Assembly: GCA_963811705.1 (NCBI GenBank)
Contig: CAWESL010000008.1
Location: 454,673-518,672 of the forward strand
From: Ignavibacteriota bacterium
GTDB taxonomy: Bacteria > Bacteroidota > Ignavibacteria > UBA10030 > UBA6906
DNA: 64,000 bases
Direction of reading: 5' to 3'
The notes under the pieces are model-generated. The model searched no databases and was not told the origin of the DNA. It saw only the letters and a list, made by a program, of their open reading frames with translations. The position numbers and the translations under genes were made by a program. This document shows, one piece after another, positions 1 to 64,000 of the stretch (positions within the stretch are counted from its first letter, which is position 1; every line of letters starts with the position of its first letter).

Positions 1-2
1 AA

Positions 3-128
3 CTGCGATACGAGTACGGGAACTACCGGAAGGTTGCTCTCGTGCACAACATGAGCGTGTCACGCGAGCGGCTTGAGGAGGCGATCGCGAGACTCACCTC
101 CGCCATAACGTATGCGGCAATGTTATAG
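3..128 (+). CDS. 3' end of a gene entering the window (possibly a PLP aminotransferase C-terminus)
   Basis: Open frame LRYEYGNYRKVALVHNMSVSRERLEEAIARLTSAITYAAML* ending at TAG 126-128; product guess rests only on the ERLEEAIARL helix. Confidence 0.3.
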   Translation: MRYEYGNYRKVALVHNMSVSRERLEEAIARLTSAITYAAML

Positions 129-1040
129 ACCCCGAGTTCCGCTGTCGTAGTCTGCCTCTCGCATAACCTCTGCAAGCTGCGCGGCGGTCCAGGCATTCCC
201 CTGAAACACTTTCACGAGCCTGCCCTTCGGATCGAGGACCGCGGTCCGAAGGTTGTGATCGATCAACCCCTCGGAAGGTGCATACGACAGGCCGAAGCCG
301 TCGGCGAATGCAGCAAGGTCCCTCCCCGTCGTGTCGGGATCCGTTCCGAAATCCCAGACGCTGAAGTCTGCGTCGTAATTCTTCCCGTACTCCTTCAAGA
401 CCGGCGGTCGATCGAACGATGGGTCGAAACTGATCGAGACGAGATGCCAGCGGCCCGCCATCGACCGGTCGTCCGTCAAGAGCTTCTGTGTCTCAGCGAA
501 TCGTCGGCTCATCCTGATGCAAAAATCGGGAAGAGGACAGCGCGTATAGACAAACGTCAACGCAAGGACCTTCCCCCGGAAGTCGGATAGGCGGAATGTT
601 CTCCCCTCCTGGTTCAATAGTTGGATGTCGGGGATCTCTTCCCCAGCACGATAGAGCCGCTTCAGTTCCACCTCCTCCGCCGTCAAGGTGTTCAGCCGGT
701 CGCCTCTGCGAAGCACCTGCATCGTTTCGAGCCAGCTTTCTGTTCTGGAGATGGCGAGCGTCGCTCCGACAGAATCTCCGACCGCTATGCCGTTGAGGAT
801 CGCCGGATCTTTCACCTTGAACGGCATCGTCATCGCGGGCATGTAGTTTGGAATCGCGTCATGGCGGACCGTCACCCGCCCCCGGGCCGAATCGATTCGC
901 GTGACCCTGCCCTGCAAGGGGAATGTTACGAGATCGACGCTGGTATCCTTCTTCGCGCAAGACGCGATCATGAGGGCCGTGACCAGGAGCAACCAGGTCC
1001 GGCTCAGGAAGCTGCAGAGCGTGGCGAGATGTCGTGTCAA
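123..1040 (-). CDS. SCO1/SenC family protein with N-terminal CusF-like copper-binding domain (probable lipoprotein)
   Basis: HDAIPNYMPAMTMPF (CusF-like), FVYTRCPLPDFC and distal His (IDHNLRT) of SCO; lipobox-like IASC; TTG start at 1040 is inferred. Confidence 0.85.
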   Translation of the reverse strand: MTRHLATLCSFLSRTWLLLVTALMIASCAKKDTSVDLVTFPLQGRVTRIDSARGRVTVRHDAIPNYMPAMTMPFKVKDPAILNGIAVGDSVGATLAISRTESWLETMQVLRRGDRLNTLTAEEVELKRLYRAGEEIPDIQLLNQEGRTFRLSDFRGKVLALTFVYTRCPLPDFCIRMSRRFAETQKLLTDDRSMAGRWHLVSISFDPSFDRPPVLKEYGKNYDADFSVWDFGTDPDTTGRDLAAFADGFGLSYAPSEGLIDHNLRTAVLDPKGRLVKVFQGNAWTAAQLAEVMREADYDSGTRGL

Positions 1041-1096
1041 GTGCTTCGTGCTTGCAATCCGCTTTCCAAGGTTTACGGTCGTCTGTCGGCCGTTCC

Positions 1097-1561
1097 CTAC
1101 CCTTTGAGAATCGCATTGAATCGTTTCTCTGTCGCCGCTCTCGTTCCGTCGGAGCAATGAACAAGCACACGCTCAAGTGCGCTGTCCTCCAGCTCGTGTA
1201 CCGACCGGAGAATGTTCACGAACGTGGCGAGGTCCGCGTCGTGATGCTGCAGGACCTGATCGGCGTTCGAGACAACAAGTGTGAGGCGGGGTCGATCGAG
1301 CCAGCCCAGATCGCCGAGGCACTCCTCGACGGCATCCCAGTTGTCCCCGAAATAATGCGGAAATTGAAGCGCTGCGGCAAGCTCCTGAAACAGACGCTCC
1401 TTTGTCTGGCACCGTTGACCGCGGACAATCCGGACAGTCTCCCCCTTTGCGGCCTGGATTTCAGCCGCGAGATCATCAATATCGCTTTCCGGGATCGTGA
1501 TCAGGTGTGCCCATCCCGGGAGCTCTTCCAGGTCAGTGAGAGTGAACCCCGTGTGTGTCAT
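1097..1561 (-). CDS. Barstar (ribonuclease inhibitor) family protein
   Basis: ALQFPHYFGDNWDAVEECLGDL barstar signature; overlaps the 3' end of the RNase gene. Confidence 0.85.
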   Translation of the reverse strand: MTHTGFTLTDLEELPGWAHLITIPESDIDDLAAEIQAAKGETVRIVRGQRCQTKERLFQELAAALQFPHYFGDNWDAVEECLGDLGWLDRPRLTLVVSNADQVLQHHDADLATFVNILRSVHELEDSALERVLVHCSDGTRAATEKRFNAILKG

Positions 1562-1949
1562 CCTTCGGCCCTTGATGATGCGTTGAGGGGATGGGGACAA
1601 ACGTGCGATAGTGGTCCGCCGTGTACCATCCATGGTTGGTGTCGAAATCGACGAGAACCCTCTCCGCCCCCCGATTGACCCCCTTCGTTTTGGGATGCAC
1701 GTCGAACTCGTGATAGTGACCCCGGGGCAAATGTCGTTCGCGGTTGTACCAGATGCGGCCGCCGACGTAGCCTTTGGGGGCCTTCCCGTTGAGAACGACA
1801 TAGTTGTAGACATCGAGCGCCCGTTGCGGGACTGCCCCGCGATAGCGCTCCACGGGCGCTTTCTGCGGGTATGTCTCCGTCTGCTGGGCGGTCACAAATG
1901 CACCGGGGACCATGAACAACACGACCGCATACAGAACATAGTGTTTCAT
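1533..1949 (-). CDS. Secreted guanyl-specific ribonuclease (barnase/N1/T1/Sa family)
   Basis: Signal peptide; GGRIWYNRERHLP, YHEFDV, NRGAERVL and YTADHYRTF motifs. Confidence 0.85.
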   Translation of the reverse strand: MKHYVLYAVVLFMVPGAFVTAQQTETYPQKAPVERYRGAVPQRALDVYNYVVLNGKAPKGYVGGRIWYNRERHLPRGHYHEFDVHPKTKGVNRGAERVLVDFDTNHGWYTADHYRTFVPIPSTHHQGPKDDTHGVHSH

Positions 1950-2028
1950 CGGGATGATCCTCTGTACGACAAATGATTGCATTGGAAGATAACGACATCG
2001 GGGATAAAATTCGAGGCGCAGGCCGGGT

Positions 2029-2793
2029 CTACTCGACGACTCTGAATCGGAGCGCATGCACCGAAGCACGGAACCAGACGAGTGTGAACAGAACGAAGCC
2101 AAGTGACTCGTAGGGGATCAACGACAGATCTCCGCCGATCGTTGCATACCGGAGAACATCGGTATGCCAGGTGAGAGGATTGAAGGAAGATAGAGCCCGG
2201 AGCCATCCCGGCATGGTCTCGACCGGGTAGAAGATGCTGCTCATGAACATCAGAATGAAATAGATCGCATTGAGAAGAGTGTTGAACATATCGTTCCGTC
2301 GGATGCGCAGCGCAAAGAAGGAGAGGAAGAAGAACCATCCCGCGGTGCCGATGACGACGACGATGATCAGCATCCCGAGCCGTTCCCACAGGATCGCGAT
2401 GTTCAGGGCGAGAGCCCCGACGGCGATGGTCAGGGCGGCTTGAAGAAGCGCCATCAGGGAATTGAACAGGATCTTGCCAATGAGAAATTCTCCGCGGGTC
2501 ATCGGATAGGTGAGAAATTCGTAGAAGATGCCGTTGTCGCGGTCGACGAAGAATCCGTACGCCGTGTTGATCGCAATGCCGAACGCGGACATCGCGAGCA
2601 CCCCCGGCAGGAAGAATGCGTTGTACGACAGTCGATCGGCACCCACTTGAACGCCCTGTCCGAAGGCGGAATTGAATGCGAGACCGAAGAGAAGCAGGTA
2701 CGCCAGTGGAATCAGCAGGTCGTAGAAGATCCAGATCATGCTCGTGGCGCGGATCTTGTATTCTCTGTACATGACGGCGAGCACCATGCTCAT
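2029..2793 (-). CDS. ABC-2 type transporter permease
   Basis: About six hydrophobic segments, SSIFYP..MPGWL...NPLT motif; overlaps the ATPase stop. Confidence 0.9.
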   Translation of the reverse strand: MSMVLAVMYREYKIRATSMIWIFYDLLIPLAYLLLFGLAFNSAFGQGVQVGADRLSYNAFFLPGVLAMSAFGIAINTAYGFFVDRDNGIFYEFLTYPMTRGEFLIGKILFNSLMALLQAALTIAVGALALNIAILWERLGMLIIVVVIGTAGWFFFLSFFALRIRRNDMFNTLLNAIYFILMFMSSIFYPVETMPGWLRALSSFNPLTWHTDVLRYATIGGDLSLIPYESLGFVLFTLVWFRASVHALRFRVVE

Positions 2794-3776
2794 TGCTGGG
2801 CTCCTTTCGCCGGGGACCCGCCGAGCAACTCCACGTAGACATCCTCGAGTGTCGCCCCATGCGTTTCGAGCGCGACGATGGGGCTGCGGGCAGCGAGCTT
2901 TCCAATCGCTTCAAGGACGTCTGCGCGGGTGACCGGGACACTCATGGTGACGGAGTCGCCATGGCGCGTGATGGCGACCGGCGCAAGAGAGCACAGCGCC
3001 GCGAACACTTCATCGCTGAGGGACCGAAAGGTGACGCTGATGTCGATCAGATCGGAGACCCGCGCAGTGATTGCCCCCAGGTCGCCAGAGGCGACCACGC
3101 GGCCGTGGTCGAGCAAGGCGATGGTATCGCAAAGCTCTTCCGCTTCTTGAAGGATGTGCGTCGTGAGGACGACGGTCCTTCCGGCCCGCGCCTGTTCGCG
3201 GAAGGCGTCGAGGGTCGAGCGCTTCGTGATCGGGTCCATCCCGGTTGTCGGTTCATCGAGAAACACAATGGGGGTGTCCGCCATGAACGCCTTCGCGACC
3301 TGGACCCGCCGTTTCGCGCCGCCGCTAAGATCGATCACTTTTTGCGCGTGGAATTCGTCCAGCCCGAACCGCGCGATCGCTTCACCGATCTTCCGCTTCG
3401 TCACATCCTTCGGCATGTTCTGAAAGCGGGCGAAGGTGACAAGGTTGTCCACAACGCTGAGGTAAATCTCCACGGCATTTTCCTGGAGGACGGAGCAAAT
3501 GCGCCGACGGATCTCGACGGGGTGCCGCACCACGTCGAACCCGAGGAGAGTGACTTCTCCGGAAGTTGGAAGTATCAGCGTCGTGAGAATGCGGAGAAGC
3601 GTGGTTTTGCCTGCTCCATTACGACCGAGCAGGCCGAACACCTCGCCCCGCCTCACCGTCAGATCGATACCATTGAGGGCCGTGACAGCCCTCGAAGTTC
3701 CGGCGCGATAAACCTTATGGAGGTTTGCGCAACGAACGGCTATTTCATCGCTTTGGGGATTCATTCTCAACTTCAA
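2790..3776 (-). CDS. ABC transporter ATP-binding protein (DrrA-like)
   Basis: GRNGAGKT, LSGG, FLDEPTTGMD, TTH motifs. Confidence 0.93.
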   Translation of the reverse strand: MKLRMNPQSDEIAVRCANLHKVYRAGTSRAVTALNGIDLTVRRGEVFGLLGRNGAGKTTLLRILTTLILPTSGEVTLLGFDVVRHPVEIRRRICSVLQENAVEIYLSVVDNLVTFARFQNMPKDVTKRKIGEAIARFGLDEFHAQKVIDLSGGAKRRVQVAKAFMADTPIVFLDEPTTGMDPITKRSTLDAFREQARAGRTVVLTTHILQEAEELCDTIALLDHGRVVASGDLGAITARVSDLIDISVTFRSLSDEVFAALCSLAPVAITRHGDSVTMSVPVTRADVLEAIGKLAARSPIVALETHGATLEDVYVELLGGSPAKGAQQ

Positions 3777-4008
3777 GTCCCTTGGCTAACTTCCTGCATT
3801 TCAACAGCCGGTGTGGAAGGATCCTTGTGAATATATGAATTTTGTAACATTTTCACCGCAAAAGCGTACCTCGGTATAGTGATCGTGTATTCCATCGGTG
3901 CTCAAGGGCTGATCTGACGGATTGTGGCGAACGGCAGTGACGTGCAAGCCCGGGCATCGAAACGTGCAATGGAGGAATCGTTCCAACGCTCGCTCCAGAG
4001 GAACATCC

Positions 4009-5913
4009 ATGAAGACGCGCCTCTCCCTTTTGTTCATGGCTCTCCTGCTCGGCGCATATTGCCGGGCGGGTGAGCAAACCGTCCTTTCTCTTCGAGACTT
4101 CACACAGACCGAGCTGAAGGCAACCGGCATTACCGTCACCCAACCGACAACGGTCCATATCCGCGCACTCGGCGGCGGCGACGAAGAGGGCTGGGGATCG
4201 AAAACAAACTCGATGTTCGCTTATGGCTGGATTATCAATGCCGTGTCGAAAGATATCGTCTGGGAGATGACACTGCAAAATACCTCTTCGTCGTCGGACG
4301 ACAGGAAGTTTGACGGCACGATCAACCTTTCTCCCGGGAAGTACGAAGTGTACTTCACCGCGTACGCCTTCGTCGAGCACTCTCCCTTCTCTCAATTCCA
4401 GATCAATATCGACCACCGGGAATCGCCGCTGTTCGACGGACAGCAGGAATCGAAGCACGACTTCTTCGGTTGGCTGAAAGACCTTTGGTCAGGAGACGTG
4501 AAACGCGAATTCTACAAGCGCGCCCCCCGGTGGGGGATCGACCTGCTCGTCGATGAATCGGTTGCCTCGTCGATTACGCAATTTACTCCGCCGCTTGCGA
4601 TCCCCGATCTTGTGTCTCACGCCATCGGATTGGGCGACAACCAGTGTATCCGGATCGCGTTCGAACTGAAGGATCAGACAACCCTTCACCTTTACGCTCT
4701 CGGAGAACGAGGGAGAGAGAACGAACTGCCTGACGGTGGATGGATTGTCAACCTCGCCGACCGCAAGCGTGTCTGGGCGATGGATAACGCGGAAGTGACG
4801 TACGCGGGAGGCGCCTCGAAAAATATCGAGTTCCGCGGAGACGTCACACTCGATCGCGGTCAGTATCTGCTCTATTATATTACGGACAATAGCCATTCGA
4901 TGGACGACTGGAACCAGGCGCCGCCGTATGATCCCTTGGACTATGGCATCAGCATTGCCATTCGGGATGAATCCGAGCGCGCGAATTTCAGGCAGATCCC
5001 GTACAACGATTATGACAACGTGATTGTGAGCCTTATTCGGCCGGGTGATGATGAGCATCACACAGACGGCTTCTCCCTGAAACAGGATGCGGATCTCCGG
5101 GTCTACGCGATCGGCGAACGTTCGGGGGGCAGACGTTCCATGGCGGACTTCGGCCAAATCATCAACGCGCGGACCCGCGCAAAGGTGTGGACGATGGATG
5201 TCGAGAGGACGTCGTATGCAGGCGGGGCGCCGAAGAACAGATATATCGACGAGATCATCCATCTCCCCAAGGGGAACTACGAGGTCACCTATACGACCGA
5301 CGACTCGCATAGCTACGACGATTGGAATGATGATCCGCCGTTCGACCCGTCGCATTACGGCATCACGGTGATGGGTGTCGGCCCGAAATTCTCCCCCTCG
5401 ATCATCGGCAAGTATGTGGAGGAACGCGACAAGAGCATCATTGCCCAGATCATCCGGCCCGGCGACGACGAAGACCGCACCGTGCACTTCCGGCTCGACA
5501 AGCCGATGAGAATTCGAATCTATGCGATCGGCGAAGGGATGGGGAGGGAGATGTTCGACTACGGCTGGATCGAGAACGCCAAGACCGGCGATAATGTATG
5601 GGAGATGACATACCCGATGACGTTTTACGCCGGAGGGGCGCGCAAGAACCGGATGGTGAACACCACGCTGACGCTCGAGCGCGGCGAGTATTCCCTGCGA
5701 TGGAAGAGCGATGACTCGCACTCGTACAACGATTGGAATTCGGATCCACCGGACGATCAAGACTACTGGGGAATCACCGTTTTCCGCGATGAAGGAGAGG
5801 ACTTTGCACCGAGGCCCGCTGTGCCGCAGGAGCCCGACGAACCCTCGATGCCTTCGCCGCCGGCAACGCCGGGTCACAGGATTCCACCGCCACCGCAACC
5901 ACCGAGGAGATAG
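4009..5913 (+). CDS. Secreted hypothetical protein with four ~140-aa internal repeats and a Pro-rich tail
   Basis: RBS GAGGA, signal peptide; repeated YAxGE...VWxM...YAGGAxKN...DSHSxxDWNxxPP. Confidence 0.85.
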   Translation: MKTRLSLLFMALLLGAYCRAGEQTVLSLRDFTQTELKATGITVTQPTTVHIRALGGGDEEGWGSKTNSMFAYGWIINAVSKDIVWEMTLQNTSSSSDDRKFDGTINLSPGKYEVYFTAYAFVEHSPFSQFQINIDHRESPLFDGQQESKHDFFGWLKDLWSGDVKREFYKRAPRWGIDLLVDESVASSITQFTPPLAIPDLVSHAIGLGDNQCIRIAFELKDQTTLHLYALGERGRENELPDGGWIVNLADRKRVWAMDNAEVTYAGGASKNIEFRGDVTLDRGQYLLYYITDNSHSMDDWNQAPPYDPLDYGISIAIRDESERANFRQIPYNDYDNVIVSLIRPGDDEHHTDGFSLKQDADLRVYAIGERSGGRRSMADFGQIINARTRAKVWTMDVERTSYAGGAPKNRYIDEIIHLPKGNYEVTYTTDDSHSYDDWNDDPPFDPSHYGITVMGVGPKFSPSIIGKYVEERDKSIIAQIIRPGDDEDRTVHFRLDKPMRIRIYAIGEGMGREMFDYGWIENAKTGDNVWEMTYPMTFYAGGARKNRMVNTTLTLERGEYSLRWKSDDSHSYNDWNSDPPDDQDYWGITVFRDEGEDFAPRPAVPQEPDEPSMPSPPATPGHRIPPPPQPPRR

Positions 5914-5942
5914 AAGGAATTTCGATTGTTCCTCGAAAGACC

Positions 5943-5971
5943 TTGACATTGCTCTTCTTCCACGGTACTTT
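5943..5971 (+). promoter_or_regulatory. Sigma70-type promoter
   Basis: TTGACA(5943-48)-17 bp-TACTTT(5966-71). Confidence 0.6.
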
Positions 5972-6032
5972 GAAGATGTGGGAACGCGTCCTTCCTGAAA
6001 GAGGCGTGTTGACTAGCAAGCGTAGAAGGAAG

Positions 6033-6071
6033 AACCTCTTTCGTCCTGTTGCAGGACGGGAGAGGTTTTTT
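6033..6071 (+). terminator. Intrinsic terminator/attenuator in the leader of the SPFH gene
   Basis: Stem AACCTCTTTCGTCCTG-ttg-CAGGACGGGAGAGGTT (with G-U pairs) followed by a T run. Confidence 0.7.
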
Positions 6072-6170
6072 CGTTTCTCGCGGCGGCAACTCTTCTCTCC
6101 ATATGTTCAGGCACACCCGAAGATGTGCGATCATGCGAATTCCTCCACACTATTCCGGACATGACCTACC

Positions 6171-8141
6171 ATGATAGAATCCTTTCTTCTCATCCTCACC
6201 ATGACGGTCATTATCGTCGTCGGGATCTGGCTCTCGCTTGGCTCGATCTACAGCATCGGCCCGACACAAGTGGGACTTGTCCGCAAGCGGATCGGCAGGA
6301 AACTGCCGGGCGATAATCCCGTCGCCTTCAACGGCGAAGCAGGGTACCAGGCCGATCTCCTGATGCCGGGCCTTCGCTTTAAGTTTTCACCGTTTTTCGC
6401 CGTGACAAAGCATCCGTGGGTGCAGGTTCCGGCCGGGCAGATCGGCGTGGTCATCGCCCAGGTGGGAAAACCGCTTCCCATCGGAGCCAAGTCCGCAGCA
6501 TACAAAAACGAGTTCGGCGATTTCACGGACTTCCGCGCGTTCGTCAAGGCCGACGGCCAAAAAGGCGTGCAACGTCCCGTGCTCGCTCCCGGCACACTGG
6601 CGCCTGTGCATCCGGTGGCATTTCTCGTGCTCACGAAGGCAATGGTGTATGGCATCCCCGTGTCGGAAGATCTGCGCAGGGGCATCAAACAGAGCGAAAT
6701 ATCGGTCGAGGCCTTCGGTCTCTCCGAGATGCAGTTGGAGGTGACCCGCATCGAACCTCATGCGACCGAGGGAGGAAAAGTCGTCGACATGATCGGGGTT
6801 GTCACAACCCTTGACGGTGATTCTCTTCCCGCCGATGACATCGCGAGTCGGTTGGGCGGATTTGACGACATCAGAGCATTGGAAGAAGCAGCCCGGCGGG
6901 ACGGGGTTCCCCCTCTCTCCAATTCGAAACTCATCGAGACAATTCTTGGCAATAAGAACGGCGAGCACAAGAGCTATCAGGACTTCCAGGCGTTCCTTGA
7001 CAAGGGTGGCAAAATCGGACTCCAGCACGACCCTCTTCTCTATGGCGCGTACAACCTCAACCCATTCCTTGTGCGCGTCGAGCAGGTTCCCATGCTCGTC
7101 GTGGAGCAAGGACAGGTGGCGGTGGTGAAATCGTATGTCGGTCTCCCGACGGAAGATACGTCCGGCGCGGACTTCAAATTCGGCAGCCTCGTCCGACCCG
7201 GACATCGCGGGATCTGGGAAGAGCCTCTCAGGACCGGGAAGTATACCATCAACCCGAGAATTTATCAGGCGGAGATCGTACCTACCGCCATCCTGAACCT
7301 CAACTGGTCGACAGAGACGTCAGAAGCGCACATGCTCGATGAGCGGTTGACCTCGATCGTTGCGAAGAGCCGGGAAGGCTTTCAATTCAGCATCGATTTG
7401 CAGGTGCTCATTCACGTGCCGGACACGCAGGCATCGCGTGTCATCTCCATGGTCGGAAGCATGAAGAACCTCGTCGACGAGGTCCTGCAGGCCGCGGTCG
7501 GCAATCTCTTCCGCGACAAGCTCGGCGGAATGCCGGCGATCAAGTTCATCGAGACTCGACAGATGGTCCAGGAAGAGGCGATGTTGCATATCGCAAAGCA
7601 GCTTGACGTCTATGAAGTGGAGACAAAAGGGGTCTACATCCAGGATGTCGTCTATCCGCCGCAGCTCGTGAAGGTCCTCACCGAACGGGAAATCGCAAAC
7701 CAGGAAGTTCAGACCTACAAAATGCAGCAGACGGCGCAGGAGCAGCGCATTGCAACGGAAGCGGCGACCGGGAAAGCGGACATGCAGAAGCAGCTCGCGC
7801 AATCGGAAGTCGGGATCACGATCAAAAAGAACAATGCCGACGCACGGGTGCAGGAAGCCCGCGGCGATTCGGAATACGTGAAACAGACGGGAACGGCGCA
7901 GGCGGACGTTATCCGAGCCCAGGGGGTCGCGAAAGCGGAAGGGTTCAAAGCCCAAAACGAAGCGATTGGTCAGGTCGGCACAATGCTCGTGAATGTCGCG
8001 ACGGTGCTTTCCGATAAGAACGTGAAGATCGTTCCCGACATCCTTGTTACCGGCGGCGGCGGTTCCGTCGACGGGCTTGCCGCGACGCTGACAAAGCTGT
8101 TTGCCGGGAAATCGCTCGAACCGACAAAGAAAGACAAATAG
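6171..8141 (+). CDS. SPFH/band 7/flotillin family membrane protein
   Basis: N-terminal TM, repeated VPAGQIGVV/VEQGQVAVV modules, SPFH core (KSREGFQFSIDLQV), Ala/Glu coiled-coil, KIVPDILV tail. Confidence 0.85.
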   Translation: MIESFLLILTMTVIIVVGIWLSLGSIYSIGPTQVGLVRKRIGRKLPGDNPVAFNGEAGYQADLLMPGLRFKFSPFFAVTKHPWVQVPAGQIGVVIAQVGKPLPIGAKSAAYKNEFGDFTDFRAFVKADGQKGVQRPVLAPGTLAPVHPVAFLVLTKAMVYGIPVSEDLRRGIKQSEISVEAFGLSEMQLEVTRIEPHATEGGKVVDMIGVVTTLDGDSLPADDIASRLGGFDDIRALEEAARRDGVPPLSNSKLIETILGNKNGEHKSYQDFQAFLDKGGKIGLQHDPLLYGAYNLNPFLVRVEQVPMLVVEQGQVAVVKSYVGLPTEDTSGADFKFGSLVRPGHRGIWEEPLRTGKYTINPRIYQAEIVPTAILNLNWSTETSEAHMLDERLTSIVAKSREGFQFSIDLQVLIHVPDTQASRVISMVGSMKNLVDEVLQAAVGNLFRDKLGGMPAIKFIETRQMVQEEAMLHIAKQLDVYEVETKGVYIQDVVYPPQLVKVLTEREIANQEVQTYKMQQTAQEQRIATEAATGKADMQKQLAQSEVGITIKKNNADARVQEARGDSEYVKQTGTAQADVIRAQGVAKAEGFKAQNEAIGQVGTMLVNVATVLSDKNVKIVPDILVTGGGGSVDGLAATLTKLFAGKSLEPTKKDK

Positions 8142-8190
8142 GATCCATACTGCCAGGTGGAGATCGGGGTCCACCATCGGGAGATTGTGC

Positions 8191-8400
8191 ATGAATATTA
8201 CGCCGGAAAATTGGAGTACGGTCGAACGGGAGATTAAGGAGGAGGGAATCGAAGAAACGATCTATGATGAGAAGGGATTCCTCAAGACGATCGTCTCCAA
8301 GAACGGGACGCGATACGAGTTGCCTGTTGAAGTTCTTTCGCAGCTGGTAAATTCCGGAGCGGTGAAATTCAAAGTCGACGCGAGAAGCATACGCCGGTAG
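8191..8400 (+). CDS. Small hypothetical protein (69 aa)
   Basis: GGAG RBS, protein-like composition, fills the gap between SPFH and deoC. Confidence 0.55.
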   Translation: MNITPENWSTVEREIKEEGIEETIYDEKGFLKTIVSKNGTRYELPVEVLSQLVNSGAVKFKVDARSIRR

Positions 8401-8459
8401 CGGTCGAAGCAGCGGGAATGGGAGATACCGGAGAGCGAAACCATGCATGGAGTGATTTC

Positions 8460-9176
8460 ATGACGGAAAGTCTTCGCGCTATTGCCAGGATGATCGACCA
8501 TTCCTTGTTGCACCCGACGCTCACGGACAATGACCTTCGAGAGGGGTGCGCCGTCGCGAGGAAGCATGGCGTGGCGTCGGTCTGCATCAAGCCCTATGCC
8601 GTCCCCCTCGCGGTGAGCGAACTGAAAGGGAGCGGGGTTGCGGTGGGCACGGTCGTGGGATTCCCGCACGGCGGAAGCCACGTCGCGGTCAAAATCAAGG
8701 AGGCGGAGCGCGCGATCGCCGATGGTGCAACCGAGCTGGACATGGTCGTGAACATCGGCAAGGTGCTGAGTGGCGACTGGAAATATGTCAGCGACGAAGT
8801 GCAGAAGCTCAATGCCCTTGCCAGAGAGTTTGGCGCCATTCTCAAAGTCATCTTCGAAAACGATTACCTGGAACAGGATGAGTACAAGACACGTCTTTGT
8901 CAGATCTGCAATGAACATCGCGTCGCCTTTGCGAAAACCTCCACAGGCTACGGCTTCGTAAAGCGCGAGAACGGGATGTACCAGTATGATGGCGCGACCG
9001 ACTACGATCTGGCCTTGATGCGGGATACCTGCGACGATCACGTCCTCATCAAAGCGGCGGGAGGGATCCGGACACTGGATGATGTTCTGCGGGTTCGCGG
9101 ACTCGGGGTAGCGCGCGTTGGTGCAACTGCTACGGCCGCGATATTGGATGAAGCGAAGAGGCGCGGATATCAGTAA
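8460..9176 (+). CDS. deoC: Deoxyribose-phosphate aldolase
   Basis: IDHSLLHP, TVVGFPHG, ELDMVVN, KVIFE, KTSTGY, IKAAGGIR. Confidence 0.95.
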   Translation: MTESLRAIARMIDHSLLHPTLTDNDLREGCAVARKHGVASVCIKPYAVPLAVSELKGSGVAVGTVVGFPHGGSHVAVKIKEAERAIADGATELDMVVNIGKVLSGDWKYVSDEVQKLNALAREFGAILKVIFENDYLEQDEYKTRLCQICNEHRVAFAKTSTGYGFVKRENGMYQYDGATDYDLALMRDTCDDHVLIKAAGGIRTLDDVLRVRGLGVARVGATATAAILDEAKRRGYQ

Positions 9177-9553
9177 TTGGATTTCCCTCGCGTTGAGAGA
9201 GATGGCGGATGAGACTCTCCTTGGGTTGATGGCGCGCCCGGACGCTTCCGGCTTTCCCTACACCTTGAAAGTCATTCTCCACCATCGCGAGTCGCTGCTT
9301 CAGTCGCGACGATCTTCGGATTATCCGGCGGCAGGAAGCGTGAAGCCGTCGCAGGTAGCAAGAAGAAGGCGATGACAAGGTATCGGAAAGGGGTACTTCA
9401 GCAATCTCGATCTCTCCTTGCCTGACGTACTGTCTTGGGCTGGGATGGGGGAGGCGGAAGACAAGGCGCTCTCCTCGGGCGCGCGGCGGATACTCGTGAC
9501 CGGGGTGGCGGTGACGGCCTGGAATCCGGAAGGCAAGCGAACAGGATTCCCCG

Positions 9554-9927
9554 AAAAACATGGCAGGCTAGGCAACCACAATTCGGGGTCCCAAAACGCT
9601 CAAAAAGCCCCGTCGCTATTGAAGAAAAAATATGGCAGGCTAGGCAACCACTTTTTTCGGTCATATATAATTGTCGACTCACGCTGAAAGGCTTGCAACT
9701 GACGCGCGGGATGATCCTGACAAAGCATCGCTTCCGCCGACGTGCGGCAATTTTCGATGAGACGTTGCAGTTGTCGATGCAAAGGCCAGGAGGTGTTCTG
9801 CGGCCAGTAGGGGAAGCCCTCCCCAAAAACATGGCAGCCTAAGCAACCACTTTTTTCTCTTCGGGAACAGCAGTTTCGCCGCGGCCTGCTTGCACGAAAA
9901 AGAAGGCAGCCTAGGCAACCGCTTTTC
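9554..9927 (+). repeat. REP-like palindrome cluster 1 (4 copies)
   Basis: 16-bp cores at 9562, 9634, 9833, 9905 (GGCAGSCTARGCAACC) with A-rich left and mostly T-rich right flanks. Confidence 0.9.
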
Positions 9928-10000
9928 TGCCCTATGCCATGGGAGAAGGCCTCTGCTGCCAGGGAAAGCGAACTTCGGGGATAGCCGAAAGGATGCAACA

Positions 10001-10574
10001 ATGGCGTTTCATAGTGTCGATGAAATCCTGCGTCAGAAGCATGCAACCTATCATGAGATCTGCGTGCGCCTTGCCGGCGTGACGCCGAACCAGGCGAAAT
10101 TCCCTCCCCCGCAGGGAGGGTGGTCGATTGCCGAAGTTCTCGAGCATGTTAATATTGTTGAGCGTCAGATGCTCACGGTGATCGTCAAGCTCACCAAGAA
10201 GACCGAGGACGAACAACAAACCGCTCGCGGAAGGTGCGATGACGCCGGTGTCACTCCAGAGTGTCATCGATCGAAGCAAAACAGAGAAATACCAAGCAAG
10301 CGAATCCGCGCTCCCGACCGGCACGATCAGCGTTGACGTTTCACTCAAAAATCTTCAGGACGTCGAGGATCAACTCGATGGGCTGCGTGCCAGACTCGAA
10401 TCGATCGACTTGACGCACGCCGTTTTTCCGAACCGGTTCTTCGGGCCGCTCACTCTCGGGGAATGGCTCGCGTTCGTGGAAGTCCATGAGCGCCGGCACC
10501 TGGGTCAGATCGAGTCCATCATCGCGTCGCCCGGTTTCGCCGAACTTGGAAGTCAAACCAGGATAGCAGGATGA
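10001..10574 (+). pseudogene. DinB/YfiT-like four-helix metalloprotein, frameshifted near 10230
   Basis: First frame gives GWSIAEVLEHV; second frame (10239-10574) gives FGPLTLGEWL..HERRHLGQI; real lesion or sequencing indel. Confidence 0.75.
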
Positions 10575-11056
10575 GGCTCTGGTCACTGCATCCACAATAC
10601 CTTGATGCGAAAGGGCTCGTTGCCGCGTGGCGCGAAGCTCTCCTTGCTCAAAAGGTGTTGGAGGGTAAAACCAGAGGATATCGCAATCACCCTCAGCTCA
10701 TCCGGTTCAAGAAGACCAGGCTTCCTGTAGCCGCCATCGGAATGTTCCTCGAGGAAATCGCGCGGGAAGGAGAGCGCCGTGGCTACAATTTCGATCGGTC
10801 CAAGATTCGGTCCGCTGACGGCAGTCGGCTGATGAAAATCGTCGTTTCTGGAGAGCAGGCCGAGTATGAATTCGAGCTTCTCAAGTCGAAACTATGGATG
10901 CGGGATCGGCAAAAGTTAAAGGAACTGCGACGGGTACAGCGCGTTCGGTTAAACGGCATCTTCAGACGCAAGAGCGGAGGAATTGAAGCGTGGGAAAGAG
11001 TCATCCCGCGGATTGCGCTGGCGATGTATTCGTGGAAGTCGGGGATTGATCGCTGA
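10571..11056 (+). CDS. Pyrimidine-dimer DNA glycosylase/endonuclease V family protein
   Basis: MRLWSLHPQYLDAKGLVAAWREALLAQKVL..GYRNHPQL signature. Confidence 0.85.
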   Translation: MRLWSLHPQYLDAKGLVAAWREALLAQKVLEGKTRGYRNHPQLIRFKKTRLPVAAIGMFLEEIAREGERRGYNFDRSKIRSADGSRLMKIVVSGEQAEYEFELLKSKLWMRDRQKLKELRRVQRVRLNGIFRRKSGGIEAWERVIPRIALAMYSWKSGIDR

Positions 11057-11132
11057 CGTTTTCCCGGCCCACCCCGGAAGCGCAGCGCTCCCAATCACTG
11101 GAGTGCGCATGAGAATCAAGCAATCGGGAACC

Positions 11133-11546
11133 ATGAGACAGCTTCCGTGGCGGGTCGCTGCAATCCTCATGGCGACCGCATGGTGCATCGGGTGCCATCA
11201 CGGCGAACGAGGGGTTCTCGTCATCGCGAACGAGACCGGGAAGGATCTGTTCTGCCTTTGGACGATTGCTCCCAGGGATAGTGTCCGGGAGATGCTCGTC
11301 GCGCCAACGGAGGATTCGCTCAAGCTTGGCATCGTCAAGGATGGTGATGAGATTTCTGTCGCGCTCCCGCCGGGATATGCTGCAACGGATCGCATATCCA
11401 TACGGCTATATTCTCTGGATGCGACAGGCTCACCGCGGCGATACCGACTCGAGAGTCTGACGATGACATCGGTCCAACATCTCGAAGCAGTCAACTGGAG
11501 TCCCGTCGTCATCAAAAATGTCGAAGCAAGTATGAACAAACGTTAG
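11133..11546 (+). CDS. Hypothetical lipoprotein
   Basis: Hydrophobic leader ending ...WCIGC; same strand as neighbours; start uncertain. Confidence 0.55.
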   Translation: MRQLPWRVAAILMATAWCIGCHHGERGVLVIANETGKDLFCLWTIAPRDSVREMLVAPTEDSLKLGIVKDGDEISVALPPGYAATDRISIRLYSLDATGSPRRYRLESLTMTSVQHLEAVNWSPVVIKNVEASMNKR

Positions 11547-11610
11547 GTGAATTCTCTCGTTTACCTGCCATTTAGGCCTTAGTCCTGGTCATCGCATCCC
11601 TCCGCGAAGA

Positions 11611-11639
11611 TTGACAATCCTCGTTCTCGTATCTATATT
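11611..11639 (+). promoter_or_regulatory. Sigma70-type promoter
   Basis: TTGACA-17 bp-TATATT, 76 bp upstream of the 11715 start. Confidence 0.6.
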
Positions 11640-11714
11640 TCTGAACATTCGAATCCTTGCCGAAGCACCGTCGCATCGCTCTTCCATTTTCCCTGGAAAT
11701 CAACTACTGCTACT

Positions 11715-12134
11715 ATGGAAACTCCTGTCCTGTCCGACCCGGACGTATTCCCTACCGACCAAGTTCTCTCTGCTCATCTCAGGAAAGCGAGGGCCTCGTT
11801 CGTTTCCCTGTTCGACTACAATCACAAGACTTTCCCCGAATTCGAAGAGCGGTGGAGGTTCTACAACGACGGGAAGAGCTGGTTGATGAATGTGTCGAGG
11901 AAGAAGAAGACCCTCTTCTGGCTTGCTGTAATGGACGGAGCCTTCCGCACGACATTCTACCTGAATCCCCGCGCAGCGGATTGTGTGCCTGCCAGCAAAA
12001 TCCCGAAGGAGCTCAAGGCACGGTTCAAAGAAACCGAGGGAAAGAAGTTCAGGGGAATCACGGTCGTGATCACGAAGAAGAAGGATGTGGAGATTTACAA
12101 AGAACTGCTCACCTTGAAGATGGCGACACTGTAA
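11715..12134 (+). CDS. DUF3788 family protein
   Basis: WRFYNDGKSWL...KKKTLFWL...FRTTFY pattern. Confidence 0.7.
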   Translation: METPVLSDPDVFPTDQVLSAHLRKARASFVSLFDYNHKTFPEFEERWRFYNDGKSWLMNVSRKKKTLFWLAVMDGAFRTTFYLNPRAADCVPASKIPKELKARFKETEGKKFRGITVVITKKKDVEIYKELLTLKMATL

Positions 12135-12166
12135 CTCTCGTCCTCACGCATCGCATGGAGAGCGCC

Positions 12167-12775
12167 ATGGCCACCCGAACAACAAAGAGGGACCTTGCGG
12201 AACTTGCCTCAGGGAATCCCCGGAAAAAATATCGACGGGCGAAGGAGTGCGTTGCTATCGCGCGGACCCACCCGCGGCAACTCTATCCCTACCTCGGCTT
12301 TTTCGTAGACCTGATGAGGAATGACAACAACATTCTGAAGTGGACCGCGATCGATGTTGTGGGATATCTTTCACAAGTGAATACCGGCCGTCAGGTACGT
12401 CAATGTCTGACGTGTCTCTCGGCGTTTCTCAGCGGTGGGAAACTCATCTCGGCGAACCACGCAATCGGTGCGCTGTCCCATGTCGCGCTCGCCCGACCGA
12501 AGTACCAGGACAGGATAACGCAGGAACTTCTGAGTGTCGAGTGCTATTCGTATGAGACGGACGAATGCCGGAATATCGTCCTGGGGAAAGTCATTGACGC
12601 GTTCGGATCGTTGCTCGATCATGTGTATGCAAATGTTCAGGTCCTGGGTTTTGTGTCGCGGCAGCTAAAGAACAGCCGGGCGGGAACGCGAAAGAAAGCG
12701 GAACGATTTCTGAGGAGTGTCGAGAGGGCGACGGGAGGCGGTCGACGGGCCGATAGTGGGCTCAGGTTTTCATGA
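12167..12775 (+). CDS. Hypothetical all-helical (HEAT/ARM-like) protein
   Basis: GGAG RBS; helical pattern (P..LYPY..FF..L, ECRNIVLGKVI). Confidence 0.65.
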   Translation: MATRTTKRDLAELASGNPRKKYRRAKECVAIARTHPRQLYPYLGFFVDLMRNDNNILKWTAIDVVGYLSQVNTGRQVRQCLTCLSAFLSGGKLISANHAIGALSHVALARPKYQDRITQELLSVECYSYETDECRNIVLGKVIDAFGSLLDHVYANVQVLGFVSRQLKNSRAGTRKKAERFLRSVERATGGGRRADSGLRFS

Positions 12776-13254
12776 CACACGCGGAGCCCCGAATGTTCAG
12801 CACCCGAGATGGGACCGGGACAACAACCGTCGAGGCGCAGATCGTTGACATGGTAAACCGCGAGACCAATGCCTGGAATGAGTGCGACGCCGAAGCGCTG
12901 GTTTCGCTCTTCCACCCCGATATGGTTTGGGCCTGGCCAAAGGATGAACATGCCCACGATCCTGTGGACTGGGTTTGCCCGTTGGGGCGCTACGACAAGG
13001 GGCGTTGGAAAGCCGGATGGTGTCGACTCTTCGACACGTATGCGCTCGAGCACAATCGTCGGGACATTGTGAAAATCACCGTGACTTCCGAGGGGGATGG
13101 AGCATTTGCGGTGGTCGATGTTGACACCCTCTGGCGGCATCGGACGACGCGAGAACCATTTCATTGGAAGGGACGGGCGTGCAAGATCTACACGAAGGTC
13201 GGGAGCGGTTGGAAGCTCATAGCGCACACCGGACTTCTCCATTACCCAAGGTGA
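12772..13254 (+). CDS. NTF2-like/SnoaL-like family protein
   Basis: AWNECDAEALVSLFHPD...GWKLIAHTG; ATGA overlap with the upstream gene. Confidence 0.75.
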   Translation: MTHAEPRMFSTRDGTGTTTVEAQIVDMVNRETNAWNECDAEALVSLFHPDMVWAWPKDEHAHDPVDWVCPLGRYDKGRWKAGWCRLFDTYALEHNRRDIVKITVTSEGDGAFAVVDVDTLWRHRTTREPFHWKGRACKIYTKVGSGWKLIAHTGLLHYPR

Positions 13255-13259
13255 CCCCG

Positions 13260-13715
13260 ATGATTCCCGGTGCTCGGTATGTCCATACGAATCTGATTGC
13301 CTTTGACTGGAGGAACCTCGCACGATTTTACAGTGAAGTGTTTGGGTGTACACCCGTCCCCCCCGAGCGGCACTACGCCGGGCCCGCCCTCGAGCGCGGG
13401 ACCGCCGTTACAGGTGCGCGTTTGGACGGGATTCATCTCACATTGCCTGGATACGAAGGCGGTGGCCCGACCCTGGAGATCTATACCTATTCCATCGTGG
13501 CAGACAGTTCTCACCCGGCGGTCAATAGGCCGGGGTACGCTCACATAGCGTTCGCCGTTGATGACGTCGAGCGGGCCCGACAATCGGTGCTTGATGCGGG
13601 CGGGAGAGGCGTGGGGGATGTTGTAACGCTTCGCACGGCAACCGGGTCGGCCGTTACCTGGTGTTACGTCGCTGATCCCGAAGGAAACATCCTCGAGCTT
13701 CAACGATGGGGTTGA
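13260..13715 (+). CDS. VOC/glyoxalase family protein
   Basis: YVHTNL..FY..VFG, GYAHIAFAVDDV, YVADPEGNILEL. Confidence 0.9.
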   Translation: MIPGARYVHTNLIAFDWRNLARFYSEVFGCTPVPPERHYAGPALERGTAVTGARLDGIHLTLPGYEGGGPTLEIYTYSIVADSSHPAVNRPGYAHIAFAVDDVERARQSVLDAGGRGVGDVVTLRTATGSAVTWCYVADPEGNILELQRWG

Positions 13716-13736
13716 CCATGCGAATCGACCGGGACC

Positions 13737-14336
13737 TCATTCACGGAAGACGAGATGATGGGGGAGTTCGGGTGCGTTCACGTTGAGAGCCGCCAGGAAA
13801 GAGGGATCGGTCCGGTCTCGATCGAGCTGGAACAGGAGCGGCTCGGTCGTAAGAAACGATTGCGCGGGCTTTCCAACATAGGACCCGCAACTGCTGTAGA
13901 TCCATTCTTCGGGGTTTTTGACAAGTCCGGCATTGGAGGGATTAAGGTGAATGTACCGGGCAATCTGGAGGCAGCTATCGTCTTCACGCGCGACCTTCAT
14001 GCGGTAGCGTCCTTCGAAGAGGTGGCCGGTCCGAGAGAGCGAATGATTGACATGCTTGGCGTATTCTCCACAGACTGCTTCCATGAAGGCAGAGATGCCA
14101 AACGCCTTCAGTTGTTTGATCAGCATATGGAAATGGTTTGGCATGAGGCAGAAGGCCATGATTGATGCTTCTGCAGGGTTTAGGAAATGGTTCACGAAGT
14201 CGAGGAACTTCGTGTAGAACTTGTCAGACCGATAGATCACTTGTCGGTCGACTCCCCGGTTGTAGACATGGAACGCGCGGCCGGTAAGTCTCACCATTTC
14301 TTGTCGTGTGAATGACTTTCTATGTCCTCGGTTCAT
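13737..14336 (-). mobile_element. REP-associated tyrosine transposase (RAYT, Y1 HUH family)
   Basis: FHVYNRG, CLMPNHFH (HUH), GHLFEGRY, YIHLNP (catalytic Tyr), W.YSS; four REP-like palindromes directly upstream; start uncertain. Confidence 0.88.
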
Positions 14337-14499
14337 GGGATCCACCTTTTCATGAATATGGAGAGTGGCGTGAATTGTAGAGTATGGCGGCGGGAGCATC
14401 TCGTTGTCGAATTCGGCGGGGTCCGGTGAGTTGGCGGAGCGGAAGAGAGAGCCTACATAGTATATACTTTGCAGGGAAGTGTTTTCCGAAGCCAAGTGT

Positions 14500-14693
14500 A
14501 AAAAAAGTGGCAGGCTAGGCAACCTCTTTTCTGAGCGTCGAAAAAGTAGGTTGCCTAAGCAACCATCTTAATCTTGGTGCCGTTGACTCAAAATTGGCTT
14601 ATCTGAGGCGTATTGATCAGGAAAAACATGGCAGCCTAAGCAACCATGTTTTTCGAGACCCAAAAACATGGCAGCTTAGGCAACCATGTTTCT
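14500..14693 (+). repeat. REP-like palindrome cluster 2 (4 copies) upstream of RAYT
   Basis: Cores at 14509, 14549, 14630, 14670; the 14630 copy extends to GAAAAACAT...ATGTTTTTC. Confidence 0.9.
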
Positions 14694-14721
14694 TACACGT
14701 TGGACTCCCGAAGGCGCCCAA

Positions 14722-15216
14722 ATGCCTGCCGAAGATATTCACATCGCAAAACTCCCCGCCATCCGCGTCGCGAGCGCCTATGGGTTCGGCTGCCAGCCGG
14801 AAGAATATGCATGGAACCAACTCGTCCGGTGGGCTCAACCGAAAGGACTTCTCGAGGATCTCCGGGCTCATCCAATTTTTGGCTTCAATAATCCGTACCC
14901 GACTCCGGAGTCGCCGAAGTACGGTTACGTCTTCTGGATTGGCGTGGATGGCACTGTGGAGCCTGAAGGGAACATACGAATCGAAGAGTTTTTCGGCGGC
15001 TCGTATGCTGTTGCCCGATGTGAGGTGCTAGGAGACCCGGGCGGACGCATACCCGCACAATGGAGGTCCCTCACCGAATGGTGCCGGCAGAACAATCATG
15101 CGATGGGAAAACATCCAGCTCTCGAGCAATACCTCTCGCGTCCCGACGACATCGCCCATCTCGTCATGAATCTCTGTTGCCCGATTATCGAGGAGGTGCC
15201 CGCCGTCGCGAGATAA
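14722..15216 (+). CDS. GyrI-like small-molecule-binding (AraC effector) domain protein
   Basis: PEEYAWNQL..WA, FGFNNP, GGSYAV..C, W..L..W, LEQY pattern. Confidence 0.8.
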   Translation: MPAEDIHIAKLPAIRVASAYGFGCQPEEYAWNQLVRWAQPKGLLEDLRAHPIFGFNNPYPTPESPKYGYVFWIGVDGTVEPEGNIRIEEFFGGSYAVARCEVLGDPGGRIPAQWRSLTEWCRQNNHAMGKHPALEQYLSRPDDIAHLVMNLCCPIIEEVPAVAR

Positions 15217-15267
15217 CCCGCGCCTACAGCGCAGAAGAAGCCGCATCGCTCGGGAAGAGCTGACTCC

Positions 15268-15405
15268 ATGAGCTTCGAAGAAGTGATGTTGCAATATATC
15301 GGCGGCCCGACGCTCCTTATCCGCGTGGCAGGACTCAACATCCTGTCCGACCCGACGTTCGATGCTGCCGGCAAAGGTGATCGACTGATCTGGGTAGTCT
15401 CTTAA
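15268..15405 (+). pseudogene. N-terminal remnant of an MBL-fold metallo-hydrolase
   Basis: MSFEEVMLQYIGGPTLLIRVAGLNILSDPTFDAAG then stop after 45 aa, before the HxHxDH motif. Confidence 0.6.
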
Positions 15406-15419
15406 CGCAGGAACTTCCG

Positions 15420-15770
15420 ATGCTCTCCTATTGCGGTTTGGAATGCAGCACCTGCCCCATTCATCTGGCGACACTGGAGACCGAGCCCGTACGACAGTAT
15501 TCGATGCGCGTCGCCATCGCGAATCGGTGCACCGAAGTCTACGGTATGCCGATGAACCCGGAAGACATTACCGATTGCGACGGATGTACACTCCTGTCGG
15601 GACGTTTGTTCTCCGGCTGCGCGAAATGCGAGATCCGGCGCTGCGCTGGCGCCAGGAATCTTCTCACATGCGCGTATTGTCCTGACTACCCTTGTGCAGC
15701 CCTTCGCGCCCGGTTCACATCAGATCCCGGCGCACGGGTACAGTTGGAGAAGATGCGTTCATCGCAGTAA
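15420..15770 (+). CDS. DUF3795 Cys-rich (Fe-S/Zn) protein
   Basis: YCGLECSTCP...CDGC...C..CEIRRCA...TCAYCPDYPC. Confidence 0.8.
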   Translation: MLSYCGLECSTCPIHLATLETEPVRQYSMRVAIANRCTEVYGMPMNPEDITDCDGCTLLSGRLFSGCAKCEIRRCAGARNLLTCAYCPDYPCAALRARFTSDPGARVQLEKMRSSQ

Positions 15771-15943
15771 CACCATCGAACGGGATTCGACAAAACTCCC
15801 CGCCGTCAATTTGTAGAAGGACACCCCGCTCGCGAGCTTCCTCCCGTCGAGCTTCACTTCGTACGTCCCCGCGGGCTGACTTTCGTTTACCAGCGTCGCC
15901 ACCTCCCGCCCGAAATGGGAGGGGGAGATGAGGAGGGCCGGAG

Positions 15944-15978
15944 GAATTAAGAATTAAGAACGAAGAATTCAGAATTCT
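15944..15978. repeat. Heptamer tandem repeat (GAATTAA-like x5)
   Basis: GAATTAA GAATTAA GAACGAA GAATTCA GAATTCT. Confidence 0.7.
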
Positions 15979-16066
15979 TAGTTCAATCAGCTTTAGAGGG
16001 CTCGGGGACTTTGGGACTCTGTGAGAATCCGAGACTATGAGACAAGTGGAGAAAAGCGCGCTCCCG

Positions 16067-18862
16067 TCAACGAACCAAGAGCATCTTCCGAACCGCGGAG
16101 AATGACCCTGCAGTCAAGCGATAGAAGTACACCCCACTTGCCAGATTCGCTCCGGTAAATGTAAACGAGTATCTCCCTGCGGGATAGCGGCCGCTCGCCA
16201 GCGTCGATACCTGACGGCCGAGAACGTCGTAGACAACAAGCCGAACATCACTGGTCACTGACCACTGTCCACTGATCACTGTATTCGGATTGAATGGATT
16301 CGGAAAGTTTTGTTCAAGGTTGAACGATCGCGGCAATGCTGACGTCGCGGGCCGCACCTCCGTAAGGCTGAAGTACCCGGCGCTCGTTGCCGCCGCGATG
16401 CTCATCGGATACGCGACGACATCATGCGACCAGATTTCCACGTACTCACCGTCGTTCAGAGCGCCGTTCTTCAGAAGCCGGAAGTACGCCCCGGTGGGGC
16501 CATCCGGATCGCACGAGCCGGGGCCGTTTCCATCACAGCCTGCACCAATCCCGCCGTGCTTGTTGCTCTGCCAGCCAATGAAATCAGAGTATTGCGCAGC
16601 CAGGCTGTTGACTTCCGGCAATGTTGCGTTGTCGTCAAGCATGTCTGCCTGAAGCTGGACCCTCCCGGGCGCGATCGCGGAAACCGCTTTCACAATCTGT
16701 CCCACGACGTACCCGACGCTGTCGCCAGTGAAGTTCGGAAAGTCGATACCCTTGCTCCCGGGAGGAAGAATGCTCAGCCCGAGAAAGCGATCGGGGAACG
16801 CCTGCGCAAACGAGGTTGCGATTGCAGCAAATCCGTTCACCACCGCAGAATCCGAATAGCCGAGACTCTTCCACCGGGCCGTGTCGGCATCCGTGATGAT
16901 CGTAGGGTAGGCCGGCCTTCCGTCCGGGCAGGTGGATGTGTCGGTGGAAACGGGGCGCGGATATCCCGACGGCAGCCGGAGTTCTTCATCATAGACGCTG
17001 AGCCCCGGGATGTGAACTAGCGTCAGCGATCCGTAAACGCCGGTTTGCTGCAGATGGGCAGACAGGGCGTACGCGGCCGCTCTCCAGAATTCCTGTATGT
17101 TCGGATTCCATGGGAGCAGAATATAGGCGCTGATCCCCCTGCTGACCTCGCCTCCGATCGTCCAAACGTCAAAGAGGGGAGCACTGTTCGCCCCCGCAAG
17201 CGTGAGGAACCCGGCAGGCAATGAATGCAGATAGGTGGTTGAGGATTGATAGGCGGTCTCCAGCTCGAGGGAAAACTTCTTTCCATGCGAGACGGCGATC
17301 TGCACAAGGGAATCGAGGTAGCTCCATTCCCAATTGAACTGCCCCCACGTTGTAATGTTCGGGAGGATCTTCGCGATCGGAACGAAAATCGCGTGTCCGG
17401 CGACGTCATTTTGGTAGGCCATCGAAGTCGTCAATCCTGAAGCATAGGCCTGCGCCGCTGGTCGCTCATTGCTGTTTTCATCCATGACGTAAATACCGCG
17501 AGGTCGAGGGATCCCCGATGTGTCGGCAAGAGGAGTGCGTTGAATGGACGCCTGCATGATGACTTGCGTATATGGGTTCCAGGTATCCATCGTGAAGAAG
17601 AATGTCGAGGTTCCCTTCGACACGTCCCCCGTCGTCAGGCGCGAAATGAAATACGGCCCGTAATCACCGCCGGGGTCCGACATGCGATCAGGGCCGGCAA
17701 GACTGTCACACGGAGTGGGATTTTGCGAGCTGACGGCGCGATGGATAAAGAAGCAATACCCGGCGTCTCGAGTCGGATTGAAAATCGTTTGTGGTTCGCT
17801 CCAGGGCCCCCAAGGACGCTCCGCCGTGCGCATGTAAATGCCTCGCGGGTTTTTGGGGGTATCGTTCAGGCAATTGTAGAGCATGACCCATCGCTGGACA
17901 TACGGATTCCAGTCAACCCCGAGCTCGCCCATTCCGTCAGCCACCTGCATCGTGCCGCCGGGACCTGGCAGCGAATCGTGGAAGAGCGGCACCGCGCCAG
18001 CCTCACTCGTCGTGAAGACGGGAGAACCGTCCGGATCGACAGCGTGCAAGTATTCAATTGCGGTCGAGTCGGCCATGGAACCCGCAGGTTTTCGTGCAAG
18101 GAAGACCGCACTCTTTCGATAGAGAGAATCTCCCTGGGTTCCCCAGAAATACAAATACCCATCCTGGCCGCGGCCGATTGCGGTGTTGATGAACTTCGCT
18201 CCCGGCTCGCGTGAAAAACTGTAGAGATAGTGGAAGGTGTTCGCATCGTCGTCAGACACGGCCACGACGGTTCTCGCCGGGTAACCGAGCGGCTCAGGAG
18301 GGGATGCGGTGTCTGTCGGATTGTCGGTCCCAAAGATCACAAACATTCTTCCACCATCGCTGATCCCGGAGACTGGACTCTCGTTCGTCCGAAGATGAAT
18401 CGCCGGTTGACCGAGGGCATTTAGGACGACCGGGTTTTTGTAGGCTCCAATAGAGTCGGTGATGAAGTCCAGGCGGAAGCATGGTCCCGCACTGGAATCG
18501 GACACGTACCCGATCGCATCGTTGTCAAAGTACTGGCGAGGCAAATCCGTTTGGCTGTTCGGATGGCCGTTGAATTTGTCCGTCGGGTGCGTATCCCCGA
18601 AGAGGAAAAATAACTTTCCATGATGTTCAAACGAGTACCCATGGTCAGCGCGGACAAGTCCGTACCGTGTTTGCGTCATACTCATCGTCGGCTGATGGAA
18701 TTCGAGATCGGTGTCGCCGGTGACCTGGCAGACCTTTTGGATTGAGCCCGGCACGAAGAGGACGGATCCGGAGTGTCCCGGCAGGCTGGAGTTGTCGCCG
18801 GACGAAGCTGAAGAAGGCACCACCACGAAGAGCATGGCAAGCGGAAGAAGAAGAGATTTCAT
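16067..18862 (-). CDS. T9SS-secreted protein: DUF4185-like domain + putative glycoside-hydrolase barrel + C-terminal sorting domain
   Basis: Signal peptide; LFGDT, PWGPWSEP, GGDYGPY; second domain GQFNWEWSYLDSLV..GKK; LEQNFPNPFNP...SGVYFYRL CTD. Confidence 0.75.
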   Translation of the reverse strand: MKSLLLPLAMLFVVVPSSASSGDNSSLPGHSGSVLFVPGSIQKVCQVTGDTDLEFHQPTMSMTQTRYGLVRADHGYSFEHHGKLFFLFGDTHPTDKFNGHPNSQTDLPRQYFDNDAIGYVSDSSAGPCFRLDFITDSIGAYKNPVVLNALGQPAIHLRTNESPVSGISDGGRMFVIFGTDNPTDTASPPEPLGYPARTVVAVSDDDANTFHYLYSFSREPGAKFINTAIGRGQDGYLYFWGTQGDSLYRKSAVFLARKPAGSMADSTAIEYLHAVDPDGSPVFTTSEAGAVPLFHDSLPGPGGTMQVADGMGELGVDWNPYVQRWVMLYNCLNDTPKNPRGIYMRTAERPWGPWSEPQTIFNPTRDAGYCFFIHRAVSSQNPTPCDSLAGPDRMSDPGGDYGPYFISRLTTGDVSKGTSTFFFTMDTWNPYTQVIMQASIQRTPLADTSGIPRPRGIYVMDENSNERPAAQAYASGLTTSMAYQNDVAGHAIFVPIAKILPNITTWGQFNWEWSYLDSLVQIAVSHGKKFSLELETAYQSSTTYLHSLPAGFLTLAGANSAPLFDVWTIGGEVSRGISAYILLPWNPNIQEFWRAAAYALSAHLQQTGVYGSLTLVHIPGLSVYDEELRLPSGYPRPVSTDTSTCPDGRPAYPTIITDADTARWKSLGYSDSAVVNGFAAIATSFAQAFPDRFLGLSILPPGSKGIDFPNFTGDSVGYVVGQIVKAVSAIAPGRVQLQADMLDDNATLPEVNSLAAQYSDFIGWQSNKHGGIGAGCDGNGPGSCDPDGPTGAYFRLLKNGALNDGEYVEIWSHDVVAYPMSIAAATSAGYFSLTEVRPATSALPRSFNLEQNFPNPFNPNTVISGQWSVTSDVRLVVYDVLGRQVSTLASGRYPAGRYSFTFTGANLASGVYFYRLTAGSFSAVRKMLLVR

Positions 18863-19429
18863 CGGGCGCTCCGGTTCTATCTATCAAATGCTCATCCCCC
18901 CCGGCGTGGTTAACGATTTTGGGAAGGAGAGAGTTCAATTCTCCGCCCGGCATACGGTGCCTGAGCTCTGATAAAATCGTAACTGCAACCGCAAATCAGC
19001 AATAGACTTAGCGTAACAGGATACATTCCTCAGGTCCGAAACCAGGCTGCCAAAACCGCCATGTCGTTCCGACCGAAACATGGCGTCGCCCTGGTCGAAC
19101 TTTTGCCCCGCGGCGGGAGTTATGCAATACCGAAGGACAGGGTCCACGAACCACAAGGACCTCGAGGTTGTCGACGCATTCTCTGAATCTTACGACCTGT
19201 AAAGAATGGCCTTGTTCCATGCCCGCGTTGGTAAGGAACTCAGCGTTCTCGTCAAGCGTCCTGGATACGTGGAGAAGATCTTCTCCAGGGGGAGTATTGT
19301 GGGGGTAACGTACGTCTTGGCTGATCCACAGGTGGCCGGTCAATTTCTTGCCTCCTCCCTCCGATCGAGTTTGATCGTCAGCGAAGGATTTGACTGTCAG
19401 TTCCGGAGACTCAAGAAAGGTGGACTCGA

Positions 19430-19906
19430 ATGTTTAGAGTGCATGAGCGTGTAACCTCGGCTTCGGCGAGAGAGGGTCTTGCCCCGCTGCTCATCCGATT
19501 AATTGTCGGCTGCGTCTTTCTCTCAGAAGGAATTCAGAAATTCCTGTTTGCTGAAGCGCTTGGGGTGGGACGATTCAGGACGATCGGCATTCCAGCACCC
19601 GAAGTCATGGCCCCATTTGTCGGGCTCGTCGAAACTGTATGCGGGGCTCTCGTCGTCATTGGGCTCTTCACGCAACTCGCTTCGATCCCGCTGCTCATCA
19701 ATATCAGTGTTGCCATCGGAACCACGAAGATTCCGATGCTGCTGCACAAAGGCTTTTGGGCCATGGCACACGAAGCGAGAGTTGACTTTTCCATGTTCCT
19801 CGGTTCGATTTTCCTCATTATCGTCGGAGGTGGACTGTGGTCTCTCGATTCCTTCATCGCGCGCCGGCGTAGTTCGCGGGTCGAAAACGGCAAATCCACT
19901 GGGTAG
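19430..19906 (+). CDS. DoxX family membrane protein
   Basis: LLIRLIVG.VF.SEGIQK, E..CG...IGL.T, GGGLWSLD; start uncertain. Confidence 0.88.
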   Translation: MFRVHERVTSASAREGLAPLLIRLIVGCVFLSEGIQKFLFAEALGVGRFRTIGIPAPEVMAPFVGLVETVCGALVVIGLFTQLASIPLLINISVAIGTTKIPMLLHKGFWAMAHEARVDFSMFLGSIFLIIVGGGLWSLDSFIARRRSSRVENGKSTG

Positions 19907-20149
19907 CCTTCCAGTTCCGTCTGCTATGACACGTGACCTTCGTTCGGATTTCTTTCTTCCTCTCCTGATCCCAAGAATCAGTATCCCCGGAACATTTTCT
20001 CTCGACTGTCGGTTTGAAAGCAATCCCCCCTCTTTCCACTATCAGGCGGGGCGACAGCCAAAAGTCGGAAACGCTGCAGGAGTGATCGGGAAACCGGGCG
20101 AATCCGGAGACACCGTAGCATACCGAACACAAGACTTGATGAGAGAATC

Positions 20150-20458
20150 ATGAAAGCTGTTGCGACAATTCTCCGTTGCGCAATCTGCATCGCTGATCCT
20201 GCAGGTTTCGGACAGGAAATCCCTCCCACGCCTCGTCACAAAGGTCGTGAGCATCGCGCGCCACATGCAAACAATGCGCTTCATCGTTCGCGCGGCAAGT
20301 TGGACGGCAGCACCGGTATGCCCTCGGGGAAACATGGCGCAGGGAAGAACTCGACGGGTGGCGGAAGCGGCTCGACGGACAGAATCACCGGCATGCCTTC
20401 CGGCAAGATTCTTCGGCATCCTCCTCGCATCAGGCATATTGGTGGAGGAAAAATGTGA
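20150..20458 (+). CDS. Small basic Gly/His-rich hypothetical protein
   Basis: GAGAGA upstream, signal-like N-terminus, TGMPSGK repeated twice. Confidence 0.45.
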   Translation: MKAVATILRCAICIADPAGFGQEIPPTPRHKGREHRAPHANNALHRSRGKLDGSTGMPSGKHGAGKNSTGGGSGSTDRITGMPSGKILRHPPRIRHIGGGKM

Positions 20459-20466
20459 TCGGCTTC

Positions 20467-21837
20467 TCAATAGAAGGTCACACTTACCGTCAGGCCGGCT
20501 GAAATGAACGCAGATGAAGAACTCGGGTCTTTGACCAGGACAGTCCTCTGGTTCAGGACATCGACGGGCAACGTCCATTCGACGACAGGAGCAATCGACC
20601 AATTGCCGACTGCCAACTCCACAGGAAGCGCGAGGCCGTACGACATGATGCTAAACACATCGTATGGCGACCCCGATACTCTCACGATTTCTTTCTTCTT
20701 CGACCGGAGGATTCTCTTCTGGAGAAGCCGCTCGCTCTGTTGCCCCCAGGTTGCTTCCGCGGTCGGACTGACCTCCAGCGTTCCGCCGAACACATTATCG
20801 CTGACAACGATGCCTGCGGAGACGCCGAGATCGATGCTGATTTCTGATCCGCCCCCGGCCGTGAAGTCGTCGAGAAGCGTCCCTTCCACATTCACAGGGT
20901 CGGTCTGGAGCCCGAGCGCGCCGCTGACTTCCTGATTTGTAACGGCCTGGGGGCGGGGGCTTGAGGCAGAATACCAAAAGTGCGTATACGCAATGGAACC
21001 GGAGAACACTGTTGAGGCGGAAAATTCGTAACCGGCACCCAGGCTGGTGACATCAGGGGTGGACAGCGACGTCGTTACCCACCCGAGAGAACCGGCAAGA
21101 TAGAGTCCGCTTGAATGGTGGTACGTTGCGGTCGGGCCGATCGACCCAGCGGAGATTCCATTGTCTCTGCCGCGATAGCTCGTGTGGCTCTCATATCCGG
21201 CATCGACTTCGAAACGCGTTGCGTGATCTTTCGTGTAGCTTGCGTAGTCCTCTTTCAGGACCTGGAGAGTGTCGTCGAGAGCTTCGGCGTTTTCCGTTGC
21301 GGCGTCGTCAATCGAAGATTCCCATGCTTCCACAATTGTCGCCATCGAGTCGCCGTAGAAGCCGGAGATGCTGTCCGCTGCTGCCCGATATGCCTCCTCG
21401 GCACTATCATAGTCTGCGGCAGTCTTGCACGTGGGGCACGTTGCGCTGCCGGCATGGAACGTTTGAAGATCCTTTTCGAATTGGGCCAACAGTCCGGTGA
21501 TCATTACCCGTGATGGAGTCCCGATCAGATTCATGGATTGTTCCTGCCGGCGGTTGAAGAGGCGCGCATTGTTTCTCCGGGAAACATCAAGAGAATCGTG
21601 GGCTACAGAGAGGGTGGAGTCGAGTCGTTTCCGAAGGGCCCATGAGCAGGAGAGGAAGTATTCATGGCCGTGGGTCACCAGGGTCTCGACGTACTTCTTC
21701 TGATCGCGGAGAAGCGAATCCGTCGCCAATCGCAGGGTGTTGCGGAATGCTTTGTCCAGGGTGTCAGGATTCTGAGCGAAGGCAGGCGCGGGGCCGAGCA
21801 GGGAAAACGCGAGAACAGCAAGGGCAAGGAGACGCAT
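20467..21837 (-). CDS. Hypothetical outer-membrane protein (helical N-domain, C-terminal beta-barrel)
   Basis: Signal peptide AFA; amphipathic strands; terminal AGLTVSVTFY. Confidence 0.7.
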   Translation of the reverse strand: MRLLALAVLAFSLLGPAPAFAQNPDTLDKAFRNTLRLATDSLLRDQKKYVETLVTHGHEYFLSCSWALRKRLDSTLSVAHDSLDVSRRNNARLFNRRQEQSMNLIGTPSRVMITGLLAQFEKDLQTFHAGSATCPTCKTAADYDSAEEAYRAAADSISGFYGDSMATIVEAWESSIDDAATENAEALDDTLQVLKEDYASYTKDHATRFEVDAGYESHTSYRGRDNGISAGSIGPTATYHHSSGLYLAGSLGWVTTSLSTPDVTSLGAGYEFSASTVFSGSIAYTHFWYSASSPRPQAVTNQEVSGALGLQTDPVNVEGTLLDDFTAGGGSEISIDLGVSAGIVVSDNVFGGTLEVSPTAEATWGQQSERLLQKRILRSKKKEIVRVSGSPYDVFSIMSYGLALPVELAVGNWSIAPVVEWTLPVDVLNQRTVLVKDPSSSSAFISAGLTVSVTFY

Positions 21838-22051
21838 AGGAGACCTTCCGCAGCGCGTGAATGGATGCCGTCTCTCGACGAGATTGTAGTTATAATCCTG
21901 GGCATGCGGATTTAGTTCCGCGGGGAGAAATATTCTGAGGTTCTTAAACCCCGATTCTTCCAGATGATTTCACCGGAAGCTTGATGTCGCTGTGATTGCG
22001 CGAACACCTGGCGGACAAAGGGTTCCGGGAACGAGCGAAGAGGGAGGTGCC

Positions 22052-22951
22052 ATGTTCTCTGCCGCAAAAAATTGGAAGGCGCATCGGATGCTCCGGTTGT
22101 TTGCGGACCGGTGCACAGCCCACGTCAGAAATGAACGGCAACGCACAGTGGTCCGTTCCGCCGTCCTGAAGATTGCAGAGGAGAGACAATCGGGCGCCGC
22201 CCCATTGTGTCTGGATCCGCGCTTCCGGCTTCGCGTAGAGTTGGAGGATATCGAGGAACATCGCCTTGAGTACATCCTCGATCAATTCAACGGTCTTTCC
22301 TATTCCGAGGAGCTTCAATTCCCAGGGCCACTCGAACGCAGGCTCATGGCCTGCCATCAGAATTCAGGTCTGCGATTTCATTGGAAGCGGCCCTTCCGAC
22401 GGGCATCAGTCTCCATACGACTGATCGATACGACCGTCGGATTCGGAGTGTTCGCAGACCGGGACCTCGAAGAAGGAGAAGTGGTCGGCGAGTATGCTGG
22501 GTTTGTATCGATCAGCGAGTCGGTTGCCGACAGGACGTACTGTTACGAGTATCCCGCCTTGCACTACGCCGGAGAAGAGACTTCCCTTGTTGTCGATGCT
22601 GCCCGTACCGGCAACGAGACCCGATTTATCAATCACGCCCTGCCGGAAGTCGTTACGCATAGTTTCGAATTCTTCAATGGTCACTGGCGTGTACCGTTCA
22701 CTGTCAATTGCGGCATCGAGAAGGACGAACAGCTCTTCATCGATTATGGGTCGGGCTATTGGGAAGGGCAATCCCGCCAACCGCTGGCGCTCTCCTCACG
22801 GGAAATTCCGCCTGATGAAGCGCCGGGTGAGGCGAACGAGTCCGGGGCAATTCCCGACGCGCAGGCGTCTGCGTGCGAAGAAGTCCTCGCGCAACCTCAT
22901 CACGAGGGGATGGGGGGACCGCAAAGCTATCAAAAAAACATGGTTGCCTAG
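22052..22951 (+). CDS. SET domain protein (putative protein-lysine methyltransferase)
   Basis: GGAGG RBS; GFGVFA....GEYAG, DA...GNETRFINH, QLFIDYG..YW; the stop codon lies inside a REP-like copy. Confidence 0.85.
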   Translation: MFSAAKNWKAHRMLRLFADRCTAHVRNERQRTVVRSAVLKIAEERQSGAAPLCLDPRFRLRVELEDIEEHRLEYILDQFNGLSYSEELQFPGPLERRLMACHQNSGLRFHWKRPFRRASVSIRLIDTTVGFGVFADRDLEEGEVVGEYAGFVSISESVADRTYCYEYPALHYAGEETSLVVDAARTGNETRFINHALPEVVTHSFEFFNGHWRVPFTVNCGIEKDEQLFIDYGSGYWEGQSRQPLALSSREIPPDEAPGEANESGAIPDAQASACEEVLAQPHHEGMGGPQSYQKNMVA

Positions 22952-23083
22952 GCAACCGTCTTAATGTTCGCAATTCCTCACTTTTGAGGCCGCAAACAAA
23001 GGACGAAAAACATGGCAGGTTAGGCAACCATCTTAATGTTGCCAAGCATCAAAAAACATGGCAGCCTCAGCAACCGCTTTTTC
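22933..23083 (+). repeat. REP-like palindrome cluster 3 (3 copies)
   Basis: Cores at 22942 (perfect GGTTGCCTAGGCAACC), 23014, 23060. Confidence 0.9.
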
Positions 23084-23124
23084 TTCATTTCTTCATTTCC
23101 CAATCACCTGTTCAAGGAGGTATC

Positions 23125-23487
23125 ATGAAGATTCTCGGCAAGCGTTTCTGGACCTGGATGAGCGTCTGGGCGATCTCCTTCTTTGTCAGGGGCGAAATGG
23201 CGGGAGCCCGTCCGAATCCGTCGAGTCCTCAGGAGGCGACGTCGACGACAAACCAAAACAAAACCGCCAACAAGGTCACGCACAAGATTCCCACGCCCGA
23301 ATTCACCCGGCACAAAGAGGGGTCGGGAAAAGCGGGATTGGACATTAAAAAGGGGAGTGAGCATGGCAGGGTCAAGGAAGGACCGTTGGGTTACAAGTTA
23401 CAGAATCCCAAGAAAGAGAGTTCGAAAACGATCAAAATGAACACCGTGAAAACGTCCAAGTGGTCAACGCATTCGAAGCCAAAGTGA
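23125..23487 (+). CDS. Small Lys/Thr/Ser-rich exported protein with Trp-rich leader
   Basis: AAGGAGG RBS; MKILGKRFWTWMSVW leader shared with the 23523 and 31319 ORFs. Confidence 0.75.
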   Translation: MKILGKRFWTWMSVWAISFFVRGEMAGARPNPSSPQEATSTTNQNKTANKVTHKIPTPEFTRHKEGSGKAGLDIKKGSEHGRVKEGPLGYKLQNPKKESSKTIKMNTVKTSKWSTHSKPK

Positions 23488-23522
23488 ATTCGGGCATGGC
23501 ATTCTCGATGGTGAGAGAGAGC

Positions 23523-23816
23523 ATGAAGATTATCGGAAAACGATTCTGGACATGGATGGGCGTCTGGGTTTTCGGACTCTTCGTCAAGGGGGAGGTGGTT
23601 GCGGCGTACACCCGATACAAGATCACGAAGGATGTCGTCAATGAAAAGACGAATTCACCCTTGCACGATACGCGCGGGTACAACGTGCCGCCGGATGCGA
23701 TCACGGTGAAGCAGACCGGCAAGACCGGCGGCACTGCGGGACTGAGAACCGATGCGGGTTCCAAGGATCCCGTCAAACGATCATCCAAAACGCTGAAGCA
23801 TCACTTTCGCAAGTAG
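23523..23816 (+). CDS. Small Lys/Thr-rich exported protein with Trp-rich leader
   Basis: MKIIGKRFWTWMGVW leader paralogous to the upstream gene. Confidence 0.75.
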   Translation: MKIIGKRFWTWMGVWVFGLFVKGEVVAAYTRYKITKDVVNEKTNSPLHDTRGYNVPPDAITVKQTGKTGGTAGLRTDAGSKDPVKRSSKTLKHHFRK

Positions 23817-23882
23817 CCGTAGCCTGGACATTGACGGCGCCTTCCTTCCTCACCGCCTCCGACACCCTGCGTCCGGCCTCCC

Positions 23883-25058
23883 CTATCGGCCGATGACTTC
23901 CGAGTTCGGAATGTTGATCTGGAACGTCAGTTCGTAAGCATCGACATAGTTCTTGGTCGGCTTGGTCCTCTGACCGTTCGGCAGCGTCTGTGGTTGTGTC
24001 CAGTAGACTTTCTGCACGACAAGCTTCTGAACGCCATTCCCGAAATTCTGTGCCTTGCCAAACACCATGAACTGCGAATCCGTCAAATCGGATTCAAGTT
24101 CCTGGACAGTGTTTCCGATGATCACGACCGTTTCATCCCCCGACGGCTTCGGAAAAGTCACCGGTTGAACGCTCAGGGCCCGATCATCCCCTTCTTTCAT
24201 GGCGAGCACCTCAAGAGAGCGCAAGGTCTGATTGATGTACACATTGAGCCGGAGATCCTCCGATGGCAGATAGAGAATGCCGCCATTCCCACTGGCCGGC
24301 AGCCGTTTGATCCGCTGCAGTGTCACGGAGGCCTGGTTGAATGCGGTGGTGACGACCGTATGTTTTGGGGGGAGCGAAAACAGGATCGCTCCGTCGACGT
24401 AGTTCTTCGATTGCGATCCCGGGTCGAGTCCGAGGCACCCGCACGGGACGAGCGAAATCGTGTCCCGTCTCCCGCCTCCTCCGGGGAGCGACGCACGGAG
24501 CTTGCTGTCGACCAGGTTGGTGAGCGTGTTCGCGATGAAAAAGTTGAGGGCCTCTTCACTGAACGACGCCCCGTCGAGGTATGCGGGCTGGAGCGATGTC
24601 GTCGTGGTTAACGCTCCATGCGACGTAAACCACCCGCTGCACCGGGTGAACACGTCGATGGATTGACCGATTTGCCGGTCGAAATACGGAATGCCGTGGT
24701 ACCGGATGTCGGTGACGTTGTAGGTCACGATGAAGGCATTCCACACCTGATTTTCATTCGGAGTTGTGATGTTCTGCGTCGGCAGAAGATTGGGCTGATT
24801 CACGATCGCTGAGAAGCTGACATGCGCCGAAATCCCGGTGGAATTTGCATCGCGGGCGATGTGGGCATTGGTGCTGTCGACGCCCTGTTGGATCGCGAGG
24901 AGGACGCCGTTCACGATTGCGCTCATGACCACGGAACGGACATCATTGGGTCTGGGTGGTGGCGGTCCCTGCGCGGGGGGCTGGGCAAATCCCGCCGCTG
25001 CGCAGAGGAAGATGCAACTGGTGACGCGGAAAACAAGAGGCTTCATGGATGGTGGCAT
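23883..25058 (-). CDS. Secreted hypothetical protein
   Basis: AAGGAGGAG RBS, signal peptide (GFA-Q), Pro-rich linker, long open frame. Confidence 0.75.
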   Translation of the reverse strand: MPPSMKPLVFRVTSCIFLCAAAGFAQPPAQGPPPPRPNDVRSVVMSAIVNGVLLAIQQGVDSTNAHIARDANSTGISAHVSFSAIVNQPNLLPTQNITTPNENQVWNAFIVTYNVTDIRYHGIPYFDRQIGQSIDVFTRCSGWFTSHGALTTTTSLQPAYLDGASFSEEALNFFIANTLTNLVDSKLRASLPGGGGRRDTISLVPCGCLGLDPGSQSKNYVDGAILFSLPPKHTVVTTAFNQASVTLQRIKRLPASGNGGILYLPSEDLRLNVYINQTLRSLEVLAMKEGDDRALSVQPVTFPKPSGDETVVIIGNTVQELESDLTDSQFMVFGKAQNFGNGVQKLVVQKVYWTQPQTLPNGQRTKPTKNYVDAYELTFQINIPNSEVIGR

Positions 25059-25346
25059 AAAGCTCCTCCTTTCGTGAGGTTGGATCGAGGATGGCAGAAC
25101 GAAAAGATACGAGTGAGAGGGAGGTAAGACGCATCGTAAACACCGGGACGGGGTAATCCGTTCCGCGGATTCGTCGATCGCTCTCCTTCCGCGCTCCTTC
25201 CTCTTGCGATCGCTCGCACGGTTGTCCCGGGACCACAGCACGACGAGCGCTCGTTGCCCGCCCTCGCCGCAGAATCCCGTAAATGAGCCCGCAGGCCGAG
25301 AACCTTACTTTTAGCATAACGCTACATTAAATTACCTAAATAACTA

Positions 25347-25376
25347 TTGACAATAAGCCGTCATGCCTTATATTGT
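25347..25376 (+). promoter_or_regulatory. Probable promoter of the glnK-porin-amtB operon
   Basis: AT-rich tract with TTGACA at 25347 and TATATT/TATTGT 16-18 bp downstream. Confidence 0.45.
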
Positions 25377-25488
25377 TAGGTGCGCCTTTCAATCGCCCTA
25401 AACAAGCGAGGAAGCAGGAAGCCTGTGTGCCGGACAGCATCTCTCGTCATGGGACAGGCCCGACATCATAACCAACAAGAGGAGCGCT

Positions 25489-25827
25489 ATGAAGAAGATC
25501 GAAGCGATCATCCGGCCGCACAAAGCTGAAGAGGTACGCGAGGCTTTGCTCGACGCCGGTTTTTCGGGGATGACCCTCATCGAGGTCCGCGGTTTCGGAC
25601 GGCAGAAAGGTCATTCCGAAATGTATCGAGGTTCCGAGTACAAGATCAATTTCCAGCCCAAGATCATGGTGCAGATCGTTGTCGCCGACAAGGACGAAGA
25701 CAAGGCGGTCGAATGCATCCTCAAGGTCGCCAAAACGGGCGAGGTGGGCGACGGCAAGATCTTCGTTTCCACCATCGACGACGTAATTCGCGTCAGGACC
25801 GGAGAATCCGGCGATGCGGCATTGTAG
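25489..25827 (+). CDS. glnK: Nitrogen regulatory protein P-II (amtB-linked)
   Basis: MKKIEAIIRP, GFGRQKG..E.YRG.EY, TGEVGDGKIF, RVRTGE. Confidence 0.93.
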   Translation: MKKIEAIIRPHKAEEVREALLDAGFSGMTLIEVRGFGRQKGHSEMYRGSEYKINFQPKIMVQIVVADKDEDKAVECILKVAKTGEVGDGKIFVSTIDDVIRVRTGESGDAAL

Positions 25828-25858
25828 GGTCAACTACCAACGAATCAGGAGGGTTCTC

Positions 25859-26938
25859 ATGTTATTGAGAAAACGATCAAGCGCTCCGTGGGCGGGCATG
25901 ATGCTTGCGATGACGATCAACCTGTGTGCATTCGCCCAGTCCAAAGACACCACCGCCACGCCCGTGGTCATCGGGGGATACATCGACAGCTACTTCAGTT
26001 TCAATCTTGACCGTCCGATAACGCATGCAAACCAGCTTCGTAACTTCGATGTGACGGAGAACCAGGTGACGCTGGCGAACGCCGAGCTTTCTGTGACGAA
26101 AGTCGCCGCGCCATGGGGATTCCGATTGGACCTGGACTACGGTCCAACGAACGACATCGTCCAGAGTGGTGCGCCGGGATCGGTGGCAAACGTCGGGCAG
26201 GCGTACGTGACCTACGTTGCACCGCTGGGCAGCGGGCTGACCATTGACGCCGGAAAGTTCGTGACCCATATGGGGTTCGAAGTGATCAAGGCGAAGGACG
26301 ATTACAACTACAGCCGCTCCCTCCTCTTCGCGCTCTCCATCCCGTATTATCACCTCGGTGTCCGGGCCGCGTATCCCGTGAGCAGCATGCTGACGCTCAG
26401 TGGGTACCTGTACAATTCCTACAATGGTCCGACCGTAAACAGCGGGAAGACTTTTGGACTCGAGGCCAGCTTGGTGCCGAGCAGCACGTTCTCGCTCATC
26501 TTCAACTATATCGGGGGCCCCGCACTCCCGGACAGCGTTTCAAAGAAATTCCGAAACGTCGCCAATCTGATTGCCGTCTACCAGGCAACGGAAAAGTTGT
26601 CGTTTGCCCTCGATGCGGTGTATGGCCAGGAGAACCTCCCTTCAGCAACCGCCCTCTGGAAGGGGATTGCGGGATACGTGCGATATTCGTTGTGCGATCC
26701 GAGCACGATCACGCTGCGCGGGGAAATCTACAACGACCCCGAGGGATATACGACGGGGACGTCACAGAATATTGATGAAATCACTCTCACCTACGAATAC
26801 AAACCGATCGCAAACCTGATTCTCCGGGCTGAATACCGCTATGATTCAGCTGACGGTGTGGTCTATGATGGGAGCGGCGGACCGCTGACGAGACGCAATC
26901 AGGCGACGCTCGGTCTCGGTGCAATCGTGATCTTTTAG
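25859..26938 (+). CDS. Outer-membrane beta-barrel porin (OmpL-like/BBP2 type)
   Basis: GGYIDSYF, QAYVTY, GKFVTHMGFE, NYSRS, RAEYRYD, terminal Phe. Confidence 0.8.
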   Translation: MLLRKRSSAPWAGMMLAMTINLCAFAQSKDTTATPVVIGGYIDSYFSFNLDRPITHANQLRNFDVTENQVTLANAELSVTKVAAPWGFRLDLDYGPTNDIVQSGAPGSVANVGQAYVTYVAPLGSGLTIDAGKFVTHMGFEVIKAKDDYNYSRSLLFALSIPYYHLGVRAAYPVSSMLTLSGYLYNSYNGPTVNSGKTFGLEASLVPSSTFSLIFNYIGGPALPDSVSKKFRNVANLIAVYQATEKLSFALDAVYGQENLPSATALWKGIAGYVRYSLCDPSTITLRGEIYNDPEGYTTGTSQNIDEITLTYEYKPIANLILRAEYRYDSADGVVYDGSGGPLTRRNQATLGLGAIVIF

Positions 26939-26995
26939 AAGTACCGGAATGCAATAACCACACTGTCTCTTACCTGAGAGGAAGGAGAATTTCTT

Positions 26996-28564
26996 ATGAT
27001 GCGGACTTTCAATCGAATGCGGTATGTGATCACCTCGGTGGCGTTGCTGGTTGTTCTCCTGACAGCGGCACCGGTTGCACATTGCGGAAGTGATCCGGAT
27101 CCGTCCGGGACGAAAACGGGGAACGTTTCCGACGTGCCGGCCGCCAAGCCCGGTTCGCCGACTATCCAGGAACTCGGCGACGCGGTCGGGCACAATCGCG
27201 TGTCGATCAACTTCGTCTGGACGCTGGTCACCGGATTCCTGGTCATGTTCATGCAGGCCGGATTCGCACTCGTGGAATCGGGCTTGACCCGCGCCAAAAA
27301 TTCCGGTCACACCATGGCCATGAATTTCATGATCTACCCACTCGGGATGCTGGGGTTCTACCTGTGCGGTTTTGCGTTCATGTTCGGCGGGGTCGGTCCC
27401 CTTACCACGCTCGGCGGCTACTCCGGATTGAGCAGCGAAATTACAGTCAATCTCTTTGGGAAATCGTTCGGTCTCCTGGGATGGCAGGGCTTCCTCCTCC
27501 AGGGTGCCGGCTATGACACCGCAGCGTTCACCCTGTTCCTGTTCCAGATGGTCTTCATGGACACGACCGCCACGATTCCGACAGGAGCGGCGGCCGAACG
27601 CTGGAGGTTTTCCGCGTTCATGCTCTACGGGGTCTTCATCGGTTCAGTGATGTATCCGATCTTCGGCAACTGGGTCTGGGGCGGTGGCTGGCTCTCACAG
27701 CTTGGTGTCAATTTTGGCCTCGGCCACGGTCATGTCGACTTTGCCGGTTCGAGCGTTGTGCACATGCAGGGAGGAGTTATCGCGCTGATCTTCGCGTGGC
27801 TCCTCGGTCCCCGATTCGGGAAGTACAATAAGGACGGCAGCATCAATCCGATCCCGGCCCATAATGTTCCGTTCGTCATGATCGGCACGTTCATCCTCGC
27901 GTTCGGCTGGTTCGGCTTCAATCCCGGATCATCGCTTGCCGGCACGGACCTTCGAATCGCCGTCGTCGCTGTCAACACGATGATTGCGAGCGCGACCGGC
28001 GCTCTGTTTGCCACACTCTGGGTCTGGATCGTCCGGACAAAGAAACCCGACCCCACCATGATGGCGAACGGCATGCTGGCCGGGCTTGTCGCAATCACTG
28101 CTCCCTGCGCCTTCGTGAGTGCAGGCGGTGCGGCGATTATCGGCATTGTCGCCGGCATTCTTGTGGTCGAATCTGTCTTCTTCTTTGACCGGATCAAGAT
28201 CGACGATCCGGTGGGTGCTATTTCTGTCCACGGCGTCAACGGCGCATGGGGTTGTCTGTCGATCGGCCTCTTTGCCGACGGGACGTACGGCGACGGCTGG
28301 AACGGCGTCAGCGGGACGGTCACGGGTTTGTTCTACGGCGGCGGTCTCAGCCAGTTCTGGGCGGAGGCGATCGGGGTCGTCACCTGCTTTGTTACGCTGT
28401 CGATCATCTCGATCATCGTGTTCAAGATCATCGACGCAATTGTCGGGAACCGTGTTTCGCAGGAGGTGGAAATCGAAGGCCTCGACATCCCCGAGATGGG
28501 ATTGGCCGGGTATAGCGGGATCGTGCTGGACAAGTTTGGAGAAACCCCGCATCCGAAGTCGTAG
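26996..28564 (+). CDS. amtB: Ammonium transporter
   Basis: FMQAGFALVE, DFAGSSVVH, WFGFNPGS, DDPVGAISVH, EIEGLD. Confidence 0.96.
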   Translation: MMRTFNRMRYVITSVALLVVLLTAAPVAHCGSDPDPSGTKTGNVSDVPAAKPGSPTIQELGDAVGHNRVSINFVWTLVTGFLVMFMQAGFALVESGLTRAKNSGHTMAMNFMIYPLGMLGFYLCGFAFMFGGVGPLTTLGGYSGLSSEITVNLFGKSFGLLGWQGFLLQGAGYDTAAFTLFLFQMVFMDTTATIPTGAAAERWRFSAFMLYGVFIGSVMYPIFGNWVWGGGWLSQLGVNFGLGHGHVDFAGSSVVHMQGGVIALIFAWLLGPRFGKYNKDGSINPIPAHNVPFVMIGTFILAFGWFGFNPGSSLAGTDLRIAVVAVNTMIASATGALFATLWVWIVRTKKPDPTMMANGMLAGLVAITAPCAFVSAGGAAIIGIVAGILVVESVFFFDRIKIDDPVGAISVHGVNGAWGCLSIGLFADGTYGDGWNGVSGTVTGLFYGGGLSQFWAEAIGVVTCFVTLSIISIIVFKIIDAIVGNRVSQEVEIEGLDIPEMGLAGYSGIVLDKFGETPHPKS

Positions 28565-28666
28565 GGGATGGTGTTCGCCGAATTCACGGCTGCTGCTGTG
28601 TCAGTGTTCGCCGCGGCGCGATGGCACAGCAGCAGTTTCCCATTGAACCAAACGCAGAAGGAGTAA

Positions 28667-28996
28667 ATGATGAATGCTCTCATCCCAATCGGCGCGATCA
28701 TCCTCGGTGGAGCCATCGGCTATTCGTTCGGCGCCATCCAGATGGCGGCGTTGTTGAGAAACAAGAAACGTCAGGACGAAGGGAAACTGCGGAGCGGCTG
28801 GTCAATCATGCCGCACTCCTTCGGCCGTGTCGCCATTCTCATTCTCATCCTTGCGGTGATCCAGCTCGCCCTGCCGGAATTCTTCCGGGATCGCACGGCA
28901 CCCTGGCTGATCTCCGCGGGGGTGGTGGTGGGATACGGGTTGACGCTCGTCCAGCAACTTCGGCGACGCACGGACATAGGTCACGCGGGACGATAA
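28667..28996 (+). CDS. Small membrane hypothetical protein
   Basis: AAGGAG RBS; three hydrophobic segments. Confidence 0.7.
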   Translation: MMNALIPIGAIILGGAIGYSFGAIQMAALLRNKKRQDEGKLRSGWSIMPHSFGRVAILILILAVIQLALPEFFRDRTAPWLISAGVVVGYGLTLVQQLRRRTDIGHAGR

Positions 28997-29106
28997 CGGC
29001 CCGAATTGAGGACAATTCGGCTGCGGCCCGACCGTTGTCTGTGCGGAAGATCATTGCCTTTCCTGTCGGTCAATGGTACCTTTGATCGATTGAGAATTCG
29101 GACGCA

Positions 29107-30267
29107 ATGGAAATCTCTGGGGACAGTCTGGCGACGCCGATCCGCGTCGGGATTAAAAGCTTCGACAAATTTCTGGAACGCTATCACACCGATCATCCGT
29201 CGCTGGTGACGCTGCAGACGTCGCGCGATCCGGCGGCGGTGCTGAGTGCCCTGAGTGAACGAATCGGCATCGGCGCACGCAATGCGACCGATTTCCTCGA
29301 GTGCATTCACCTGAACCCGGGGTTCGGCGGTGCCGATGTGTTTCATCTTGCCAACACCGTTACGATCTCCCGCAAACCCTGGGTGTCGTTGTTTGAGCAT
29401 TATCTGCCCCGATGGAATCCCGCCTCAGAATTCGGCATGTCATTGCTGGCGCGTCCGCAATGCCGTCGACTCATCGCGATGAGCAACTATGCGTCAAGAA
29501 CTCAGGCGTCCAGGGCGCGACAATTTCCGGTGTTCGAAGAGACAATCCGAAAGAAGATTGTTGTCCTCCACCCGGGCCAGCCGACGCTCGCGAGTCCCTC
29601 CCGGGTCCGTTCGAGGGATGCTGAAGAACTGAAGTTCGCATTTGTCGGGGCCGATTTCTTCCGAAAGGGCGGGCGCGAGATCTTGCTTGCCTTCAACGCC
29701 TTGATCCAGGAAGGCGAGAGAGTCCACTTGACGATCGTTTCGTCGTTGATCACGGGAGACTACGCCTCCCGCTCGACATCGTTGGACGCCAAATGGGCAT
29801 TAGAGATGATCCAGGGGATGGGGAGCAGGGTGACCTACATCCCGTCGATGTCACATCACGAAGTCCTCGACCTTTTTCTCCGTTCGGATGTCTCTCTTCT
29901 TCCGACCTATCACGACACCTATGGCTTTGCCGTTCTCGAGTCGCAGGCCGCGGCGTGCCCGGTGATATCCACTGATTGTTGTGCCCTTCCCGAAATCAAC
30001 GATCCTGATGCGGGTTGGTTGATTCGGGTTCCCACCGATCCTCTTGGTGATCCGTATATCGAGACGGCGGAGCAGCGAGCCGTCTTCTCGCGCACAGTCA
30101 GCGAAGGATTGCGGGCGACCGTGAAAGAGATCTGCAGAAACCCCGAAGTCATTCAGGCGAAGGGGGGCACGGCCCTCGGCCGGATCGCCCGGATGCATGA
30201 TCCCTCAAGAATTCGCGACGCGGTCGAGGCGATCTGCATTGATGCCGTTCGCGGCGAGAAACTCTAA
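29107..30267 (+). CDS. Glycosyltransferase family 4 (GT-B)
   Basis: FVGADFFRKGG, LLPTYHDTYGFAVLESQAAACPVIST; start uncertain. Confidence 0.85.
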   Translation: MEISGDSLATPIRVGIKSFDKFLERYHTDHPSLVTLQTSRDPAAVLSALSERIGIGARNATDFLECIHLNPGFGGADVFHLANTVTISRKPWVSLFEHYLPRWNPASEFGMSLLARPQCRRLIAMSNYASRTQASRARQFPVFEETIRKKIVVLHPGQPTLASPSRVRSRDAEELKFAFVGADFFRKGGREILLAFNALIQEGERVHLTIVSSLITGDYASRSTSLDAKWALEMIQGMGSRVTYIPSMSHHEVLDLFLRSDVSLLPTYHDTYGFAVLESQAAACPVISTDCCALPEINDPDAGWLIRVPTDPLGDPYIETAEQRAVFSRTVSEGLRATVKEICRNPEVIQAKGGTALGRIARMHDPSRIRDAVEAICIDAVRGEKL

Positions 30268-30286
30268 AATCTAAAATTTCCGTCCC

Positions 30287-30363
30287 CGGTTCGACCCGGG
30301 TCTGTCCCGGGTCTGACCCCGACCTGTCCCCGACCTGTCCCGGGTCTGTCCCGGGTCTGACCC
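30287..30363. repeat. 11-bp tandem repeat (GGGTCTGWCCC/CGACCTGTCCC x6-7)
   Basis: Read directly; the same motif recurs at about 63300-63317. Confidence 0.8.
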
Positions 30364-30459
30364 CCATGGAACCCTCTAATTCCTTTCCCTGTTTGCTCTC
30401 TGGTGCCTCTTCGTCACTACGGAGGGTCCCAAACACTGGGCCAATACAGGGAGGGTCGT

Positions 30460-31263
30460 ATGAGTCGATTCACGCTTCTATTTCTGATTTTTGGTGCGCT
30501 TCTGATCTCTTCGTGTGCAAAAAAACCGGTCGGAATCGTGGAAAAGGAGTTTACATATAACGGCGGTGGCATCTCGATGAAGGGATACCTCGCCTATGAC
30601 GGCGATGTTCAGGGGGCGCGTCCGGGTGTCTTGGTCGTCCCAGAGTGGTGGGGACAAACCGACTATCCCCGCTTGCGCGCAAGAATGCTGGCCAAACTGG
30701 GGTATACGGCGCTCGCGGTGGACATGTACGGCGATGGAAAGACCGCTGACAGCCCCGCCGTCGCTGGCCGGCTCGCCTCCGAGGTCATGCAAAATATCGC
30801 CAATGCAAAAGACCGCTTCGTCGCCGCTTATGATCTCTTAAAAATGCAGCCGGAATGCGATTCAAGCCACATTGCCGCTATCGGCTATTGCTTCGGTGGC
30901 GGGGTCGTTCTGAATATGGCAATGCTGGGGGTCCCGCTCGACGGCATCGTCAGCTTCCACGGCAGTCTTCCCTCGCAGCCGCCACCCGGCGCCGAACCCC
31001 TCAAAGCGAAGGTTCTTGTTTGCAACGGAGCAGACGATCCGTTCAACCCTCCACCTGCAGTCAGCCGGTTCAAAATGCTGATGGACAGCCTGAAGGCCGA
31101 CTACAAATTCATCGATTATCCCGGAGCGAAGCATGCGTTTACCAACCGGGAAGCGGATTCTCTCGGCAGGCTCTTTAATCTCCCGATCGCGTACAATGCC
31201 GCAGCCGATAAGGAATCATGGGCGGCCATGCAGGATTTCTTTAAGGGATTGTTCGGAAAGTAG
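30460..31263 (+). CDS. Dienelactone hydrolase family lipoprotein
   Basis: EWWG, GYCFGG nucleophile elbow, GADD, GAKHAF; lipobox ISSC. Confidence 0.9.
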   Translation: MSRFTLLFLIFGALLISSCAKKPVGIVEKEFTYNGGGISMKGYLAYDGDVQGARPGVLVVPEWWGQTDYPRLRARMLAKLGYTALAVDMYGDGKTADSPAVAGRLASEVMQNIANAKDRFVAAYDLLKMQPECDSSHIAAIGYCFGGGVVLNMAMLGVPLDGIVSFHGSLPSQPPPGAEPLKAKVLVCNGADDPFNPPPAVSRFKMLMDSLKADYKFIDYPGAKHAFTNREADSLGRLFNLPIAYNAAADKESWAAMQDFFKGLFGK

Positions 31264-31318
31264 GGGCAGCGAACAGGGTGGATCATGGGGGAGTCTTTCG
31301 TTCTTCACAGGAGGCGAT

Positions 31319-31789
31319 ATGAAGACGATCGGAAATCGTGGCTGGATCTGGACATGCATCTGGTGCGCAGCGTGCTTCCTTGGGAATGGCAACCTGACCG
31401 CCGGCCCGCAGGAGCACCCGAAGACCACGACGCCAGACGCGGTGAAGGTCAAGCACCACAGCGTGCCGAAAGGATCGCATTCGAAGTCGAAGACGTTCAC
31501 CGACAGTTGGGAATCTACTCAGGGAAATAATCCGCACAAAGGGAAAGGAGTTCCCGACCACTGGGGAGGAACGGGGGGAACAAAGTCTCATGGCGGGAAG
31601 GGAATCCCCGATGACTGGAATCAAAACCAGGGAGGCACGGGGACAACCTCAACGGGCGGCGGAAAATCCGGAAAGGGGCACACGGACAATTGGATCGCGA
31701 CGGATTCTAAATCGACGACATCGCACAAGGTGACGTCTCACGCGAATCCCAAACCTCCGGTCCACGTTCAACCGAAAAGTCTGAAGTAG
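31319..31789 (+). CDS. Small Gly/Lys/Thr/His-rich exported protein with Trp-rich leader and internal DxW repeats
   Basis: AGGAGG RBS; MKTIGNRGWIWTCIW leader; four Kxx(T/P)DxW units. Confidence 0.75.
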   Translation: MKTIGNRGWIWTCIWCAACFLGNGNLTAGPQEHPKTTTPDAVKVKHHSVPKGSHSKSKTFTDSWESTQGNNPHKGKGVPDHWGGTGGTKSHGGKGIPDDWNQNQGGTGTTSTGGGKSGKGHTDNWIATDSKSTTSHKVTSHANPKPPVHVQPKSLK

Positions 31790-31997
31790 AAGGGGTTCTG
31801 GATATGGGCGTGCATTATTGAGCGCCGGACGCAGGAACAACAAACCGTGCACGATGCCGCCGTCTCGCATGCAGATGGTCACGAGGTCCCATCGTCTCCT
31901 GGACCTCGCGACGTAACTTGAAGGCGCCTGGTGCCTCGAACGTGTTGCTCATGCACATGAAAGACATGAAGCGATACCGAGAGGTATGATGTGTCGT

Positions 31998-34714
31998 TCA
32001 CCGGCGGGTTACTGCAATGCCTGTTCCCGGACCATTCCATCCCGCCACCTCAAAATGCAGTGTCCGCGGAATCCCGCTTGTTCCACGTGCCATCAGACCC
32101 ACCTTGATCTGTGTCGACTCTCCGGGAAGAAGTGAGAAGTAGTTATCGCTGTAGGTCGAGCTCAGAGAATCGGACTCCTCAAGAAGTCGCAGCCTGACAA
32201 AGTAGTCGATGTGCGTTCCCGGGTTCTGCACGGTAATGATGACCGGCGTTTGTCCTGACTCTCCCGCTTCCCACGACCTTCAGGTCCGCCGCGGGCATCG
32301 CATTCATGTCATCGAAGAGATCGGCAAACGCCTCGAGGTCTCCGCTCTTGCTGACGCCGATCGGATACATGAGACTCGACACGAGAGCTCCCTGCGGGTC
32401 CCGCAATTCGACGGACAGAAAGAACGATCGGCCCGCCATTGCCGCCGGAAGGGTGTAGCTGATCCTTCCCACTTTCACCGATCGGTTCTCGGGCGCCGAA
32501 GCAGAACCCTTTTGCGACACAAGTTCGCTGCCATCAATCCCCAGAAGCCTCGCATGATACGTGAGGTTCTTGACCGACGTCATACGTGTCGTTCAGGAGA
32601 TAGATATCAGCGGAAAACTCTTCGCCCGCCTTCCAGATGTACCGTTCGAAGTCCGCTCCGACATGGATCGGCCGGGAGGCACGCTTCATATAATAGTACG
32701 AGGGCTTCGGCGTTCCGTACCAATCCACCATCGACCACGAGACGCACGGCCAGATGTCATCGTACTGCCAGATGAGGAGGCCGCTGTTCTCGAATTTGTT
32801 TTCCCGGCAATACTCCATGTTGAATGAGTTCGCCAGCGCCTGATACAGCTGACTCTTGCGGATGAAATCGTCTGTCGACGTTGGGGACCCAAACTCGCCC
32901 GCATAGCGCTCGAGCTTCATGAGGTGCTGAAACCGGGTATTGTTCTCCCCGTGGTACTCGATGTATGTCGTGTCGGGAGGCCAGAGATCTTCGGCGGGGG
33001 TGAACTTCCGGTAATCCTCCGGGACGGGAAACGTATTGACGCCGGCCTCACTACGGAACGGACGAACGACCCGATAATCGGTATACGGCTTTAACCCGTG
33101 CCACACTGCCCAGTGATGGTCATCCCCCTGGTACGGCGATGCGCGGTGGAACTCCCTCTGCGGATCGAGCTTCTTCACCAAGGAATCGAGGGCGTCGATC
33201 ACCGACTTGCTCCCGACATCGTCGGGATCGAACTCGTTTCCGCCGCACCAGAAGGTAAGGCTTGGATGGTTCCTGAGACGCAATACCGCCGATGTCGCAC
33301 CGTCGAGGAAATTGTCGCGGTCGATGGTCGCGAAATTCCTGTTGCTCAGGAATTCCTGCCAAGCGAGGATGCCGTACTGGTCGCAGAGTTCATAAAAATC
33401 GTCCGTCTCATACAATCCACCACCCCAGACGCGAAGAAGGTTGAAGCCCGCGTCGCGCGCAAGGGTGAGGAGACGATCGTACCGGCTTCGGTCCAGGCGC
33501 AGGAGCTGGTCGACGGGAATCCAGTTGCCGCCCTTCGCAAACATCTTCCTGCCATTGACCTCAAATGTCCAGGGATACGAGCCGACCACTTTGCCGAGGA
33601 CATACTGACTGCCGACCTGATCTTTCATCGTCTTGAGGAACTGCTCCACGTTCTCATTCTCCACCAGTTTCAACTCGCGGACGCCGAACTGCGTCGAACT
33701 TCGGTCCGAGACATCGCCGCCATTCGACACTGCGGCATTCAGGACGTAGAGGTTCTGCTCGCCCATCCCGTTCGGCCACCAGAGTTTCGGATTCGCAATC
33801 ATCACCGAGAAGTCCACGGTCCTCGATTCACCGGGATTCAGCGCGACGCTCTGATGAAACTCGGCAGCGGTTTTCCCGGATTCCTTTTCCTGAATTACGC
33901 CGGAGAGTTCGCATGTTGCCGGCAACGAGGAAAGATTGTGGAGGTCAAGGGCGATGGAGCACTCCGCCTTTTTCACAGACGGGATGAGCGTGCGGATATA
34001 AGGATGGTCAACACGTAGCGGGCCGGTAACGCGCAGCTTGACCGGCTGCCACATGCCGATCGGGACGCCATGCGGTCCCCAGTCCCAGCCGTACATGCAT
34101 TGTGCGATCGAATAGAGTTGGTTGCGCGGGGTGTCCCAGGTCAACCCCCGGGCCATGGTATTCAGGCGCGCATCGGGTGTTGCTTCGAGTCGGACCACCA
34201 GCGAATTCTCTCCCGCAAATTTCAGCATGCCGTTCACATGAAATGAGCGCGGGTTCAACATCCCTTTGAGCTCCCCGACCCGTTGACCGTTCAGCCACAC
34301 TTCGCCCTGGAACGAAGTCCCTTCGAAGACGAGGTCGACCCATTTTCCCTTGAGTTGATCGCCAATCTGAAAATTCTTGAAGAACCACCATTCCTTCTCC
34401 TCGACCCACAAAGATTTTTCATTGTCATAGCCGTAATAGGGATCCGGGATTTCGCCGGCTTGGAGCAGGGCCGTGCGCACAGTACCGGGAACGATGTACG
34501 GCAGACAGTCCGGGGGGACGTTCCCCGGCATCTCGAGCCGCTTCGCCAGGCCAATGCCCTTCGAAAAGTCCTTCATGAGCCAGGGGCCGCTTAGGTCGAT
34601 GACACCGGACGATTGAGCGGTCTGCCGTGCGCAGAGTACCGGATCGATGTGCGTGAGGAACAGGGCAATCGCGAACAGGAGGAACAATCCTGATTTGCGG
34701 GACGATGCTTTCAT
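31998..34714 (-). pseudogene. GH2 beta-mannosidase/exo-glucosaminidase-like glycoside hydrolase with two frameshifts in the C-terminal part
   Basis: YGWDWGP, KGGNWIP, LRVWGGG, WQEF, WCGGNE in 32534-34714; protein continues in shifted frames near 32580 and 32270 (…SDNYFSLLPGE); could be sequencing indels. Confidence 0.8.
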
Positions 34715-34794
34715 GGGGATATCGCCTTGTCAGTGAGACTGATGGTGATTCGTTGTCGGCTGGTCAAGGGAGGTCAGCAAGAGAACGCTGAAAG

Positions 34795-35385
34795 CTATCG
34801 GGAAAAAAGGACGGAATCAAATGGGGCAGCTTCAGATCGTGCCGTCGCGAAATTGTCGCGCAGCGTAGATTGGTTCTTCTGATCCGTCGAGAGTTGTCGA
34901 TTCCGGGGCACGGTTTTAGCGAGAACGAAAGTGACAATGCCGACCACTGTCACGACAAGAATCCCGAATTGGCCGGTCCAGAGAGCAGGGTTGGATCCTT
35001 CTGTGTCGCGGGTGAAAGGACCTTCGATCACGGCACTCCAGGCGGAGTGGCCCAGCACCGCGCACCAGACGCTTCCTGTGTGTAGACGGAGTGTTCCCCA
35101 GAACACTGAAATCCCGACTGCCAGTCCCTGGAAGAGAAGGGCGGACAACGTGGGTAGGTCCTGCCGCGTATTGGCCTGAGAGGATGCGGGGCACATGCCA
35201 GAGTCACCAGATAACGCCGCTGGATGCCAGCGGGTGGAGAAGACCCGCGGTCGATGAGGCGTGTCCGCATGAAACCCCGTCAGCCGATCTCTTCACCGGC
35301 TGCAGTAGTGACTCCAACCACCGGAACCGAGCGTTAATGAAGCCCCGAGGGCCGCGAGAAAACGTCGATGAGATGAGCCAATCGT
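34795..35385 (-). pseudogene. Decayed CPBP (CAAX/Abi) intramembrane metalloprotease
   Basis: AAGEEIG*RGF (W to TGA), GVIW*LWHVP and TGSVW..VLGHSAW lie in different frames; 5' end lost at the REP pair. Confidence 0.75.
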
Positions 35386-35699
35386 GAAAAAGTTGGTTGC
35401 TTAGGCAACCATCTTAATGTTCGAAAACGGGCTCAAATAGGGCCGTCTTCATTGGAGAAAAAACATGGCAGCCTAAGCAACCGTTTTAATCTAACCTCTT
35501 CACCGGCTGCAGTAGTGACTCCAACCACGGAACCGAGCGTTAATGAAGCCGCGAGGGCCGCGAGAAAACGTCGATAAGATGAGCCAATCGTGAAAAAGTT
35601 GGTTGCTTAGGCAACCATCTTAATGTTCGAAAACGGGCTCAAATAGGGCCGTCTTCATTGGAGAAAAAACATGGCAGCCTAAGCAACCGTTTTAATCTA
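35289..35699. repeat. Tandem duplication of a ~205-bp unit, each containing a REP-like pair (cluster 4)
   Basis: 35289-35493 vs 35496-35699 differ by 2 substitutions and 1 indel; cores at 35395, 35467, 35601, 35673. Confidence 0.92.
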
Positions 35700-35709
35700 T
35701 CGCCTGTCG

Positions 35710-35829
35710 CTATTCATCCACCGGCGTCCACCGGTCCAGAAGCTTCTCCGGGATCCCGTCGATAAACCGCGATGGCTTCGAAAGGATCATCCCGCTTTCC
35801 CGGTCATACACGTTGATGGGGTAGGTAAT
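35710..35829 (-). repeat. Orphan duplicate of the last 40 codons of uvrD (direct repeat of 42774-42893)
   Basis: Encodes the identical peptide ITYPINVYDRESGMILSKPSRFIDGIPEKLLDRWTPVDE*; 8 differences, all at third codon positions. Confidence 0.93.
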
Positions 35830-35935
35830 GGCAGCCTACGCTGCCCTATTTTTCAGGCCAAGACAGAAACGTCATCCCTGTAATCTCTTACCCACGAGCC
35901 GGTTTCGGTGTGGCAAAACAAGGCAGCCTTGTTTT
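35830..35935. repeat. Two variant REP-like palindromes at the island edge
   Basis: GGCAGCCTACGCTGCC (35830-45) and AAAACAAGGC-A-GCCTTGTTTT (35915-35). Confidence 0.65.
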
Positions 35936-35939
35936 CCCT

Positions 35940-37769
35940 TCATCGCAGAAGAAGCATTGACTTCGTAACCGAATAGTTCCCGACGGTAAGACGGTAGAAA
36001 TAGACCCCGCTCGATAACGCCGCTCCGTCAAGAATGGCCTGGTAAGTGCCCGGCGATTGCCGCTCATCGACGAGCTCGGCAACGACTCGACCGAGCACAT
36101 CGTACACTTCCAATCGAACATCGCCCGCCCCTGGAATTGCATACCGAATCATGGTCGTCGGGTTGAATGGGTTTGGAAAGTTTTGTCCCAACATGTACTG
36201 CTTTGGTACTTCAATAAGCGCGCGAACGTCACTGGCCACGTATCCGGAAACGGTCACGTCGTCCACATACCATCCGAGATCTGCCCAGGGAGCATGAGAG
36301 GAAAAGGAGAAGCCGATTTGAGCCGACATTCCCGCGTAGGGGAGAAGATCAAGCGAGGGCGTGGTCCACGTCCCCCCGCCTGTTCCGGTATACGGGCCGC
36401 CAAGGTTCAACCACGGCCCTCCTTTAACCCTGATCTGAACGTACCCCGTATCTGAGGTAGAAAAACTATACCAGTGCCAGAACCGAAGGTGCGGATTGTG
36501 ATCGGAATCAGGAACCGCAAATTGCGGTGAGGTCAATCGCGATGCAGCATCGTCGATATAATTTCCGGCGAGTACTGTGGCCGCGCACTTGGTTCCGCTG
36601 TGTGCGATCCCCGGTCCACTCGTTGGCACACCCACCTGCCACGTCCCTGAGTCCGCGTACCAATCACCAATCCCGGTCTCCCAGTCCTCCGGGCTGCGCA
36701 GGATCTTGGGACCCGTCACTATGGCCACGTCATCGACATACCATCCGGCATCTGCCCATGGAGAATGAGAAGCGAAATAGAAAGCCAACTGGACAGTCAT
36801 TCCTGCATACGCCTTCAGATCAAGCGACGGCAATGTCCAAACGCCGCCACCCGTGCCGACATACGGTCCGCCAAGTGTCTGCCAGGGTCCTGTTCCGACT
36901 CTGATGAGAACGCGACCCGTATCGGATACTGAAAAACTAAACCAGTGTAAGAATCGGAGACGGGGGCTCTGACTGCTATCGGGCACCTCAAATGATGGTG
37001 AGATCAACCGCGTCGAAGCGTCGTCGATATAGTTTCCCGTCAGTACCGTCGCAGCACAATTGTTGCCTGAGTAGGCGGTCATGGGCCCGCTCGTTGGCAC
37101 ACCGACCTGCCATGTCCCGTAGTCGGCGTACCAATCGCCAATTCCCTCCTCCCAATTCTCAGGGTTATGAAATGTCTTTGGACCCGTGAGGACAGTAATG
37201 TCGTCGATATACCACCCCGCGTCTGTCCACGGCGCATGTGAGGTGAAATAGAACGCGAGTTGGACTGACAATCCCGCATACGCGCTCAAATCAAGCGAAG
37301 GCATCGTCCATACCCCACCGCCGGTGCCGACATACGGGCCCCCAATTTTCTGCCAGGCTCCCGTCCCGATTCTGATGAGAACATACCCAGAATCGGACGT
37401 TGAAAAACTGAACCAGTGCCAGAAACGGAGGCGCGGATTGCTCAGACTGTCAGGCACGATGATCGAAGGCGATATGAGCCGCGTGGAAGCGCCGTCGGAG
37501 TAATTCCCGGCGAGGACAGTTGCTGCGCACGCCAATCCGCCGTGTGCACTCCCTGGCCCGCTGGTGGGGGTTCCGACCTCCCAGGTCCCGAAATCCACGG
37601 ACCAGTTCTCAGACCAGTCACCTTCCCACCCTTCGTTCCAGACTGTATCGACACTCTGGGCATATGAGCCCTGTACCCAGATCAATAACATACAACACGC
37701 GGCAGCGGCGAAACGAAACGAATACGGCTGATGGGCGTGAACAGCGAATCTTCGAATGAATGTTTTCAT
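35940..37769 (-). CDS. T9SS-secreted protein with three tandem ~165-aa beta-sandwich (MAM/adhesin-like) repeats
   Basis: Repeated GTWxVGxPTSGP..A..G..CAATVL.GNY...LRFxHW...GWYxDD; QNFPNPFNP...SGVYFYRL CTD. Confidence 0.85.
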   Translation of the reverse strand: MKTFIRRFAVHAHQPYSFRFAAAACCMLLIWVQGSYAQSVDTVWNEGWEGDWSENWSVDFGTWEVGTPTSGPGSAHGGLACAATVLAGNYSDGASTRLISPSIIVPDSLSNPRLRFWHWFSFSTSDSGYVLIRIGTGAWQKIGGPYVGTGGGVWTMPSLDLSAYAGLSVQLAFYFTSHAPWTDAGWYIDDITVLTGPKTFHNPENWEEGIGDWYADYGTWQVGVPTSGPMTAYSGNNCAATVLTGNYIDDASTRLISPSFEVPDSSQSPRLRFLHWFSFSVSDTGRVLIRVGTGPWQTLGGPYVGTGGGVWTLPSLDLKAYAGMTVQLAFYFASHSPWADAGWYVDDVAIVTGPKILRSPEDWETGIGDWYADSGTWQVGVPTSGPGIAHSGTKCAATVLAGNYIDDAASRLTSPQFAVPDSDHNPHLRFWHWYSFSTSDTGYVQIRVKGGPWLNLGGPYTGTGGGTWTTPSLDLLPYAGMSAQIGFSFSSHAPWADLGWYVDDVTVSGYVASDVRALIEVPKQYMLGQNFPNPFNPTTMIRYAIPGAGDVRLEVYDVLGRVVAELVDERQSPGTYQAILDGAALSSGVYFYRLTVGNYSVTKSMLLLR

Positions 37770-37834
37770 GGATTCTCCTCGTCGTAACTCCCAAAGGAAT
37801 TTGTGATAGAGACAGTCGGAGCGTTCTCTTCCGT

Positions 37835-38620
37835 CTACAATCCGAACCGCATCTGGATGGTCGGAACCAATTCCGTCGTAACCCTCCCCGGCTGCTGAAT
37901 AGTTGCCAGCGGTCGCAGCAAGAAATTGAATTGCGGTTTCATGATCCCGCCTGTCGAAGTTCCCTGTGGGTCAAGCTCTTTCCTGGATTCCCATAGTTCG
38001 AGTTCCTCCTCATCGGCAGATTTGATGAGTGCGGGGATTGTTCCGCCGATGATAAGAGAAGCGCCTGCAAGATAGAGGAGCGTCTTCGCCGTGCCCGAGG
38101 CATCAGAGATGCCGGGGCCGGATTTCGGGTCGGTCTCACTTGCGGCAATGAGGATGATGCCCAGACCGGCGCCGCCTGCAGCAATCAGCCATTTCGTCTT
38201 TCCGGTGCGGCTGCGGCGCGCTGCCGATTGAAGATCAACAATGTGATAATTGCCGTTGAAGAGAACGCGAGCCGTGTCGATTCTCGTCGCGAGAGCGAAC
38301 GACGCAGGCTCCACGGAGACGACCGTTCCGTAGGAGCAATCATCTTCCCGGGTGAGTTTGAGGGCCTTTGGGAATGCACGCAATCGTGCCGATCGGGCCG
38401 GGAGTTCTTCGCTGCTCAAAGTGAACTCAGCATCCGGGTTGGAAATCGCCAGCGCCGTGATAATCCCTGCGCCTGCCACGACACATCCCGCAACGAGGAG
38501 ACCGGTATCGTATTCGGCAAAGCTGTCTTCGATCTGGCTGGAATAATTCGGCCACTGCGAGAAAGCATTTGAGAAGGCAGCAAGTGATGCGGTGAGCAAC
38601 GCTATGAAAAGGCGCTTCAT
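37835..38620 (-). CDS. Hypothetical exported/membrane protein
   Basis: GGAG RBS, signal peptide, Gly/Ala-rich hydrophobic segments. Confidence 0.65.
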   Translation of the reverse strand: MKRLFIALLTASLAAFSNAFSQWPNYSSQIEDSFAEYDTGLLVAGCVVAGAGIITALAISNPDAEFTLSSEELPARSARLRAFPKALKLTREDDCSYGTVVSVEPASFALATRIDTARVLFNGNYHIVDLQSAARRSRTGKTKWLIAAGGAGLGIILIAASETDPKSGPGISDASGTAKTLLYLAGASLIIGGTIPALIKSADEEELELWESRKELDPQGTSTGGIMKPQFNFLLRPLATIQQPGRVTTELVPTIQMRFGL

Positions 38621-38709
38621 GGTTTTCTCCGGGGGAAGGGAAGAACTCGTGCTGGCGAACGCGGGAAGAACTTCAACGGACAACATAGGGGAACAGAAGT
38701 GCAGGGGGT

Positions 38710-38726
38710 ACTACCCGAAGGGGTGG
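38710..38726. promoter_or_regulatory. Candidate NarL-type operator (copy 1)
   Basis: ACTACCCGAAGGGGTGG, 15/17 identical to 39437-39453; imperfect palindrome 90 bp upstream of the 38620 start. Confidence 0.45.
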
Positions 38727-38741
38727 ATTCTGAGCATCATT

Positions 38742-39350
38742 CTACTGTTTCATGACAGCACCGACCTTGTTCGCGACGTTGAGTTTCCTGTAGATGTTCT
38801 TTATGTGAAATTTGACCGTGTCCTTCGCAATGAACAACCCATCGGCGATCGCTTGATAGCTGTGTCCCTGGCGAAGGCGGGAGAGGACTTCCTGTTCGCG
38901 TCGCGTCAGTGGTTCGGGCAACGTCGTAGCACGGAACGATTCGGTGATCTTCCTCGCGATAGTCATGCTCATCGGCGCGCCTCCGTCCACGACCTCGGAG
39001 ATCGCCCTGAGGATTTCGGTTGCGGATGAGTTCTTCAATAAGTATCCCGACGCGCCGCTTCTCAGTGAACTAAGAATGACCTCATCTTCGACATGGACGG
39101 TCAGCATCACAATTTCCATCTCGGGCCACTGGTGCTTGACGATTCGCACCCCGTCGATGCCGGACATCCCGGGCAGACCGATGTCCATGAGCAGGACATC
39201 CGGTCTGCTGTGCCCAAGGTCTCGAATCGCAGCTTCGCAATCGGGATAGGTCGCGGCACATGAATATCCTTTCGATGATCCAAGCAGAGCGGAGAGTTTC
39301 TGACGCACGTCCTGGTCATCGTCCACAACGCTTACGAGGATTGATCGCAC
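38742..39350 (-). CDS. NarL/LuxR family response regulator
   Basis: VVDDD, LMDIGLPGMSG, GYLLK, LTRREQEVL...TVKFHIKNIYRKL. Confidence 0.93.
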   Translation of the reverse strand: MRSILVSVVDDDQDVRQKLSALLGSSKGYSCAATYPDCEAAIRDLGHSRPDVLLMDIGLPGMSGIDGVRIVKHQWPEMEIVMLTVHVEDEVILSSLRSGASGYLLKNSSATEILRAISEVVDGGAPMSMTIARKITESFRATTLPEPLTRREQEVLSRLRQGHSYQAIADGLFIAKDTVKFHIKNIYRKLNVANKVGAVMKQ

Positions 39351-39411
39351 TGCAGGTCTCCTTCCAGGTCGCAGGTCGAGGCTTCAGCGGGCGAGGGGGG
39401 GCACGGTGAAC

Positions 39412-42400
39412 TTACGCACCACGATCGTGTTGGGCAACTACCCGAACGGGCGGTTTGCCGCTAAAGTGAATGCATGTGCCCGTCCCCGGAGAGCCGGTGA
39501 TCGTCAGTATTCCTTTAAGGGTCTTCGCACGTCGGCGCATGTTTGAAATTCCATGCCCTGCTGTGATTTGCGCCGGATCGAAGCCTTTACCGTCGTCCGA
39601 GAGCTCAAGGATGAGAATGCCATCCTCGAACGACATCACGAGGGTGCTGTTTCTCGCTCCCGTCGCGTGGCGGACGACATTCGTCAGAGCTTCCTTGAAG
39701 ATCCGTGCCAGGTTCATACGCCACTCCGTGGTGAGGTGTATTCTTTCAAACTCAGGGGTAAGTCCCATGAGTCGGAAGGCGATCTCCGTGGATTCAAAAT
39801 GCCCATCGCTGAAGTTCTTCAAATATTCCGCCAGGTCCCGAAGGGAATCCTTTGCCGGGTCCATCTGCCATATCATCTCGCGCATCTCGTGGATCAGCGC
39901 GTTGGCATCGCCCGACAGCCTGCGGAGTTGCGTCGTGAGCGTTTTCCCTGCCTTGAACTGTGTCTGTTCCAGGACACTCGCGGTCATGGAAATCTTTGCC
40001 GCCCTGGCGCCCAGTTCGTCGTGGAAATCCGCAGCCATCTTACGACGGAGTTGTTCCAGCTCAAAAGTCATCGCGCGTTCGATCCGCAATGCGCGTTGTA
40101 TCCGGTAGCGCTGGGTCAGTAATGCCGATGCCAACACTATGGCGATCATGCATGCCCAGAACCACGGCTCCATCCAGAACGGTGGAGAAACATCGATGAC
40201 GAGGGAGAATGGTTCGCGGGTCCACTCCCCGTCGCTATTTGACGCCCTGATTTTGAGAACATAACGGCCGGGGGGGAGGTACGCGTAGTTCGCCTGTCGA
40301 ACCGTCGATGGTGTGGTCCAGCCTGAATCGAGGCCTTCCATCGTCCAACGATAGAGGTTCTTCGAAGGATCCTTGGTATGCAGAGCGACGAAGGAAAAAC
40401 TCAGAAGGCGCTGGTCGTACGGGAGCGTCAATGGAGAACCACTTGAGAAGGGCGGGGTTCCCACAGAATTCATCGCGAAGGATCGCACAGAGGTCACAAC
40501 GATGGTCGGTTGGATCGCATTAAATGTCCCCGATGGATCAAACGCACTGAAACCCTTGTCGCCCCCGATGAAGATCCTTCCGTCCCTTGCAGTGTATGCG
40601 GCGCCCAGATTGAACCCGTTCTCCGTAAGTCCATCTGCCACGAAAAACTTTGTGATCGTGCCTGTCGAGGGATTGAAGCGTGAGAGGCCGATTGACGTCG
40701 TCAGCCAGAGCATTCCGCTCGCATCCTGTTCCACTCCATACACGGTATCGTTGGAGAGGCCGTCCGACTCATCCCACGACTCCGTGTTCCCGGTGTCGAG
40801 GTCCGCTTTGACGAGTCCATGGCCGTCCGTTCCGAGCCATACGATCCCGCGATTGCTGGCATCCGGACGGATCGCAAATACGGTCGTCGCTGAGAGGTCG
40901 ATGCCGTTTCGTAATCGAAGCGGAACACGTTGATAGCCATCTGTTGCCGGATCCAATCGAACGAGTCCATGCCTCCAGGTTCCCAGGAGGAGTCGTCCCC
41001 TATCGTCAGCGACAATGGTGGTGATCCACGCCACGCTTTCGTGATCCAAGTACAATGGATGAGGGGTGAGAACGCCGTTTCGCTGATCGTACGACAACAC
41101 TCCGCTGCCGTTGGTACCGATCCAGAGCAGACCCCGCGTATCCTTGAAGAGAGCATAGATGGAAGTTTCAGTACCGTCCCGACGAGGGCGCAAAATGTGT
41201 GAGAGATCGGTGAAACCGGTTGCGGTGCGTTCAACCTTGTAGACTCCCGCCCGGAGCGTCGCCACCCAGAACGAAGGTCGTCCACCGGAAGAATCCTCCA
41301 GGATAGCGCGCACGGCTTCGGAACATTGCCACGATCGTATACAGTTGCCCGACGCCAGGTCCATCTCGCGCAGCGACGCACCGGTCCCGACAAGAATTCG
41401 TTGGACAGGATCTCGAGCGGGCTGACAGAAGGACCAGACCGCATTCTCCTTTACGATCGCCGCGCCAGTGTGCTGTGACTGATAGAACGCAAACCGGATC
41501 ATTCCAGGAGTGAACTTTCTCACTCCGTCCGCATGCGTGCCTATCCAGACGCTTCCGAACCGGTCCCCGTAGAGTGCGAGAATGCAACACGATCGACCTT
41601 CATCGCGCTGTGTTTCCAGTGGCAGAAACGGTGTCGACGATTCCGAGGCGAAGCGAAGATGGGAGCGAACGAAGACGCCGCGGTCGCGTGTGCCCGCCCA
41701 AAGTCCTTGCTGGAGGTCCTCGCCAAGCGATGTCACTTCGATACCGTCGATGAGCCCTTTTGTGATCGCCTTGAGCAGGGGATCGTACCTATCCAATCCC
41801 CGCCGTGTGCCGATCCATATCGAGCCGAGACTATCACACAGCAGCGCCCGGACGGTATCACACGAAAGAGCCGACTTCCTTTCTTTTGTTCCGCTGAAGC
41901 GGGAAATTCGGTCGGTCCGTGGTTCCCATCGGAAAAGCCCGCCCGGAGTGCCGAAGTAATACGCTCCATCCAGGCCCTTGCACATTGCCGCAACGTTTCT
42001 GTTGCGGAGTTCATTTCCAAGGGCACCGGTCATTTCGGAAAGTCTGAAGGAATTCTTCTCTTCCGTGAGGATCGACAAACCTCCTGTCGTTCCCACAAAG
42101 AGCTGACCACTGTCCATCGGCATGAAGGACGTAATGGCAGCGGATCGCGCAGGCAATCCCCATCGCTCAAACGAGTCGGTGGAGCGATTGTAGCGTGTCA
42201 TCCCCTCAAGGTCCCAACCCACCCACACCTCGTTTCGCCACTCGATGATGGCCCCGGCGCGATCGGTGATCGAACCCTGTTTCTCCCCATCCCTCGCCTG
42301 GTACTTCCGAATGGTATAGCCGTCGAATTTGTTGACGCCATCTTCGGTACCGAACCAGAGGAACCCGAGACTGTCCTGGAAGATTGCATAGACTGAATTG

Positions 42401-42627
42401 TGAGTGAGGCCGTCGTCAACGGTGATACGGTCAGAGGGCGCTGGCTTTCGCTGCGCATGGAGGGGTCCCACCAGGCAGGCAGTCGCGGCGAGGAACATCA
42501 CTATCGATGTGGCGATGCGCCGCCATCGATAATCGGAATGATCGACGGACATGAGGCAGAAAGTGTACGGAGTGGAACGTTTGGATTCACCGAGGAACGC
42601 AGTCGGTTTCAGGATCGAAACCGGCAC
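39412..42627 (-). CDS. Sensor histidine kinase with beta-propeller (Reg_prop/Y_Y_Y) periplasmic region, HisKA_3 type
   Basis: Repeated D..G.LW.GT..G blades, Y..LPPG.Y, PPFW TM, ADFHDELG, EALTN, DDGKGF, GHGISNM; start uncertain. Confidence 0.92.
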   Translation of the reverse strand: MPVSILKPTAFLGESKRSTPYTFCLMSVDHSDYRWRRIATSIVMFLAATACLVGPLHAQRKPAPSDRITVDDGLTHNSVYAIFQDSLGFLWFGTEDGVNKFDGYTIRKYQARDGEKQGSITDRAGAIIEWRNEVWVGWDLEGMTRYNRSTDSFERWGLPARSAAITSFMPMDSGQLFVGTTGGLSILTEEKNSFRLSEMTGALGNELRNRNVAAMCKGLDGAYYFGTPGGLFRWEPRTDRISRFSGTKERKSALSCDTVRALLCDSLGSIWIGTRRGLDRYDPLLKAITKGLIDGIEVTSLGEDLQQGLWAGTRDRGVFVRSHLRFASESSTPFLPLETQRDEGRSCCILALYGDRFGSVWIGTHADGVRKFTPGMIRFAFYQSQHTGAAIVKENAVWSFCQPARDPVQRILVGTGASLREMDLASGNCIRSWQCSEAVRAILEDSSGGRPSFWVATLRAGVYKVERTATGFTDLSHILRPRRDGTETSIYALFKDTRGLLWIGTNGSGVLSYDQRNGVLTPHPLYLDHESVAWITTIVADDRGRLLLGTWRHGLVRLDPATDGYQRVPLRLRNGIDLSATTVFAIRPDASNRGIVWLGTDGHGLVKADLDTGNTESWDESDGLSNDTVYGVEQDASGMLWLTTSIGLSRFNPSTGTITKFFVADGLTENGFNLGAAYTARDGRIFIGGDKGFSAFDPSGTFNAIQPTIVVTSVRSFAMNSVGTPPFSSGSPLTLPYDQRLLSFSFVALHTKDPSKNLYRWTMEGLDSGWTTPSTVRQANYAYLPPGRYVLKIRASNSDGEWTREPFSLVIDVSPPFWMEPWFWACMIAIVLASALLTQRYRIQRALRIERAMTFELEQLRRKMAADFHDELGARAAKISMTASVLEQTQFKAGKTLTTQLRRLSGDANALIHEMREMIWQMDPAKDSLRDLAEYLKNFSDGHFESTEIAFRLMGLTPEFERIHLTTEWRMNLARIFKEALTNVVRHATGARNSTLVMSFEDGILILELSDDGKGFDPAQITAGHGISNMRRRAKTLKGILTITGSPGTGTCIHFSGKPPVRVVAQHDRGA
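39437..39453. promoter_or_regulatory. Candidate NarL-type operator (copy 2)
   Basis: ACTACCCGAACGGGCGG, 87 bp upstream of the response regulator start, inside the kinase 3' end. Confidence 0.4.
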
Positions 42628-42773
42628 TCAGGCAGGCAAGACAAGGTAATCCGAACCGAACCGAGTATCAAGCGCATCGTTGAGTACTCGCAGACGAGAG
42701 AAGAAAACTCTTGAACAAGGCGACCCGGGACGCGTTGTTGCTTGGTTATTAGCAGGTTTCTCAGATCGATCAT

Positions 42774-43811
42774 TTACTCATCCACCGGCGTCCACCGGTC
42801 CAGAAGCTTCTCCGGGATCCCGTCGATAAACCGCGATGGCTTCGAAAGGATCATCCCACTCTCGCGGTCGTAAACGTTGATCGGGTAGGTAATATAAAGG
42901 TGCTCCTTCGCCCGGGTGCAAGCGACGTACATCAGGCGCCGTTCTTCTTCAATCGCGTCATCGTCCGTCGCCGCCCGCGCGGCCGGAAATCGTCCCTCCA
43001 ACGCGTACATCACGAAAACCGTGTTCCACTCAAGACCTTTCGCGCTGTGAATCGTCGAGAGGATCAGCTTCTCATCGTCGCTCCCGGGATCGCTGATGTC
43101 CGCGACGCTCTCCGTTGCCGGCTCAAGCGCAAGATCCGTCAGCAGCGTCGACAGTGAACGGTAGCGCTCAGTAATTTGCACGAACATCTCCAGGTCCTTC
43201 GCGCGCTTGTTGTGATCGTCGTACCGGAGTTTGAAGATCGGCTCATAGTACTGCAAGAGGCGCTGCACACGATCCGTCGGACTCAAATGTTCGGCGGAGG
43301 CGTCCTTCAGGGTCGCAAACAACGGGACGGTCTTCTCGGGGTAGGAATTGTAGCTCGGCCAAAAGGACGGGAGCCGGGTCGACGTCGCATCGCCGGCAGG
43401 TCCGACTCGTTTTGAAAGAATATCATCGAGAATCTTCTCGGCCGTGCGGGGGCCGACACCGTCCACCAGAAGCAGAATCCGGTTCCATGCGACAGCATCG
43501 CGGGGATTGTCCAGCACCCGGAGATAGGAGACGATATCCTTGATGTGGGCTGTTTCCATCAGCTTCAGGCCGCCGTACTTCACAAACGGGACGTTCGCCT
43601 TGGTGAGTTCCACCTCAAGATCGAAAGAAAGAAAGCCCGACCGGAACAGCACCGCAATCTCGCCCAAGGAGATCCCTTCTTCACGCAATTCGAGCACCTT
43701 CTGCACGATGAACCGCGATTGAATGTTCTCCGTCTGAGCGGCAATAATGGCCGGCAGCTCCCCTCCCAATTTGTGCGTGTACAGTTCCTTCGAAAATTTG
43801 TGCCGGGTCAT
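42774..43811 (-). CDS. uvrD: UvrD/PcrA-like SF1A helicase, C-terminal half
   Basis: AVLFR, STIHSAKGLEW, EEERRLMYVACTRAK; own ATG overlapping the HMT stop (ATGA) with AGGAAGG upstream. Confidence 0.88.
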   Translation of the reverse strand: MTRHKFSKELYTHKLGGELPAIIAAQTENIQSRFIVQKVLELREEGISLGEIAVLFRSGFLSFDLEVELTKANVPFVKYGGLKLMETAHIKDIVSYLRVLDNPRDAVAWNRILLLVDGVGPRTAEKILDDILSKRVGPAGDATSTRLPSFWPSYNSYPEKTVPLFATLKDASAEHLSPTDRVQRLLQYYEPIFKLRYDDHNKRAKDLEMFVQITERYRSLSTLLTDLALEPATESVADISDPGSDDEKLILSTIHSAKGLEWNTVFVMYALEGRFPAARAATDDDAIEEERRLMYVACTRAKEHLYITYPINVYDRESGMILSKPSRFIDGIPEKLLDRWTPVDE

Positions 43812-44653
43812 GCAATCGCCTTCCTGAGCATACGGATGTATTCCGGTGTCGTGCCGCAACATCCCCCGATGAACGTCGCGCCGAGTGCCGCCCAGCGCTG
43901 CGCGTACACGATGTAGTCTTCCGCCGCGATGTCGCACTCCATCGAGCCGTCGTGTTCATCGCCCGGCAGACCGACGTTCGCATAGACGCCGAAGGGAAGC
44001 GCTGACGCCGTGCGCAGGCGGTGGATGGCAATCCGCATGAAGCGCGGCGAAATACAATTGAGCGCGAGCGCCCACGGCCGGCAATCGTTGACGGCCTCCA
44101 CGGCGTCTTCGATCGGGTGCCCGTCGTAGAGATCTCCCGTTGTGGAGCAGAGAAAACTGACGACCGTCGGCAAACCCGTCGACGTTGCGGCCGTGCATGC
44201 CGCATGGGCTTCTCTCGCCGTCCCCATGGTTTCGCAGAGAAGCATGTCCACTCCGGCGTTCGCGAGACGCCGCGCATGGAGGGCGTGCTCCGCGGCGAGT
44301 TCCTCATCCGAGGGGACGAGGTCCGGACGATAGCAGTCTTCCAGCGGGGCGATCGATCCTGCGATTCTTACCGATCGATCAGGAAAGGCCGCGCGTGCCT
44401 GCTTCGCCAGGTCGACCGCCAGTGATGTAAGCTCTTCCGATCGGTCCGGGATTCCGGTAAGCCTGAATGTTCTCTGCGTTGTCCGGAACGTGTTGGTCGT
44501 TATGATGTCCGCACCTGCGGCAATGTACTCTTCATGAATGGTCCGCACCAGGCCCGGATCATCGATCAACGCATTCGCCGACCAGAGCGGAAGCCGCACA
44601 TTGGCTCCGCGCCGGGCAAGCTCAGTCCCCATGGCACCGTCTAGGAGCATCAT
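43808..44653 (-). CDS. Homocysteine S-methyltransferase family protein, lying between the two uvrD halves
   Basis: LLDGAMGTEL, GADIITTNTF, LNC, GGCCGTTPE zinc ligands. Confidence 0.92.
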   Translation of the reverse strand: MMLLDGAMGTELARRGANVRLPLWSANALIDDPGLVRTIHEEYIAAGADIITTNTFRTTQRTFRLTGIPDRSEELTSLAVDLAKQARAAFPDRSVRIAGSIAPLEDCYRPDLVPSDEELAAEHALHARRLANAGVDMLLCETMGTAREAHAACTAATSTGLPTVVSFLCSTTGDLYDGHPIEDAVEAVNDCRPWALALNCISPRFMRIAIHRLRTASALPFGVYANVGLPGDEHDGSMECDIAAEDYIVYAQRWAALGATFIGGCCGTTPEYIRMLRKAIA

Positions 44654-44654
44654 T

Positions 44655-44790
44655 GAGTACGCAGTAGGCAGTAAGGAGTATGCAGAAAACATACTGGATT
44701 CAGCCGGGAGTAGGAAGTATGACGTAGGAAGTAGGAAGAAAGCGGAGGCATTCGTCCCCCCCATCTTCCCATCTCCCCCATCCCCTCTCT
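44655..44790. repeat. Short 7/8-mer tandem arrays in the uvrD interruption spacer
   Basis: AGTACGC/AGTAGGC/AGTAAGG/AGTATGC; AGTAGGA/AGTATGA/CGTAGGA/AGTAGGA; CCCATCTY-type octamers abutting the uvrD-N stop. Confidence 0.75.
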
Positions 44791-45860
44791 CAGTCTCTCG
44801 CCCGCCGTATAATCTCGTTCGTTAAATCCAGAATCGGCTGTGTGCTCCGGTAATTCTCTTCGAGCTTGATGATTTTACAGTCGTCATACTGCTCGGGGAA
44901 CTCGAGGATGTTCCGCACGGTCGCGCCGCGGAAGCTGTAAATCGATTGCGCGTCGTCACCGACCACCATGACGTTGTGATGCCGGGAAGCGAGGAGCTGG
45001 ACGATTTCGGCCTGGATGAGGTTCGTGTCCTGGTATTCGTCCACCATGATGTATTTGTACCGGTCGCAAATCTTGGTCCGGACTTGGTCCACGTCGCGGA
45101 GCAGTTTCCGCAGATAGAGGAGAAGATCGTCGTAATCCATGAGATTGTGGCGCGATTTATATTCTTCGAATGCCCGTTGGAGCTGTCCGATCTCTTCAAG
45201 ATATCCTTCGTAGTGCGGGTATTCGTCCCGAAGCACCTCACGAAGCGGCCGGACGGTGTTGACTGCCTTGGAGAAGATATCGTAGAGCGTCTGCTTCCGC
45301 GGAAAGCGCTTCTCCTTCGTGTCGAACTTCAGCTTCGTCCGGAGCAGGTTCACCACATCTTCAGCGTCTCCCTGGTCAAGGATGCTGAACGATGACTCGA
45401 ACCCCACGAGGGGAGCGTACTGCCGCAGGACGAGGTTCGCGAAGGAATGGAAGGTCCCGCCGGCGACGTTTTCACAGCGGGCATCGAGCAGCATCGACGC
45501 CCGGCGCAGCATTTCTTGCGCCGCCCGGCGAGTGAACGTCAGGAGGAGGATAGCCTCCGGCTTGACACCCAGCTCGACGAGATAGGCGACGCGATAGACG
45601 ATCGTCCTGGTTTTCCCGGTGCCGGCGCCGGCGACGATGAGGTGCGGCCCGTTGACGGAAGACGCTGCCTCGTATTGCGCGGCATTCAGTTCGTTCCGGT
45701 AGTCGATCTTGAACTTCTGGGGAAGCGACGGTGCCGGTTCGAGCCCTGCGTCCGGGGTTTTCTTGAGGACGTATTTTTTCAACGTTGTTCGGTCTTGGTG
45801 CTCCAATTGGAAATTGGCAGTTGGGAATTCCCACGTGGCAATTGGGAACTGCCAATTCAT
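44790..45860 (-). CDS. uvrD: UvrD/PcrA-like SF1A helicase, N-terminal half
   Basis: Q motif LNAAQ, AGAGTGKT, TFHS, VDEYQD, VGDDAQSIYSFRG, EENYRS then stop; start is ATG 45860 (coupled to DUF72) or TTG 45782. Confidence 0.9.
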   Translation of the reverse strand: MNWQFPIATWEFPTANFQLEHQDRTTLKKYVLKKTPDAGLEPAPSLPQKFKIDYRNELNAAQYEAASSVNGPHLIVAGAGTGKTRTIVYRVAYLVELGVKPEAILLLTFTRRAAQEMLRRASMLLDARCENVAGGTFHSFANLVLRQYAPLVGFESSFSILDQGDAEDVVNLLRTKLKFDTKEKRFPRKQTLYDIFSKAVNTVRPLREVLRDEYPHYEGYLEEIGQLQRAFEEYKSRHNLMDYDDLLLYLRKLLRDVDQVRTKICDRYKYIMVDEYQDTNLIQAEIVQLLASRHHNVMVVGDDAQSIYSFRGATVRNILEFPEQYDDCKIIKLEENYRSTQPILDLTNEIIRRARD

Positions 45861-46861
45861 AATTTCTTGGCCGGGTACGCCTCCAGCGTGTCGAGGATCC
45901 CCTCGATCGTCTTCGGCGAATTCCCTTCGGCACGATTGTTCACGTACACATAGAGTGCGCGCTTTTCCGCGACGCACCGGTGCACCGCCTCGACAATTCC
46001 TTCCCGGAGTTCCGGGTTTTCTTCTTTGAGATGATCGTACGGCTTGAACATTTCCACCGCCTGTTCGTAGGTCCGTCCCGGTTTCAACAAGGCCCGGACG
46101 ACCGAAAAGTCCGTCGTCAACGTTCCCGAGATCCCGACCTGGCGGATGATCGGCGGCATGCGGGTCCAGTTGTTGAAGACATGCGAGACGCCGTGATCGG
46201 CGAGGAGCTTCAGGTAATCGCTCGTGAGAAAATCGCTGTTCCGTACCTCGACCGCATAGGAATACCCCCGGGGGAGCTTGGACAGAAAGTTCTCGAGGAG
46301 TGCCACGAAGCGTTCGTCGTCGATCCCGGAGTTCGGGTAGAATGTCGAGAACTCGAAAATGATCGCTCCCCGTTTTGTGCCGAGTGCGTCGAGCGGGCGG
46401 AGAAACGCGTCTTCGAAGAGGGCTGCGTTCAGAAAGTCCGGATTGTCCTTTCCGGCGAGAGCTCCGTAACGGGCGATGCCGGGATACCGGAACACGGTAA
46501 TTCTGTCGGTCACCTTCAGCGCGAGGCGAAAACCATCGGGGGTCTGATCATTGATGCGCTCCATCGTCTCGCGGTCGGGAAAATCGTAAAGCGCGAAATC
46601 CGCGCACACCGTCGGGAACAGCGCGGCATACTCCGCGAGGCATTCCTGCTCGAAGCTGCGCTGTGAGGCATATCGCCGGTTATACACCATCCCTTTCCAC
46701 CCCGGATATTTCCAGGACGACGATCCGAAGAGGATCCCGCGTGAGGCCCATGTCTCGAGCCGACTCTTGTTCCGTTCGACATACTCCGACGTCGGCGGCG
46801 GGGCTTCCGGAAAGAGCGGAAGGGTCGCATCCGCTGTTGGTGTCCGCTTCTTTTTTGGCAT
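45857..46861 (-). CDS. DUF72 family TIM-barrel protein
   Basis: GSSSWKYPGWKG.VY, YA..F.TV..D, YAVEVRN, YVYVNNRAEG. Confidence 0.88.
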   Translation of the reverse strand: MPKKKRTPTADATLPLFPEAPPPTSEYVERNKSRLETWASRGILFGSSSWKYPGWKGMVYNRRYASQRSFEQECLAEYAALFPTVCADFALYDFPDRETMERINDQTPDGFRLALKVTDRITVFRYPGIARYGALAGKDNPDFLNAALFEDAFLRPLDALGTKRGAIIFEFSTFYPNSGIDDERFVALLENFLSKLPRGYSYAVEVRNSDFLTSDYLKLLADHGVSHVFNNWTRMPPIIRQVGISGTLTTDFSVVRALLKPGRTYEQAVEMFKPYDHLKEENPELREGIVEAVHRCVAEKRALYVYVNNRAEGNSPKTIEGILDTLEAYPAKKL

Positions 46862-46952
46862 GATGCAATATACGAACGCAGGGAGAGGAAAGAAAAAGTC
46901 CACAGACGCGTGGACTTTTTCATGACCGACCGGACAACATCGCGTGAGAGGC

Positions 46953-47756
46953 TCAGCCACCCATGCCGGCCTGCATGCCGGTGATCAGGGCGAACGCCAC
47001 CCAGAGGATCCAGAGCGCGAACACAAGCACGAGGACCTTGGTCAGGTCCTTCATGAAGAGGCGTGAGAGGCCGATGCTCACCACGCCGAGGTCCCAGAAC
47101 GTAAACAGATTGATCTTTGCCAGGAGGAGGTGAATTTTATTGTCGACCGAGAAGCTGTCGAGGACAAAGAGAGCAAGGTTTGGTCCGGCATGGAGTTTAT
47201 CGAACCCGATGGCCATGATCGTTGTGACGATGGACTCGAGGCACCCGATGAAGAAGGTCAGCCCGACCACCTCCACCACTTTCATATACGGTGCGTTGAC
47301 TTTCATCACTGTTTTGCCGAGCAGCCAGTAGACCAGGCAGACAAAGAACAATCCGATGGGGACGATGATCACGAGTGATCCGGCGGTGGTGATCGTCATC
47401 CACGGCGAACTGGGGTCGGTGAATTTTTCCATCTGTTCGCGGGCCTGGTCGGCCTGTTCGGCAGTCATCTTTCCGTTCTGGATCTGTTCCTGGAGTCGTT
47501 TTTCCGACTGCTGGGAGATCTGATCTTTGAGCTGACTGGCGAGCGACGGGTTGCGCAACGTGAGTTGTGACATGCCGAACGCAATGAGGATGAAGATGAT
47601 CAACGGCACGACCCAATTGGAGGGAGTCGATGCGGTGTTGCGGACGTTGTCGAACAGCTCACTGGGCGCCGCGAAGATATTCGTCAGTCGTTCCGTGAAC
47701 GACATTGGTGCGACGGGCGGTTCACCGGTTGCTTGCGGGGTAGTGGTGTCTTCCAT
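46953..47756 (-). CDS. Yip1 family membrane protein
   Basis: IFAAPSELF, TM / soluble helix / multi-TM layout, INLFTFW; AGGAG RBS. Confidence 0.8.
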   Translation of the reverse strand: MEDTTTPQATGEPPVAPMSFTERLTNIFAAPSELFDNVRNTASTPSNWVVPLIIFILIAFGMSQLTLRNPSLASQLKDQISQQSEKRLQEQIQNGKMTAEQADQAREQMEKFTDPSSPWMTITTAGSLVIIVPIGLFFVCLVYWLLGKTVMKVNAPYMKVVEVVGLTFFIGCLESIVTTIMAIGFDKLHAGPNLALFVLDSFSVDNKIHLLLAKINLFTFWDLGVVSIGLSRLFMKDLTKVLVLVFALWILWVAFALITGMQAGMGG

Positions 47757-47827
47757 GGAGGCTCCTTTTGTGGGTTGGAGACGGGGCAACGTAGTGAAAA
47801 ACCTTTTGAGAATCAACGGTTTTGAAT

Positions 47828-47880
47828 ACGACATTTTTGTCGTTGCGTGACTTGACAGAGCGACAAATTTGTCGTATTCT
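47828..47880 (+). promoter_or_regulatory. dinB-operon promoter with two CGACA-N4-TGTCG palindromic operators
   Basis: ACGACA-TTTT-TGTCGT 47828-43; TTGACA 47852-57; CGACAAATTTGTCG 47861-74; TATTCT 47875-80 (17-bp spacing). Confidence 0.75.
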
Positions 47881-47900
47881 TTTGTCGGAACTCACCCTGG

Positions 47901-47972
47901 TCCCCCCATCTCCCTATCTCCCCATCTCCCCTTCGCGCGAAGGGGGGAAGGGGAGAACGGGGGAGGGGGAGA
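47901..47972. repeat. Pyrimidine/purine octamer hairpin element, copy 1
   Basis: (CCCCATCT)n-CCCCTTCGCGCGAAGGGG-(GGGAGA..)n; similar element at 51243-51330. Confidence 0.7.
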
Positions 47973-47979
47973 AAGAGCT

Positions 47980-49164
47980 ATGCGCCTCTATCTCCATCTT
48001 GACCTCGACAGCTTTTTCGCCTCTGTCGAAACCGCGCTCCGCCCCGAACTGCGTGGGATCCCGGTGTGTGTGGGAGGGCAGCGGGGAGGGCGCGGGATTG
48101 TAACCTGTCCGAATTACGCAGCGCGCGCGTACGGTGTCCGGACTGCCATGTCGGTGCGCGCGGCGGAGCAGCTGCTTCCGTCGACGGCCGTCTTTCTGCG
48201 GGGGAACCATCGTCTCTACGGCGATTACTCCCGGCGCGTCATGGCAATCCTGGAGTCGTTTGGACCCGGCGTGCGGCAGAAGAGCATCGATGAGGCGCTG
48301 ATGGAAATACAGGGATCCCTGCATTTCTGGGGGGACGATCCGGTTCGCATGGCGCGGGCAATCAAGGACCGCATTCAGGAGGAGACGGAGCTGACCATCT
48401 CCGCGGGGATTGCGCCCAATCCGCTCTGCGCGAAGATCGCGGCGGGTCTGCGCAAGCCGGACGGCCTCGTGCTGATACGGCACGGTCGGGTGCGCGAGAC
48501 GCTTGCGCCGCTGCCGGTGGACGTCGTGCCGGGGATCGGCAAAAAGACCGCGCCGCGTCTCCGCATGCGGGGGATCTTCACGGTCGGCGACCTGATCGCC
48601 CGGGCGCCGGAGCGTGACGGCTGGCTCGGGTCGCTGGTGCAAGCGTTGCTGGACGAGAGCGACGACCGCGAACACGGCGACCATCAGGCCGAAGAACATT
48701 CCATCTCGCGCGACAGGACGTTCGGTCAGGACACCGCCGACCGGGAACAGATCGAAACGACGCTCTTCATGTTGACCGAACGATGCTGCAAGACGCTTCG
48801 CGCCGAAGGCCTCGCGGCGTCGACGGTAACGCTGAAAGTGCGGTATGCGGATTTCACCACCGTGCAGAAACAGGAGACCCTCCCGTCGGCCGTGATGAAC
48901 GAAGAACAGATCTTCGCGGCGGTGCGGTCGCTTCTCGACGATCTCCTGCCGCCGTGGCGGTTCGTCCGTCTCGTCGGCGTCAAGGTCTCGAACCTCTCGC
49001 CGCTGGAAGGGCAACAGCTCGTCCTCGACGGCGGAGAGACGGAGCGGCTGTATCAGCTCCACCAGGAAGTGGACGCGCTGCAAAAAAAGTTCGGGGAGAA
49101 AAGCGTGCGGTGGGGGAAGGGAACAATGGACGATGGAAAATGGAAGATGGAGAATCGAGAATGA
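47980..49164 (+). CDS. dinB: DNA polymerase IV (Y family)
   Basis: HLDLDSFFASVE, YAAR..GVR.AM, SIDEA, KPDG, PGIG, RLVGV; catalytic acidic residues intact. Confidence 0.95.
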   Translation: MRLYLHLDLDSFFASVETALRPELRGIPVCVGGQRGGRGIVTCPNYAARAYGVRTAMSVRAAEQLLPSTAVFLRGNHRLYGDYSRRVMAILESFGPGVRQKSIDEALMEIQGSLHFWGDDPVRMARAIKDRIQEETELTISAGIAPNPLCAKIAAGLRKPDGLVLIRHGRVRETLAPLPVDVVPGIGKKTAPRLRMRGIFTVGDLIARAPERDGWLGSLVQALLDESDDREHGDHQAEEHSISRDRTFGQDTADREQIETTLFMLTERCCKTLRAEGLAASTVTLKVRYADFTTVQKQETLPSAVMNEEQIFAAVRSLLDDLLPPWRFVRLVGVKVSNLSPLEGQQLVLDGGETERLYQLHQEVDALQKKFGEKSVRWGKGTMDDGKWKMENRE

Positions 49165-49256
49165 GTTCGTAATCTTCAATTCCCGCCGTTTGTGTGGCGG
49201 GCCGTCCCACAGAATGAGCTCTTACAACGACGACGAAAAACATGCGATGCGTTTCG

Positions 49257-50135
49257 ATGCACGACGAATTCTCTCTTCTCCTCTCATCCCTCTCCCCCTA
49301 CCTCCGCGCGTGGGCGCGGCATGAGGTGTTCATCACGCTCGCGTCGCGGGATGCGTTCGCGCGGAGCGGGCTGAATGCCGGTATGGCGGCGGAGCTGTTC
49401 GGAACAACTCTCGCGGAACTGCCGGCGGACGGCGCTCTCCAGTACGCTCCGCACGGCGCGGGCACGGTCGACGTGATTGTCGAGGACGATGCGCTTGTCT
49501 GCCGGTTCCCGTACGACCATCCCGACCGCGCACGGCGGGGAACGCTGAACGACGCGTTCCTGCACCCGGAACGATTTGCCGGACGCCTTGCCGCCGCGCT
49601 GGCGCCGCTCGGAGGGGCGGTACGACTGGTGGTGCTGCACCCTGCGCCGCTGTACAGGACGGAGGAGATGTCGTTTGCGGAGTTTCTCGGGCGGCTCGAC
49701 CGGTTCCTTGCGATGCTGCCGCCGCCGCACCGGTATGCGCTTGAACCGGTCGGCCCCCTCTGTTTCCGGCGAGAATATTTCGCGTGCCTGCAGGCACGGG
49801 GCGTGGTGCACGTGCTCAGCGAGGGGGAGGCGCTGTTCCGTGCGCTGCCGCCGGTCAGCGATCAGCTCGCGATGCCCGGCGCGCTCGGTCATCCCTTGTG
49901 CGTGGTCCGCACCATGCCCGATCCGGTGGTCCCGGGCATGTTCCGGCCGGTCCCGGACGTCGCGCTCCGAAGACAGGGATGGCGTGATGTGGTGCGGCGA
50001 TGCCTTGCGGAACACCTCCCGGTGTATCTGTTCGCCGATGACGCAACGGATCCGCTCCGGTCGCTGATGACGTTGATGACAATGATGAATGATGATCTGG
50101 CGGAGAGGTCGGTGATCAGGAGCCATGCGGCGTAA
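49257..50135 (+). CDS. Degenerate DUF72-like protein
   Basis: Aligns by eye with 45857-46861 (RFP..G..N..FL....F...L..LG; F...L..FL..LP....YA.E; L..xGV.HV) but lacks GxSxW and NN motifs. Confidence 0.65.
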   Translation: MHDEFSLLLSSLSPYLRAWARHEVFITLASRDAFARSGLNAGMAAELFGTTLAELPADGALQYAPHGAGTVDVIVEDDALVCRFPYDHPDRARRGTLNDAFLHPERFAGRLAAALAPLGGAVRLVVLHPAPLYRTEEMSFAEFLGRLDRFLAMLPPPHRYALEPVGPLCFRREYFACLQARGVVHVLSEGEALFRALPPVSDQLAMPGALGHPLCVVRTMPDPVVPGMFRPVPDVALRRQGWRDVVRRCLAEHLPVYLFADDATDPLRSLMTLMTMMNDDLAERSVIRSHAA

Positions 50136-50242
50136 CTCACCTCCGTCCCCTCTCTTACAAAGAGAGGGGAGTGTGGAGACGGTACGTCCGGGACGTTCGC
50201 TCCCCCTTCTCATTATAAGAGAAGGGGGATGGGGGGATGAGT
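50135..50242. repeat. Composite double-hairpin intergenic element
   Basis: TCCCCTCTCTT..AAGAGAGGGGA (50146-70) and TCCCCCTTCTC..GAGAAGGGGGA (50201-29) inside outer ACTCA../..TGAGT arms. Confidence 0.7.
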
Positions 50243-50268
50243 TCAAACGAGAGGCGGATAAGCAAAAT

Positions 50269-50988
50269 ATGGACAATCAGCGCTCTTCTGCGGCAACCAC
50301 CGCTGTTGCGAGTTTACCCGCCAGTTTGTTGGCGGGCCGTCCCGCGGCCGTCGCCGTCCGCGCGTCTGCATCGCTCTCGTACGCCGCGCTGGTGAACCGG
50401 TTCCATGCCGAGCCGCACGGCAAGCTCTACTGCCTGCACGGCGATGCGATGGTGTTCCGTGTCGCGCTCTCTGCGGCGTCGCAGGCGCTCCTGCGCGGCA
50501 TGACCGTCGCCCTGGTGGATGGCGCCAACAGGTTCGACGCGTATTTCATCGCGGAGTTCGCGCGCCATGTCGAGGCGCGCGGCGGACCGCCGCCGGCGCA
50601 GCTGCTCGACAAGATCTACGTGTCGCGCGCGTTCACCTGCTACCAGATGGAAGCGGTGGTCACGGAACGGCTGCCGAAATTTCTCGAGCGGACGGGGTCG
50701 ACGGTCGCCGTCCTGTTCGGACCGCTCGATACGTTCTACGACGACCAGGCGCCGATGTTCGAGGTGAAGGCGGGAATGGAACGGATGATCGCGACATTGC
50801 GACGGCTGCGTGAACAGAAGATCGGCGTCCTGGTGGCATCGCAGGACGTCCGCCTTGCATCGCCGGAACGCAGCGGCCTGTTCCCCCGGTTCGCCGCGGC
50901 AATGGATGCGGTGTACACCGTCGGACAGGAAGAAGGTGCGCTGACGATGGCCGCACCCCACCATGGCGCCGGCAGGAATCACACGTGA
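50269..50988 (+). CDS. Inactivated RadA/RecA-fold protein (iRadA/ImuA-like)
   Basis: VALVDGANRFDAY, LLDKIYVSRAFTCYQM RadA-like core; no Walker A (LHGDAMV instead). Confidence 0.75.
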   Translation: MDNQRSSAATTAVASLPASLLAGRPAAVAVRASASLSYAALVNRFHAEPHGKLYCLHGDAMVFRVALSAASQALLRGMTVALVDGANRFDAYFIAEFARHVEARGGPPPAQLLDKIYVSRAFTCYQMEAVVTERLPKFLERTGSTVAVLFGPLDTFYDDQAPMFEVKAGMERMIATLRRLREQKIGVLVASQDVRLASPERSGLFPRFAAAMDAVYTVGQEEGALTMAAPHHGAGRNHT

Positions 50989-51000
50989 GAGGAGACACCG

Positions 51001-51333
51001 ATGGGACGCACCGTACCGACATTTACCATGGTCTTGCAGCAGGAGATCGACAGCTGGGGGAAATTCCGCCGAGCGCTGCGCAAGGAAGATCAGGACGCGA
51101 TGGACGAGCTCTTCCGCTCCGCGCAACTGCAGCTTGCGGGAAGCGCGTACGCCGCCCGGCCGATCCCCTTCGAGAGCATCGCGATGGCGATGCTGGTGGC
51201 ACTGCAGCGAAGGGTGCGGGAGCTGGAACGCAGTGCGAAGTCACCCCATGTCCCCCCATCCCCCCATCTCCCCCTCTCCCCTTCGCGCGATGGGGAGAGA
51301 GGGAGAACGGGAGAGGGGGGGAATGGGGGATGA
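51001..51333 (+). CDS. Small helical PolB2-associated protein (arCOG07300-like)
   Basis: MGRTVPTF...W.KFRRALRKEDQ...DELF signature; AGGAG RBS; C-tail encoded by a repeat element. Confidence 0.75.
   Translation: MGRTVPTFTMVLQQEIDSWGKFRRALRKEDQDAMDELFRSAQLQLAGSAYAARPIPFESIAMAMLVALQRRVRELERSAKSPHVPPSPHLPLSPSRDGERGRTGEGGNGG
51243..51330. repeat. Pyrimidine/purine octamer hairpin element, copy 2
   Basis: CCCCATGT/CCCCATCC/CCCCATCT..CCCCTTCGCGCGATGGGG..GGGAGAAC. Confidence 0.7.
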
Positions 51334-51337
51334 GTTC

Positions 51338-53647
51338 ATGACCGGCTGGCTCTTCGACATCTACGCCTCTGCGCAGGGCGTTACCGTCTGGCTGATCGAC
51401 GCGGAAGGCAGGAAGTACCGCTGCACCTATCCGTTCGTTCCGTCGCTGTACCTCCATGTCGATCGCGACGGCGCCGCCCGTGCGGAAGCGCTCGTGCGAC
51501 GGTTCCCGTTTCCCATCGCGTTCCACCCCGACCACCGGCGGGAACTCTACAGCGACGACGTGTGGGACGTCTACCGCGTCGACGTCCACGACCCGCTGCG
51601 CTTCAAACAGGTCGTGCAGACGCTCGAACGCAACTTCCCCCATTATGTCTTCTTCGACTCCGATATTCCCGTTCCGCAACGGTTCCTCTATACGACGGGA
51701 CTGTTCCCCCTGGCGTTCGGGGAGTATGCGATCGACGGGGAGGGGCGACTGATCGGGTGGGACCTGCAGGACACGTACGACGCGATGGAATATACGATCC
51801 CTCCGCTCGTCCTCATGACCATCAAGAACCGGCCCGACTTCGTTTCGGCAAAACACCGGAAGACGTTTCAACTGGAGATCTCGTACGACGGGAGAACCTA
51901 TGCCCTCGAACACCAGGAACCGGCCGAGATCCTGCGCGCGCTCAACGACCACCTCGCCCGCTGCGACCCGGACGTGATCATGACGGAACACGGCGACGCG
52001 ATCCTCCTGCCCATGCTCACGCGGTTCGCCGCGGAAACGAAGATCGACATCGCGTTCAACCGCGACCCCGCCGCAGGATATCTCACGTCGCGGGCGTCGA
52101 GCTATTTCTCCTACGGCAAGATCGTCCATAAAGAAGGCGCGTTCGAACTTGCCGGCCGGTGGCACCTCGACCTGGAAAATTCCTTCATGATGAGCGAAGC
52201 CAGCCTGGACGGCGTCGTCGAGATCGCGCGCCTGACGCAGCTTCCCGTGCAGCATCAGTCGCGCGCGACCATCGGCTCCGCGCTTTCGTCCATGCAGCTT
52301 TCCTGGGCGCAACGCAACGGCTACCTCATCCCCGCGCGCAAACGGGAGCCGGAAGAGTTCAAACCCGCGTCGACGCTCCTCCTCGCCGACCGTGGCGGAC
52401 TGATCTTCCAGCCGCTCATGGGGTTCCACGAACAGGTGGCGGAGCTCGACTTCGTTTCGATGTATCCGACGATCATGGTGGAACACAACGTCTCGCCGGA
52501 GACCGTGAACTGCCGCTGTTGCACGAATGCCATCGTCCCCGAACTGGGCTACTCCATTTGCGAGCGCCGGCAGGGGATCGTCCCCTCCACGCTGCGGACG
52601 GTTGTCCGCCGCCGCGCGTTCTTCAAAAAGAAAAAGAAGGCGCTCAAAGCGGCGAACGATCCCGCCTGGGTGTTGTTCGACCACCGGCAGAACGCGCTGA
52701 AGTGGATGCTCGTCACCTGTTTCGGCTACCTCGGCTACAAGAATGCCCGGTTCGGCCGCATCGAAGCGCATGAGACGGTCAACGCCTTTTCGCGCGACGC
52801 CATCCTCCGGGCAAAAGAAGCGGCCGAGGCGCAGGGGTTCCAGTTCCTCCATGCGATCGTCGATTGCATGTGGATCAAAAAACCGGGCGCCACCGAGGAG
52901 GACTATCACCGGCTGGCCGCACAGGTGAGTAAGGACGTCGGGATCGACCTTTCCCTCGAGGGGATCTATTCGTGGATCCTGTTCCCATCGTCGAAGATGG
53001 ATCCGCTCATCCCCACCGCAAACCGCTATGTCGGGTGGTACACGAACGGCGAGATCAAGATCCGCGGCATCGAAGTCCGCAGGCGCGATACGCCGCTGTT
53101 CATCAAGCGGATGCAGGGAGAAATGCTGCAACTGATGGGGGAGGCGAACAATGTCCGGGAGATCGAAGCGCTCGTGCCGTCGCTCCTGGCAAAAGCCGGA
53201 GAGTTTCTCGGAGTGCTCAGGCGCGGCCAGGCCGACCCCGTGGAGCTGGTGATCCATTGCCACCTGCTCCGCGAACCGGAAGAATACACCACCAACACCG
53301 TCAACGCTTCGGCCGCAAAGGCGCTCGCCGAGGCGGGGGTCCACCTCGCGGCAGGGGAAATGGTCGATTATGTGGTGGTCGACGCCACCGGGAAGAAACG
53401 CCCCGAGAAAGCACGGCCCCTCGCCCTGTATGCGCTCGAGGACGGGTACGATATCGACTTCTACACGAAGCTCGCGCTCAAGGCGGTGGAGACGCTTCTT
53501 CTCCCGCTGGGGTATCCGGCCGACCGGCTCGCACGGTTCTTCAACATCGGCGACGGAAGGCGCAAACGGGCCGCCCGGCAGGAGACGGACGGCCTGCAGC
53601 TCTCGCTCTTTGACGTCCAGGAAGACATCAGCAACAATGCGGCGTAA
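51338..53647 (+). CDS. polB: Family B DNA polymerase, PolB2-type
   Basis: Motif A ELDFVSMYP; motif B RQNALKWMLVTCFGYLG; motif C HAIVDCMW (PolB2-style, not YGDTDS); KIRGIE.RR.D; degenerate exonuclease; terminal QLSLF. Confidence 0.9.
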   Translation: MTGWLFDIYASAQGVTVWLIDAEGRKYRCTYPFVPSLYLHVDRDGAARAEALVRRFPFPIAFHPDHRRELYSDDVWDVYRVDVHDPLRFKQVVQTLERNFPHYVFFDSDIPVPQRFLYTTGLFPLAFGEYAIDGEGRLIGWDLQDTYDAMEYTIPPLVLMTIKNRPDFVSAKHRKTFQLEISYDGRTYALEHQEPAEILRALNDHLARCDPDVIMTEHGDAILLPMLTRFAAETKIDIAFNRDPAAGYLTSRASSYFSYGKIVHKEGAFELAGRWHLDLENSFMMSEASLDGVVEIARLTQLPVQHQSRATIGSALSSMQLSWAQRNGYLIPARKREPEEFKPASTLLLADRGGLIFQPLMGFHEQVAELDFVSMYPTIMVEHNVSPETVNCRCCTNAIVPELGYSICERRQGIVPSTLRTVVRRRAFFKKKKKALKAANDPAWVLFDHRQNALKWMLVTCFGYLGYKNARFGRIEAHETVNAFSRDAILRAKEAAEAQGFQFLHAIVDCMWIKKPGATEEDYHRLAAQVSKDVGIDLSLEGIYSWILFPSSKMDPLIPTANRYVGWYTNGEIKIRGIEVRRRDTPLFIKRMQGEMLQLMGEANNVREIEALVPSLLAKAGEFLGVLRRGQADPVELVIHCHLLREPEEYTTNTVNASAAKALAEAGVHLAAGEMVDYVVVDATGKKRPEKARPLALYALEDGYDIDFYTKLALKAVETLLLPLGYPADRLARFFNIGDGRRKRAARQETDGLQLSLFDVQEDISNNAA

Positions 53648-53737
53648 GGAACCGGAACCCGGAAGGTACTGTTCAACGGGTATTCCTCGCCGGCCTCATG
53701 TACTCACAATCACCATCACACGTTCAAGGAGGTCACC

Positions 53738-54349
53738 ATGCGTCACCCCGCAACCGCAGTACTCACCGCCCTCGTCCTGCTGGTCATGGTCGCAGCCAGC
53801 CCGCTCCTCGCGCAGGAAAACAAGGGCGACGCCGCAATGCAGGAAATGATGAAGAAGTGGCAGGAATCCATGACCCCCGGCGCCCCGCACAAAGCGCTCG
53901 CCGCTCTCGAAGGCACCTGGAATGCGGAAGTCCGCTCGTGGATGAGCGGTCCCGATCAGCCGCCCTCCGTCAGCAAGGGAACATGCACATACAAGATGAT
54001 CTTCGGCGGTCGCTATCTTGAACAGACGTTCACGAGCGAAATGATGAACATGCCCTTCTCGGGAACGGGCTACACCGGCTACGACAACACGAACAAGCGG
54101 TACTTCGGCTTCTGGATCGACAACATGAGCACGGGAATGTCGACGATGGATGGGACGATGAACCAGGCTGGAACCGTTCTGACGATGTACGGCAAAATGG
54201 ACGAGCCCGGCACGGGGGAACTTGGGAAGAACGTCAAGTATGTGACGCGTATCCTCGGCCCGGACAAAAACGTGTTCGAAGTGTACGACCTGACGCAGGA
54301 TGACGCGAAGGGGAAGATGATGGAGATTGTTTACACGCGAGCCAAGTAG
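53738..54349 (+). CDS. DUF1579 family secreted protein
   Basis: PGAPHK.L..LEG.W, GGRYL, G.GYTGYDN, WIDNMSTG; AAGGAGG RBS. Confidence 0.85.
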   Translation: MRHPATAVLTALVLLVMVAASPLLAQENKGDAAMQEMMKKWQESMTPGAPHKALAALEGTWNAEVRSWMSGPDQPPSVSKGTCTYKMIFGGRYLEQTFTSEMMNMPFSGTGYTGYDNTNKRYFGFWIDNMSTGMSTMDGTMNQAGTVLTMYGKMDEPGTGELGKNVKYVTRILGPDKNVFEVYDLTQDDAKGKMMEIVYTRAK

Positions 54350-54370
54350 CGTCGATAGTGCAAAGAGAAG

Positions 54371-54451
54371 GACGTATGACGGAGGACGTAGGAAGAAAAC
54401 GAAGGCAACTGAAAATGCTCTCTTCCTACGTCTTACGTCCTACTTCCTACT
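54371..54451. repeat. Inverted pair of heptamer arrays between convergent genes
   Basis: GACGTAT GACGGAG GACGTAG GAAG ... CTTCCTACGTCTTACGTCCTACTTCCTACT; same family as 44707-44738. Confidence 0.7.
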
Positions 54452-54467
54452 CAGAGCTATATCCCGG

Positions 54468-55934
54468 CTATCGTAAGTCGTACCGCAAAAACGCCGCCAT
54501 CGCGCCAGCCATCGCAAACAGCGTCAGTGCCGCAATGATGCCCACCGACGGGACGACGCCGGCCAGCACGGCGCGATTGTTCATCGAAGGCGCGACGTAG
54601 CCCGGCATGTCGCTGAGGTCAAGCGTGCCGCGCTCCCGGGGAGCGCTGAATTTAAAGCCGGAGTTTGAATCGAAGGTGATGCGCATCCCGCCCGATCCGC
54701 CCGATTCCTTTTGCTTCCGATCGATATACGCGGTGAACAACCGGCGGTATTCCCGCATCGCATTCTCATCCCGATCCTTCATCCCCGCATCGGTTCCGGC
54801 AAGATTCATCGCGGCGAGCTGGTACGCCGAAGCAGGAGAGAACAGCGCAAGCGTGAACCCGAGGTTCTGTTGCTGTGTCCTGCGAAGCCGCCAGCCCTCC
54901 TCCAACCGGCGACCTTCCGATTCGATCTTTGCCTGAAGGTCTTTCCGGTACCCGTCCTCTTCGTCGGTCCACTTCGTCATCTGCGCATCGCGATAGGCTT
55001 CCCGTTCATCGCTCGACATCGACTCCATGACCTTCGAGCGATCGCGCCACCGTTGCATTGCCGCATCGTTGTACACCTCCCATTGGTCCTTTGCGAACGC
55101 ATCGCGCTGGCCCTCCACCTCGGCATAACTGGGAACCGGAACAGCCAGCCTTGCGACCATCATTCCTGCACGGGGTATCACGAGAACGAACAGAATCCAG
55201 GCCGCCAGACAAAACAGGAACGAGAGACCGGAACTCCGCGTCGATGCGGAAACCAGCAACCCGAAGACAATAAAGAAGAGGAACAAAAGGAGGGAGAGAC
55301 CGGTCACTGCGAGCACCCTCTCCCAATCGTATCCGGAAAGCGGCACGCCCTCGACCACCACAAGGAACAACCCCAGCAGTATCGCGAGAGAAACAGGGAT
55401 GATCAGGCCGATGGTGGTTCCCACACCTTTTGCTGCGAGATACTGAACTCGCGAGACCGCGTTCGAGAACGTCAACGCCAGGGTCCCTTGTTCACGCTCG
55501 CCGTTGATGGCGTCGTACGTGAAGAGGATCGCGAATAGGGACAACACGACTGTGATGATGAAGGAGAAGTCCGCGGAGCGAAACAACGCGAACAGGGGGT
55601 TGTCCGTGTAGGTACTGTTCTGAAGATTGACGGATTGTTGATCGTTGATCGGCGAATACCGCCCCACGTCGTTCGTCACGCCGGCGACAAATACCTGCAA
55701 TGGGTCCGGCTGGCGGAAGGCCGTCATGCTCACGCTTCGCCACGATGATTCATGCGCCATCTGGTCCGACGCCAGCGCGCGCGCTGCCTCCAGCTTCCGG
55801 ACAGCAGTGGTGTAGTCCGTGATCCCCGCCTGAACGCTCAGGAGCATCAGAACCGACGCCACGGCAAAGGTCGTGAGGAACTTGGGACTGGAGAGAATGC
55901 TCTTGAGTTCTTTTCGCAGGATCATCGAAAACAT
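54468..55934 (-). CDS. ABC transporter permease with large extracytoplasmic domain
   Basis: KEL, YDAINGEREQGTL, SPA, terminal FLRYDLR. Confidence 0.88.
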   Translation of the reverse strand: MFSMILRKELKSILSSPKFLTTFAVASVLMLLSVQAGITDYTTAVRKLEAARALASDQMAHESSWRSVSMTAFRQPDPLQVFVAGVTNDVGRYSPINDQQSVNLQNSTYTDNPLFALFRSADFSFIITVVLSLFAILFTYDAINGEREQGTLALTFSNAVSRVQYLAAKGVGTTIGLIIPVSLAILLGLFLVVVEGVPLSGYDWERVLAVTGLSLLLFLFFIVFGLLVSASTRSSGLSFLFCLAAWILFVLVIPRAGMMVARLAVPVPSYAEVEGQRDAFAKDQWEVYNDAAMQRWRDRSKVMESMSSDEREAYRDAQMTKWTDEEDGYRKDLQAKIESEGRRLEEGWRLRRTQQQNLGFTLALFSPASAYQLAAMNLAGTDAGMKDRDENAMREYRRLFTAYIDRKQKESGGSGGMRITFDSNSGFKFSAPRERGTLDLSDMPGYVAPSMNNRAVLAGVVPSVGIIAALTLFAMAGAMAAFLRYDLR

Positions 55935-55982
55935 AAGTGCCTCAATGACTTAGGAACGTTTGAGACTGCTTCGACCTCATTC

Positions 55983-57401
55983 TCAGCGCACATCATACCG
56001 GAGAAACATCCAGAACGCCATCACGAAGAACAAAGCGTTCAGCAGAAGCAACAGCCCCATGTCAAGGCCGGCGTCGAGCACGGTGGGCCGCAACTCCTCC
56101 GGGTGATAATCAAAGGCCGGCAATTCATACGGATCGATGGGCTTCGGCTTCGCGTCGGTGTCCTGGTGTCTCATGATGATCATCGACCCGCCCGGGTTCA
56201 TCCCGGTCTTCGCGATCATGAAATTGCCGTACGCCTGCTGGTACGCCGCCGCTTCCTTCAGGAAATTCCCTTCGAGCGAGAGCGAAGTTCCTGCAAGCGT
56301 GGTGGCAGCGAGCGAGAACAGCGCGGTCGGCGAAAGTCTCGCCAGGCCCAGGGCCACCGCCCGCTGCCGGGCGAGATCGTTCTGGCGTCGCTCGTTGAGT
56401 CTGGCCGAAAGGTCGCGCATCTTCTTATCCCGTTCGTCAGCGAGTTTTCCCATGAATGCCTGGAACTCCTTCATCATCGAGTCGGGGCTTGCGGTGGAGG
56501 TCGGCTTGAACGATGCGGTGTGGTCCCGATCCTCCGCGAACAGTTGCATGTTCAGTCGCGTCTTCTGTGCGGCAATGTCGTCCACAGACAACACTTCGAC
56601 GGAATTCCCGGCGAGAAGAACAGCGATGCGCGGGATGATGAGTACGGTGGAAACCCAGACAACAAGGAGGATGAGGAACGACGTGGACGAGCGGTGCGTC
56701 AATGCAGAAATGGAGACCGCAAGAATGACGAACACCCCGCAATACAGGAGCGCCGCGAGAAGAATCAGGGCCAGCCGGGCCCAGTCATCAGCGGAAAGGA
56801 CCATCCCCAGCGTCGGAAGAAGGGCGCATCCCACAAGCATGGAGATCAGAACGGGCAGCACAACGGCGAGATAACGCCCGGTAATCTTTGCGATGATCAG
56901 GAGGACGCGGGGCAGCGGGCCCGAAAGGGCGAGCTTCAGCGTCCCTCCTTCCTTTTCTCCATTCACGGCATCATAGGCGAAAAGAATGCCCAGCAGACTG
57001 AGAACGATCTGAAGGACGAAATCCAGGTCCAGGGTCCGGAACGCGGCCAGTGCAGGCTCATCGCCGTAGAGGCTCCCCGAGCCGACGACCTCTCCCCGAC
57101 CGCGAATATCGATGGTACGGCCGATGTCGTTCGACACTCCGGAGAAGAGCGAAGCCAACGGCTCCGGCGGCAGGAAGATCCGGTGATCGCGCACCGCGAG
57201 CCAATCGGTCACTCCTTCAAGTTTCCGAATCTCCTGGCGTTTCGCGGCGTCGTAGCGCGCCATGCTTGTCCGGTAGTTGCTTGCTCCCGCAATAAACGCG
57301 AGGAGAATGAGAACGGCGGCCGTGCCGAACGTTACGGTGAACCTCGGCGTCAAGAAGATGTTGCGAAGTTCTTTGCGGACGATCAGGATGAACGGGTTCA
57401 T
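55983..57401 (-). CDS. ABC transporter permease (paralog of 54468-55934)
   Basis: KELR, YDAVNGEKEGGTL, SPT, terminal FLRYDVR. Confidence 0.88.
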   Translation of the reverse strand: MNPFILIVRKELRNIFLTPRFTVTFGTAAVLILLAFIAGASNYRTSMARYDAAKRQEIRKLEGVTDWLAVRDHRIFLPPEPLASLFSGVSNDIGRTIDIRGRGEVVGSGSLYGDEPALAAFRTLDLDFVLQIVLSLLGILFAYDAVNGEKEGGTLKLALSGPLPRVLLIIAKITGRYLAVVLPVLISMLVGCALLPTLGMVLSADDWARLALILLAALLYCGVFVILAVSISALTHRSSTSFLILLVVWVSTVLIIPRIAVLLAGNSVEVLSVDDIAAQKTRLNMQLFAEDRDHTASFKPTSTASPDSMMKEFQAFMGKLADERDKKMRDLSARLNERRQNDLARQRAVALGLARLSPTALFSLAATTLAGTSLSLEGNFLKEAAAYQQAYGNFMIAKTGMNPGGSMIIMRHQDTDAKPKPIDPYELPAFDYHPEELRPTVLDAGLDMGLLLLLNALFFVMAFWMFLRYDVR

Positions 57402-58129
57402 GCTTGACGCCCCGCCATGTGTTCGAGGTACAACGATTCCAGATCCCGACCCGCGAGGTCGCTTGCTTTGCGCTGCAGGACGAGCTTTCCCGAGCTCATG
57501 ATGCCGACGGTATCGGCGACTTCCTTTGCACGAAAGATGTCGTGGGTCGACATGAGAATTGCCTTCCCTTCGGACCGCAGGGAATCGAGCAGCTGCATGA
57601 ACTCGAACCCTGCCTGCGGATCGAGGCCGGAGGACGGCTCATCGAGCAGGATCGCCGGCGCGTTCTTCAGGATCGCGATCGCAATACCGCATTTCTGGCG
57701 CATCCCCTTGGAAAAGCTTTTGAGCTTTCTGGTGTGCGCCTCCGACTGAAGTCCAACCCGCGAGAGCGCCGCGCTGACTTCGCTCCGTGCGATCTTCCGC
57801 CGCACGCCCAGCTGCGCAAAGTATTCCGCATTTTGTACGGCGGTAAAATTCGAATACAACATTACGTTTTCGGATACGAAAGCGACGTACTCCTTGGCTT
57901 TCAAGGGATCCTTGTGCGTTGGAATCCCGTTGATCCGGGCTTCCCCGTCGGTCGGCTCGAGAAAGTTCAAGAAGATATTGATGGTTGTGGTCTTCCCTGC
58001 GCCGTTGCCGCCGAGCATGGCATAGATCTCTCCTGCCCGCACGGAAAATGAAACGCGGTCAAGCGCCAGCAATCCGTCTTCGTAGCGTTTGGAAAGATTG
58101 ATTGCTTCCAACATCGACGGCTGAGTCAT
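57398..58129 (-). CDS. ABC transporter ATP-binding protein
   Basis: GGNGAGKT, FSKGM, LLDEPSSGLD, STH. Confidence 0.93.
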   Translation of the reverse strand: MTQPSMLEAINLSKRYEDGLLALDRVSFSVRAGEIYAMLGGNGAGKTTTINIFLNFLEPTDGEARINGIPTHKDPLKAKEYVAFVSENVMLYSNFTAVQNAEYFAQLGVRRKIARSEVSAALSRVGLQSEAHTRKLKSFSKGMRQKCGIAIAILKNAPAILLDEPSSGLDPQAGFEFMQLLDSLRSEGKAILMSTHDIFRAKEVADTVGIMSSGKLVLQRKASDLAGRDLESLYLEHMAGRQA

Positions 58130-58190
58130 GATGTACCCTTCATGAATGTTGACAATCGACTATTGACCACTGACAAGTGTGCATTGATCT

Positions 58191-59686
58191 TTAACGTCGT
58201 GAGAGTCTAATCCCCAGCGCCACCACGCCTCCCACAAGCGCGACTATCAGGAGCAGAATCATGGTCGTTCCGAGCACACTTGTTTCCGCTTGCACTTCCA
58301 CGGTAACAGTCTTGTCCTCTGCGTTGACCGGTTCGTTCTCTGAGAGCGCGCTGGTCTGGAGGCGGATCTCGTACCGCCCCGGCGGTGTCCCCTTCGGAGG
58401 GATGAAAGCCATGTTGATGCGCTGCTCTCCGCTCACTTCGAGCTGGGGGACGAGCGCCGGATCGATCGATTTCGTCCAGTTCAACGGCGCGTCGGCCTTG
58501 ATTTCGATATTGTCCAACCTGCGTGTCCCCTCATTCACGACGTCGACGCTCATCGAGAGAGTACCATCGGCATGGATCGATTGGAACAGCTGCGAGGCGC
58601 GGACGAGCAAACGCCCTTTCCCGCGGGGAACGAGCTCGAGACGCAAGAAACCGACATCCAGCTTTTCAATCTCCGCCTGCGTCCAGACCCTGTCGCCGAC
58701 ATCGCCAAGAGAGGGAGCCCGGTCATGCGGGATGACCAGCACATAGAACGACAGCGACTTGTCCATCGGTACTGCGTCCGTGGGCGATCGGGCAGAGTGA
58801 CTTCGAGGGCGACTTTGCGCGTATCGACGCTTTCCATGAACCGGAACTGTCCGATCATCGCATTACTGGAGGGATCGCGAAAGAGCCGGCTGATCTGCTG
58901 CGGGAGATTCACCACTTCGAGACTGAACGTATTCGACGTCCTGCTGAAGAGTTCGAGTGTCAGATCGTACCGTGCGGTCTTTCCAAGCTCCCCCTCCTGC
59001 GAGAACTGATCGGCCTGAACGAGGACCTTGTTCACCGACGCGTCCTTTTGCAGAAAGATCTTCATCGTCCGTTGTGTTCCGCTCCCGTAAATAATGCTCA
59101 CGGTCACGGCGTCCAAATCCTGGAGAAGCGTGAAGTCGAGCTCCTTGGGGGCGCCGTACCGCAGGACATCGATCTTGCTCTCGTACGGCTGACTGATGAT
59201 CGCGCCGTCGTTGTTCTGGATCGACACATACACATTATTGATGATGTCGGGTTGGAGCGATCGGAAGAGTTTGTCGTCGATGTTGACAAGTTTGCGGAGC
59301 TCCTCGCTTCCCCCGGAAGCATTCGCCACAAGAAGGCGGACGCGCTTCTGGTTGTCGCGACCCTGGTACTTCACGGCGCGCACGATCGAAACATATTGCT
59401 CTTCGAAGAGCACCGCGAGGAGGGACTGCTGGTAGTTCACTTCCGCATCGCTGAACGACGCGTCGGCCCGGTCAAGATCCGATTGGGAGATCAGCCCGCG
59501 CTGAAAAAGCTCCTTCTGTCGGTCCAATTCCCGACGCGCGACATCGAACATTTCCTTTGCGCGTTTCAGTCCGAGAAGGCGATACTTGTCGTCCCGCTGG
59601 TTGAACATCGAGCCGGATTGTCCGAGGCCCTGCTGGATCGGAAGGGTGAGGAGAGCGAGAAGGACAACGACGGCGAATGTCCTCAT
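58191..59686 (-). pseudogene. NEW3 (NPCBM-associated)-like membrane-anchored protein, frameshifted near 58770
   Basis: N-part 59686 to ~58780 continues in ORF 58191-58766 (V.NEGTRRL.N, W...P, PPG.YE, C-terminal TM); lesion or sequencing indel. Confidence 0.7.
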
Positions 59687-59920
59687 CAGCGTTCCTTCTT
59701 TCCCTCAATGATTCTGATGTCCGGAAGCTCCTTGGGGTCTGCCTTGGGAAACGCAACGCTGAGAAGCTGATCGTCCCGGTACCCCCGGCACAGCCTGGCA
59801 ATCACGACGAGAAACGATTTCATGCGGCGGTCACCATACGATGCGATTGCAAATCGGCGGCCGGAGTCTGCCGCCTTGATTTCTTCGACGGCAACGTACC
59901 ACAACTGTTGCGGATCTCAT

Positions 59921-59956
59921 AGTTAAACAATGTTAGCGACTGTTAAGAAATGTGAA
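59921..59956. promoter_or_regulatory. Candidate OmpR/PhoB-type tandem binding site in the divergent promoter
   Basis: AGTTAA, TGTTAG, TGTTAA, TGTGAA at an exact 10-bp period. Confidence 0.55.
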
Positions 59957-60018
59957 CGGGTTGGCTTTTATACCGTGGACACTCGTACATTAGAGCGTTC
60001 GAACAGACGGGTTGCTCC

Positions 60019-61701
60019 ATGCCTCATCGCACAATATCGCTGCGCCTCATTGTGGCCACGATGGTTCTTGCTCTCGCCGGACTCATCGTGCTGCAATGGC
60101 ATTTATTGCGCCAGGCGATGGAATTGAAAGAGCAGGCGTTCCGGCGGAATGCGGTTGCGGCGCTTTGGACGGCGGTACAAAAACTGGATGCGGGGGAAGC
60201 CTATCGCAGCGTCATCAGCGCGACGATGGTCATGGATAGCACCCTCCCGCCGGGGCAAGCGAAAGTGTCTCGTTCCGGGATCGCGGCGACGGTGCGTGCG
60301 GGGGCTCTGTCTCCCGACTCCCTTCCCCTGCAAATGCACGGGGGGAAACTCACGTACATTGTCAAGTCGCCGCAATGGGTGCGCCTTCAGCAATTTGATT
60401 TCGGCGCGAACCGGGATACCGTCGTTGTCGACACGTTCAAGAATCCCGGGAGATATGAGGTCAACATCAACCGGATCGGCGAACAGGGCGACGAAATGTA
60501 TTACCGGTATACCGCCGACTCATCGCATTTCTACCTTCAGACCGGAACTCAGAAACGGCAACAAACGGTTTCGGTCAGTCTGAACACGGAAAGTCGACGG
60601 GCGATCGTGAACAAAGCGATGGACCGCCTGTTCATGATCGAGCAGAAACCGATTGAAGAGCGGATCCGTCCTGCGCTCCTCGACTCGGTGCTCCGTTCGA
60701 CATTCCATGACGCGGGCATCACCATGGGTTTCGAGCGCGGTATTGCGACGGAAGGGGATACGGCGCTGAGTCTTGTTGCACCCGCAGGGGCGGGTGAACG
60801 ACTCCGGCACTCCGCTTTTCGCGCGGCATTCCTGCCGGGGGACGCCCTCTCGCCGCGCAACAGTCTCGTGGTGGATTTTCCTGACCAGCAGGCATTCCTC
60901 CTGAGCCAGATGGGCCCGCTCTTCGGCGTCACGGCGATCCTGATGGTGATCATCGTGAGCGGCTTCGCGTATGCGGTGCGCACCATCGTCAATCAGCGGC
61001 GCCTTGCGGCGCTCATGACCGATTTTGTCAATACCATGACCCACGAATTCAAGACGCCGATTTCCACTGTCGCCCTGGCCGTCGAAGCGATTGAGCGTCC
61101 CGAAGTGGCGTCGCACAAGGACAAAGTCCAGCAATTCAACAGAGTGATCCGCGACGAGACGGCGCGGTTGCGGCGGCAGGTCGAGAAGATACTCGAGATG
61201 GCGACGCTCGAACGCGGCGACTACGAATTGAACTTCGAGCCGATCGACATCCATGCCCTCCTCCGTGAGGTGTCTGCGGGAGTCGCGCTCCAGGTGAGCC
61301 ATCGCGGGGGGAGCCTGCGCCTCGATCTCGAGGCGGGCGACCCGATGGTGGTCGCAGACAAGGTGCATCTCACGAACATCGTGAACAACCTCCTTGACAA
61401 CGCCAACAAATACTCTCCGGGCAAGCCCGTGATCGTTCTGACGACACGGACCAGCGGAGATGCGGTTGTGATCGCGGTGAGCGACGAGGGAATCGGGATC
61501 GCGCCGGAACATGTGGGGATGGTGTTCGAAAAGTATTTCCGGGTGCCAACCGGAAACCGACATGATGTGAAAGGGTTCGGGCTGGGGTTGAGCTACGTGA
61601 AGCTGATGACGGAAGCGATGCGGGGAAGCGTTGCGATCCGGAGCGTCGTCGGGAGCGGCACCACGGTGGAAGTGACTCTCCCGGCCGGGAGACGATCGTG
61701 A
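60019..61701 (+). CDS. Sensor histidine kinase (HisKA)
   Basis: Two TMs, THEFKTP, NLLDNANKY, DEGIGI, GFGLGL. Confidence 0.93.
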   Translation: MPHRTISLRLIVATMVLALAGLIVLQWHLLRQAMELKEQAFRRNAVAALWTAVQKLDAGEAYRSVISATMVMDSTLPPGQAKVSRSGIAATVRAGALSPDSLPLQMHGGKLTYIVKSPQWVRLQQFDFGANRDTVVVDTFKNPGRYEVNINRIGEQGDEMYYRYTADSSHFYLQTGTQKRQQTVSVSLNTESRRAIVNKAMDRLFMIEQKPIEERIRPALLDSVLRSTFHDAGITMGFERGIATEGDTALSLVAPAGAGERLRHSAFRAAFLPGDALSPRNSLVVDFPDQQAFLLSQMGPLFGVTAILMVIIVSGFAYAVRTIVNQRRLAALMTDFVNTMTHEFKTPISTVALAVEAIERPEVASHKDKVQQFNRVIRDETARLRRQVEKILEMATLERGDYELNFEPIDIHALLREVSAGVALQVSHRGGSLRLDLEAGDPMVVADKVHLTNIVNNLLDNANKYSPGKPVIVLTTRTSGDAVVIAVSDEGIGIAPEHVGMVFEKYFRVPTGNRHDVKGFGLGLSYVKLMTEAMRGSVAIRSVVGSGTTVEVTLPAGRRS

Positions 61702-62444
61702 AACAGGATCGCAAACGGAAGCCGGAGAATCGGAGCCGCATTCTGCTTCTCGAGGATGATCCCAATCTCGGATTCATCCTGCAGGAGCACCTGCAGCTGG
61801 AAGGATTCGCGGTGACTGCCTGCGCGAACGGCGTGGAGGGGTTGGACGCGTATCAGAAGGCGAAGCACACGCTCTGTCTTGTGGATGTCATGATGCCGGC
61901 CATGGACGGGTTCGCGTTCGCGCGGACGATCCGCGGGAGCGACGATTCCACGCCGATTATTTTCCTTACGGCGAAATCGCTGAAGGAGGACAAGGTCGAG
62001 GGGTTTCGGATCGGCTGCGACGATTACGTAACGAAACCTTTCAGCATGGAAGAGCTGATGTTGCGGATCCGTGCAGTGTTGCGGCGGGCAGGGCCATCGA
62101 CTCCGGAGGATGCGGGATCGACGCCGGAGATCTTTGCAGTGGGGAAATTTATGTTTGATCAATCGAAGCGGACGTTGCGGGCGGGGGAGAAGGAACGGCG
62201 GTTGACGAGCCGAGAAGCGGAACTTCTGCGATTACTCTGTCTCCACAAGAATCGCGTGCTTGAGCGAGATGTGGCGCTGCGGTCCATCTGGGGAAGCGAC
62301 TCGTTCTTCAATGGCAGGAGTATGGACGTCTTTATCTCGCGCCTGAGGCGGTATCTTGCCTCTGACCGATCGATTGAAATTCTGAATGTGCACGGGAAGG
62401 GATTCAAGCTTGTTGAGAGCAAGACAGCAGACAGTAGACAGTGA
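61698..62444 (+). CDS. OmpR family response regulator
   Basis: LEDD, DVMMP.MDG, FLTAK, DDYVTKPF, RSMDVFISRLR, HGKGF. Confidence 0.94.
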   Translation: MKQDRKRKPENRSRILLLEDDPNLGFILQEHLQLEGFAVTACANGVEGLDAYQKAKHTLCLVDVMMPAMDGFAFARTIRGSDDSTPIIFLTAKSLKEDKVEGFRIGCDDYVTKPFSMEELMLRIRAVLRRAGPSTPEDAGSTPEIFAVGKFMFDQSKRTLRAGEKERRLTSREAELLRLLCLHKNRVLERDVALRSIWGSDSFFNGRSMDVFISRLRRYLASDRSIEILNVHGKGFKLVESKTADSRQ

Positions 62445-62450
62445 ACAGGA

Positions 62451-62635
62451 CAAAAACATGGCAGCTTAGGCAACCATATTTTGCTGACCTCAAAAACAAG
62501 GCAGCCTAGGCAACCACTTTTCCCTGGTTAAAAGCTCTCTTTTAGGCCTGAAGATAAAGAACAGAAAATATGGCAGCCTAGGCAACCATATTTTGCTGAC
62601 CTCCAAAACATGGCAGCTTAGGCAACCTCATTTTC
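62451..62635 (+). repeat. REP-like palindrome cluster 5 (4 copies)
   Basis: Cores at 62460, 62500, 62572, 62612. Confidence 0.9.
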
Positions 62636-63059
62636 TAGCCTCGCCGAACACCGTCGCCACGATCTGCCTTCTCCCGCCATCATTCCGGTGCTCGCAAAGA
62701 TAGATCCCCTGCCATGTTCCAAGATTCAGCCTTCCATCGGTGACCGGAATGGTAACACTACTGCCCAGAATGGACGATTTGATATGGGCGGGCATATCGT
62801 CGTCTCCTTCGGTGTCGTGCTCATACGCGTCCCCGCCTTCAGGCACCACGTCGGTAAAGTAACGCTCCATATCCGAGCGCACGGTGGGGTCGGCGTTTTC
62901 GTTGATGGTGAGGGATGCGGAAGTATGTTTGAGGAAGAGGTGCAGCTCGCCGACCTGGACGGAGGCGATTTCCGGGAGTTGCGAGAGGATCTCGCGGGTA
63001 ATCAGGTGGAACCCGCGGGGTTTTCTCTCGAGGGTGATTTCGTGTTGGGTGATTTTCAC
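62628..63059 (-). CDS. yjbQ: YjbQ/UPF0047 family protein (secondary thiamine-phosphate synthase)
   Basis: [40 protein letters not shown]. Confidence 0.93.
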
Positions 63060-63139
63060 AGGAGCATTCTCCCTTGGTTAATCGACGGATGCGGGGGCCA
63101 GGCCCTCTTTGGCAGAATGGCCGCCATTCTGTCATGGGA

Positions 63140-63294
63140 GTCTGGCATAAGTGCCAGACATAAGTGTCAGACATAGGTGCCAGACACAAATGCCAGACAC
63201 ATATGCCAGACACAAGTGCCAGACACAAGTGCCAGACACAAGTGCCAGACACAAATGCCAGACACAAGTGCCAGACACAAATGCCAGACACAAG
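63140..63294. repeat. 13-bp tandem repeat TGCCAGACACAAG x11 with one inverted half-unit
   Basis: Units 63152-63294; preceded by GTCTGGCA (63140-47). Confidence 0.95.
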
Positions 63295-63378
63295 TGTCCT
63301 GACCCGGGTCTGTCCCCCCTTCCCCTTGACAATTCCTCCTTGACAATCGACAATCGATAATTGATCTTTAATGGATGG

Positions 63379-64000
63379 ATGCCCTCTCCGTCCGTAACGA
63401 CCTGCCCGCCTTTCCTCTCAACCTTCTCCCCCTTCTCCTCGCTGCTCCTGTGTGGATGGCTGATCGTCTCCGGCAAGGAGTCTGTCTATCGCCACCTCCA
63501 ACGCGGATGCAGCGACCGATCGTTCCTCATCGGCCTCGGAGCTTCCTCGGCGCTGGTTGCCATCCTCTTTGCCGGTCTCGACCCCTACGTCATCCCCTGG
63601 GGCGGGCTCGACCGCTACTTCACGCGCGCGGTCAACATCGTCACGAACGGGGTGTTCGGGTACGGTACTACGCCAATGGCGATCTTCCCTCCCGGCTACA
63701 GCTTCCTGCTCCTCCCGTCTGTCCTCATCCTCGGAGACAACCGCTGGGCTTTCTTTCTCACGAACCTCGCACTGCTTCTCGGTTTCGCGTTCGTTCTCCG
63801 GGCGGCACTCGAGAAACTCGGCGCCGAACGGCGGCTGGCAAACCTCCTCGCACTGCTGTTCGTGTTGTACCCCAACCGCATTCTCTCGGCGATCATCCCT
63901 TTTTCCGACGTCCCGTTTTCGCTTCTTTACGGCACGGCATTCCTGCTTCTCCTCGTTCGGCTGAACCGATCATCGGGGATCGGCTCCGCTCTGACGATCG
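63379..64000 (+). CDS. GT-C (ArnT/PMT-like) membrane glycosyltransferase, runs off the window end
   Basis: Frame not in the ORF track: D.Y..RA.NI...FPPGYSFLL...LYP.......SD..F with multiple TMs; start uncertain. Confidence 0.65.
   Translation, partial: MPSPSVTTCPPFLSTFSPFSSLLLCGWLIVSGKESVYRHLQRGCSDRSFLIGLGASSALVAILFAGLDPYVIPWGGLDRYFTRAVNIVTNGVFGYGTTPMAIFPPGYSFLLLPSVLILGDNRWAFFLTNLALLLGFAFVLRAALEKLGAERRLANLLALLFVLYPNRILSAIIPFSDVPFSLLYGTAFLLLLVRLNRSSGIGSALTI

Follow-up and report, generated by a model that had tools for sequence, protein, structure and literature searches.

Head-to-tail palindrome arrays around the replication origin of an Ignavibacteriota genome probably belong to a REP/RAYT system

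A family of short palindromes in an Ignavibacteriota MAG probably represents the REP family of a REP/RAYT system, presumably copied by the product of an adjacent gene, RAYT-1. Systems of this kind are already known. What is unusual here is the layout, with units pointing in the same direction at fixed spacings, and the presence of the family only around the replication origin. The family was analyzed in a 64,000-nucleotide stretch of DNA (the window), in the whole genome and in related genomes.

Scanning the window for GGTTGCCTAGGCAACC with up to three mismatches returned 17 matches, every one on the + strand. The chance expectation was 0.12, and 17 matches were reached in none of 100 shuffles. 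Two further variant cores were read at 23014 (GGCAGGTTAGGCAACC) and 23060 (GGCAGCCTCAGCAACC), giving a total of 19 units in five clusters. The initial annotation had listed 19 canonical cores plus two variants; the 19 were found at their places, and the two variants are already counted among them. A GGCAG left arm is present in 15 of the 19 cores, as it had reported. The remaining four are GGTTGC palindromes, in which the core alone has no orientation. With nhmmer, one further, weak match (E=5.9) was found in the window, near position 35913. No known RNA family reached the gathering score anywhere in the window.

All window elements were read on the + strand. The first cluster holds two 72-bp doublets. 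One consists of two hairpin units (9554..9657; cores 9562 and 9634, both of the GGCAGG type), and the other (9825..9928; cores 9833 and 9905) follows 199 bp after it, with a linker of the 'cagtttcgccgcggcctgcttgcac' subtype. Cluster B is a four-unit element with steps of 40, 81 and 40 bp (14501..14693; cores 14509, 14549, 14630 and 14670). It is followed by a three-unit element with steps of 72 and 46 bp (22934..23083; cores 22942, 23014 and 23060); the loop TAG of core 22942 is also the stop codon of a SET-domain ORF (21992-22951). The fourth cluster (35387..35696) contains a 72-bp doublet in two copies (cores 35395/35467 and 35601/35673), which arose as a single 206-bp tandem duplication, as had been suggested. 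The last is a canonical four-unit element with steps of 40, 72 and 40 bp (62452..62635; cores 62460, 62500, 62572 and 62612). The spacings first described for the window were exact: six steps of 72 bp, four of 40 bp, and the further gaps of 46 and 81 bp.

The unit is a 32-nt hairpin, AAAAACAT-GG(CA/CT/TT)GCYTARGCAACC-ATGTTTTT, with the stem AAAAACATGG..GC / GC..CCATGTTTTT and the loop YTAR. Its size and form are those of REPs, which are short (about 20-40 nt), imperfect stem-loop palindromes. The core is a 16-bp dyad, and the palindrome runs on into the A/T flanks to form a 13-bp stem. Genome-wide, 83 of 108 units carry a fixed 2-nt stem mismatch (CA or CT opposite AA), so that the two strands of the unit differ; the other 25 are perfect palindromes. 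As single-stranded DNA, one strand folds into a hairpin of -9.4 kcal/mol (z -4.7) that contains a 2x2 internal loop, the other into one of -10.6 kcal/mol (z -4.9). Neither a GTAG nor a CGTC tag is found at the stem, which is flanked on its two sides by AAAACAT / ATGTTTT. Such tags define the two published REP super-families, not REPs as a whole.

The genome-wide motif scan found 108 strict cores in 31 clusters, a copy number at the low end for REPs. By our own ORF-based gene calls, all 31 clusters are intergenic and none lies inside a gene, as is typical of REPs. Arrays hold 2-7 units. Spacing was discrete rather than continuous in a histogram of the 80 within-cluster steps, extending the quantization seen in the window to the whole genome. 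The steps were 40 bp (36 times), 39 bp (once), 72 bp (23), 73 bp (5), 74 bp (3) and 46/47 bp (3), with 90/91 bp (6) and single cases of 81, 134 and 199 bp as the rarer values. Exactly 40 or 72 bp was measured in 59 of the 80, a regular spacing with defined linkers like that of BIMEs. The 40-bp step recurs at 16 different loci, and steps of 72-74 bp are present at 24. The commonest composite is the four-unit element with steps of 40, 72 and 40 bp, in which 40-bp and 72-bp doublets are joined.

The initial annotation held that length was conserved without sequence. For the 40-bp step this was borne out: of 37 steps measuring 39 or 40 bp, 36 have exactly 40, although the ~10 nt at their centre are close to random from one locus to the next. 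It was overstated for the 72-bp step, whose linker is largely one homologous module. By eye, this module (consensus ..TTCATTTTGAGGCCGTAAACAAAGGACGAAAAATAT) is present in about 16 of the 31 linkers of 72-74 bp, and much of the 72-bp quantum therefore reflects simple descent. The proposed match to about 4 and 7 helical turns did not hold either, as 40 and 72 bp correspond to 3.8 and 6.9 turns at 10.5 bp per turn, which are not integers. Where two 40-bp doublets are paired in one element, their spacers are more alike than across loci (6.42 vs 4.38 of 11 positions; observed value reached in 0 of 5000 permutations). This likeness requires gene conversion or duplication acting locally, and a simple copy-and-diverge model does not predict it. 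A CRISPR array, in which direct repeats of 24-48 bp alternate with unique spacers of similar size, was rejected on array form, given a variable centre of only ~10 nt and 2-7 units per array at 31 loci.

Within clusters, co-orientation is absolute, with mixed orientation in 0 of 31. No inverted doublets, and thus none of the long hairpins that inverted pairs form in REPINs, were found among the 31 clusters of this genome, and the REPIN long-hairpin model is inapplicable as published. Nor do units alternate as in BIMEs: the asymmetric units of each cluster point one way. The flanking genes of the five window clusters run ++, -+, ++, -- and +- (by our own crude gene calls), and the cores stay on the + strand whatever the gene direction, as first noted. 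Co-orientation over 53 kb is not a rule of the family, since genome-wide 13 clusters are + and 16 are -. The suspected strand bias amounts to a non-significant trend, orientation following the replichore in 20 of the 29 oriented clusters vs 9 discordant ones (Fisher p=0.066). The window lies entirely in the right replichore, and clusters there are more often + than -. An orientation linked to transcription was rejected on the flanking gene pairs (++10, --9, +-6, -+4).

On the draft contigs, all 31 clusters fall within −701 to +438 kb of dnaA, an origin-proximal fifth (22%) of the genome. This confinement was unexpected, and the REP/RAYT model leaves it unexplained. A second, non-palindromic repeat family that flanks RAYT genes is restricted to the ori side in a similar way, being found on the three contigs that carry the REPs and on C10. 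A chimeric bin was rejected as the cause: pooled tetranucleotide frequencies of the domain and the rest correlate at r=0.997 (0.999 between halves of the rest), 50-kb chunks overlap on PC1-3, and only one dnaA-class match exceeds E 1e-10. A third frequent 14-mer group (contigs C7 and C17) comes from a locally repeated stretch of genes at the ends of contigs and was discarded as a REP family. An origin-proximal restriction of REPs is undescribed in the literature surveyed, whose supplementary family lists may hold head-to-tail or regionally confined families.

RAYT-1 (13737-14333, - strand) encodes a Y1 HUH transposase-like protein of about 198 aa, taking as its start Met64 of a longer ORF, where homology to the ortholog of a congener begins. 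Cluster B lies about 175 bp upstream of this start, on the strand opposite the gene; in this genome units occur only 5' of RAYT-1, with none 3'. The protein scored 41.7 bits against Pfam Y1_Tnp (cut-off 23) and 62.8 bits against the NCBIfam REP_Tyr_transpos equivalog, which is under the curated cut-off of 80. Its catalytic motifs, NHFH (HUH) and ARYIHLNP (catalytic Tyr), are intact and invariant in all three paralogs of this genome. A profile of the three reached ISDra2 TnpA (2xm3, E 0.006) and E. coli TnpA-REP (4er8, E 0.01); a PDB search with the RAYT-1 sequence alone gave a chance match only. The other two paralogs are each flanked on both sides by non-palindromic tandem arrays of 11- to 13-nt units. 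Among wider RAYT homologs in other phyla, the gene flanks share a word of at least 13 nt, mostly a short palindrome, in 24 of the 38 loci examined (out of 80 fetched).

Among 41 genomes searched, the exact motif occurs 75 times in this genome, 43 times in congener G003, 4 times in G002 and not at all in G001; it was absent from the remaining 37, which were other members of the family and order. A close RAYT-1 ortholog (57% identity) is found only in G003, the best matches in G001 and G002 being at 26-28% identity (E 7.7e-5). The RAYT gene is thus flanked by its own REP family on one side here and on both sides in G003, where the inverted copies of the core around it form the classical arrangement. 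Inverted pairs are therefore present in this congener, and its array periods are locus-specific (35, 46, 51-52, 66-69, 88, 98 and 129 bp). This co-occurrence, together with the RAYT-type Y1 gene beside cluster B, supports at the sequence level the earlier idea of HUH processing. In G002 the syntenic site lacks a RAYT gene and retains just one unit, which we count in favor as decay without the enzyme. The four-unit element 62452-62635 is missing from the orthologous spacer of G002 (47 bp there vs 203 bp here), a presence/absence polymorphism that we count as evidence of mobility; the filled and G002 sites are too diverged to define exact element ends, and no target-site duplication could be delimited from them. 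In public reads, four soil-metagenome runs of one study hold parts of the window as short, low-depth contigs. Where these contigs join or break off at units, their sequence matches further family copies, and those reads therefore say nothing on unit gain or loss.

Units are arranged head-to-tail in composite, BIME-like elements, namely the 40-bp doublet and the 72-bp doublet with its conserved linker module. We propose that the adjacent, single-copy RAYT-1 would recognize the hairpin of one strand in single-stranded DNA, mainly on the lagging-strand template. By cutting and rejoining beside the hairpin, it would copy composite elements to new positions between genes. The geometry of the copied unit would then set the 40/72 quanta, which may persist partly through common descent and partly because copies with changed spacing stop being copied. 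We infer that the enzyme cleaves, rejoins and mobilizes its cognate REP on single-stranded DNA, as well as which strand it would choose and why the step length is constrained.

Other explanations were weighed against copying by RAYT-1. On both strands, every unit has a GC-rich stem preceded by an A-tract and followed by a T-tract, and five units within 9000-24000 were flagged as terminator-like, as expected if the units acted mainly on RNA, as bidirectional intrinsic terminators or 3'-end stabilizers, and arrays were kept for that. Only 4 of the 29 oriented clusters lie between divergent genes, which also fits, REPs being mostly found between unidirectional and convergent genes according to the available part of a survey (PMC3733652). 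We nevertheless hold this explanation to be quite improbable. Four to seven units per array exceed the needs of termination, orientation is independent of the flanking genes (++10, --9, +-6, -+4), the conserved mismatch weakens the hairpin, and most of the genome lacks units. The terminator scan overall was barely above shuffles (21 vs 14.1 +/- 3.8), and the link with the RAYT gene would be left unexplained. A terminator or stabilizer role may be a secondary, co-opted effect.

The units could also be double-stranded sites for a dimeric DNA-binding protein, in phased, parS/Noc-like arrays that organize the origin-proximal chromosome. The 16-bp dyad with 25 of 108 perfect copies, the fixed spacing with variable spacers and the location of 31 of 31 clusters within -701 to +438 kb of dnaA would suit such a protein. 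We give this very little credence, because 83 of 108 copies break the dyad in one particular arm and at two fixed positions, which better fits strand-specific hairpin recognition, and because the palindrome continues into the A/T flanks as a 13-bp stem. Furthermore, the family tracks RAYT-1 across congeners, the spacings are non-integer (3.8 and 6.9 turns), and no candidate binding protein was identified. The similar ori-side restriction of the second, non-palindromic family indicates a domain effect not tied to the REP motif. It seems extremely unlikely that the arrays are ordinary local tandem duplications of the palindrome, by slippage or unequal exchange and without a transposase. Local events of this sort are visible in the 206-bp duplication at 35395-35688, in the locus-specific periods of G003 and in the likeness of spacers within a locus, but slippage could not place elements at 31 unlinked intergenic sites, nor does it account for one 40-bp step at 16 loci and a 72-74-bp step at 24. 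Tandem duplication of a unit plus its flank was rejected as the source of the 40-bp step, as the 40-bp linkers resembled their own flanks no better than those of other loci (3.67 vs 3.36 of 10 positions; 2.97 vs 2.66 of 9). A sigma-54 promoter (TGGCA..GCAA) was likewise dismissed by eye: the -24/-12 rule sets the GG-to-GC spacing, which is not fitted here.

The REP/RAYT reading could be taken further. RAYT-type enzymes of this lineage might use a ruler-like cut-and-rejoin, acting a set distance away from a site they recognize, to form head-to-tail arrays and disperse them, with spread tied to replication forks; we consider this rather unlikely. A ruler, if true, would explain a 40-bp step of fixed length with a free centre, and would also cover the two paralogous RAYT genes with their 11- to 13-nt non-palindromic arrays. 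Fork-tied spread, if true, would account for the −701 to +438 kb limit and for the second family on the same three contigs plus C10, and would amount to transposition confined to a chromosome domain. Work on REP/RAYT systems has, to our knowledge, been confined almost entirely to Proteobacteria, where the accepted replicative unit is an inverted doublet. An Ignavibacteriota system that combines an intact enzyme and an E. coli-like mismatch with purely head-to-tail arrays and two sharp spacings is a natural test case for what the enzyme reads, be it the hairpin, the mismatch, the flanks or the spacing. The origin-proximal restriction, if true in a closed genome, would bear on how single-strand transposition is coupled to replication.

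The closest parallels are in Proteobacteria. E. coli REP/BIME elements and their TnpA-REP (RAYT group 2; REPtron) share with the present family short, extragenic, imperfect palindromes with a conserved mid-stem 2-nt mismatch, which E. coli REPs need, only one strand (REP, not iREP) being processed, as described in the available parts of PMC8266576. Also alike are composite elements with linkers of defined length and a single-copy Y1 HUH gene adjoining a REP cluster (PMC8266576 and PMC2817692, in part). Unlike in E. coli BIMEs, where units alternate, each cluster here has one direction (0 of 31 mixed); there is no GTAG tag, units lie on one side of the gene only in this genome, and the host is an ignavibacteriote rather than a proteobacterium. 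Head-to-tail (HT) REP dimers and clusters 'reiterated in tandem' are a recognized category in a survey of GTAG-/CGTC-tagged repeats (PMC3733652, as far as available), but head-to-tail is the only arrangement here, and the units have neither tag.

For Pseudomonas fluorescens SBW25, quantized spacings between REPs have already been published, as have tandem arrays whose orientation is mirrored at the origin (PMC3116915, in the part available). Next-neighbor distances peak sharply there (71 and 110 bp), tandem GI-GIII arrays have fixed steps (112 and 72 bp), and each RAYT has REP clusters beside it; array orientation switches from forward to reverse across the origin, which resembles the trend seen here. 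In contrast, the replicative unit described for SBW25 in that same part of PMC3116915 is an inverted doublet forming one long hairpin, with copies all round the chromosome, whereas here head-to-tail doublets and four-unit elements all lie in the 22% of the genome around dnaA.

Searching the window with GGTTGCCTAGGCAACC at up to three mismatches gave 17 matches, all reported on the + strand, against 0.12 expected by chance; none of 100 shuffles reached 17. Two variant units, at 23014 and 23060, were added on reading the five clusters, giving 19 units. The palindrome family described in the initial annotation is therefore real, and every 40- and 72-bp spacing quoted for it was exact. Start-to-start steps between neighboring cores were 72 bp (six), 40 bp (four), 46 bp (one) and 81 bp (one), all exact; the pairs 35395/35467 and 35601/35673 are parts of one 206-bp tandem duplication. 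The left arm GGCAG was found in 15 of the 19 units; the other four are GGTTGC palindromes with a core that is by itself unoriented. At 22949-22951, the TAG in the first core's loop is the stop codon of a SET-domain ORF (21992-22951); PMC3733652 mentions REPs that provide a stop codon. A heptamer-like tract (GACAGCA/GACAGTA/GACAGTG, 62415-62450) immediately precedes the four-unit element at 62452-62635. It is also present, and longer, at the orthologous site of the same-genus relative G002, and the akin (GGACAGT)n words are among the most frequent 14-mers, on many contigs.

The full conserved unit, AAAAACAT-GG(CA/CT/TT)GCYTARGCAACC-ATGTTTTT, extends past the 16-bp core. Folded as ssDNA, it forms a 13-bp stem with a 4-nt loop, at -9.4 kcal/mol for the strand as written, where CA facing AA makes a 2x2 internal loop, and at -10.6 kcal/mol for the complementary strand. 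Genome-wide, 108 strict cores were found, of the CA (70), CT (13) and TT (25) types. Their loop variants CTAG, TTAG and CTAA were similarly frequent; the double variant TTAA occurred in none of the 108, with ~10 expected, as a rough estimate, if both positions were independent. The cores form 31 clusters, all intergenic as judged from ORF-based gene calls made in this analysis.

The quantised spacing proposed from the window was borne out across the genome. The 80 within-cluster steps take discrete values, dominated by 40 bp (36 steps) and 72 bp (23), followed by 90/91 bp (six), 73 bp (five), 74 bp (three), 46/47 bp (three), and 39, 81, 134 and 199 bp (one each). The architecture [40, 72 or 73, 40] was present at nine loci, and also within two longer arrays, [40, 91, 40] at three, and [40, 81, 40] at one, next to a RAYT gene. 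Plain 72/73 doublets occurred at eight loci.

It had also been proposed that spacer length is conserved without sequence, and here the two main steps part. Linkers of the 72-74-bp steps are 56-58 nt long, and about 16 of the 31 have the module ..TTCATTTTGAGGCCGTAAACAAAGGACGAAAAATAT in common; the remaining ones, equally long, divide into a few minor sequence subtypes. In these steps the left unit is a perfect palindrome (TT) in 14 of 31 cases, and the right unit is of the CA type in 25 of 31. Because the module is so widely shared, much of the 72-bp quantum reflects descent from a common sequence, and the proposal is overstated for that part. The 40-bp linkers consist of ATGTTTT, ~10 variable nt and AAAACAT. 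Of the central 11 nt, 4.38 positions match between loci and 6.42 within a locus, a within-locus value reached by none of 5000 permutations, and the linkers were no more like their own flanks than like those of other loci. Neutral mutation of these centers, given the ratio of indels to substitutions, would bring indels altering many lengths. Since the central nucleotides vary between loci while the spacing stays, the 40-bp step is truly a length kept without sequence.

A whole-genome search with Pfam Y1_Tnp detected three genes, all on contig C8. One of them, RAYT-1, corresponds to a minus-strand ORF at 13737-14522. Alignment to its ortholog in the same-genus relative G003 starts at residue 63, and the gene therefore probably covers 13737-14333. 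RAYT-1 scored 41.7 bits against Y1_Tnp (cut-off 23) and 62.8 bits against the NCBIfam REP-associated tyrosine transposase model, under its cut-off of 80. Both the HUH motif NHFH and the Tyr motif ARYIHLNP are kept, and a profile of the three paralogs matched ISDra2 TnpA (2xm3) and E. coli TnpA-REP (4er8) with E ~0.01. A four-unit cluster (14501-14693), with its motif on the strand opposite RAYT-1, lies ~175 bp upstream of the gene; no units were found 3' of RAYT-1 in this genome. With a RAYT-type Y1 gene carrying HUH and Tyr motifs beside this cluster, the suggested HUH-processing architecture appears right in kind.

The co-orientation reported for the window holds there and within clusters, none of the 31 being mixed. 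As a general rule it is only local, with 13 + clusters, 16 - clusters and two undefined genome-wide. Cluster orientation had no relation to flanking gene direction (++ 10, -- 9, +- 6, -+ 4). The dnaA gene (C8:205836-206321) coincides with the minimum of cumulative GC skew and a switch in gene-strand bias, which places oriC ~250 kb upstream of the window (C8:454673-518672) and the window in the right replichore. The left replichore has 11 - and four + clusters, the right one five - and nine +. Orientation agreed with the replichore in 20 clusters and disagreed in nine, short of significance (Fisher p=0.066). In the commoner state, the G-rich strand is the strand as written (GGCAGC...GCAACC), which as parental DNA serves as template for the lagging strand. 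An HUH enzyme acting at the fork would be expected to give this direction, seen here as a non-significant trend. Since the right replichore favors +, the run of + clusters in the window is its commoner state and no rule of the family.

All 31 clusters are on contigs C2, C8 and C15. Synteny with G003, where sequence past the right end of C8 runs into the start of C15 and sequence past its left end into the end of C2, supports the order C2(+)-C8(+)-C15(+). C1 (60 kb) may lie between C8 and C15, because C1-like DNA adjoins the right end of C8 in G002. Given this order, all clusters fall within -701 to +438 kb of dnaA, a span of 1.14 Mb that makes up 22% of the genome and 20.5% of its intergenic bases. 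The chance of such confinement under uniform spread is ~4e-22, computed after the pattern was seen. A chimeric bin was rejected as the cause, tetranucleotide usage giving no sign of one. In G003, motif copies are on six of ten contigs. C8 terminates on its right side (534600-534900) in a ~300-bp sequence that G002 and G003 contain in dozens of copies, and the assembly probably broke at this repeat.

Among 41 genomes, GGCWGCYTARGCAACC was counted 75 times in this genome, and 43, four and zero times in its same-genus relatives G003, G002 and G001; the 37 others, of the same family or order, had none. Only G003 has a close RAYT-1 ortholog (57% identity), the best matches in G001 and G002 being 26-28% identical. 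The G003 ortholog is flanked by inverted cores, one 3' and two 5', the classical RAYT arrangement. Array periods in G003 are 35, 46, 51-52, 66-69, 88, 98 and 129, and some arrays start with an inverted copy, which makes the 40/72 scheme and the strictly head-to-tail layout specific to the genome studied here. G002 lacks a RAYT gene at the site syntenic with RAYT-1, where just one unit is found, and at the site syntenic with the element at 62452-62635 its spacer measures 47 bp, versus 203 bp here. Of 80 RAYT-homolog loci taken from other phyla, 38 were examined, and in 24 of these a word of 13 nt or longer, in most cases a short palindrome, recurs on both sides of the gene. Separately, C2:629000-650300 and C8:5400-5830 are 84-96% identical to G003 contig C2, mostly ~90% or more, versus 65-77% in other compared regions, which suggests recent exchange between these two REP/RAYT-bearing lineages.

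The second and third RAYT-like genes lie outside the window. The second (C8:115600-116700; 195 aa, HUH and Tyr motifs intact) has ~14 tandem copies of a non-palindromic 13-nt unit (GTCTGGCAYTTGT / TGTGTGTCTGGCT) on both flanks in the same orientation. The third, of 203 aa (C8:323280-324420), lies between two tandem arrays of the 11-nt unit GACCTGWCCCC, with ~14.6 copies in one and ~5.7 in the other; a short (AATCTAA)n tract flanks it as well. Among 84 RAYT-homolog loci, TRF found long short-period arrays on both flanks only at these two. The 13-nt arrays flanking the second paralog, of type TGTGTCTGGCAYT, constitute a second repeat family. Arrays of at least two copies of its word TGTGTCTGGC occur at ~24 loci, only on C2, C8, C15 and C10, with single words only on C4, C6 and C22; the family thus has the same origin-side restriction as the palindromes. 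At C2:605953, a 13-nt array directly adjoins a 73-bp REP doublet. A motif set (e.g. GCGGCCGTTAGGC) at two contig ends, with 22 copies at C7:738-21885 and eight at C17:1422-13082, spaced mostly ~450-1500 bp with a few gaps up to ~4 kb, was rejected as a REP family and is a locally amplified region.

REP dimers in head-to-tail order have been named as a class, but a rare one (PMC3733652). In E. coli, TnpA-REP requires a conserved 2-nt stem mismatch for cleavage and processes one strand only (PMC8266576). The taxon name Ignavibacteria was absent among the literature matches listed for RAYT/REP. BIMEs consist of REPs at regular spacing whose orientation alternates (PMC2817692). The palindromes and RAYT-1 are therefore classed as a REP/RAYT system that is neither a REPIN nor a classical BIME, because the inverted orientation defining the former and the alternating orientation defining the latter were both looked for here and found lacking. 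In P. fluorescens SBW25, according to PMC3116915, next-neighbor distances are quantised (at 71 and 110 bp), REPs form tandem arrays, stepped at 112 and 72 bp, that point forward to one side of the origin and in reverse to the opposite side, and every RAYT has REP clusters next to it; quantised spacing, tandem arrays and RAYT-adjacent clusters recur here. Quantised spacing is thus a known property of REP systems, which this genome shows in an unusual form, head-to-tail throughout, where one spacing (40 bp) is truly length-constrained. Most worth attention are the confinement around the origin and the RAYT paralogs that have non-palindromic tandem arrays on their flanks.

What the first reader, a model, noticed from the sequence alone, without database searches (positions are those of the whole stretch)
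35710..42893. Integrase-less 6.9-kb island bracketed by duplicated uvrD 3' ends
Seen: 35710-35829 and 42774-42893 encode the same 39 aa plus stop, with 8 third-position differences around an ~80-bp identical core. The orphan copy ends exactly at a variant palindrome (35830). Between the copies lie a T9SS repeat protein, a hypothetical protein, a NarL regulator and a propeller kinase, with no recombinase. Known: islands that integrate in gene 3' ends restore the gene with their own copy. Inference: the cargo arrived with a uvrD tail from a related donor by homology-assisted insertion, with the other junction at a palindrome.
Basis: partly seen in the sequence, partly recalled or inferred. Interest (0 to 1): 0.7.

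Follow-up and report, generated by a model that had tools for sequence, protein, structure and literature searches.

The report
Recombination scar beside a helicase gene
A soil Ignavibacteriota genome carries a second, orphan copy of the last 120 bases of a helicase gene on the far side of a lineage-specific 6.9-kb sensor and secreted-protein cassette, a real but fairly ordinary scar of gene exchange between related strains made without any integrase.

Summary
35710-35829 and 42774-42893 are two 120-nt copies of one gene end. They differ at 8 sites, all third codon positions and all synonymous, around an 82-nt identical core. The orphan abuts a truncated REP-like palindrome at 35830 with only 'AT' shared.

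The 6.9 kb between the copies holds a propeller histidine kinase, a NarL-type regulator, an ORFan membrane protein and a 3xMAM T9SS protein, with no recombinase. No tyrosine or serine recombinase lies on the 535-kb contig.

The three other species of the genus each hold different genes between the same helicase stop codon and, in two of them, the same GH2 gene. None has the cargo or a second tail.

Best reading (0.6): an integrase-free insertion-duplication in a gene-exchange hotspot. One join was homologous, inside the helicase tail. The other was illegitimate, at a REP hairpin. The DNA came from a congeneric lineage. No donor and no empty site were found, and which tail is native is unresolved.

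A short-read contig from another run covers both orphan junctions, which argues against an assembly chimera.

This is a new member of a known kind, of moderate to low interest. A side finding: the 'uvrD' is a PcrA/UvrD-like helicase split in two by a homocysteine methyltransferase gene, conserved across the family.

The parts
42774..42893 (-). Last 39 codons plus TAA stop of the functional helicase C-half gene (first repeat copy)
   Evidence: It is part of ORF 42774-43811, which matches UvrD_C (PF13361, 1e-47) and PcrA profile positions 299-638.
35710..35829 (-). Orphan copy of the same 39 codons plus TAG stop. It has no start codon, and an in-frame stop lies 2 codons upstream.
   Evidence: Run X2 contig record 11 (251 nt, 0 differences) covers 35634-35884, across both junctions.
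35714..35795 (.). 82-nt core identical in both copies (equals 42778-42859), long enough for RecA-dependent recombination between the repeats
   Evidence: There are 0 differences here, against 4-13 between species over the same stretch.
35830..35850 (+). Truncated REP-like palindrome (GGCAGC CTAC GCTGCC plus a T-run) at the illegitimate junction. Only 'AT' is shared with the REP consensus 5' arm.
   Evidence: (D6).
35851..35939 (-). Unique spacer after the cargo's last gene, with a 9-bp inverted repeat (35915-35935) right after the stop codon
   Evidence: Read directly. The spacer is unique in the genome.
35940..37769 (-). Cargo gene 4: secreted protein with three MAM / choice-of-anchor-J repeats (471-nt period) and a T9SS C-terminal sorting domain
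   Evidence: (D1).
37835..38686 (-). Cargo gene 3: 283-aa ORFan with a signal-peptide-like N-terminus and hydrophobic segments
   Evidence: Searches find no family. It is found in 0 of 67 other family genomes.
38742..39350 (-). Cargo gene 2: NarL/LuxR-type response regulator
39412..42627 (-). Cargo gene 1: hybrid sensor kinase (Reg_prop propellers, Y_Y_Y, HisKA_3, HATPase)
42628..42773 (-). 146-nt spacer between the helicase stop and the kinase ORF. No terminator-like site was found, so the cargo may be read through from the helicase gene.
35289..35700 (.). Two tandem 206-nt units (98.5-99% identical), each with an inverted REP doublet (REPIN-like, 46 nt between arms). They start 10 nt after the orphan's stop and are terminator-like on the - strand.
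   Evidence: (D2, D9, I4-I7).
34795..35196 (-). 5'-truncated CPBP/CAAX-protease gene fragment. It corresponds only to residues 204-304 of a 324-aa relative.
43808..44764 (-). Homocysteine S-methyltransferase gene lying between the two helicase halves. Its TGA overlaps the ATG of the C-half (ATGA).
44790..45977 (-). Helicase N-half (UvrD-helicase domain, PcrA profile positions 3-296)
13737..14522 (-). RAYT-like Y1 transposase gene next to REP cluster 14509-14685, the likely cognate of the REP family

Best explanation
The interval between the helicase C-half gene and a GH2 gene is a gene-exchange hotspot without mobile-element genes. In this lineage it received a 6.9-kb cassette (propeller kinase, NarL regulator, ORFan, MAM/T9SS protein), or had the DNA next to that cassette replaced. 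The exchange was with DNA from another lineage of the same genus and used host recombination only.

One join was homologous, inside the last 120 nt of the helicase gene. It keeps the gene intact. The other join was illegitimate. It fused position -120 of a helicase gene to the foot of a REP hairpin downstream of the cargo, using 2 nt of microhomology. The product is an insertion-duplication: gene, tail, cargo, truncated REP, orphan tail, and the original REP-rich terminator region.

Two routes give the same product. The first is a fragment closed into a circle that enters by a single (Campbell-type) crossover. The second is one-sided homology-facilitated illegitimate recombination. The data do not separate them.

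Shown: the repeat, its synonymous-only divergence, the junction sequences, the lineage-specific cargo, and the lack of recombinases. Inferred: the donor, the order of events, and the enzymes. The 82-nt identical core would allow RecA-dependent loss of the island as a 7,064-bp circle, leaving an intact gene (inferred).
For: 1. All 8 differences are synonymous, P = 5e-6 under random change. Both tails therefore diverged as parts of working genes in separate lineages.

2. In the 5' 36 nt the two copies differ at 6 sites, as much as different species of the genus do (5-8).

3. The orphan's 5' end meets a REP unit whose 5' arm is missing, with only AT shared. An assembler needs k-mer overlap and would not make this join. 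An independent short-read contig (X2 record 11, 35634-35884, 0 differences) holds both orphan junctions.

4. Ten nt after its stop, the orphan is followed by REP hairpins that look like terminators on the - strand. The full gene has no terminator-like site after its stop. The orphan therefore keeps a gene-end context.

5. Similarity between G000 and each of G001, G002 and G003 stops at the helicase stop codon. With G001 and G002 it resumes at GH2. The DNA in between differs in every genome.

6. The cargo was not found elsewhere. Kinase: best 43% among 67 family genomes and 40% in the 5.8-billion-protein set. ORFan: 0 of 67.

7. No recombinase was found: 4 cargo ORFs and 37 alternative ORFs, 0 of 8 Phage_integrase and 0 of 3 Resolvase hits on contig C8, and 0 of 47 scanned downstream ORFs (47 of the 87 listed) in 14 relatives' loci.

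8. The flanking helicase gene is itself mosaic against G002. Third-position differences are 11/90 in codons 181-270 and 100/255 elsewhere, Fisher P = 9e-7. This shows homologous exchange at this flank.

9. The REP family is limited to the genus: G003 48 sites, G002 7, G001 0, G019 0, G041 0. The REP on the cargo side therefore points to a congeneric history.

10. Published models match. One-sided homology plus illegitimate joining is described in PMC2884548 (passages, Fig. 7a legend). MGE-free hotspots with recombination in flanking core genes are described in PMC5635113 (abstract and passages).
Against: No donor and no empty site were found. The databases hold only species representatives (3 congeners), and the closest metagenome contigs (92% and 88%) are of the G001 type.

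The zero differences in the 82-nt core beside 6 in 36 nt (P = 3e-4) are not produced by either route alone. They need conversion or repair, or a pre-existing identical block.

The diagnostic sites do not say which tail is native. The orphan matches G002 at 4 of the 6 5' sites. The full copy matches G002 at 1 of those 6 and at both 3' sites.

Co-directional HisKA_3 kinase (plus NarL) genes follow this helicase gene in 5 of 14 relatives' loci, plus L064. A cassette of this type may therefore be old at the site. However, the G019 cassette is the reciprocal best match of G000:C12, not of the window cargo.

Cargo composition is close to the genome: GC 56.5% against 57.1%, with GC3 0.61-0.68 against 0.70-0.73 in flanking genes.

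Read support is thin. Contigs had depth 2-4 and may come from the same samples as the assembly.
Confidence: 0.6

Rival explanations
1. Remnant or hitch-hiker of a site-specific integrative element (CIME-like). The two tails would be attL and attR of an element that targets the helicase 3' end. Its integrase would have been lost, or it would act in trans from elsewhere.
For: The direct repeats are made of a gene's 3' end, have an identical 82-nt core, and leave the gene restored. This is the layout of islands at gene ends. CIMEs are defined as keeping attL and attR after losing their integration genes (PMC6323972, passages). The same genome has a classical tRNA-Lys island scar (note e1-1159139, not rechecked).
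Against: There is no third copy of the core in the genome. None of 8 tyrosine-recombinase hits and none of 3 serine-recombinase hits is on this contig. Of 92 relatives' and metagenome loci, 0 carry a second tail. Of 47 ORFs downstream of the gene in 14 loci, 0 are recombinases. The cargo has no mobility, transfer or phage genes. The orphan carries 34 nt of gene sequence 5' of the core and ends inside a REP unit, which looks like a random break and not an att arm.
Confidence: 0.13
2. Local event without foreign cargo. A 120-nt piece of the resident gene was copied into the REP cluster, by a REP-mediated duplication or as repair filler. Later the functional gene's tail was swapped by allelic recombination, which produced synonymous-only differences.
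For: The flanking gene is mosaic against G002, so allelic replacement does occur here. The REP zone shows other local rearrangements: a 206-nt tandem duplication at 98.5-99% identity and a truncated CPBP gene.
Against: This needs two separate short replacement tracts, sites 12-36 and 117-120, that spare the 82 nt between them. It does not explain why the cargo is absent from all congeners. Among 31 REP clusters in the genome, this is the only one with a duplicated gene fragment.
Confidence: 0.12
3. Assembly artefact. Two strains of a metagenome population were merged, so the duplicate is not on one molecule.
For: The genome is a metagenome-assembled genome with 4.4% estimated contamination. 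Related strains (90-99% identity classes) are present in the soil runs. The 82-nt shared core could mislead a graph assembler.
Against: The orphan/REP junction has only 2 nt of overlap, so no k-mer path creates it. It recurs with 0 differences in a separately built short-read contig that spans 35634-35884. The spacer 35851-35939 that leads into the cargo is unique in the genome. Contig composition is homogeneous, with tetranucleotide r of at least 0.93 and above 0.99 for most contigs over 200 kb.
Confidence: 0.07
4. REP/RAYT-driven event. The Y1 transposase cut at the REP hairpin and joined the single strand to the helicase gene, either moving the cargo or trapping the gene fragment.
For: The break lies at the foot of the REP hairpin. 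A RAYT-like gene with flanking REPs lies 21 kb away, and all 3 Y1_Tnp hits are on this contig.
Against: Only 1 of 31 REP clusters has such a fragment. The other end of the island has no REP. RAYTs are described as mobilising REP doublets, not cargo (PMC3116915 and PMC3337134, abstracts only).
Confidence: 0.05

Closest known systems
Homology-facilitated illegitimate recombination / insertion-duplication by a single crossover (de Vries & Wackernagel 2002, Prudhomme et al. 2002, Meier & Wackernagel 2003, as cited in PMC2884548, where I read passages and the reference list)
   Same: One end of the incoming DNA is anchored by homology to a resident gene. The other end is joined at a few bases of microhomology. 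No mobile-element enzyme is needed, and foreign genes are trapped next to the anchor.
   Different: Those cases are laboratory transformations of competent bacteria, and from recall they usually delete recipient DNA. This is a natural case in an uncultured Ignavibacteriota genome. It duplicates 120 nt of the anchor, has the illegitimate end at a REP hairpin, and shows an unexplained identical core.
MGE-free hotspots of horizontal transfer flanked by recombining core genes (Oliveira et al. 2017, PMC5635113; abstract and passages read)
   Same: The same interval between two conserved genes holds different genes in each related genome. It has no integrase or transposase. There are signs of homologous recombination in the flanking core gene, and the flank is a recombination/repair-type gene.
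   Different: The published model is clean double homologous recombination, which leaves no scar. Here one end fell inside the flanking gene and was closed illegitimately, so a visible duplicate remains. Only 4 species could be compared, not a population.
Islands and prophages that integrate in a gene's 3' end and carry a replacement end, and their integrase-less derivatives, the CIMEs (definition from PMC6323972, passages; the e14/phage 21 icd example is recalled, not checked)
   Same: A displaced gene-end copy lies on the far side of the inserted DNA. The gene is kept intact, and the differences between the copies are synonymous.
   Different: No integrase, cognate element or third att copy was found. 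The cargo has no mobility genes. The orphan's outer end is a random-looking break inside a REP unit.
REP/REPIN-RAYT systems (PMC3116915 and PMC3337134, abstracts; PMC3390384, passages)
   Same: Short imperfect palindromes occur in intergenic clusters and inverted doublets. A RAYT-like gene is flanked by them, and the family is confined to one lineage.
   Different: Here the REP is only the break point of a larger rearrangement. The phylum (Ignavibacteriota) is not among those covered by the papers I read, which deal with Pseudomonas and enterobacteria. In this assembly the REPs are confined to 4 of 22 contigs.

Membership tests
Integrase-type genomic island / CIME at a gene 3' end | Direct repeats (attL/attR) derived from the target gene's 3' end, with the gene restored | tested here: met
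   Two 120-nt copies with an 82-nt identical core, and the gene is intact.
Integrase-type genomic island / CIME at a gene 3' end | A site-specific recombinase in the element, or for a CIME a related element with the same att site that supplies it | tested here: not met
   None in the island. None of 8 PF00589 hits and none of 3 PF00239 hits is on contig C8. The genome has only 2 copies of the core. Of 92 loci, 0 have a second tail. Of 47 downstream ORFs in relatives, 0 are recombinases.
Integrase-type genomic island / CIME at a gene 3' end | Excision to a circle and an empty site | not testable with these tools
   Only low-depth contigs were available. This needs PCR or deep reads.
Homology-facilitated illegitimate recombination / insertion-duplication | One junction inside sequence homologous to a resident gene | tested here: met
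   Similarity to the resident gene runs from -120 to the stop codon and ends there.
Homology-facilitated illegitimate recombination / insertion-duplication | The other junction has no homology, or only a few bases of microhomology | tested here: met
   At 35829/35830 only AT is shared between the helicase sequence and the REP consensus.
Homology-facilitated illegitimate recombination / insertion-duplication | An identifiable donor and an uninterrupted recipient site | tested here: not met
   Neither was found in 40 relatives, 67 family genomes, 65 metagenome loci, 80 genome-contig loci or the 5.8-billion-protein set.
MGE-free HGT hotspot (sense of PMC5635113) | The same pair of flanking conserved genes holds different accessory genes in related genomes | tested here: met
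   G000, G001 and G002 share the helicase and GH2 flanks but hold 7.9, 2.9 and 6.3 kb of unrelated genes. G003 differs again.
MGE-free HGT hotspot (sense of PMC5635113) | Raised homologous recombination in the flanking core gene | tested here: inconclusive
   The gene has a mosaic third-position divergence against G002 (11/90 against 100/255, P = 9e-7). There was no genome-wide baseline and only one pair of genomes.
REP/REPIN with RAYT | A short imperfect palindrome repeated far above chance in intergenic DNA, often as inverted doublets | tested here: met
   21 hits in the window against 0.28 expected. The genome has 108 cores in 31 clusters. Doublets have 46 nt between the arms (I4-I7), and the doublet recurs on C8 and C2.
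REP/REPIN with RAYT | A cognate Y1 (HUH) transposase gene flanked by the REPs | tested here: met
   ORF 13737-14522 scores 43.6 bits on PF01797 (cut-off 23). Its best NCBIfam is REP_Tyr_transpos at 62.8 bits, below that model's cut-off of 80. REP cluster 14509-14685 adjoins it.
UvrD/PcrA (DNA helicase II) proper | A single polypeptide of about 720 aa that scores above the equivalog cut-offs | tested here: not met
   Two ORFs match PcrA profile positions 3-296 (274.6 bits) and 299-638 (165.5 bits), against a cut-off of 911. A separate 752-aa UvrD-type frame lies on contig C12. 'UvrD/PcrA-like, split' is the safe name.

The most novel reading that the evidence does not exclude
The cassette is a recurrently mobile, integrase-free unit. 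It carries its own 120-nt copy of a conserved helicase gene end as a homology address. It leaves as a circle and enters related genomes by host RecA through the 82-nt identical core, and REP hairpins (possibly cut by the RAYT) supply the break that closes the circle. This would be homology-guided island mobility in a phylum where mobile elements are little studied.
Probability: 0.1. Interest if true: 0.6.

Novelty: new member of a known kind. Interest (0 to 1): 0.3.

Why it matters
Many hotspots of gene gain lack any mobile-element gene, and the proposed mechanism, host recombination at flanking core genes, normally leaves no trace. Here one exchange was closed imperfectly. It preserves both junctions at nucleotide resolution: a homologous one inside a repair-helicase gene and an illegitimate one at a REP hairpin. 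That makes a natural example, in uncultured soil Ignavibacteriota, of how a sensing module and its secreted protein can be added without an integrase. It also predicts that the module can be lost again through its 82-nt repeats. It does not reveal a new kind of element.

Tried and rejected
1. Empty site or donor. I searched 40 relatives with the helicase C-half and 67 family genomes with the kinase. I scanned metagenome contigs with the C-half (65 loci), genome contigs (80 loci) and the 5.8-billion-protein set with the kinase. No conspecific genome, empty site or close cargo relative turned up. The two nearest metagenome contigs (92% and 88%) are of the G001 type.

2. Reads. Five soil runs hold at most 26% of the sampled words. 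Four were laid. No contig skipped the island and no alternative junction was listed at 35710, 35829, 42774 or 42893. Depth was only 2-4, cover was patchy and 28 loose ends were not shown, so this says nothing about population variants.

3. Ancestral cargo. G019 has the order helicase, kinase, NarL, T9SS proteins. Reciprocal tblastn puts that cassette with G000:C12:99816-107563 (53% and 71%), not with the window cargo at 32% and 46%. The G041:C270 cassette is the reciprocal best match of the cargo, at only 43%, 62% and 52%. I did not read the rest of that contig.

4. General REP-linked capture of gene fragments. Of 31 REP clusters with 300-nt flanks, only this one has a duplicated gene piece. 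The other non-REP matches are a local tandem repeat, a G-rich repeat family and T9SS sorting-domain paralogues.

5. Composition. The cargo's GC is close to the genome's and gives no verdict.

6. Nativeness of the tails from the 8 diagnostic sites. The pattern is mixed and undecided.

7. Earlier scan notes near this place: none.

8. I did not fold any protein or predict a complex, because no claim here needs it.

Full report
WHAT IS THERE

The window is G000:C8:454673-518672 of a 5.18-Mb, 22-contig genome, estimated 100% complete with 4.4% contamination. Record titles of its relatives place it in Ignavibacteriota, and all relatives are metagenome-assembled genomes.

On the - strand, 42774-42893 is the end of an intact ORF, and 35710-35829 is an orphan copy of that end. 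Both encode ITYPINVYDRESGMILSKPSRFIDGIPEKLLDRWTPVDE plus a stop. They differ at 8 of 120 positions, all third codon positions and all synonymous. An 82-nt core (35714-35795) is identical in both. The genome has only these two copies.

In simulation, 8 random changes left the peptide intact with P = 5e-6. The run of 26 identical third positions had P = 3e-4.

THE GENE IS NOT A WHOLE uvrD

Pfam and NCBIfam show that the ORF ending at 42774 is only the C-terminal half of a PcrA/UvrD-like helicase: UvrD_C, PcrA profile positions 299-638. The N-terminal half (PcrA positions 3-296) is a separate ORF at 44790-45977. A homocysteine S-methyltransferase gene (43808-44764) lies between them. Its TGA overlaps the ATG of the C-half.

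The order N-half, methyltransferase, C-half is seen in 8 of 8 larger relatives' loci. It is seen in 15 of 19 small loci. Two more of those have the C-half alone, and two have N and C adjacent without the methyltransferase.

Among 80 loci from all phyla, 58 have N and C in one open frame. Six, all labelled Ignavibacteriota, Ignavibacteria or Bacteroidota, have the methyltransferase form. Six Ignavibacteriales-type loci have a C-half with no N-half within 1.9-3 kb upstream. This is a side finding (see NOTICED IN PASSING).

THE CARGO

Between the copies lie four genes (D1, 8, 65):
- a Reg_prop/Y_Y_Y/HisKA_3 kinase (39412-42627);
- a Response_reg plus GerE regulator (38742-39350);
- a 283-aa protein with no family (37835-38686);
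- a protein with three MAM / choice-of-anchor-J repeats and a T9SS sorting domain (35940-37769).

None of 37 further ORFs of 60 aa or more in the island and its left flank hits Pfam. The genome's 8 tyrosine-recombinase hits and 3 serine-recombinase hits are all on other contigs.

No terminator-like site follows the helicase stop. The cargo may therefore be transcribed with the helicase gene.

THE JUNCTIONS

The orphan's 5' end abuts GGCAGCCTACGCTGCC followed by a T-run (35830-35850). This belongs to a palindrome family with 21 hits in the window against 0.28 expected. The family's consensus unit is AAAAACAT-GGCAGCCTAGGCAACC-AYNTTTTT. At 35830 the AAAAAC arm is replaced by helicase sequence and only AT is shared, so this is an illegitimate join at the foot of a REP hairpin.

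The family behaves as REP/REPIN elements:
- It forms inverted doublets with 46 nt between the arms.
- The doublet recurs on contigs C8 and C2.
- A RAYT-like gene at 13737-14522 lies beside cluster 14509-14685. It scores 43.6 bits on PF01797 (cut-off 23). Its best NCBIfam is REP_Tyr_transpos at 62.8 bits, below that model's cut-off of 80.
- The family is confined to the genus: G003 48 sites, G002 7, G001 0, G019 0, G041 0.

Ten nt after the orphan's stop begin two tandem 206-nt units, 98.5-99% identical. Each holds a REP doublet, and the hairpins are terminator-like on the - strand. So the orphan keeps the look of a gene end with its terminator.

Further on lies a 5'-truncated CPBP protease gene. 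Only the part matching residues 204-304 of a 324-aa relative remains. That relative was found in 1 of 40 other genomes. The whole stretch 34825-35850 is therefore a patchwork.

IS IT AN ARTEFACT?

The junction has no k-mer overlap that an assembler could follow. A separately built short-read contig from soil run X2 (record 11, 251 nt, no differences) covers 35634-35884. That span includes both ends of the orphan and 34 nt of the unique spacer leading to the cargo. The run may be from the same sampling effort as the assembly, and its depth is only about 2.7. I rate an artefact as unlikely but not excluded.

RELATIVES

Similarity between G000 and each of the three other species of the genus stops at the helicase stop codon. 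With G001 and G002 it resumes at or just before the GH2 gene. What lies in between differs:
- G002 has a convergent Laminin_G/T9SS protein, a NarL-type regulator and a frameshifted propeller kinase. These are 25-38% identical to the window's proteins.
- G001, and two metagenome contigs of its type, have two convergent ORFs without families.
- G003 has glycoside hydrolases.

None of these has a second tail. Of 92 relatives' and metagenome loci, 44 show one tail and 0 show two.

The cargo kinase has no match at E<=1e-100 in G001 or G002, a 34% match in G003, and a best match of 43% in 67 family genomes. In the 5.8-billion-protein set its cluster has one member, from the window's own contig, and the next best protein is 40% identical. 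The 283-aa protein is found in none of 67 other family genomes.

The best cargo relative, G041:C270, has kinase, regulator and MAM protein in the same order, at 43%, 62% and 52% identity. It is the reciprocal best match of the cargo, so the cassette is a functional unit.

A CAUTION

Co-directional HisKA_3 kinase genes, mostly with a NarL-type regulator, follow this helicase gene directly in 5 of 14 annotated loci (G019, L057, L058, L059, L061) and in L064. I scanned 47 of the 87 ORFs listed for those 14 loci. A cassette of this general type may therefore be old at this position.

The G019 cassette, however, is the reciprocal best match of G000:C12:99816-107563, at 53% for the kinase and 71% for the regulator. 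It is not the match of the window cargo, at 32% and 46%. The window cargo is thus not the vertical descendant of that neighbour.

HOW IT MOST LIKELY AROSE

Synonymous-only divergence means that the two tails were parts of working genes in separate lineages. In the first 36 nt they differ as much (6 sites) as species of the genus differ from each other (5-8 sites). The flanking helicase gene is itself mosaic against G002. Third-position differences are 11/90 in codons 181-270 and 100/255 elsewhere, P = 9e-7. Homologous exchange between lineages therefore does happen at this flank.

Together with the variable content and the lack of mobility genes, this fits a hotspot without mobile elements. 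Such hotspots are fed by host recombination at flanking core genes (PMC5635113, abstract and passages). [quoted passage not shown]

The orphan shows that one exchange was not a clean double crossover. One end recombined within the last 120 nt of the helicase gene. The other end was an illegitimate join of helicase position -120 to a REP.

Two routes give exactly this product:
- A linear fragment running from -120 to the REP closes on itself and enters by a single crossover (insertion-duplication).
- One-sided homology-facilitated illegitimate recombination, the model drawn in PMC2884548 (Fig. 7a legend and passages).

A mirror version cannot be excluded. In it, the DNA from the orphan to GH2 is the incoming piece and the cargo was already resident.

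The 8 diagnostic sites do not decide. The orphan matches G002 at 4 of the 6 5' sites. The full copy matches G002 at 1 of those 6 and at both 3' sites.

The identical core is not explained by either route alone. It suggests heteroduplex repair or later conversion between the repeats. It is also long enough for RecA-dependent deletion of the island. That last point is an inference, using the 30-bp threshold quoted in PMC2884548.

RIVALS

- A decayed or trans-mobilised site-specific element (CIME-like, definition from PMC6323972). It fits the repeat layout but fails the test for a recombinase or a cognate element.
- A purely local duplication followed by allelic replacement. This needs two short tracts that spare the core, and it does not explain the lineage-specific cargo.
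- A RAYT-driven event. Only the position of the break supports it, and only 1 of 31 REP clusters carries a gene fragment.

NOVELTY AND VERDICT

The structure is a natural example of known processes, not a new kind of element. It is of moderate to low interest.

The most novel reading still open is a cassette that uses its helicase-tail copy as a homology address for repeated RecA-dependent entry and exit. I put this at about 0.1.

LIMITS

- Relatives are single representatives of species, and no conspecific genome was available.
- Read evidence is from low-depth contigs.
- The REP cleavage idea, the icd/e14 comparison, and the statement that laboratory cases usually delete recipient DNA rest on recall.
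- Papers were read as passages or abstracts, as stated in each citation, and no supplements were consulted.

Noticed in passing
window 42774-45977 (- strand); relatives L004-L030, L121-L200: The PcrA/UvrD-like helicase is split exactly between PcrA profile positions 296 and 299 into two ORFs, with a homocysteine S-methyltransferase gene in between. The methyltransferase stop overlaps the C-half start (ATGA). Both halves are conserved and open across the family (8 of 8 large loci, 15 of 19 small loci). In contrast, 58 of 80 loci from other lineages have one fused frame, and 6 Ignavibacteriales-type loci have a stand-alone C-half. This looks like a stable gene fission caused by insertion of a whole gene.
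   Followed up: partly
whole genome G000; window clusters 9562-9920, 14509-14685, 22942-23075, 35395-35845, 62460-62627: The REP-like palindromes (108 cores in 31 clusters) occur only on contigs C2, C8 and C15, with a few on C1. All three Y1_Tnp (RAYT-like) hits are on C8. The other 18 contigs (about 3.7 Mb) have none, although tetranucleotide composition is uniform. This may be large REP deserts or a regional distribution. Counts in the congeners differ widely: 48, 7 and 0.
   Followed up: partly
window 35289-35700: A 206-nt tandem duplication at 98.5-99% identity. Each unit holds 105 nt of locally unique sequence plus a REP doublet. Soil-run contigs show variant joints inside this zone.
   Followed up: partly
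window 34795-35290 (- strand): A 5'-truncated CPBP/CAAX-protease pseudogene. Only the last third or so remains, and its open frame starts at the edge of the REP tandem unit. A full-length relative (324 aa, 54% identity in the blastp alignment) was found in only 1 of 40 other genomes. One soil contig replaces 35125-35251 with 20 other bases.
   Followed up: partly
window 42774-43811 versus G002 (L023): Mosaic divergence in the helicase C-half. Codons 181-270 differ from G002 at 11 of 90 third positions, and the rest at 100 of 255. This points to a recent recombination tract shared with the G002 lineage.
   Followed up: partly
window 44759-44778 and 47901-47972; also C2:605784-605938, C10:194243-194460, C15:93384-93712 and many C8 sites: A second dispersed repeat family of G-rich short-period tandem units (GGGGAGATGGGAAG-like) sits in intergenic DNA. 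One array lies between the helicase N-half and the methyltransferase gene (D7 and I1, 44, 74).
   Followed up: no
window 30282-30375: Six overlapping copies of an 11-nt-period repeat (GTCCCGGGTCT-like) between two ORFs (D3).
   Followed up: no
G019 (L028), L057, L058, L059, L061, L064; G000:C12:99816-107563: A HisKA_3 kinase with a NarL-type regulator directly follows this helicase gene in several other genera. The G019 copy is orthologous to a cassette that lies on another contig (C12) in G000. This implies the linkage was broken or the cassette moved in this genus.
   Followed up: partly
G002 L023:9694-12730: The propeller kinase at the equivalent site in G002 is in two overlapping frames (600 and 727 codons). 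This is either a frameshifted gene or an assembly error.
   Followed up: no

Follow-up and report, generated by a model that had tools for sequence, protein, structure and literature searches.

Textbooks present the SF1A helicases UvrD, PcrA and Rep as motors made of one chain; the nucleotide site of SF1 helicases lies at the interface of domains 1A and 2A, and in UvrD/Rep-type enzymes the 2B domain is an autoinhibitory and regulatory element. Nucleic-acid motors composed of more than one chain are nevertheless familiar from the split reverse gyrase of Nanoarchaeum equitans, from Cas3'/Cas3'' and from the heterodimeric AddAB, AdnAB and RecBCD systems. The locus described here resembles these systems in distributing motor function over more than one polypeptide, but whereas they are divided between whole domains or combine two complete helicase-like subunits, the division here runs through the RecA-like domain 2A. 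Its two halves jointly match the whole motor core and carry the same motif set as PcrA, UvrD and Rep (1PJR/3PJR, 2IS1, 4C2U, 1UAA), although as two polypeptides rather than one and with the PcrA profile matched only to position 638 of 725. Nicked PcrA crystals (2PJR, chains A and B; 1QHH, chains A, B and D, 'PcrA (subunit)') demonstrate that a fragmented SF1A helicase can stay assembled; however, those nicks, which we take to be proteolytic, lie at other positions and arose after folding and non-genetically, unlike the gene split reported here. Split inteins (e.g. split DnaE) likewise make one protein from two genes, but no intein sequence is found at this locus, and the helicase product most likely stays as two chains. 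Full-text searches of the main text of openly accessible articles turned up no account of a UvrD-family helicase that is split in nature.

In the window, by which we mean the whole 64,000-nucleotide stretch of DNA analysed, the genes concerned lie on the minus strand. A DUF72 gene (45857..46960; PF01904, E 1e-31) is situated directly upstream of the N-half, with a stop codon that overlaps the ATG at 45860. The N-half of the UvrD-family helicase (44790..45860; stop 44790-44792), which is 356 aa when counted from that ATG, is followed by a 136-nt spacer of 7-8-nt micro-repeats (44654..44789, from the N-half stop to the likely start of the next gene), a complete homocysteine S-methyltransferase (HMT) family gene (43808..44653; the longest ORF would begin at 44764) and the 345-aa C-half (42774..43811). 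The N-half ends in ...EENYRSTQPILDLTNEIIRRARD* and the C-half begins with MTRHKFSKELYT; the C-half ATG (43809-43811) and the HMT stop (43808-43810) overlap as ATGA, and a Shine-Dalgarno-like AGGAAGG read from the sequence (43819..43825, minus strand), a putative ribosome-binding site, lies 7 nt 5' of that ATG within the HMT coding sequence. Both ends, the overlap and the AGGAAGG are as the initial annotation had given them. The true start of the N-half is probably the TTG at 45782, giving 330 aa ('MKKYVLKK'), rather than the ATG at 45860, because relatives begin there and because of the lengths of the best homologues (the best 120 in the database are 327-364 aa and span 92-96% of the 356-aa ORF). 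In family f1, the window's own family, the order of a 293-aa membrane protein, DUF72, N-half, HMT and C-half is kept, as traced by tblastn in the loci of 15 relatives, 14 of which have both flanking genes. Mobile-element genes are absent around the split helicase in the window.

The position of the break is sharply defined. On the PcrA profile TIGR01073, the N-half occupies positions 3-296 and the C-half 299-638; on PcrA 1PJR, the N-half ends near residue 305 and the C-half starts near residue 306, and in the match to the PcrA structure the N-half aligns with residues 11-301 (E 2.5e-55) and the C-half with residues 309-647 (E 2.9e-33). Alignment with intact orthologues places the cut exactly between E and K of ...RAKE/KYTK..., and the profile and structure alignments are gapless, i.e. 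zero residues are lost, in agreement with what the initial annotation had supposed; the C-half has gained four N-terminal residues, M-T-R-H, ahead of the ancestral K. Across the loci inspected, the N-half ends 0-10 residues from the ancestral cut point. The N-half contains domains 1A and 1B together with the initial strand and helix of 2A, and the C-half comprises the remainder of 2A, with motifs V and VI, plus 2B. GAGTGKT, DEYQD, VVGDDAQSIYSFRGA and EENYRS are read directly in the N-half and AVLFRS, STIHSAKGLEW and YVACTRAK in the C-half, which bears out the motif distribution claimed earlier; these we take to be helicase motifs I, II, III, IV, IVa, V and VI. AlphaFold2 modelling of the intact orthologue (pLDDT 85.5, pTM 0.83) puts the cut between residues 327 and 328, in a stretch predicted to be non-regular between a helix (312-323) and a strand (344-348). 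No intein fragments were found at the break, and Pfam shows no extra domains in the ends of the two halves.

Both halves are recognised as UvrD/Rep/PcrA-like SF1A domains above the gathering scores, the N-half by PF00580 (residues 58-325, E 7e-75; 252.7 bits vs a cut-off of 23; profile positions 1-270 of 271) and the C-half by PF13361 (residues 11-309, E 8e-48; 164 bits vs a cut-off of 25.6; profile positions 33-347 of 350), while the first 23 profile positions of PF13361 weakly match the N-half tail (19.3 bits, under the cut-off). The whole-protein cut-offs of the PcrA, UvrD and Rep equivalogs (TIGR01073, TIGR01075, NF008743, TIGR01074) are not reached: the two halves score 275 and 165 bits, far too low, the intact orthologue P0004 scores 478 against the PcrA cut-off of 911, and its UvrD and Rep equivalog scores are below its PcrA score. 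Matches end at 637-638, so that the PcrA C-terminal extension (profile ~640-725) is missing, and a full-length 741-aa PcrA-like gene (profile positions 1-724) exists elsewhere in the genome, on contig C12. Judged by these profile scores, the split helicase is a UvrD-family paralogue devoid of the PcrA C-terminal domain and not the canonical uvrD/pcrA, a point on which the earlier designation 'uvrD' has to be amended. Its intact orthologues, ~660-aa proteins labelled 'ATP-dependent helicase', are 45-84% identical over both parts, of equal length and carry the junction A-x-E-K-Y-x-K, but unlike the two genes of the window they form one ORF; they derive from metagenome-assembled genomes labelled Ignavibacteriaceae, Melioribacteraceae, Nitrospira, Binatia and deltaproteobacteria and from family f4 of the order. 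FloA and a small ORF lie upstream of the intact gene in Ignavibacteriaceae and its neighbours vary elsewhere; no functional clue was found in the genes flanking the intact homologues.

The split is ancient and widespread. The intact protein, the N-half and the C-half were each searched against the order's 277 genomes, a half being scored as present at E ≤ 1e-100. N-half orthologues are found in 185 genomes, C-half orthologues in 175 and both halves as separate ORFs in 163, and an uninterrupted match over residues 1-662 occurs in only two (G027 and G035, family f4). Eight further rows of this search cover both halves with a single in-frame stop, which is TGA, TAA or TAG depending on the genome; the junction of G072, with one in-frame TGA, was not picked up by the motif search of its locus. 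Both halves are absent from families f6 and f9 and from genera g20 and g15. At this threshold, 22 genomes have the N-half only and 12 the C-half only. Among 10 of these 34 that were inspected, the other half is fragmentary or partial in five, being spread over contigs in G074, G088, G128 and G267 and represented by a partial match adjoining the C-half in G135; it was not found in G094 (N-half alone), G205, G107 and G043. In the tenth, G237, a 100% complete genome, the C-half lies in three frames with one TGA. The C-half of G006 is in two frames. Across 185,579 species, the best 80 loci include 10 that share the split site, 69 from other lineages that retain the break loop ...A-x-E/K-Y-x-K... 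as continuous sequence, and one that has lost its N side at a contig end. Two of the loci classed as intact (L074 and L079) have a stop within the matched parts.

Both halves are under strong purifying selection. By the Nei-Gojobori method, the window genome (G000) compared with its two closest genus relatives, G001 and G002, gives N-half dN/dS values of 0.030 (G001) and 0.023 (G002) and a C-half value of 0.031 in both comparisons, and pairwise values within the genus are 0.023-0.059 and 0.024-0.079, respectively. Since dS is 0.6-3.1 overall (0.6-1.4 between the closest genomes) and near or beyond saturation for most pairs, these ratios are rough, but dN itself is small, and similarly very low for both halves. 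The two frames are open, in keeping with the absence of decay noted initially. In maximum-likelihood trees of the N-part and the C-part, all split forms together with f4 constitute one clade (SH-aLRT 98 and 95), within which the intact f4 genes of two genomes are nested. For there to have been only one fission, f4 must either have re-fused the halves or be misplaced in the trees. If the nesting is right, a split helicase has been precisely re-fused; in AU tests, one fission that leaves f4 outside was not rejected (p 0.45 and 0.28). An alignment (A1) combining intact proteins and separate halves was left out, as the first ~60 residues of the C-half were misaligned.

Most C-half genes are closely apposed to whatever gene precedes them. 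Of 34 loci, 16 show an overlap between the upstream stop and the start of the C-half (scored by script, with L025 by eye) and eight more have 0-24 nt between the two; the C-half start codon is ATG in 29 and GTG or TTG in five. The halves are unlinked in two genomes, 13 kb apart in G023 and on different contigs in G014, and in both each keeps its own stop and its own ATG.

We propose that an ancient gene fission created an obligate two-chain SF1A helicase and that the gap between the genes was later colonised by unrelated genes, a reading to which we assign a probability of about 0.85. An ancestral single gene of ~660 codons would have been cut in a surface loop, four residues past the helix that follows motif IV, to yield an N-half of ~330 aa and a C-half of 345 aa. 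The two polypeptides would reassemble into one helicase unit with a 2A domain built from two chains, and reassembly would be required because the ATP site takes residues from both pieces. Expression of the C-half would be tied to its upstream gene through the overlapping or abutting stop and start codons, and the gap would later have taken in unrelated genes that differ by lineage, HMT in the window's family. While we infer that the halves physically assemble and act as a helicase, the order-wide split, the selection on both genes, their co-occurrence and the start/stop overlaps in most loci lend support to the naturally split, translationally coupled two-subunit helicase suggested by the initial annotation.

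This arrangement means that a chain has been cut inside RecA-like domain 2A and that strong selection has long maintained both resulting genes in most of an order of soil bacteria. Should the chains indeed reassemble, they would provide a natural, evolution-tested split site for SF1A motors, of use in split-protein engineering, as well as a handle on the coupling of 2A and the regulatory 2B domain to 1A. A further consequence would be a warning for annotation, as thousands of ~330-aa database entries named 'DNA helicase II/PcrA' are half-proteins.

A structural prediction is consistent with reassembly. The modelled N-half/C-half complex scores 0.82, a mark attained by 58 out of 80 solved complexes and by 2 out of 110 mismatched pairs; the best of three controls scores 0.02. 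The score of the complex may, however, reflect the solved single-chain PcrA/UvrD structures and thus likeness rather than binding. Contact agreement among runs is at least 92% and partner pLDDT at least 79. The predicted interface involves the tail (306-330), P-loop (50-55) and motif III (277-283) of the N-half and the head (3-20), motif V (254-261) and motif VI (284-305) of the C-half.

Fission need not have been neutral. The C-half, with its 2B domain, might act as a dissociable subunit, such that helicase activity is controlled by assembly through subunit supply; C-half supply would then be tied to upstream genes that differ by lineage, and it would be fully uncoupled in the unlinked genomes G014 and G023. 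We consider this extension of the two-chain reading rather unlikely. Less likely still is that each half has been retained for a function of its own and that no joint helicase forms; the N-half might, for example, bind DNA or be a partial ATPase module, with the C-half acting separately as a factor in its own right. Such independence would suit the two unlinked genomes, the solitary N-half of G094 and the frameshifted C-half of G237, but it fits poorly with the 163 genomes that have both halves and the f6, f9, g20 and g15 lineages that have neither. Additionally, motifs I-III are on one chain and V-VI on the other, while the SF1 nucleotide site spans 1A and 2A; the N-half bears an orphan strand and helix of 2A; both halves evolve at similar, very low dN; and the contacts predicted by the complex model join exactly these elements.

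The initial annotation had described a uvrD gene split by HMT, possibly through a very recent gene-in-gene insertion, which would make the halves fresh, not yet decayed remnants. Viewed in the window alone, this seems plausible, with a clean break, a complete gene inside it and no mobile-element genes; comparison with relatives refutes it. In 15 loci, all from family f1, the two halves share a contig and have HMT between them, its copies being only 48-84% identical to that of the window. Even the closest genomes have diverged to a dS of 0.6-1.4, with dN/dS of ~0.03 for the halves. Elsewhere the identical break is found with other inserts or none: homologous Exo_endo_phos-like lipoprotein genes (33% identity, E 2e-43) lie between the halves in G025 (f2) and G036 (f5), two small ORFs devoid of a Pfam match do so in f3, and a gap of 0-174 nt is all that separates the halves in G033, G039, G031, G202, G118, G154, G226, L060, L065, L066 and L068. 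Of these, G202 belongs to f1 itself, and its halves are 15 nt apart with no HMT. Because families with no insert or with unrelated inserts share the break and HMT lies between the halves only in f1, the HMT gene is, on this comparative evidence, a passenger that entered a pre-existing gap and not the cause of the break. If its chains do reassemble, the locus offers a clean case study of events after fission, the gap having taken in at least three unrelated kinds of gene, with start/stop overlaps re-created each time and the halves separated in two genomes.

It is scarcely credible that a single polypeptide is still made, whether through readthrough of the stop, bypassing of the gap by the ribosome or splicing at the protein or RNA level. 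The eight genomes with both halves in one frame and one stop between them would allow it, but most loci have the halves in different frames or with whole genes between them, in two genomes they are unlinked, each C-half in the 34 loci has its own start codon, the intervening stop varies among TGA, TAA and TAG, no intein-like residues adjoin the break, and the N-half terminates within 0-10 residues of the ancestral cut. An assembly artefact or a decaying helicase pseudogene has a negligible likelihood: the genome is a metagenome-assembled draft in 22 contigs, but the arrangement recurs in ~160 independent assemblies, both frames are open and under purifying selection, and short contigs from three public soil/sediment runs bridge the HMT/C-half junction at 43811. 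The bridging contigs (X1 record 4, X2 record 10 and X4 record 25) are of low depth and from one study, possibly the source of the window, and no contig bridges the spacer between the N-half and HMT, where the micro-repeats attract contigs with unrelated flanks.

Finally, several features of the spacer and the HMT gene merit description. Two candidate HMT starts exist in the window genome, an in-frame ATG at 44764 and the second Met, 'MLLDG', at 44653; the short form is likely the right one, because stop codons occupy the stretch equivalent to the longer start in G002 and relatives' matches begin at query residue 37-39. Given the start at 44653, the 136-bp micro-repeat spacer holds as first described, with 7-8-nt repeats located by Tandem Repeats Finder at 44656-44685, 44709-44738 and 44758-44782; relatives have other repeats at this position. 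A terminator-like hairpin in the spacer (44744-44761) is weak and no better than chance, as is the promoter/terminator scan as a whole (nine terminator-like sites vs 5.3 +/- 2.8 expected), in which the promoter consensus was that of sigma-70 and may not hold for the host phylum. An apparent in-frame N-half/HMT fusion in G016 (a 640-aa open frame) was rejected, as the long frame extends upstream and the N-half has a stop. The HMT gene matches PF02574 over positions 1-283 of 283 (E 1e-69; 235.8 bits vs a gathering cut-off of 22), in agreement with its description as complete, and scores 191.5 bits on the MmuM-type equivalog NF007020, under the cut-off of 215; as these profile matches indicate, it is a member of the homocysteine S-methyltransferase family. 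Its dN/dS within the genus is 0.07-0.12 (G000 vs G001, 0.074; vs G002, 0.116).

The split seen in the window is real, old and clade-wide: a UvrD-family paralogue has undergone fission, and the two resulting genes have been retained as a pair. In the window, three open reading frames (ORFs) run in the same direction on the minus strand: the helicase N-half (44790..45860), a homocysteine S-methyltransferase family gene (HMT; longest ORF 43808..44764) and the helicase C-half (42774..43811). The N-half ORF encodes 356 aa with the C-terminal end ...NEIIRRARD* and matches PF00580 (UvrD-helicase N-terminal domain; E 7e-75), the HMT ORF covers positions 1-283 of 283 of PF02574 (E 1e-69), and the C-half ORF, of 345 aa with the N-terminus MTRHKFSKELYT, matches PF13361 (UvrD_C; E 8e-48). 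As described in the initial annotation and borne out by the window sequence and these Pfam matches, the N-half stop is followed on its 3' side by a spacer made up of 7-8-nt micro-repeats and then by a complete HMT gene, whose stop shares bases with the C-half ATG (ATGA); 7 nt separate this ATG from an upstream AGGAAGG. The spacer measures 136 nt given an HMT start at the second Met, which is favoured because in one relative (G002) this stretch is interrupted by stop codons, and because relatives' HMT matches begin at residue 37-39. The actual N-half is probably 330 aa, since relatives begin at 'MKKY...', which is a TTG at 45782 in the window, and lengths among the 120 top-ranking database homologues span 327-364 aa.

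Housekeeping PcrA/UvrD was considered as the identity of the split gene and ruled out. Against the PcrA equivalog, the intact orthologue P0004 (662 aa; from G027) reaches 478 bits where the cut-off is 911, and its match ends at profile position 637 of 725, so that the C-terminal domain is absent. Elsewhere in the window's genome, a separate gene of 741 aa matches PcrA profile positions 1-724 at 840 bits, and an AddA-like gene is also present. On these profile matches the split helicase is best classed as a UvrD-family paralogue. The genes flanking intact homologues gave no clue to its cellular role, and no report of a naturally split UvrD-family helicase was found in the part of the literature that our search covered.

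The same split was sought in relatives. In a first sample of 41 genomes (40 relatives and the window's own), full-length N-half orthologues of 64-94% identity were present in 27 and C-half orthologues in 29 (E<=1e-40), with nearly all N-half matches lying within open frames of ~330-400 codons. At all but two of the fetched loci the N-half stops at or a few residues from ...RARE/RARD, and the C-half has its own start codon and begins M-x-R-H-K-[YF]... or M-Y-x-K...; the exceptions come from family f4, in which G027 and G035 each have one frame of 669 codons reading ...RAKE-KYTKVLYT... uninterrupted. Across the whole order (277 genomes including the window's; E<=1e-100), the N-half occurs in 185 genomes and the C-half in 175, both together in 163, the N-half only in 22 and the C-half only in 12. 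A search of the same 277 genomes with the intact protein returned uninterrupted matches only in G027 and G035, and 8 more matches that span both halves with one in-frame stop; stop and restart were confirmed in G202, G226, G118, G154 and G039. Each half is present in 145 of the 210 genomes of at least 90% completeness and at most 5% contamination, and both are absent from families f6 (0/4) and f9 (0/3) and genera g20 (0/12) and g15 (0/4). When 10 of the 34 one-half genomes were checked, the other half lay in pieces across contigs in G074, G088, G128 and G267, a partial match to it stood beside the C-half in G135, it was not found in G094, G205, G107 and G043, and the tenth genome, G237, has a frameshifted C-half; the C-half of G205 begins 954 nt from the contig start.

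Several loci are irregular. The C-half lies in three frames with one TGA in G237 (C25:1247-2255), a 100%-complete genome of 30 contigs, and in two frames in G006 (locus L028, 6279-7311), reflecting either real decay or assembly indel errors. Contig C31 of G147 carries the whole N-half and C-half pair twice with identical scores, inverted (35561-37761, plus strand; 87566-89766, minus strand), a pattern due either to a large inverted duplication or to misassembly. At ~4600-5000 of locus L052 (G039, contig C17), ~5 kb upstream of the genuine pair, there is a partial second copy of the junction, comprising the N-half tail from motif III, the stop and the first ~36 codons of the C-half ('MYYKELYTTKPGG...') before unrelated sequence, and this is probably a duplication remnant.

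An HMT gene stands between the halves only in f1, the window's family, where 15 loci (14 from relatives, plus the window) have N-half, HMT and C-half in this order on a single contig, G012 and G024 fit the order across contig breaks, and the HMT copies are of 48-84% identity to the window's; the 293-aa membrane protein and DUF72 genes that precede the N-half belong to the same conserved order. A lipoprotein-like gene of ~265 aa occupies the position in G025 (f2) and G036 (f5), the two copies being homologous (33% identity, E 2e-43) and that of G025 matching Exo_endo_phos (E 8e-7); two small ORFs with no Pfam match occupy it in G026 and G034 (f3); and the gap is just 0-174 nt in G033, G039, G031, G118, G154, G226, L060, L065, L066 and L068. 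Within f1, the halves in G202, from the genus of HMT-bearing G016, are 15 nt apart with no HMT. Further variants occur: the C-half of G023 lies 13 kb from its N-half and HMT, all three genes are separated in G014, and G017 and G022 have an HMT orthologue and no split helicase. The earlier proposal that insertion of HMT split uvrD fails, because HMT takes this position only in f1, and other families have the same break with other inserts or almost no gap. A very recent gene-in-gene insertion fares no better, the split being old and clade-wide across the order and the inserts differing among families. HMT came later into a gap that was already there, and passengers of at least three kinds, HMT among them, have done so.

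Nei-Gojobori estimates over 15 pairs of 6 genomes gave dN/dS for the window's genome against G001 and G002 of 0.030 and 0.023 in the N-half (up to 0.12 over all pairs), 0.031 and 0.031 in the C-half (up to 0.13) and 0.074 and 0.116 in HMT (up to 0.19), ratios that are rough because dS is 0.6-3.1 and one HMT pair was not calculable. The dN of both halves is very low, which is clear despite the rough ratios, and both halves can be taken on these patterns to be functional genes. All 34 C-halves examined have their own start codon (ATG in 29, GTG or TTG in 5), which overlaps the upstream stop in 16 of the 34 loci (L025 being read by eye, as the script's frame was spurious) and follows it by 0-24 nt in 8 more. 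The upstream partner in the overlaps is HMT, the lipoprotein gene, a small ORF or the N-half itself, and the coupling arrangement has therefore been re-created around each. The suggestion of a naturally split, translationally coupled two-subunit helicase thus stands on the clade-wide split, the low dN and the start/stop overlaps; the product is most likely a two-chain helicase, whose assembly and activity we infer.

Outside the order, where the search took in 185,579 species with one genome apiece and the nearest public genomes are all metagenome-assembled, the best 80 of 553 confirmed loci were examined. Ten are split at the same site, all among the closest relatives, one has its N side cut off by a contig end, and 69 are continuous across the junction (A-x-E-K-Y-x-K), with labels including Ignavibacteriaceae, Melioribacteraceae, Nitrospira, Binatia and deltaproteobacteria. 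On this distribution the intact form is ancestral, and the fission arose within the order or at its base. Trees of the C-part (70 of 100 rows) and N-part (69 of 99), from which 30 of the more distant intact rows were left out, recover a single clade that holds every split gene together with the two intact genes of f4 (SH-aLRT 95 and 98, respectively), with f4 nested inside the split clade in both. Read literally, this nesting implies that the gene was re-fused or that fission happened more than once; a tree with the split genes together and f4 outside is not rejected by AU tests (p 0.45 and 0.28). A single fission is enough for the data, and a later precise re-fusion in f4 is possible.

The break is exact. 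Positions 3-296 of the PcrA profile TIGR01073 come from the N-half and 299-638 from the C-half, and the halves join near residues 305 and 306 of PcrA 1PJR, in keeping with the earlier observation that no residues are lost. In the AlphaFold2 prediction for the intact orthologue (alignment of 22 rows; pLDDT 85.5, pTM 0.83), the motif IV strand (300-304) and a helix (312-323) are followed by a non-regular loop (324-343), within which the cut at 327|328 falls, and then by the next strand (344-348). By the PcrA domain scheme, the N-half retains a single strand and a single helix from RecA-like domain 2A, and the C-half must therefore complete that domain. The two types of C-half head (M-x-R-H-K-Y and M-Y-x-K) and the variable N-half tail lengths indicate that the termini have drifted since the split. 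When the complex was predicted from alignments of the two halves, the score was 0.82 (best of 3 controls, 0.02). Of 80 solved complexes 58 attained the mark, as did 2 of 110 mismatched pairs; the pass may reflect the solved single-chain structures of PcrA and UvrD. Its runs share at least 92% of contacts with partner pLDDT of at least 79, and confident contacts link the N-half tail, P-loop and motif III with motifs V and VI and the head of the C-half; the model shows that both chains can be placed in the known fold, a matter of fit and not of binding. Split and intact forms alike have a conserved acidic C-terminal tail, ...L-L-E-x-W-V-[IV]-D-E-E (...LLDRWTPVDE in the window's C-half, 42777-42800), and this tail might serve as a motif for docking.

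On its upstream side, the membrane protein-DUF72-helicase cluster is flanked by a divergent Y-family DNA polymerase gene (47869-49164, plus strand; IMS, IMS_HHH and IMS_C, DinB-like). Seven of the f1 loci examined have this polymerase at the same position, and it may be a hint that the helicase works in the context of DNA damage. A strong terminator-like hairpin (46892-46921, minus strand; 13 pairs, then a T-run) lies just after the membrane-protein gene and within the longest DUF72 ORF, at its 5' end; the true DUF72 start is probably downstream of that ORF's first codon, and the transcription unit may begin there. Many intergenic spacers in the window are short-period (7-16 nt) tandem micro-repeats (44656-44782, 45800-45860, 47904-47973, 49120-49155, 51240-51327 and 63149-63296, the last a 13-nt unit repeated 11.4 times). 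Relatives in the genus have different repeats in the same spacer, contigs from soil runs share the 44704-44747 repeat with unrelated flanks, and a 206-nt unit occurs twice at 35289-35699 with 98% identity.
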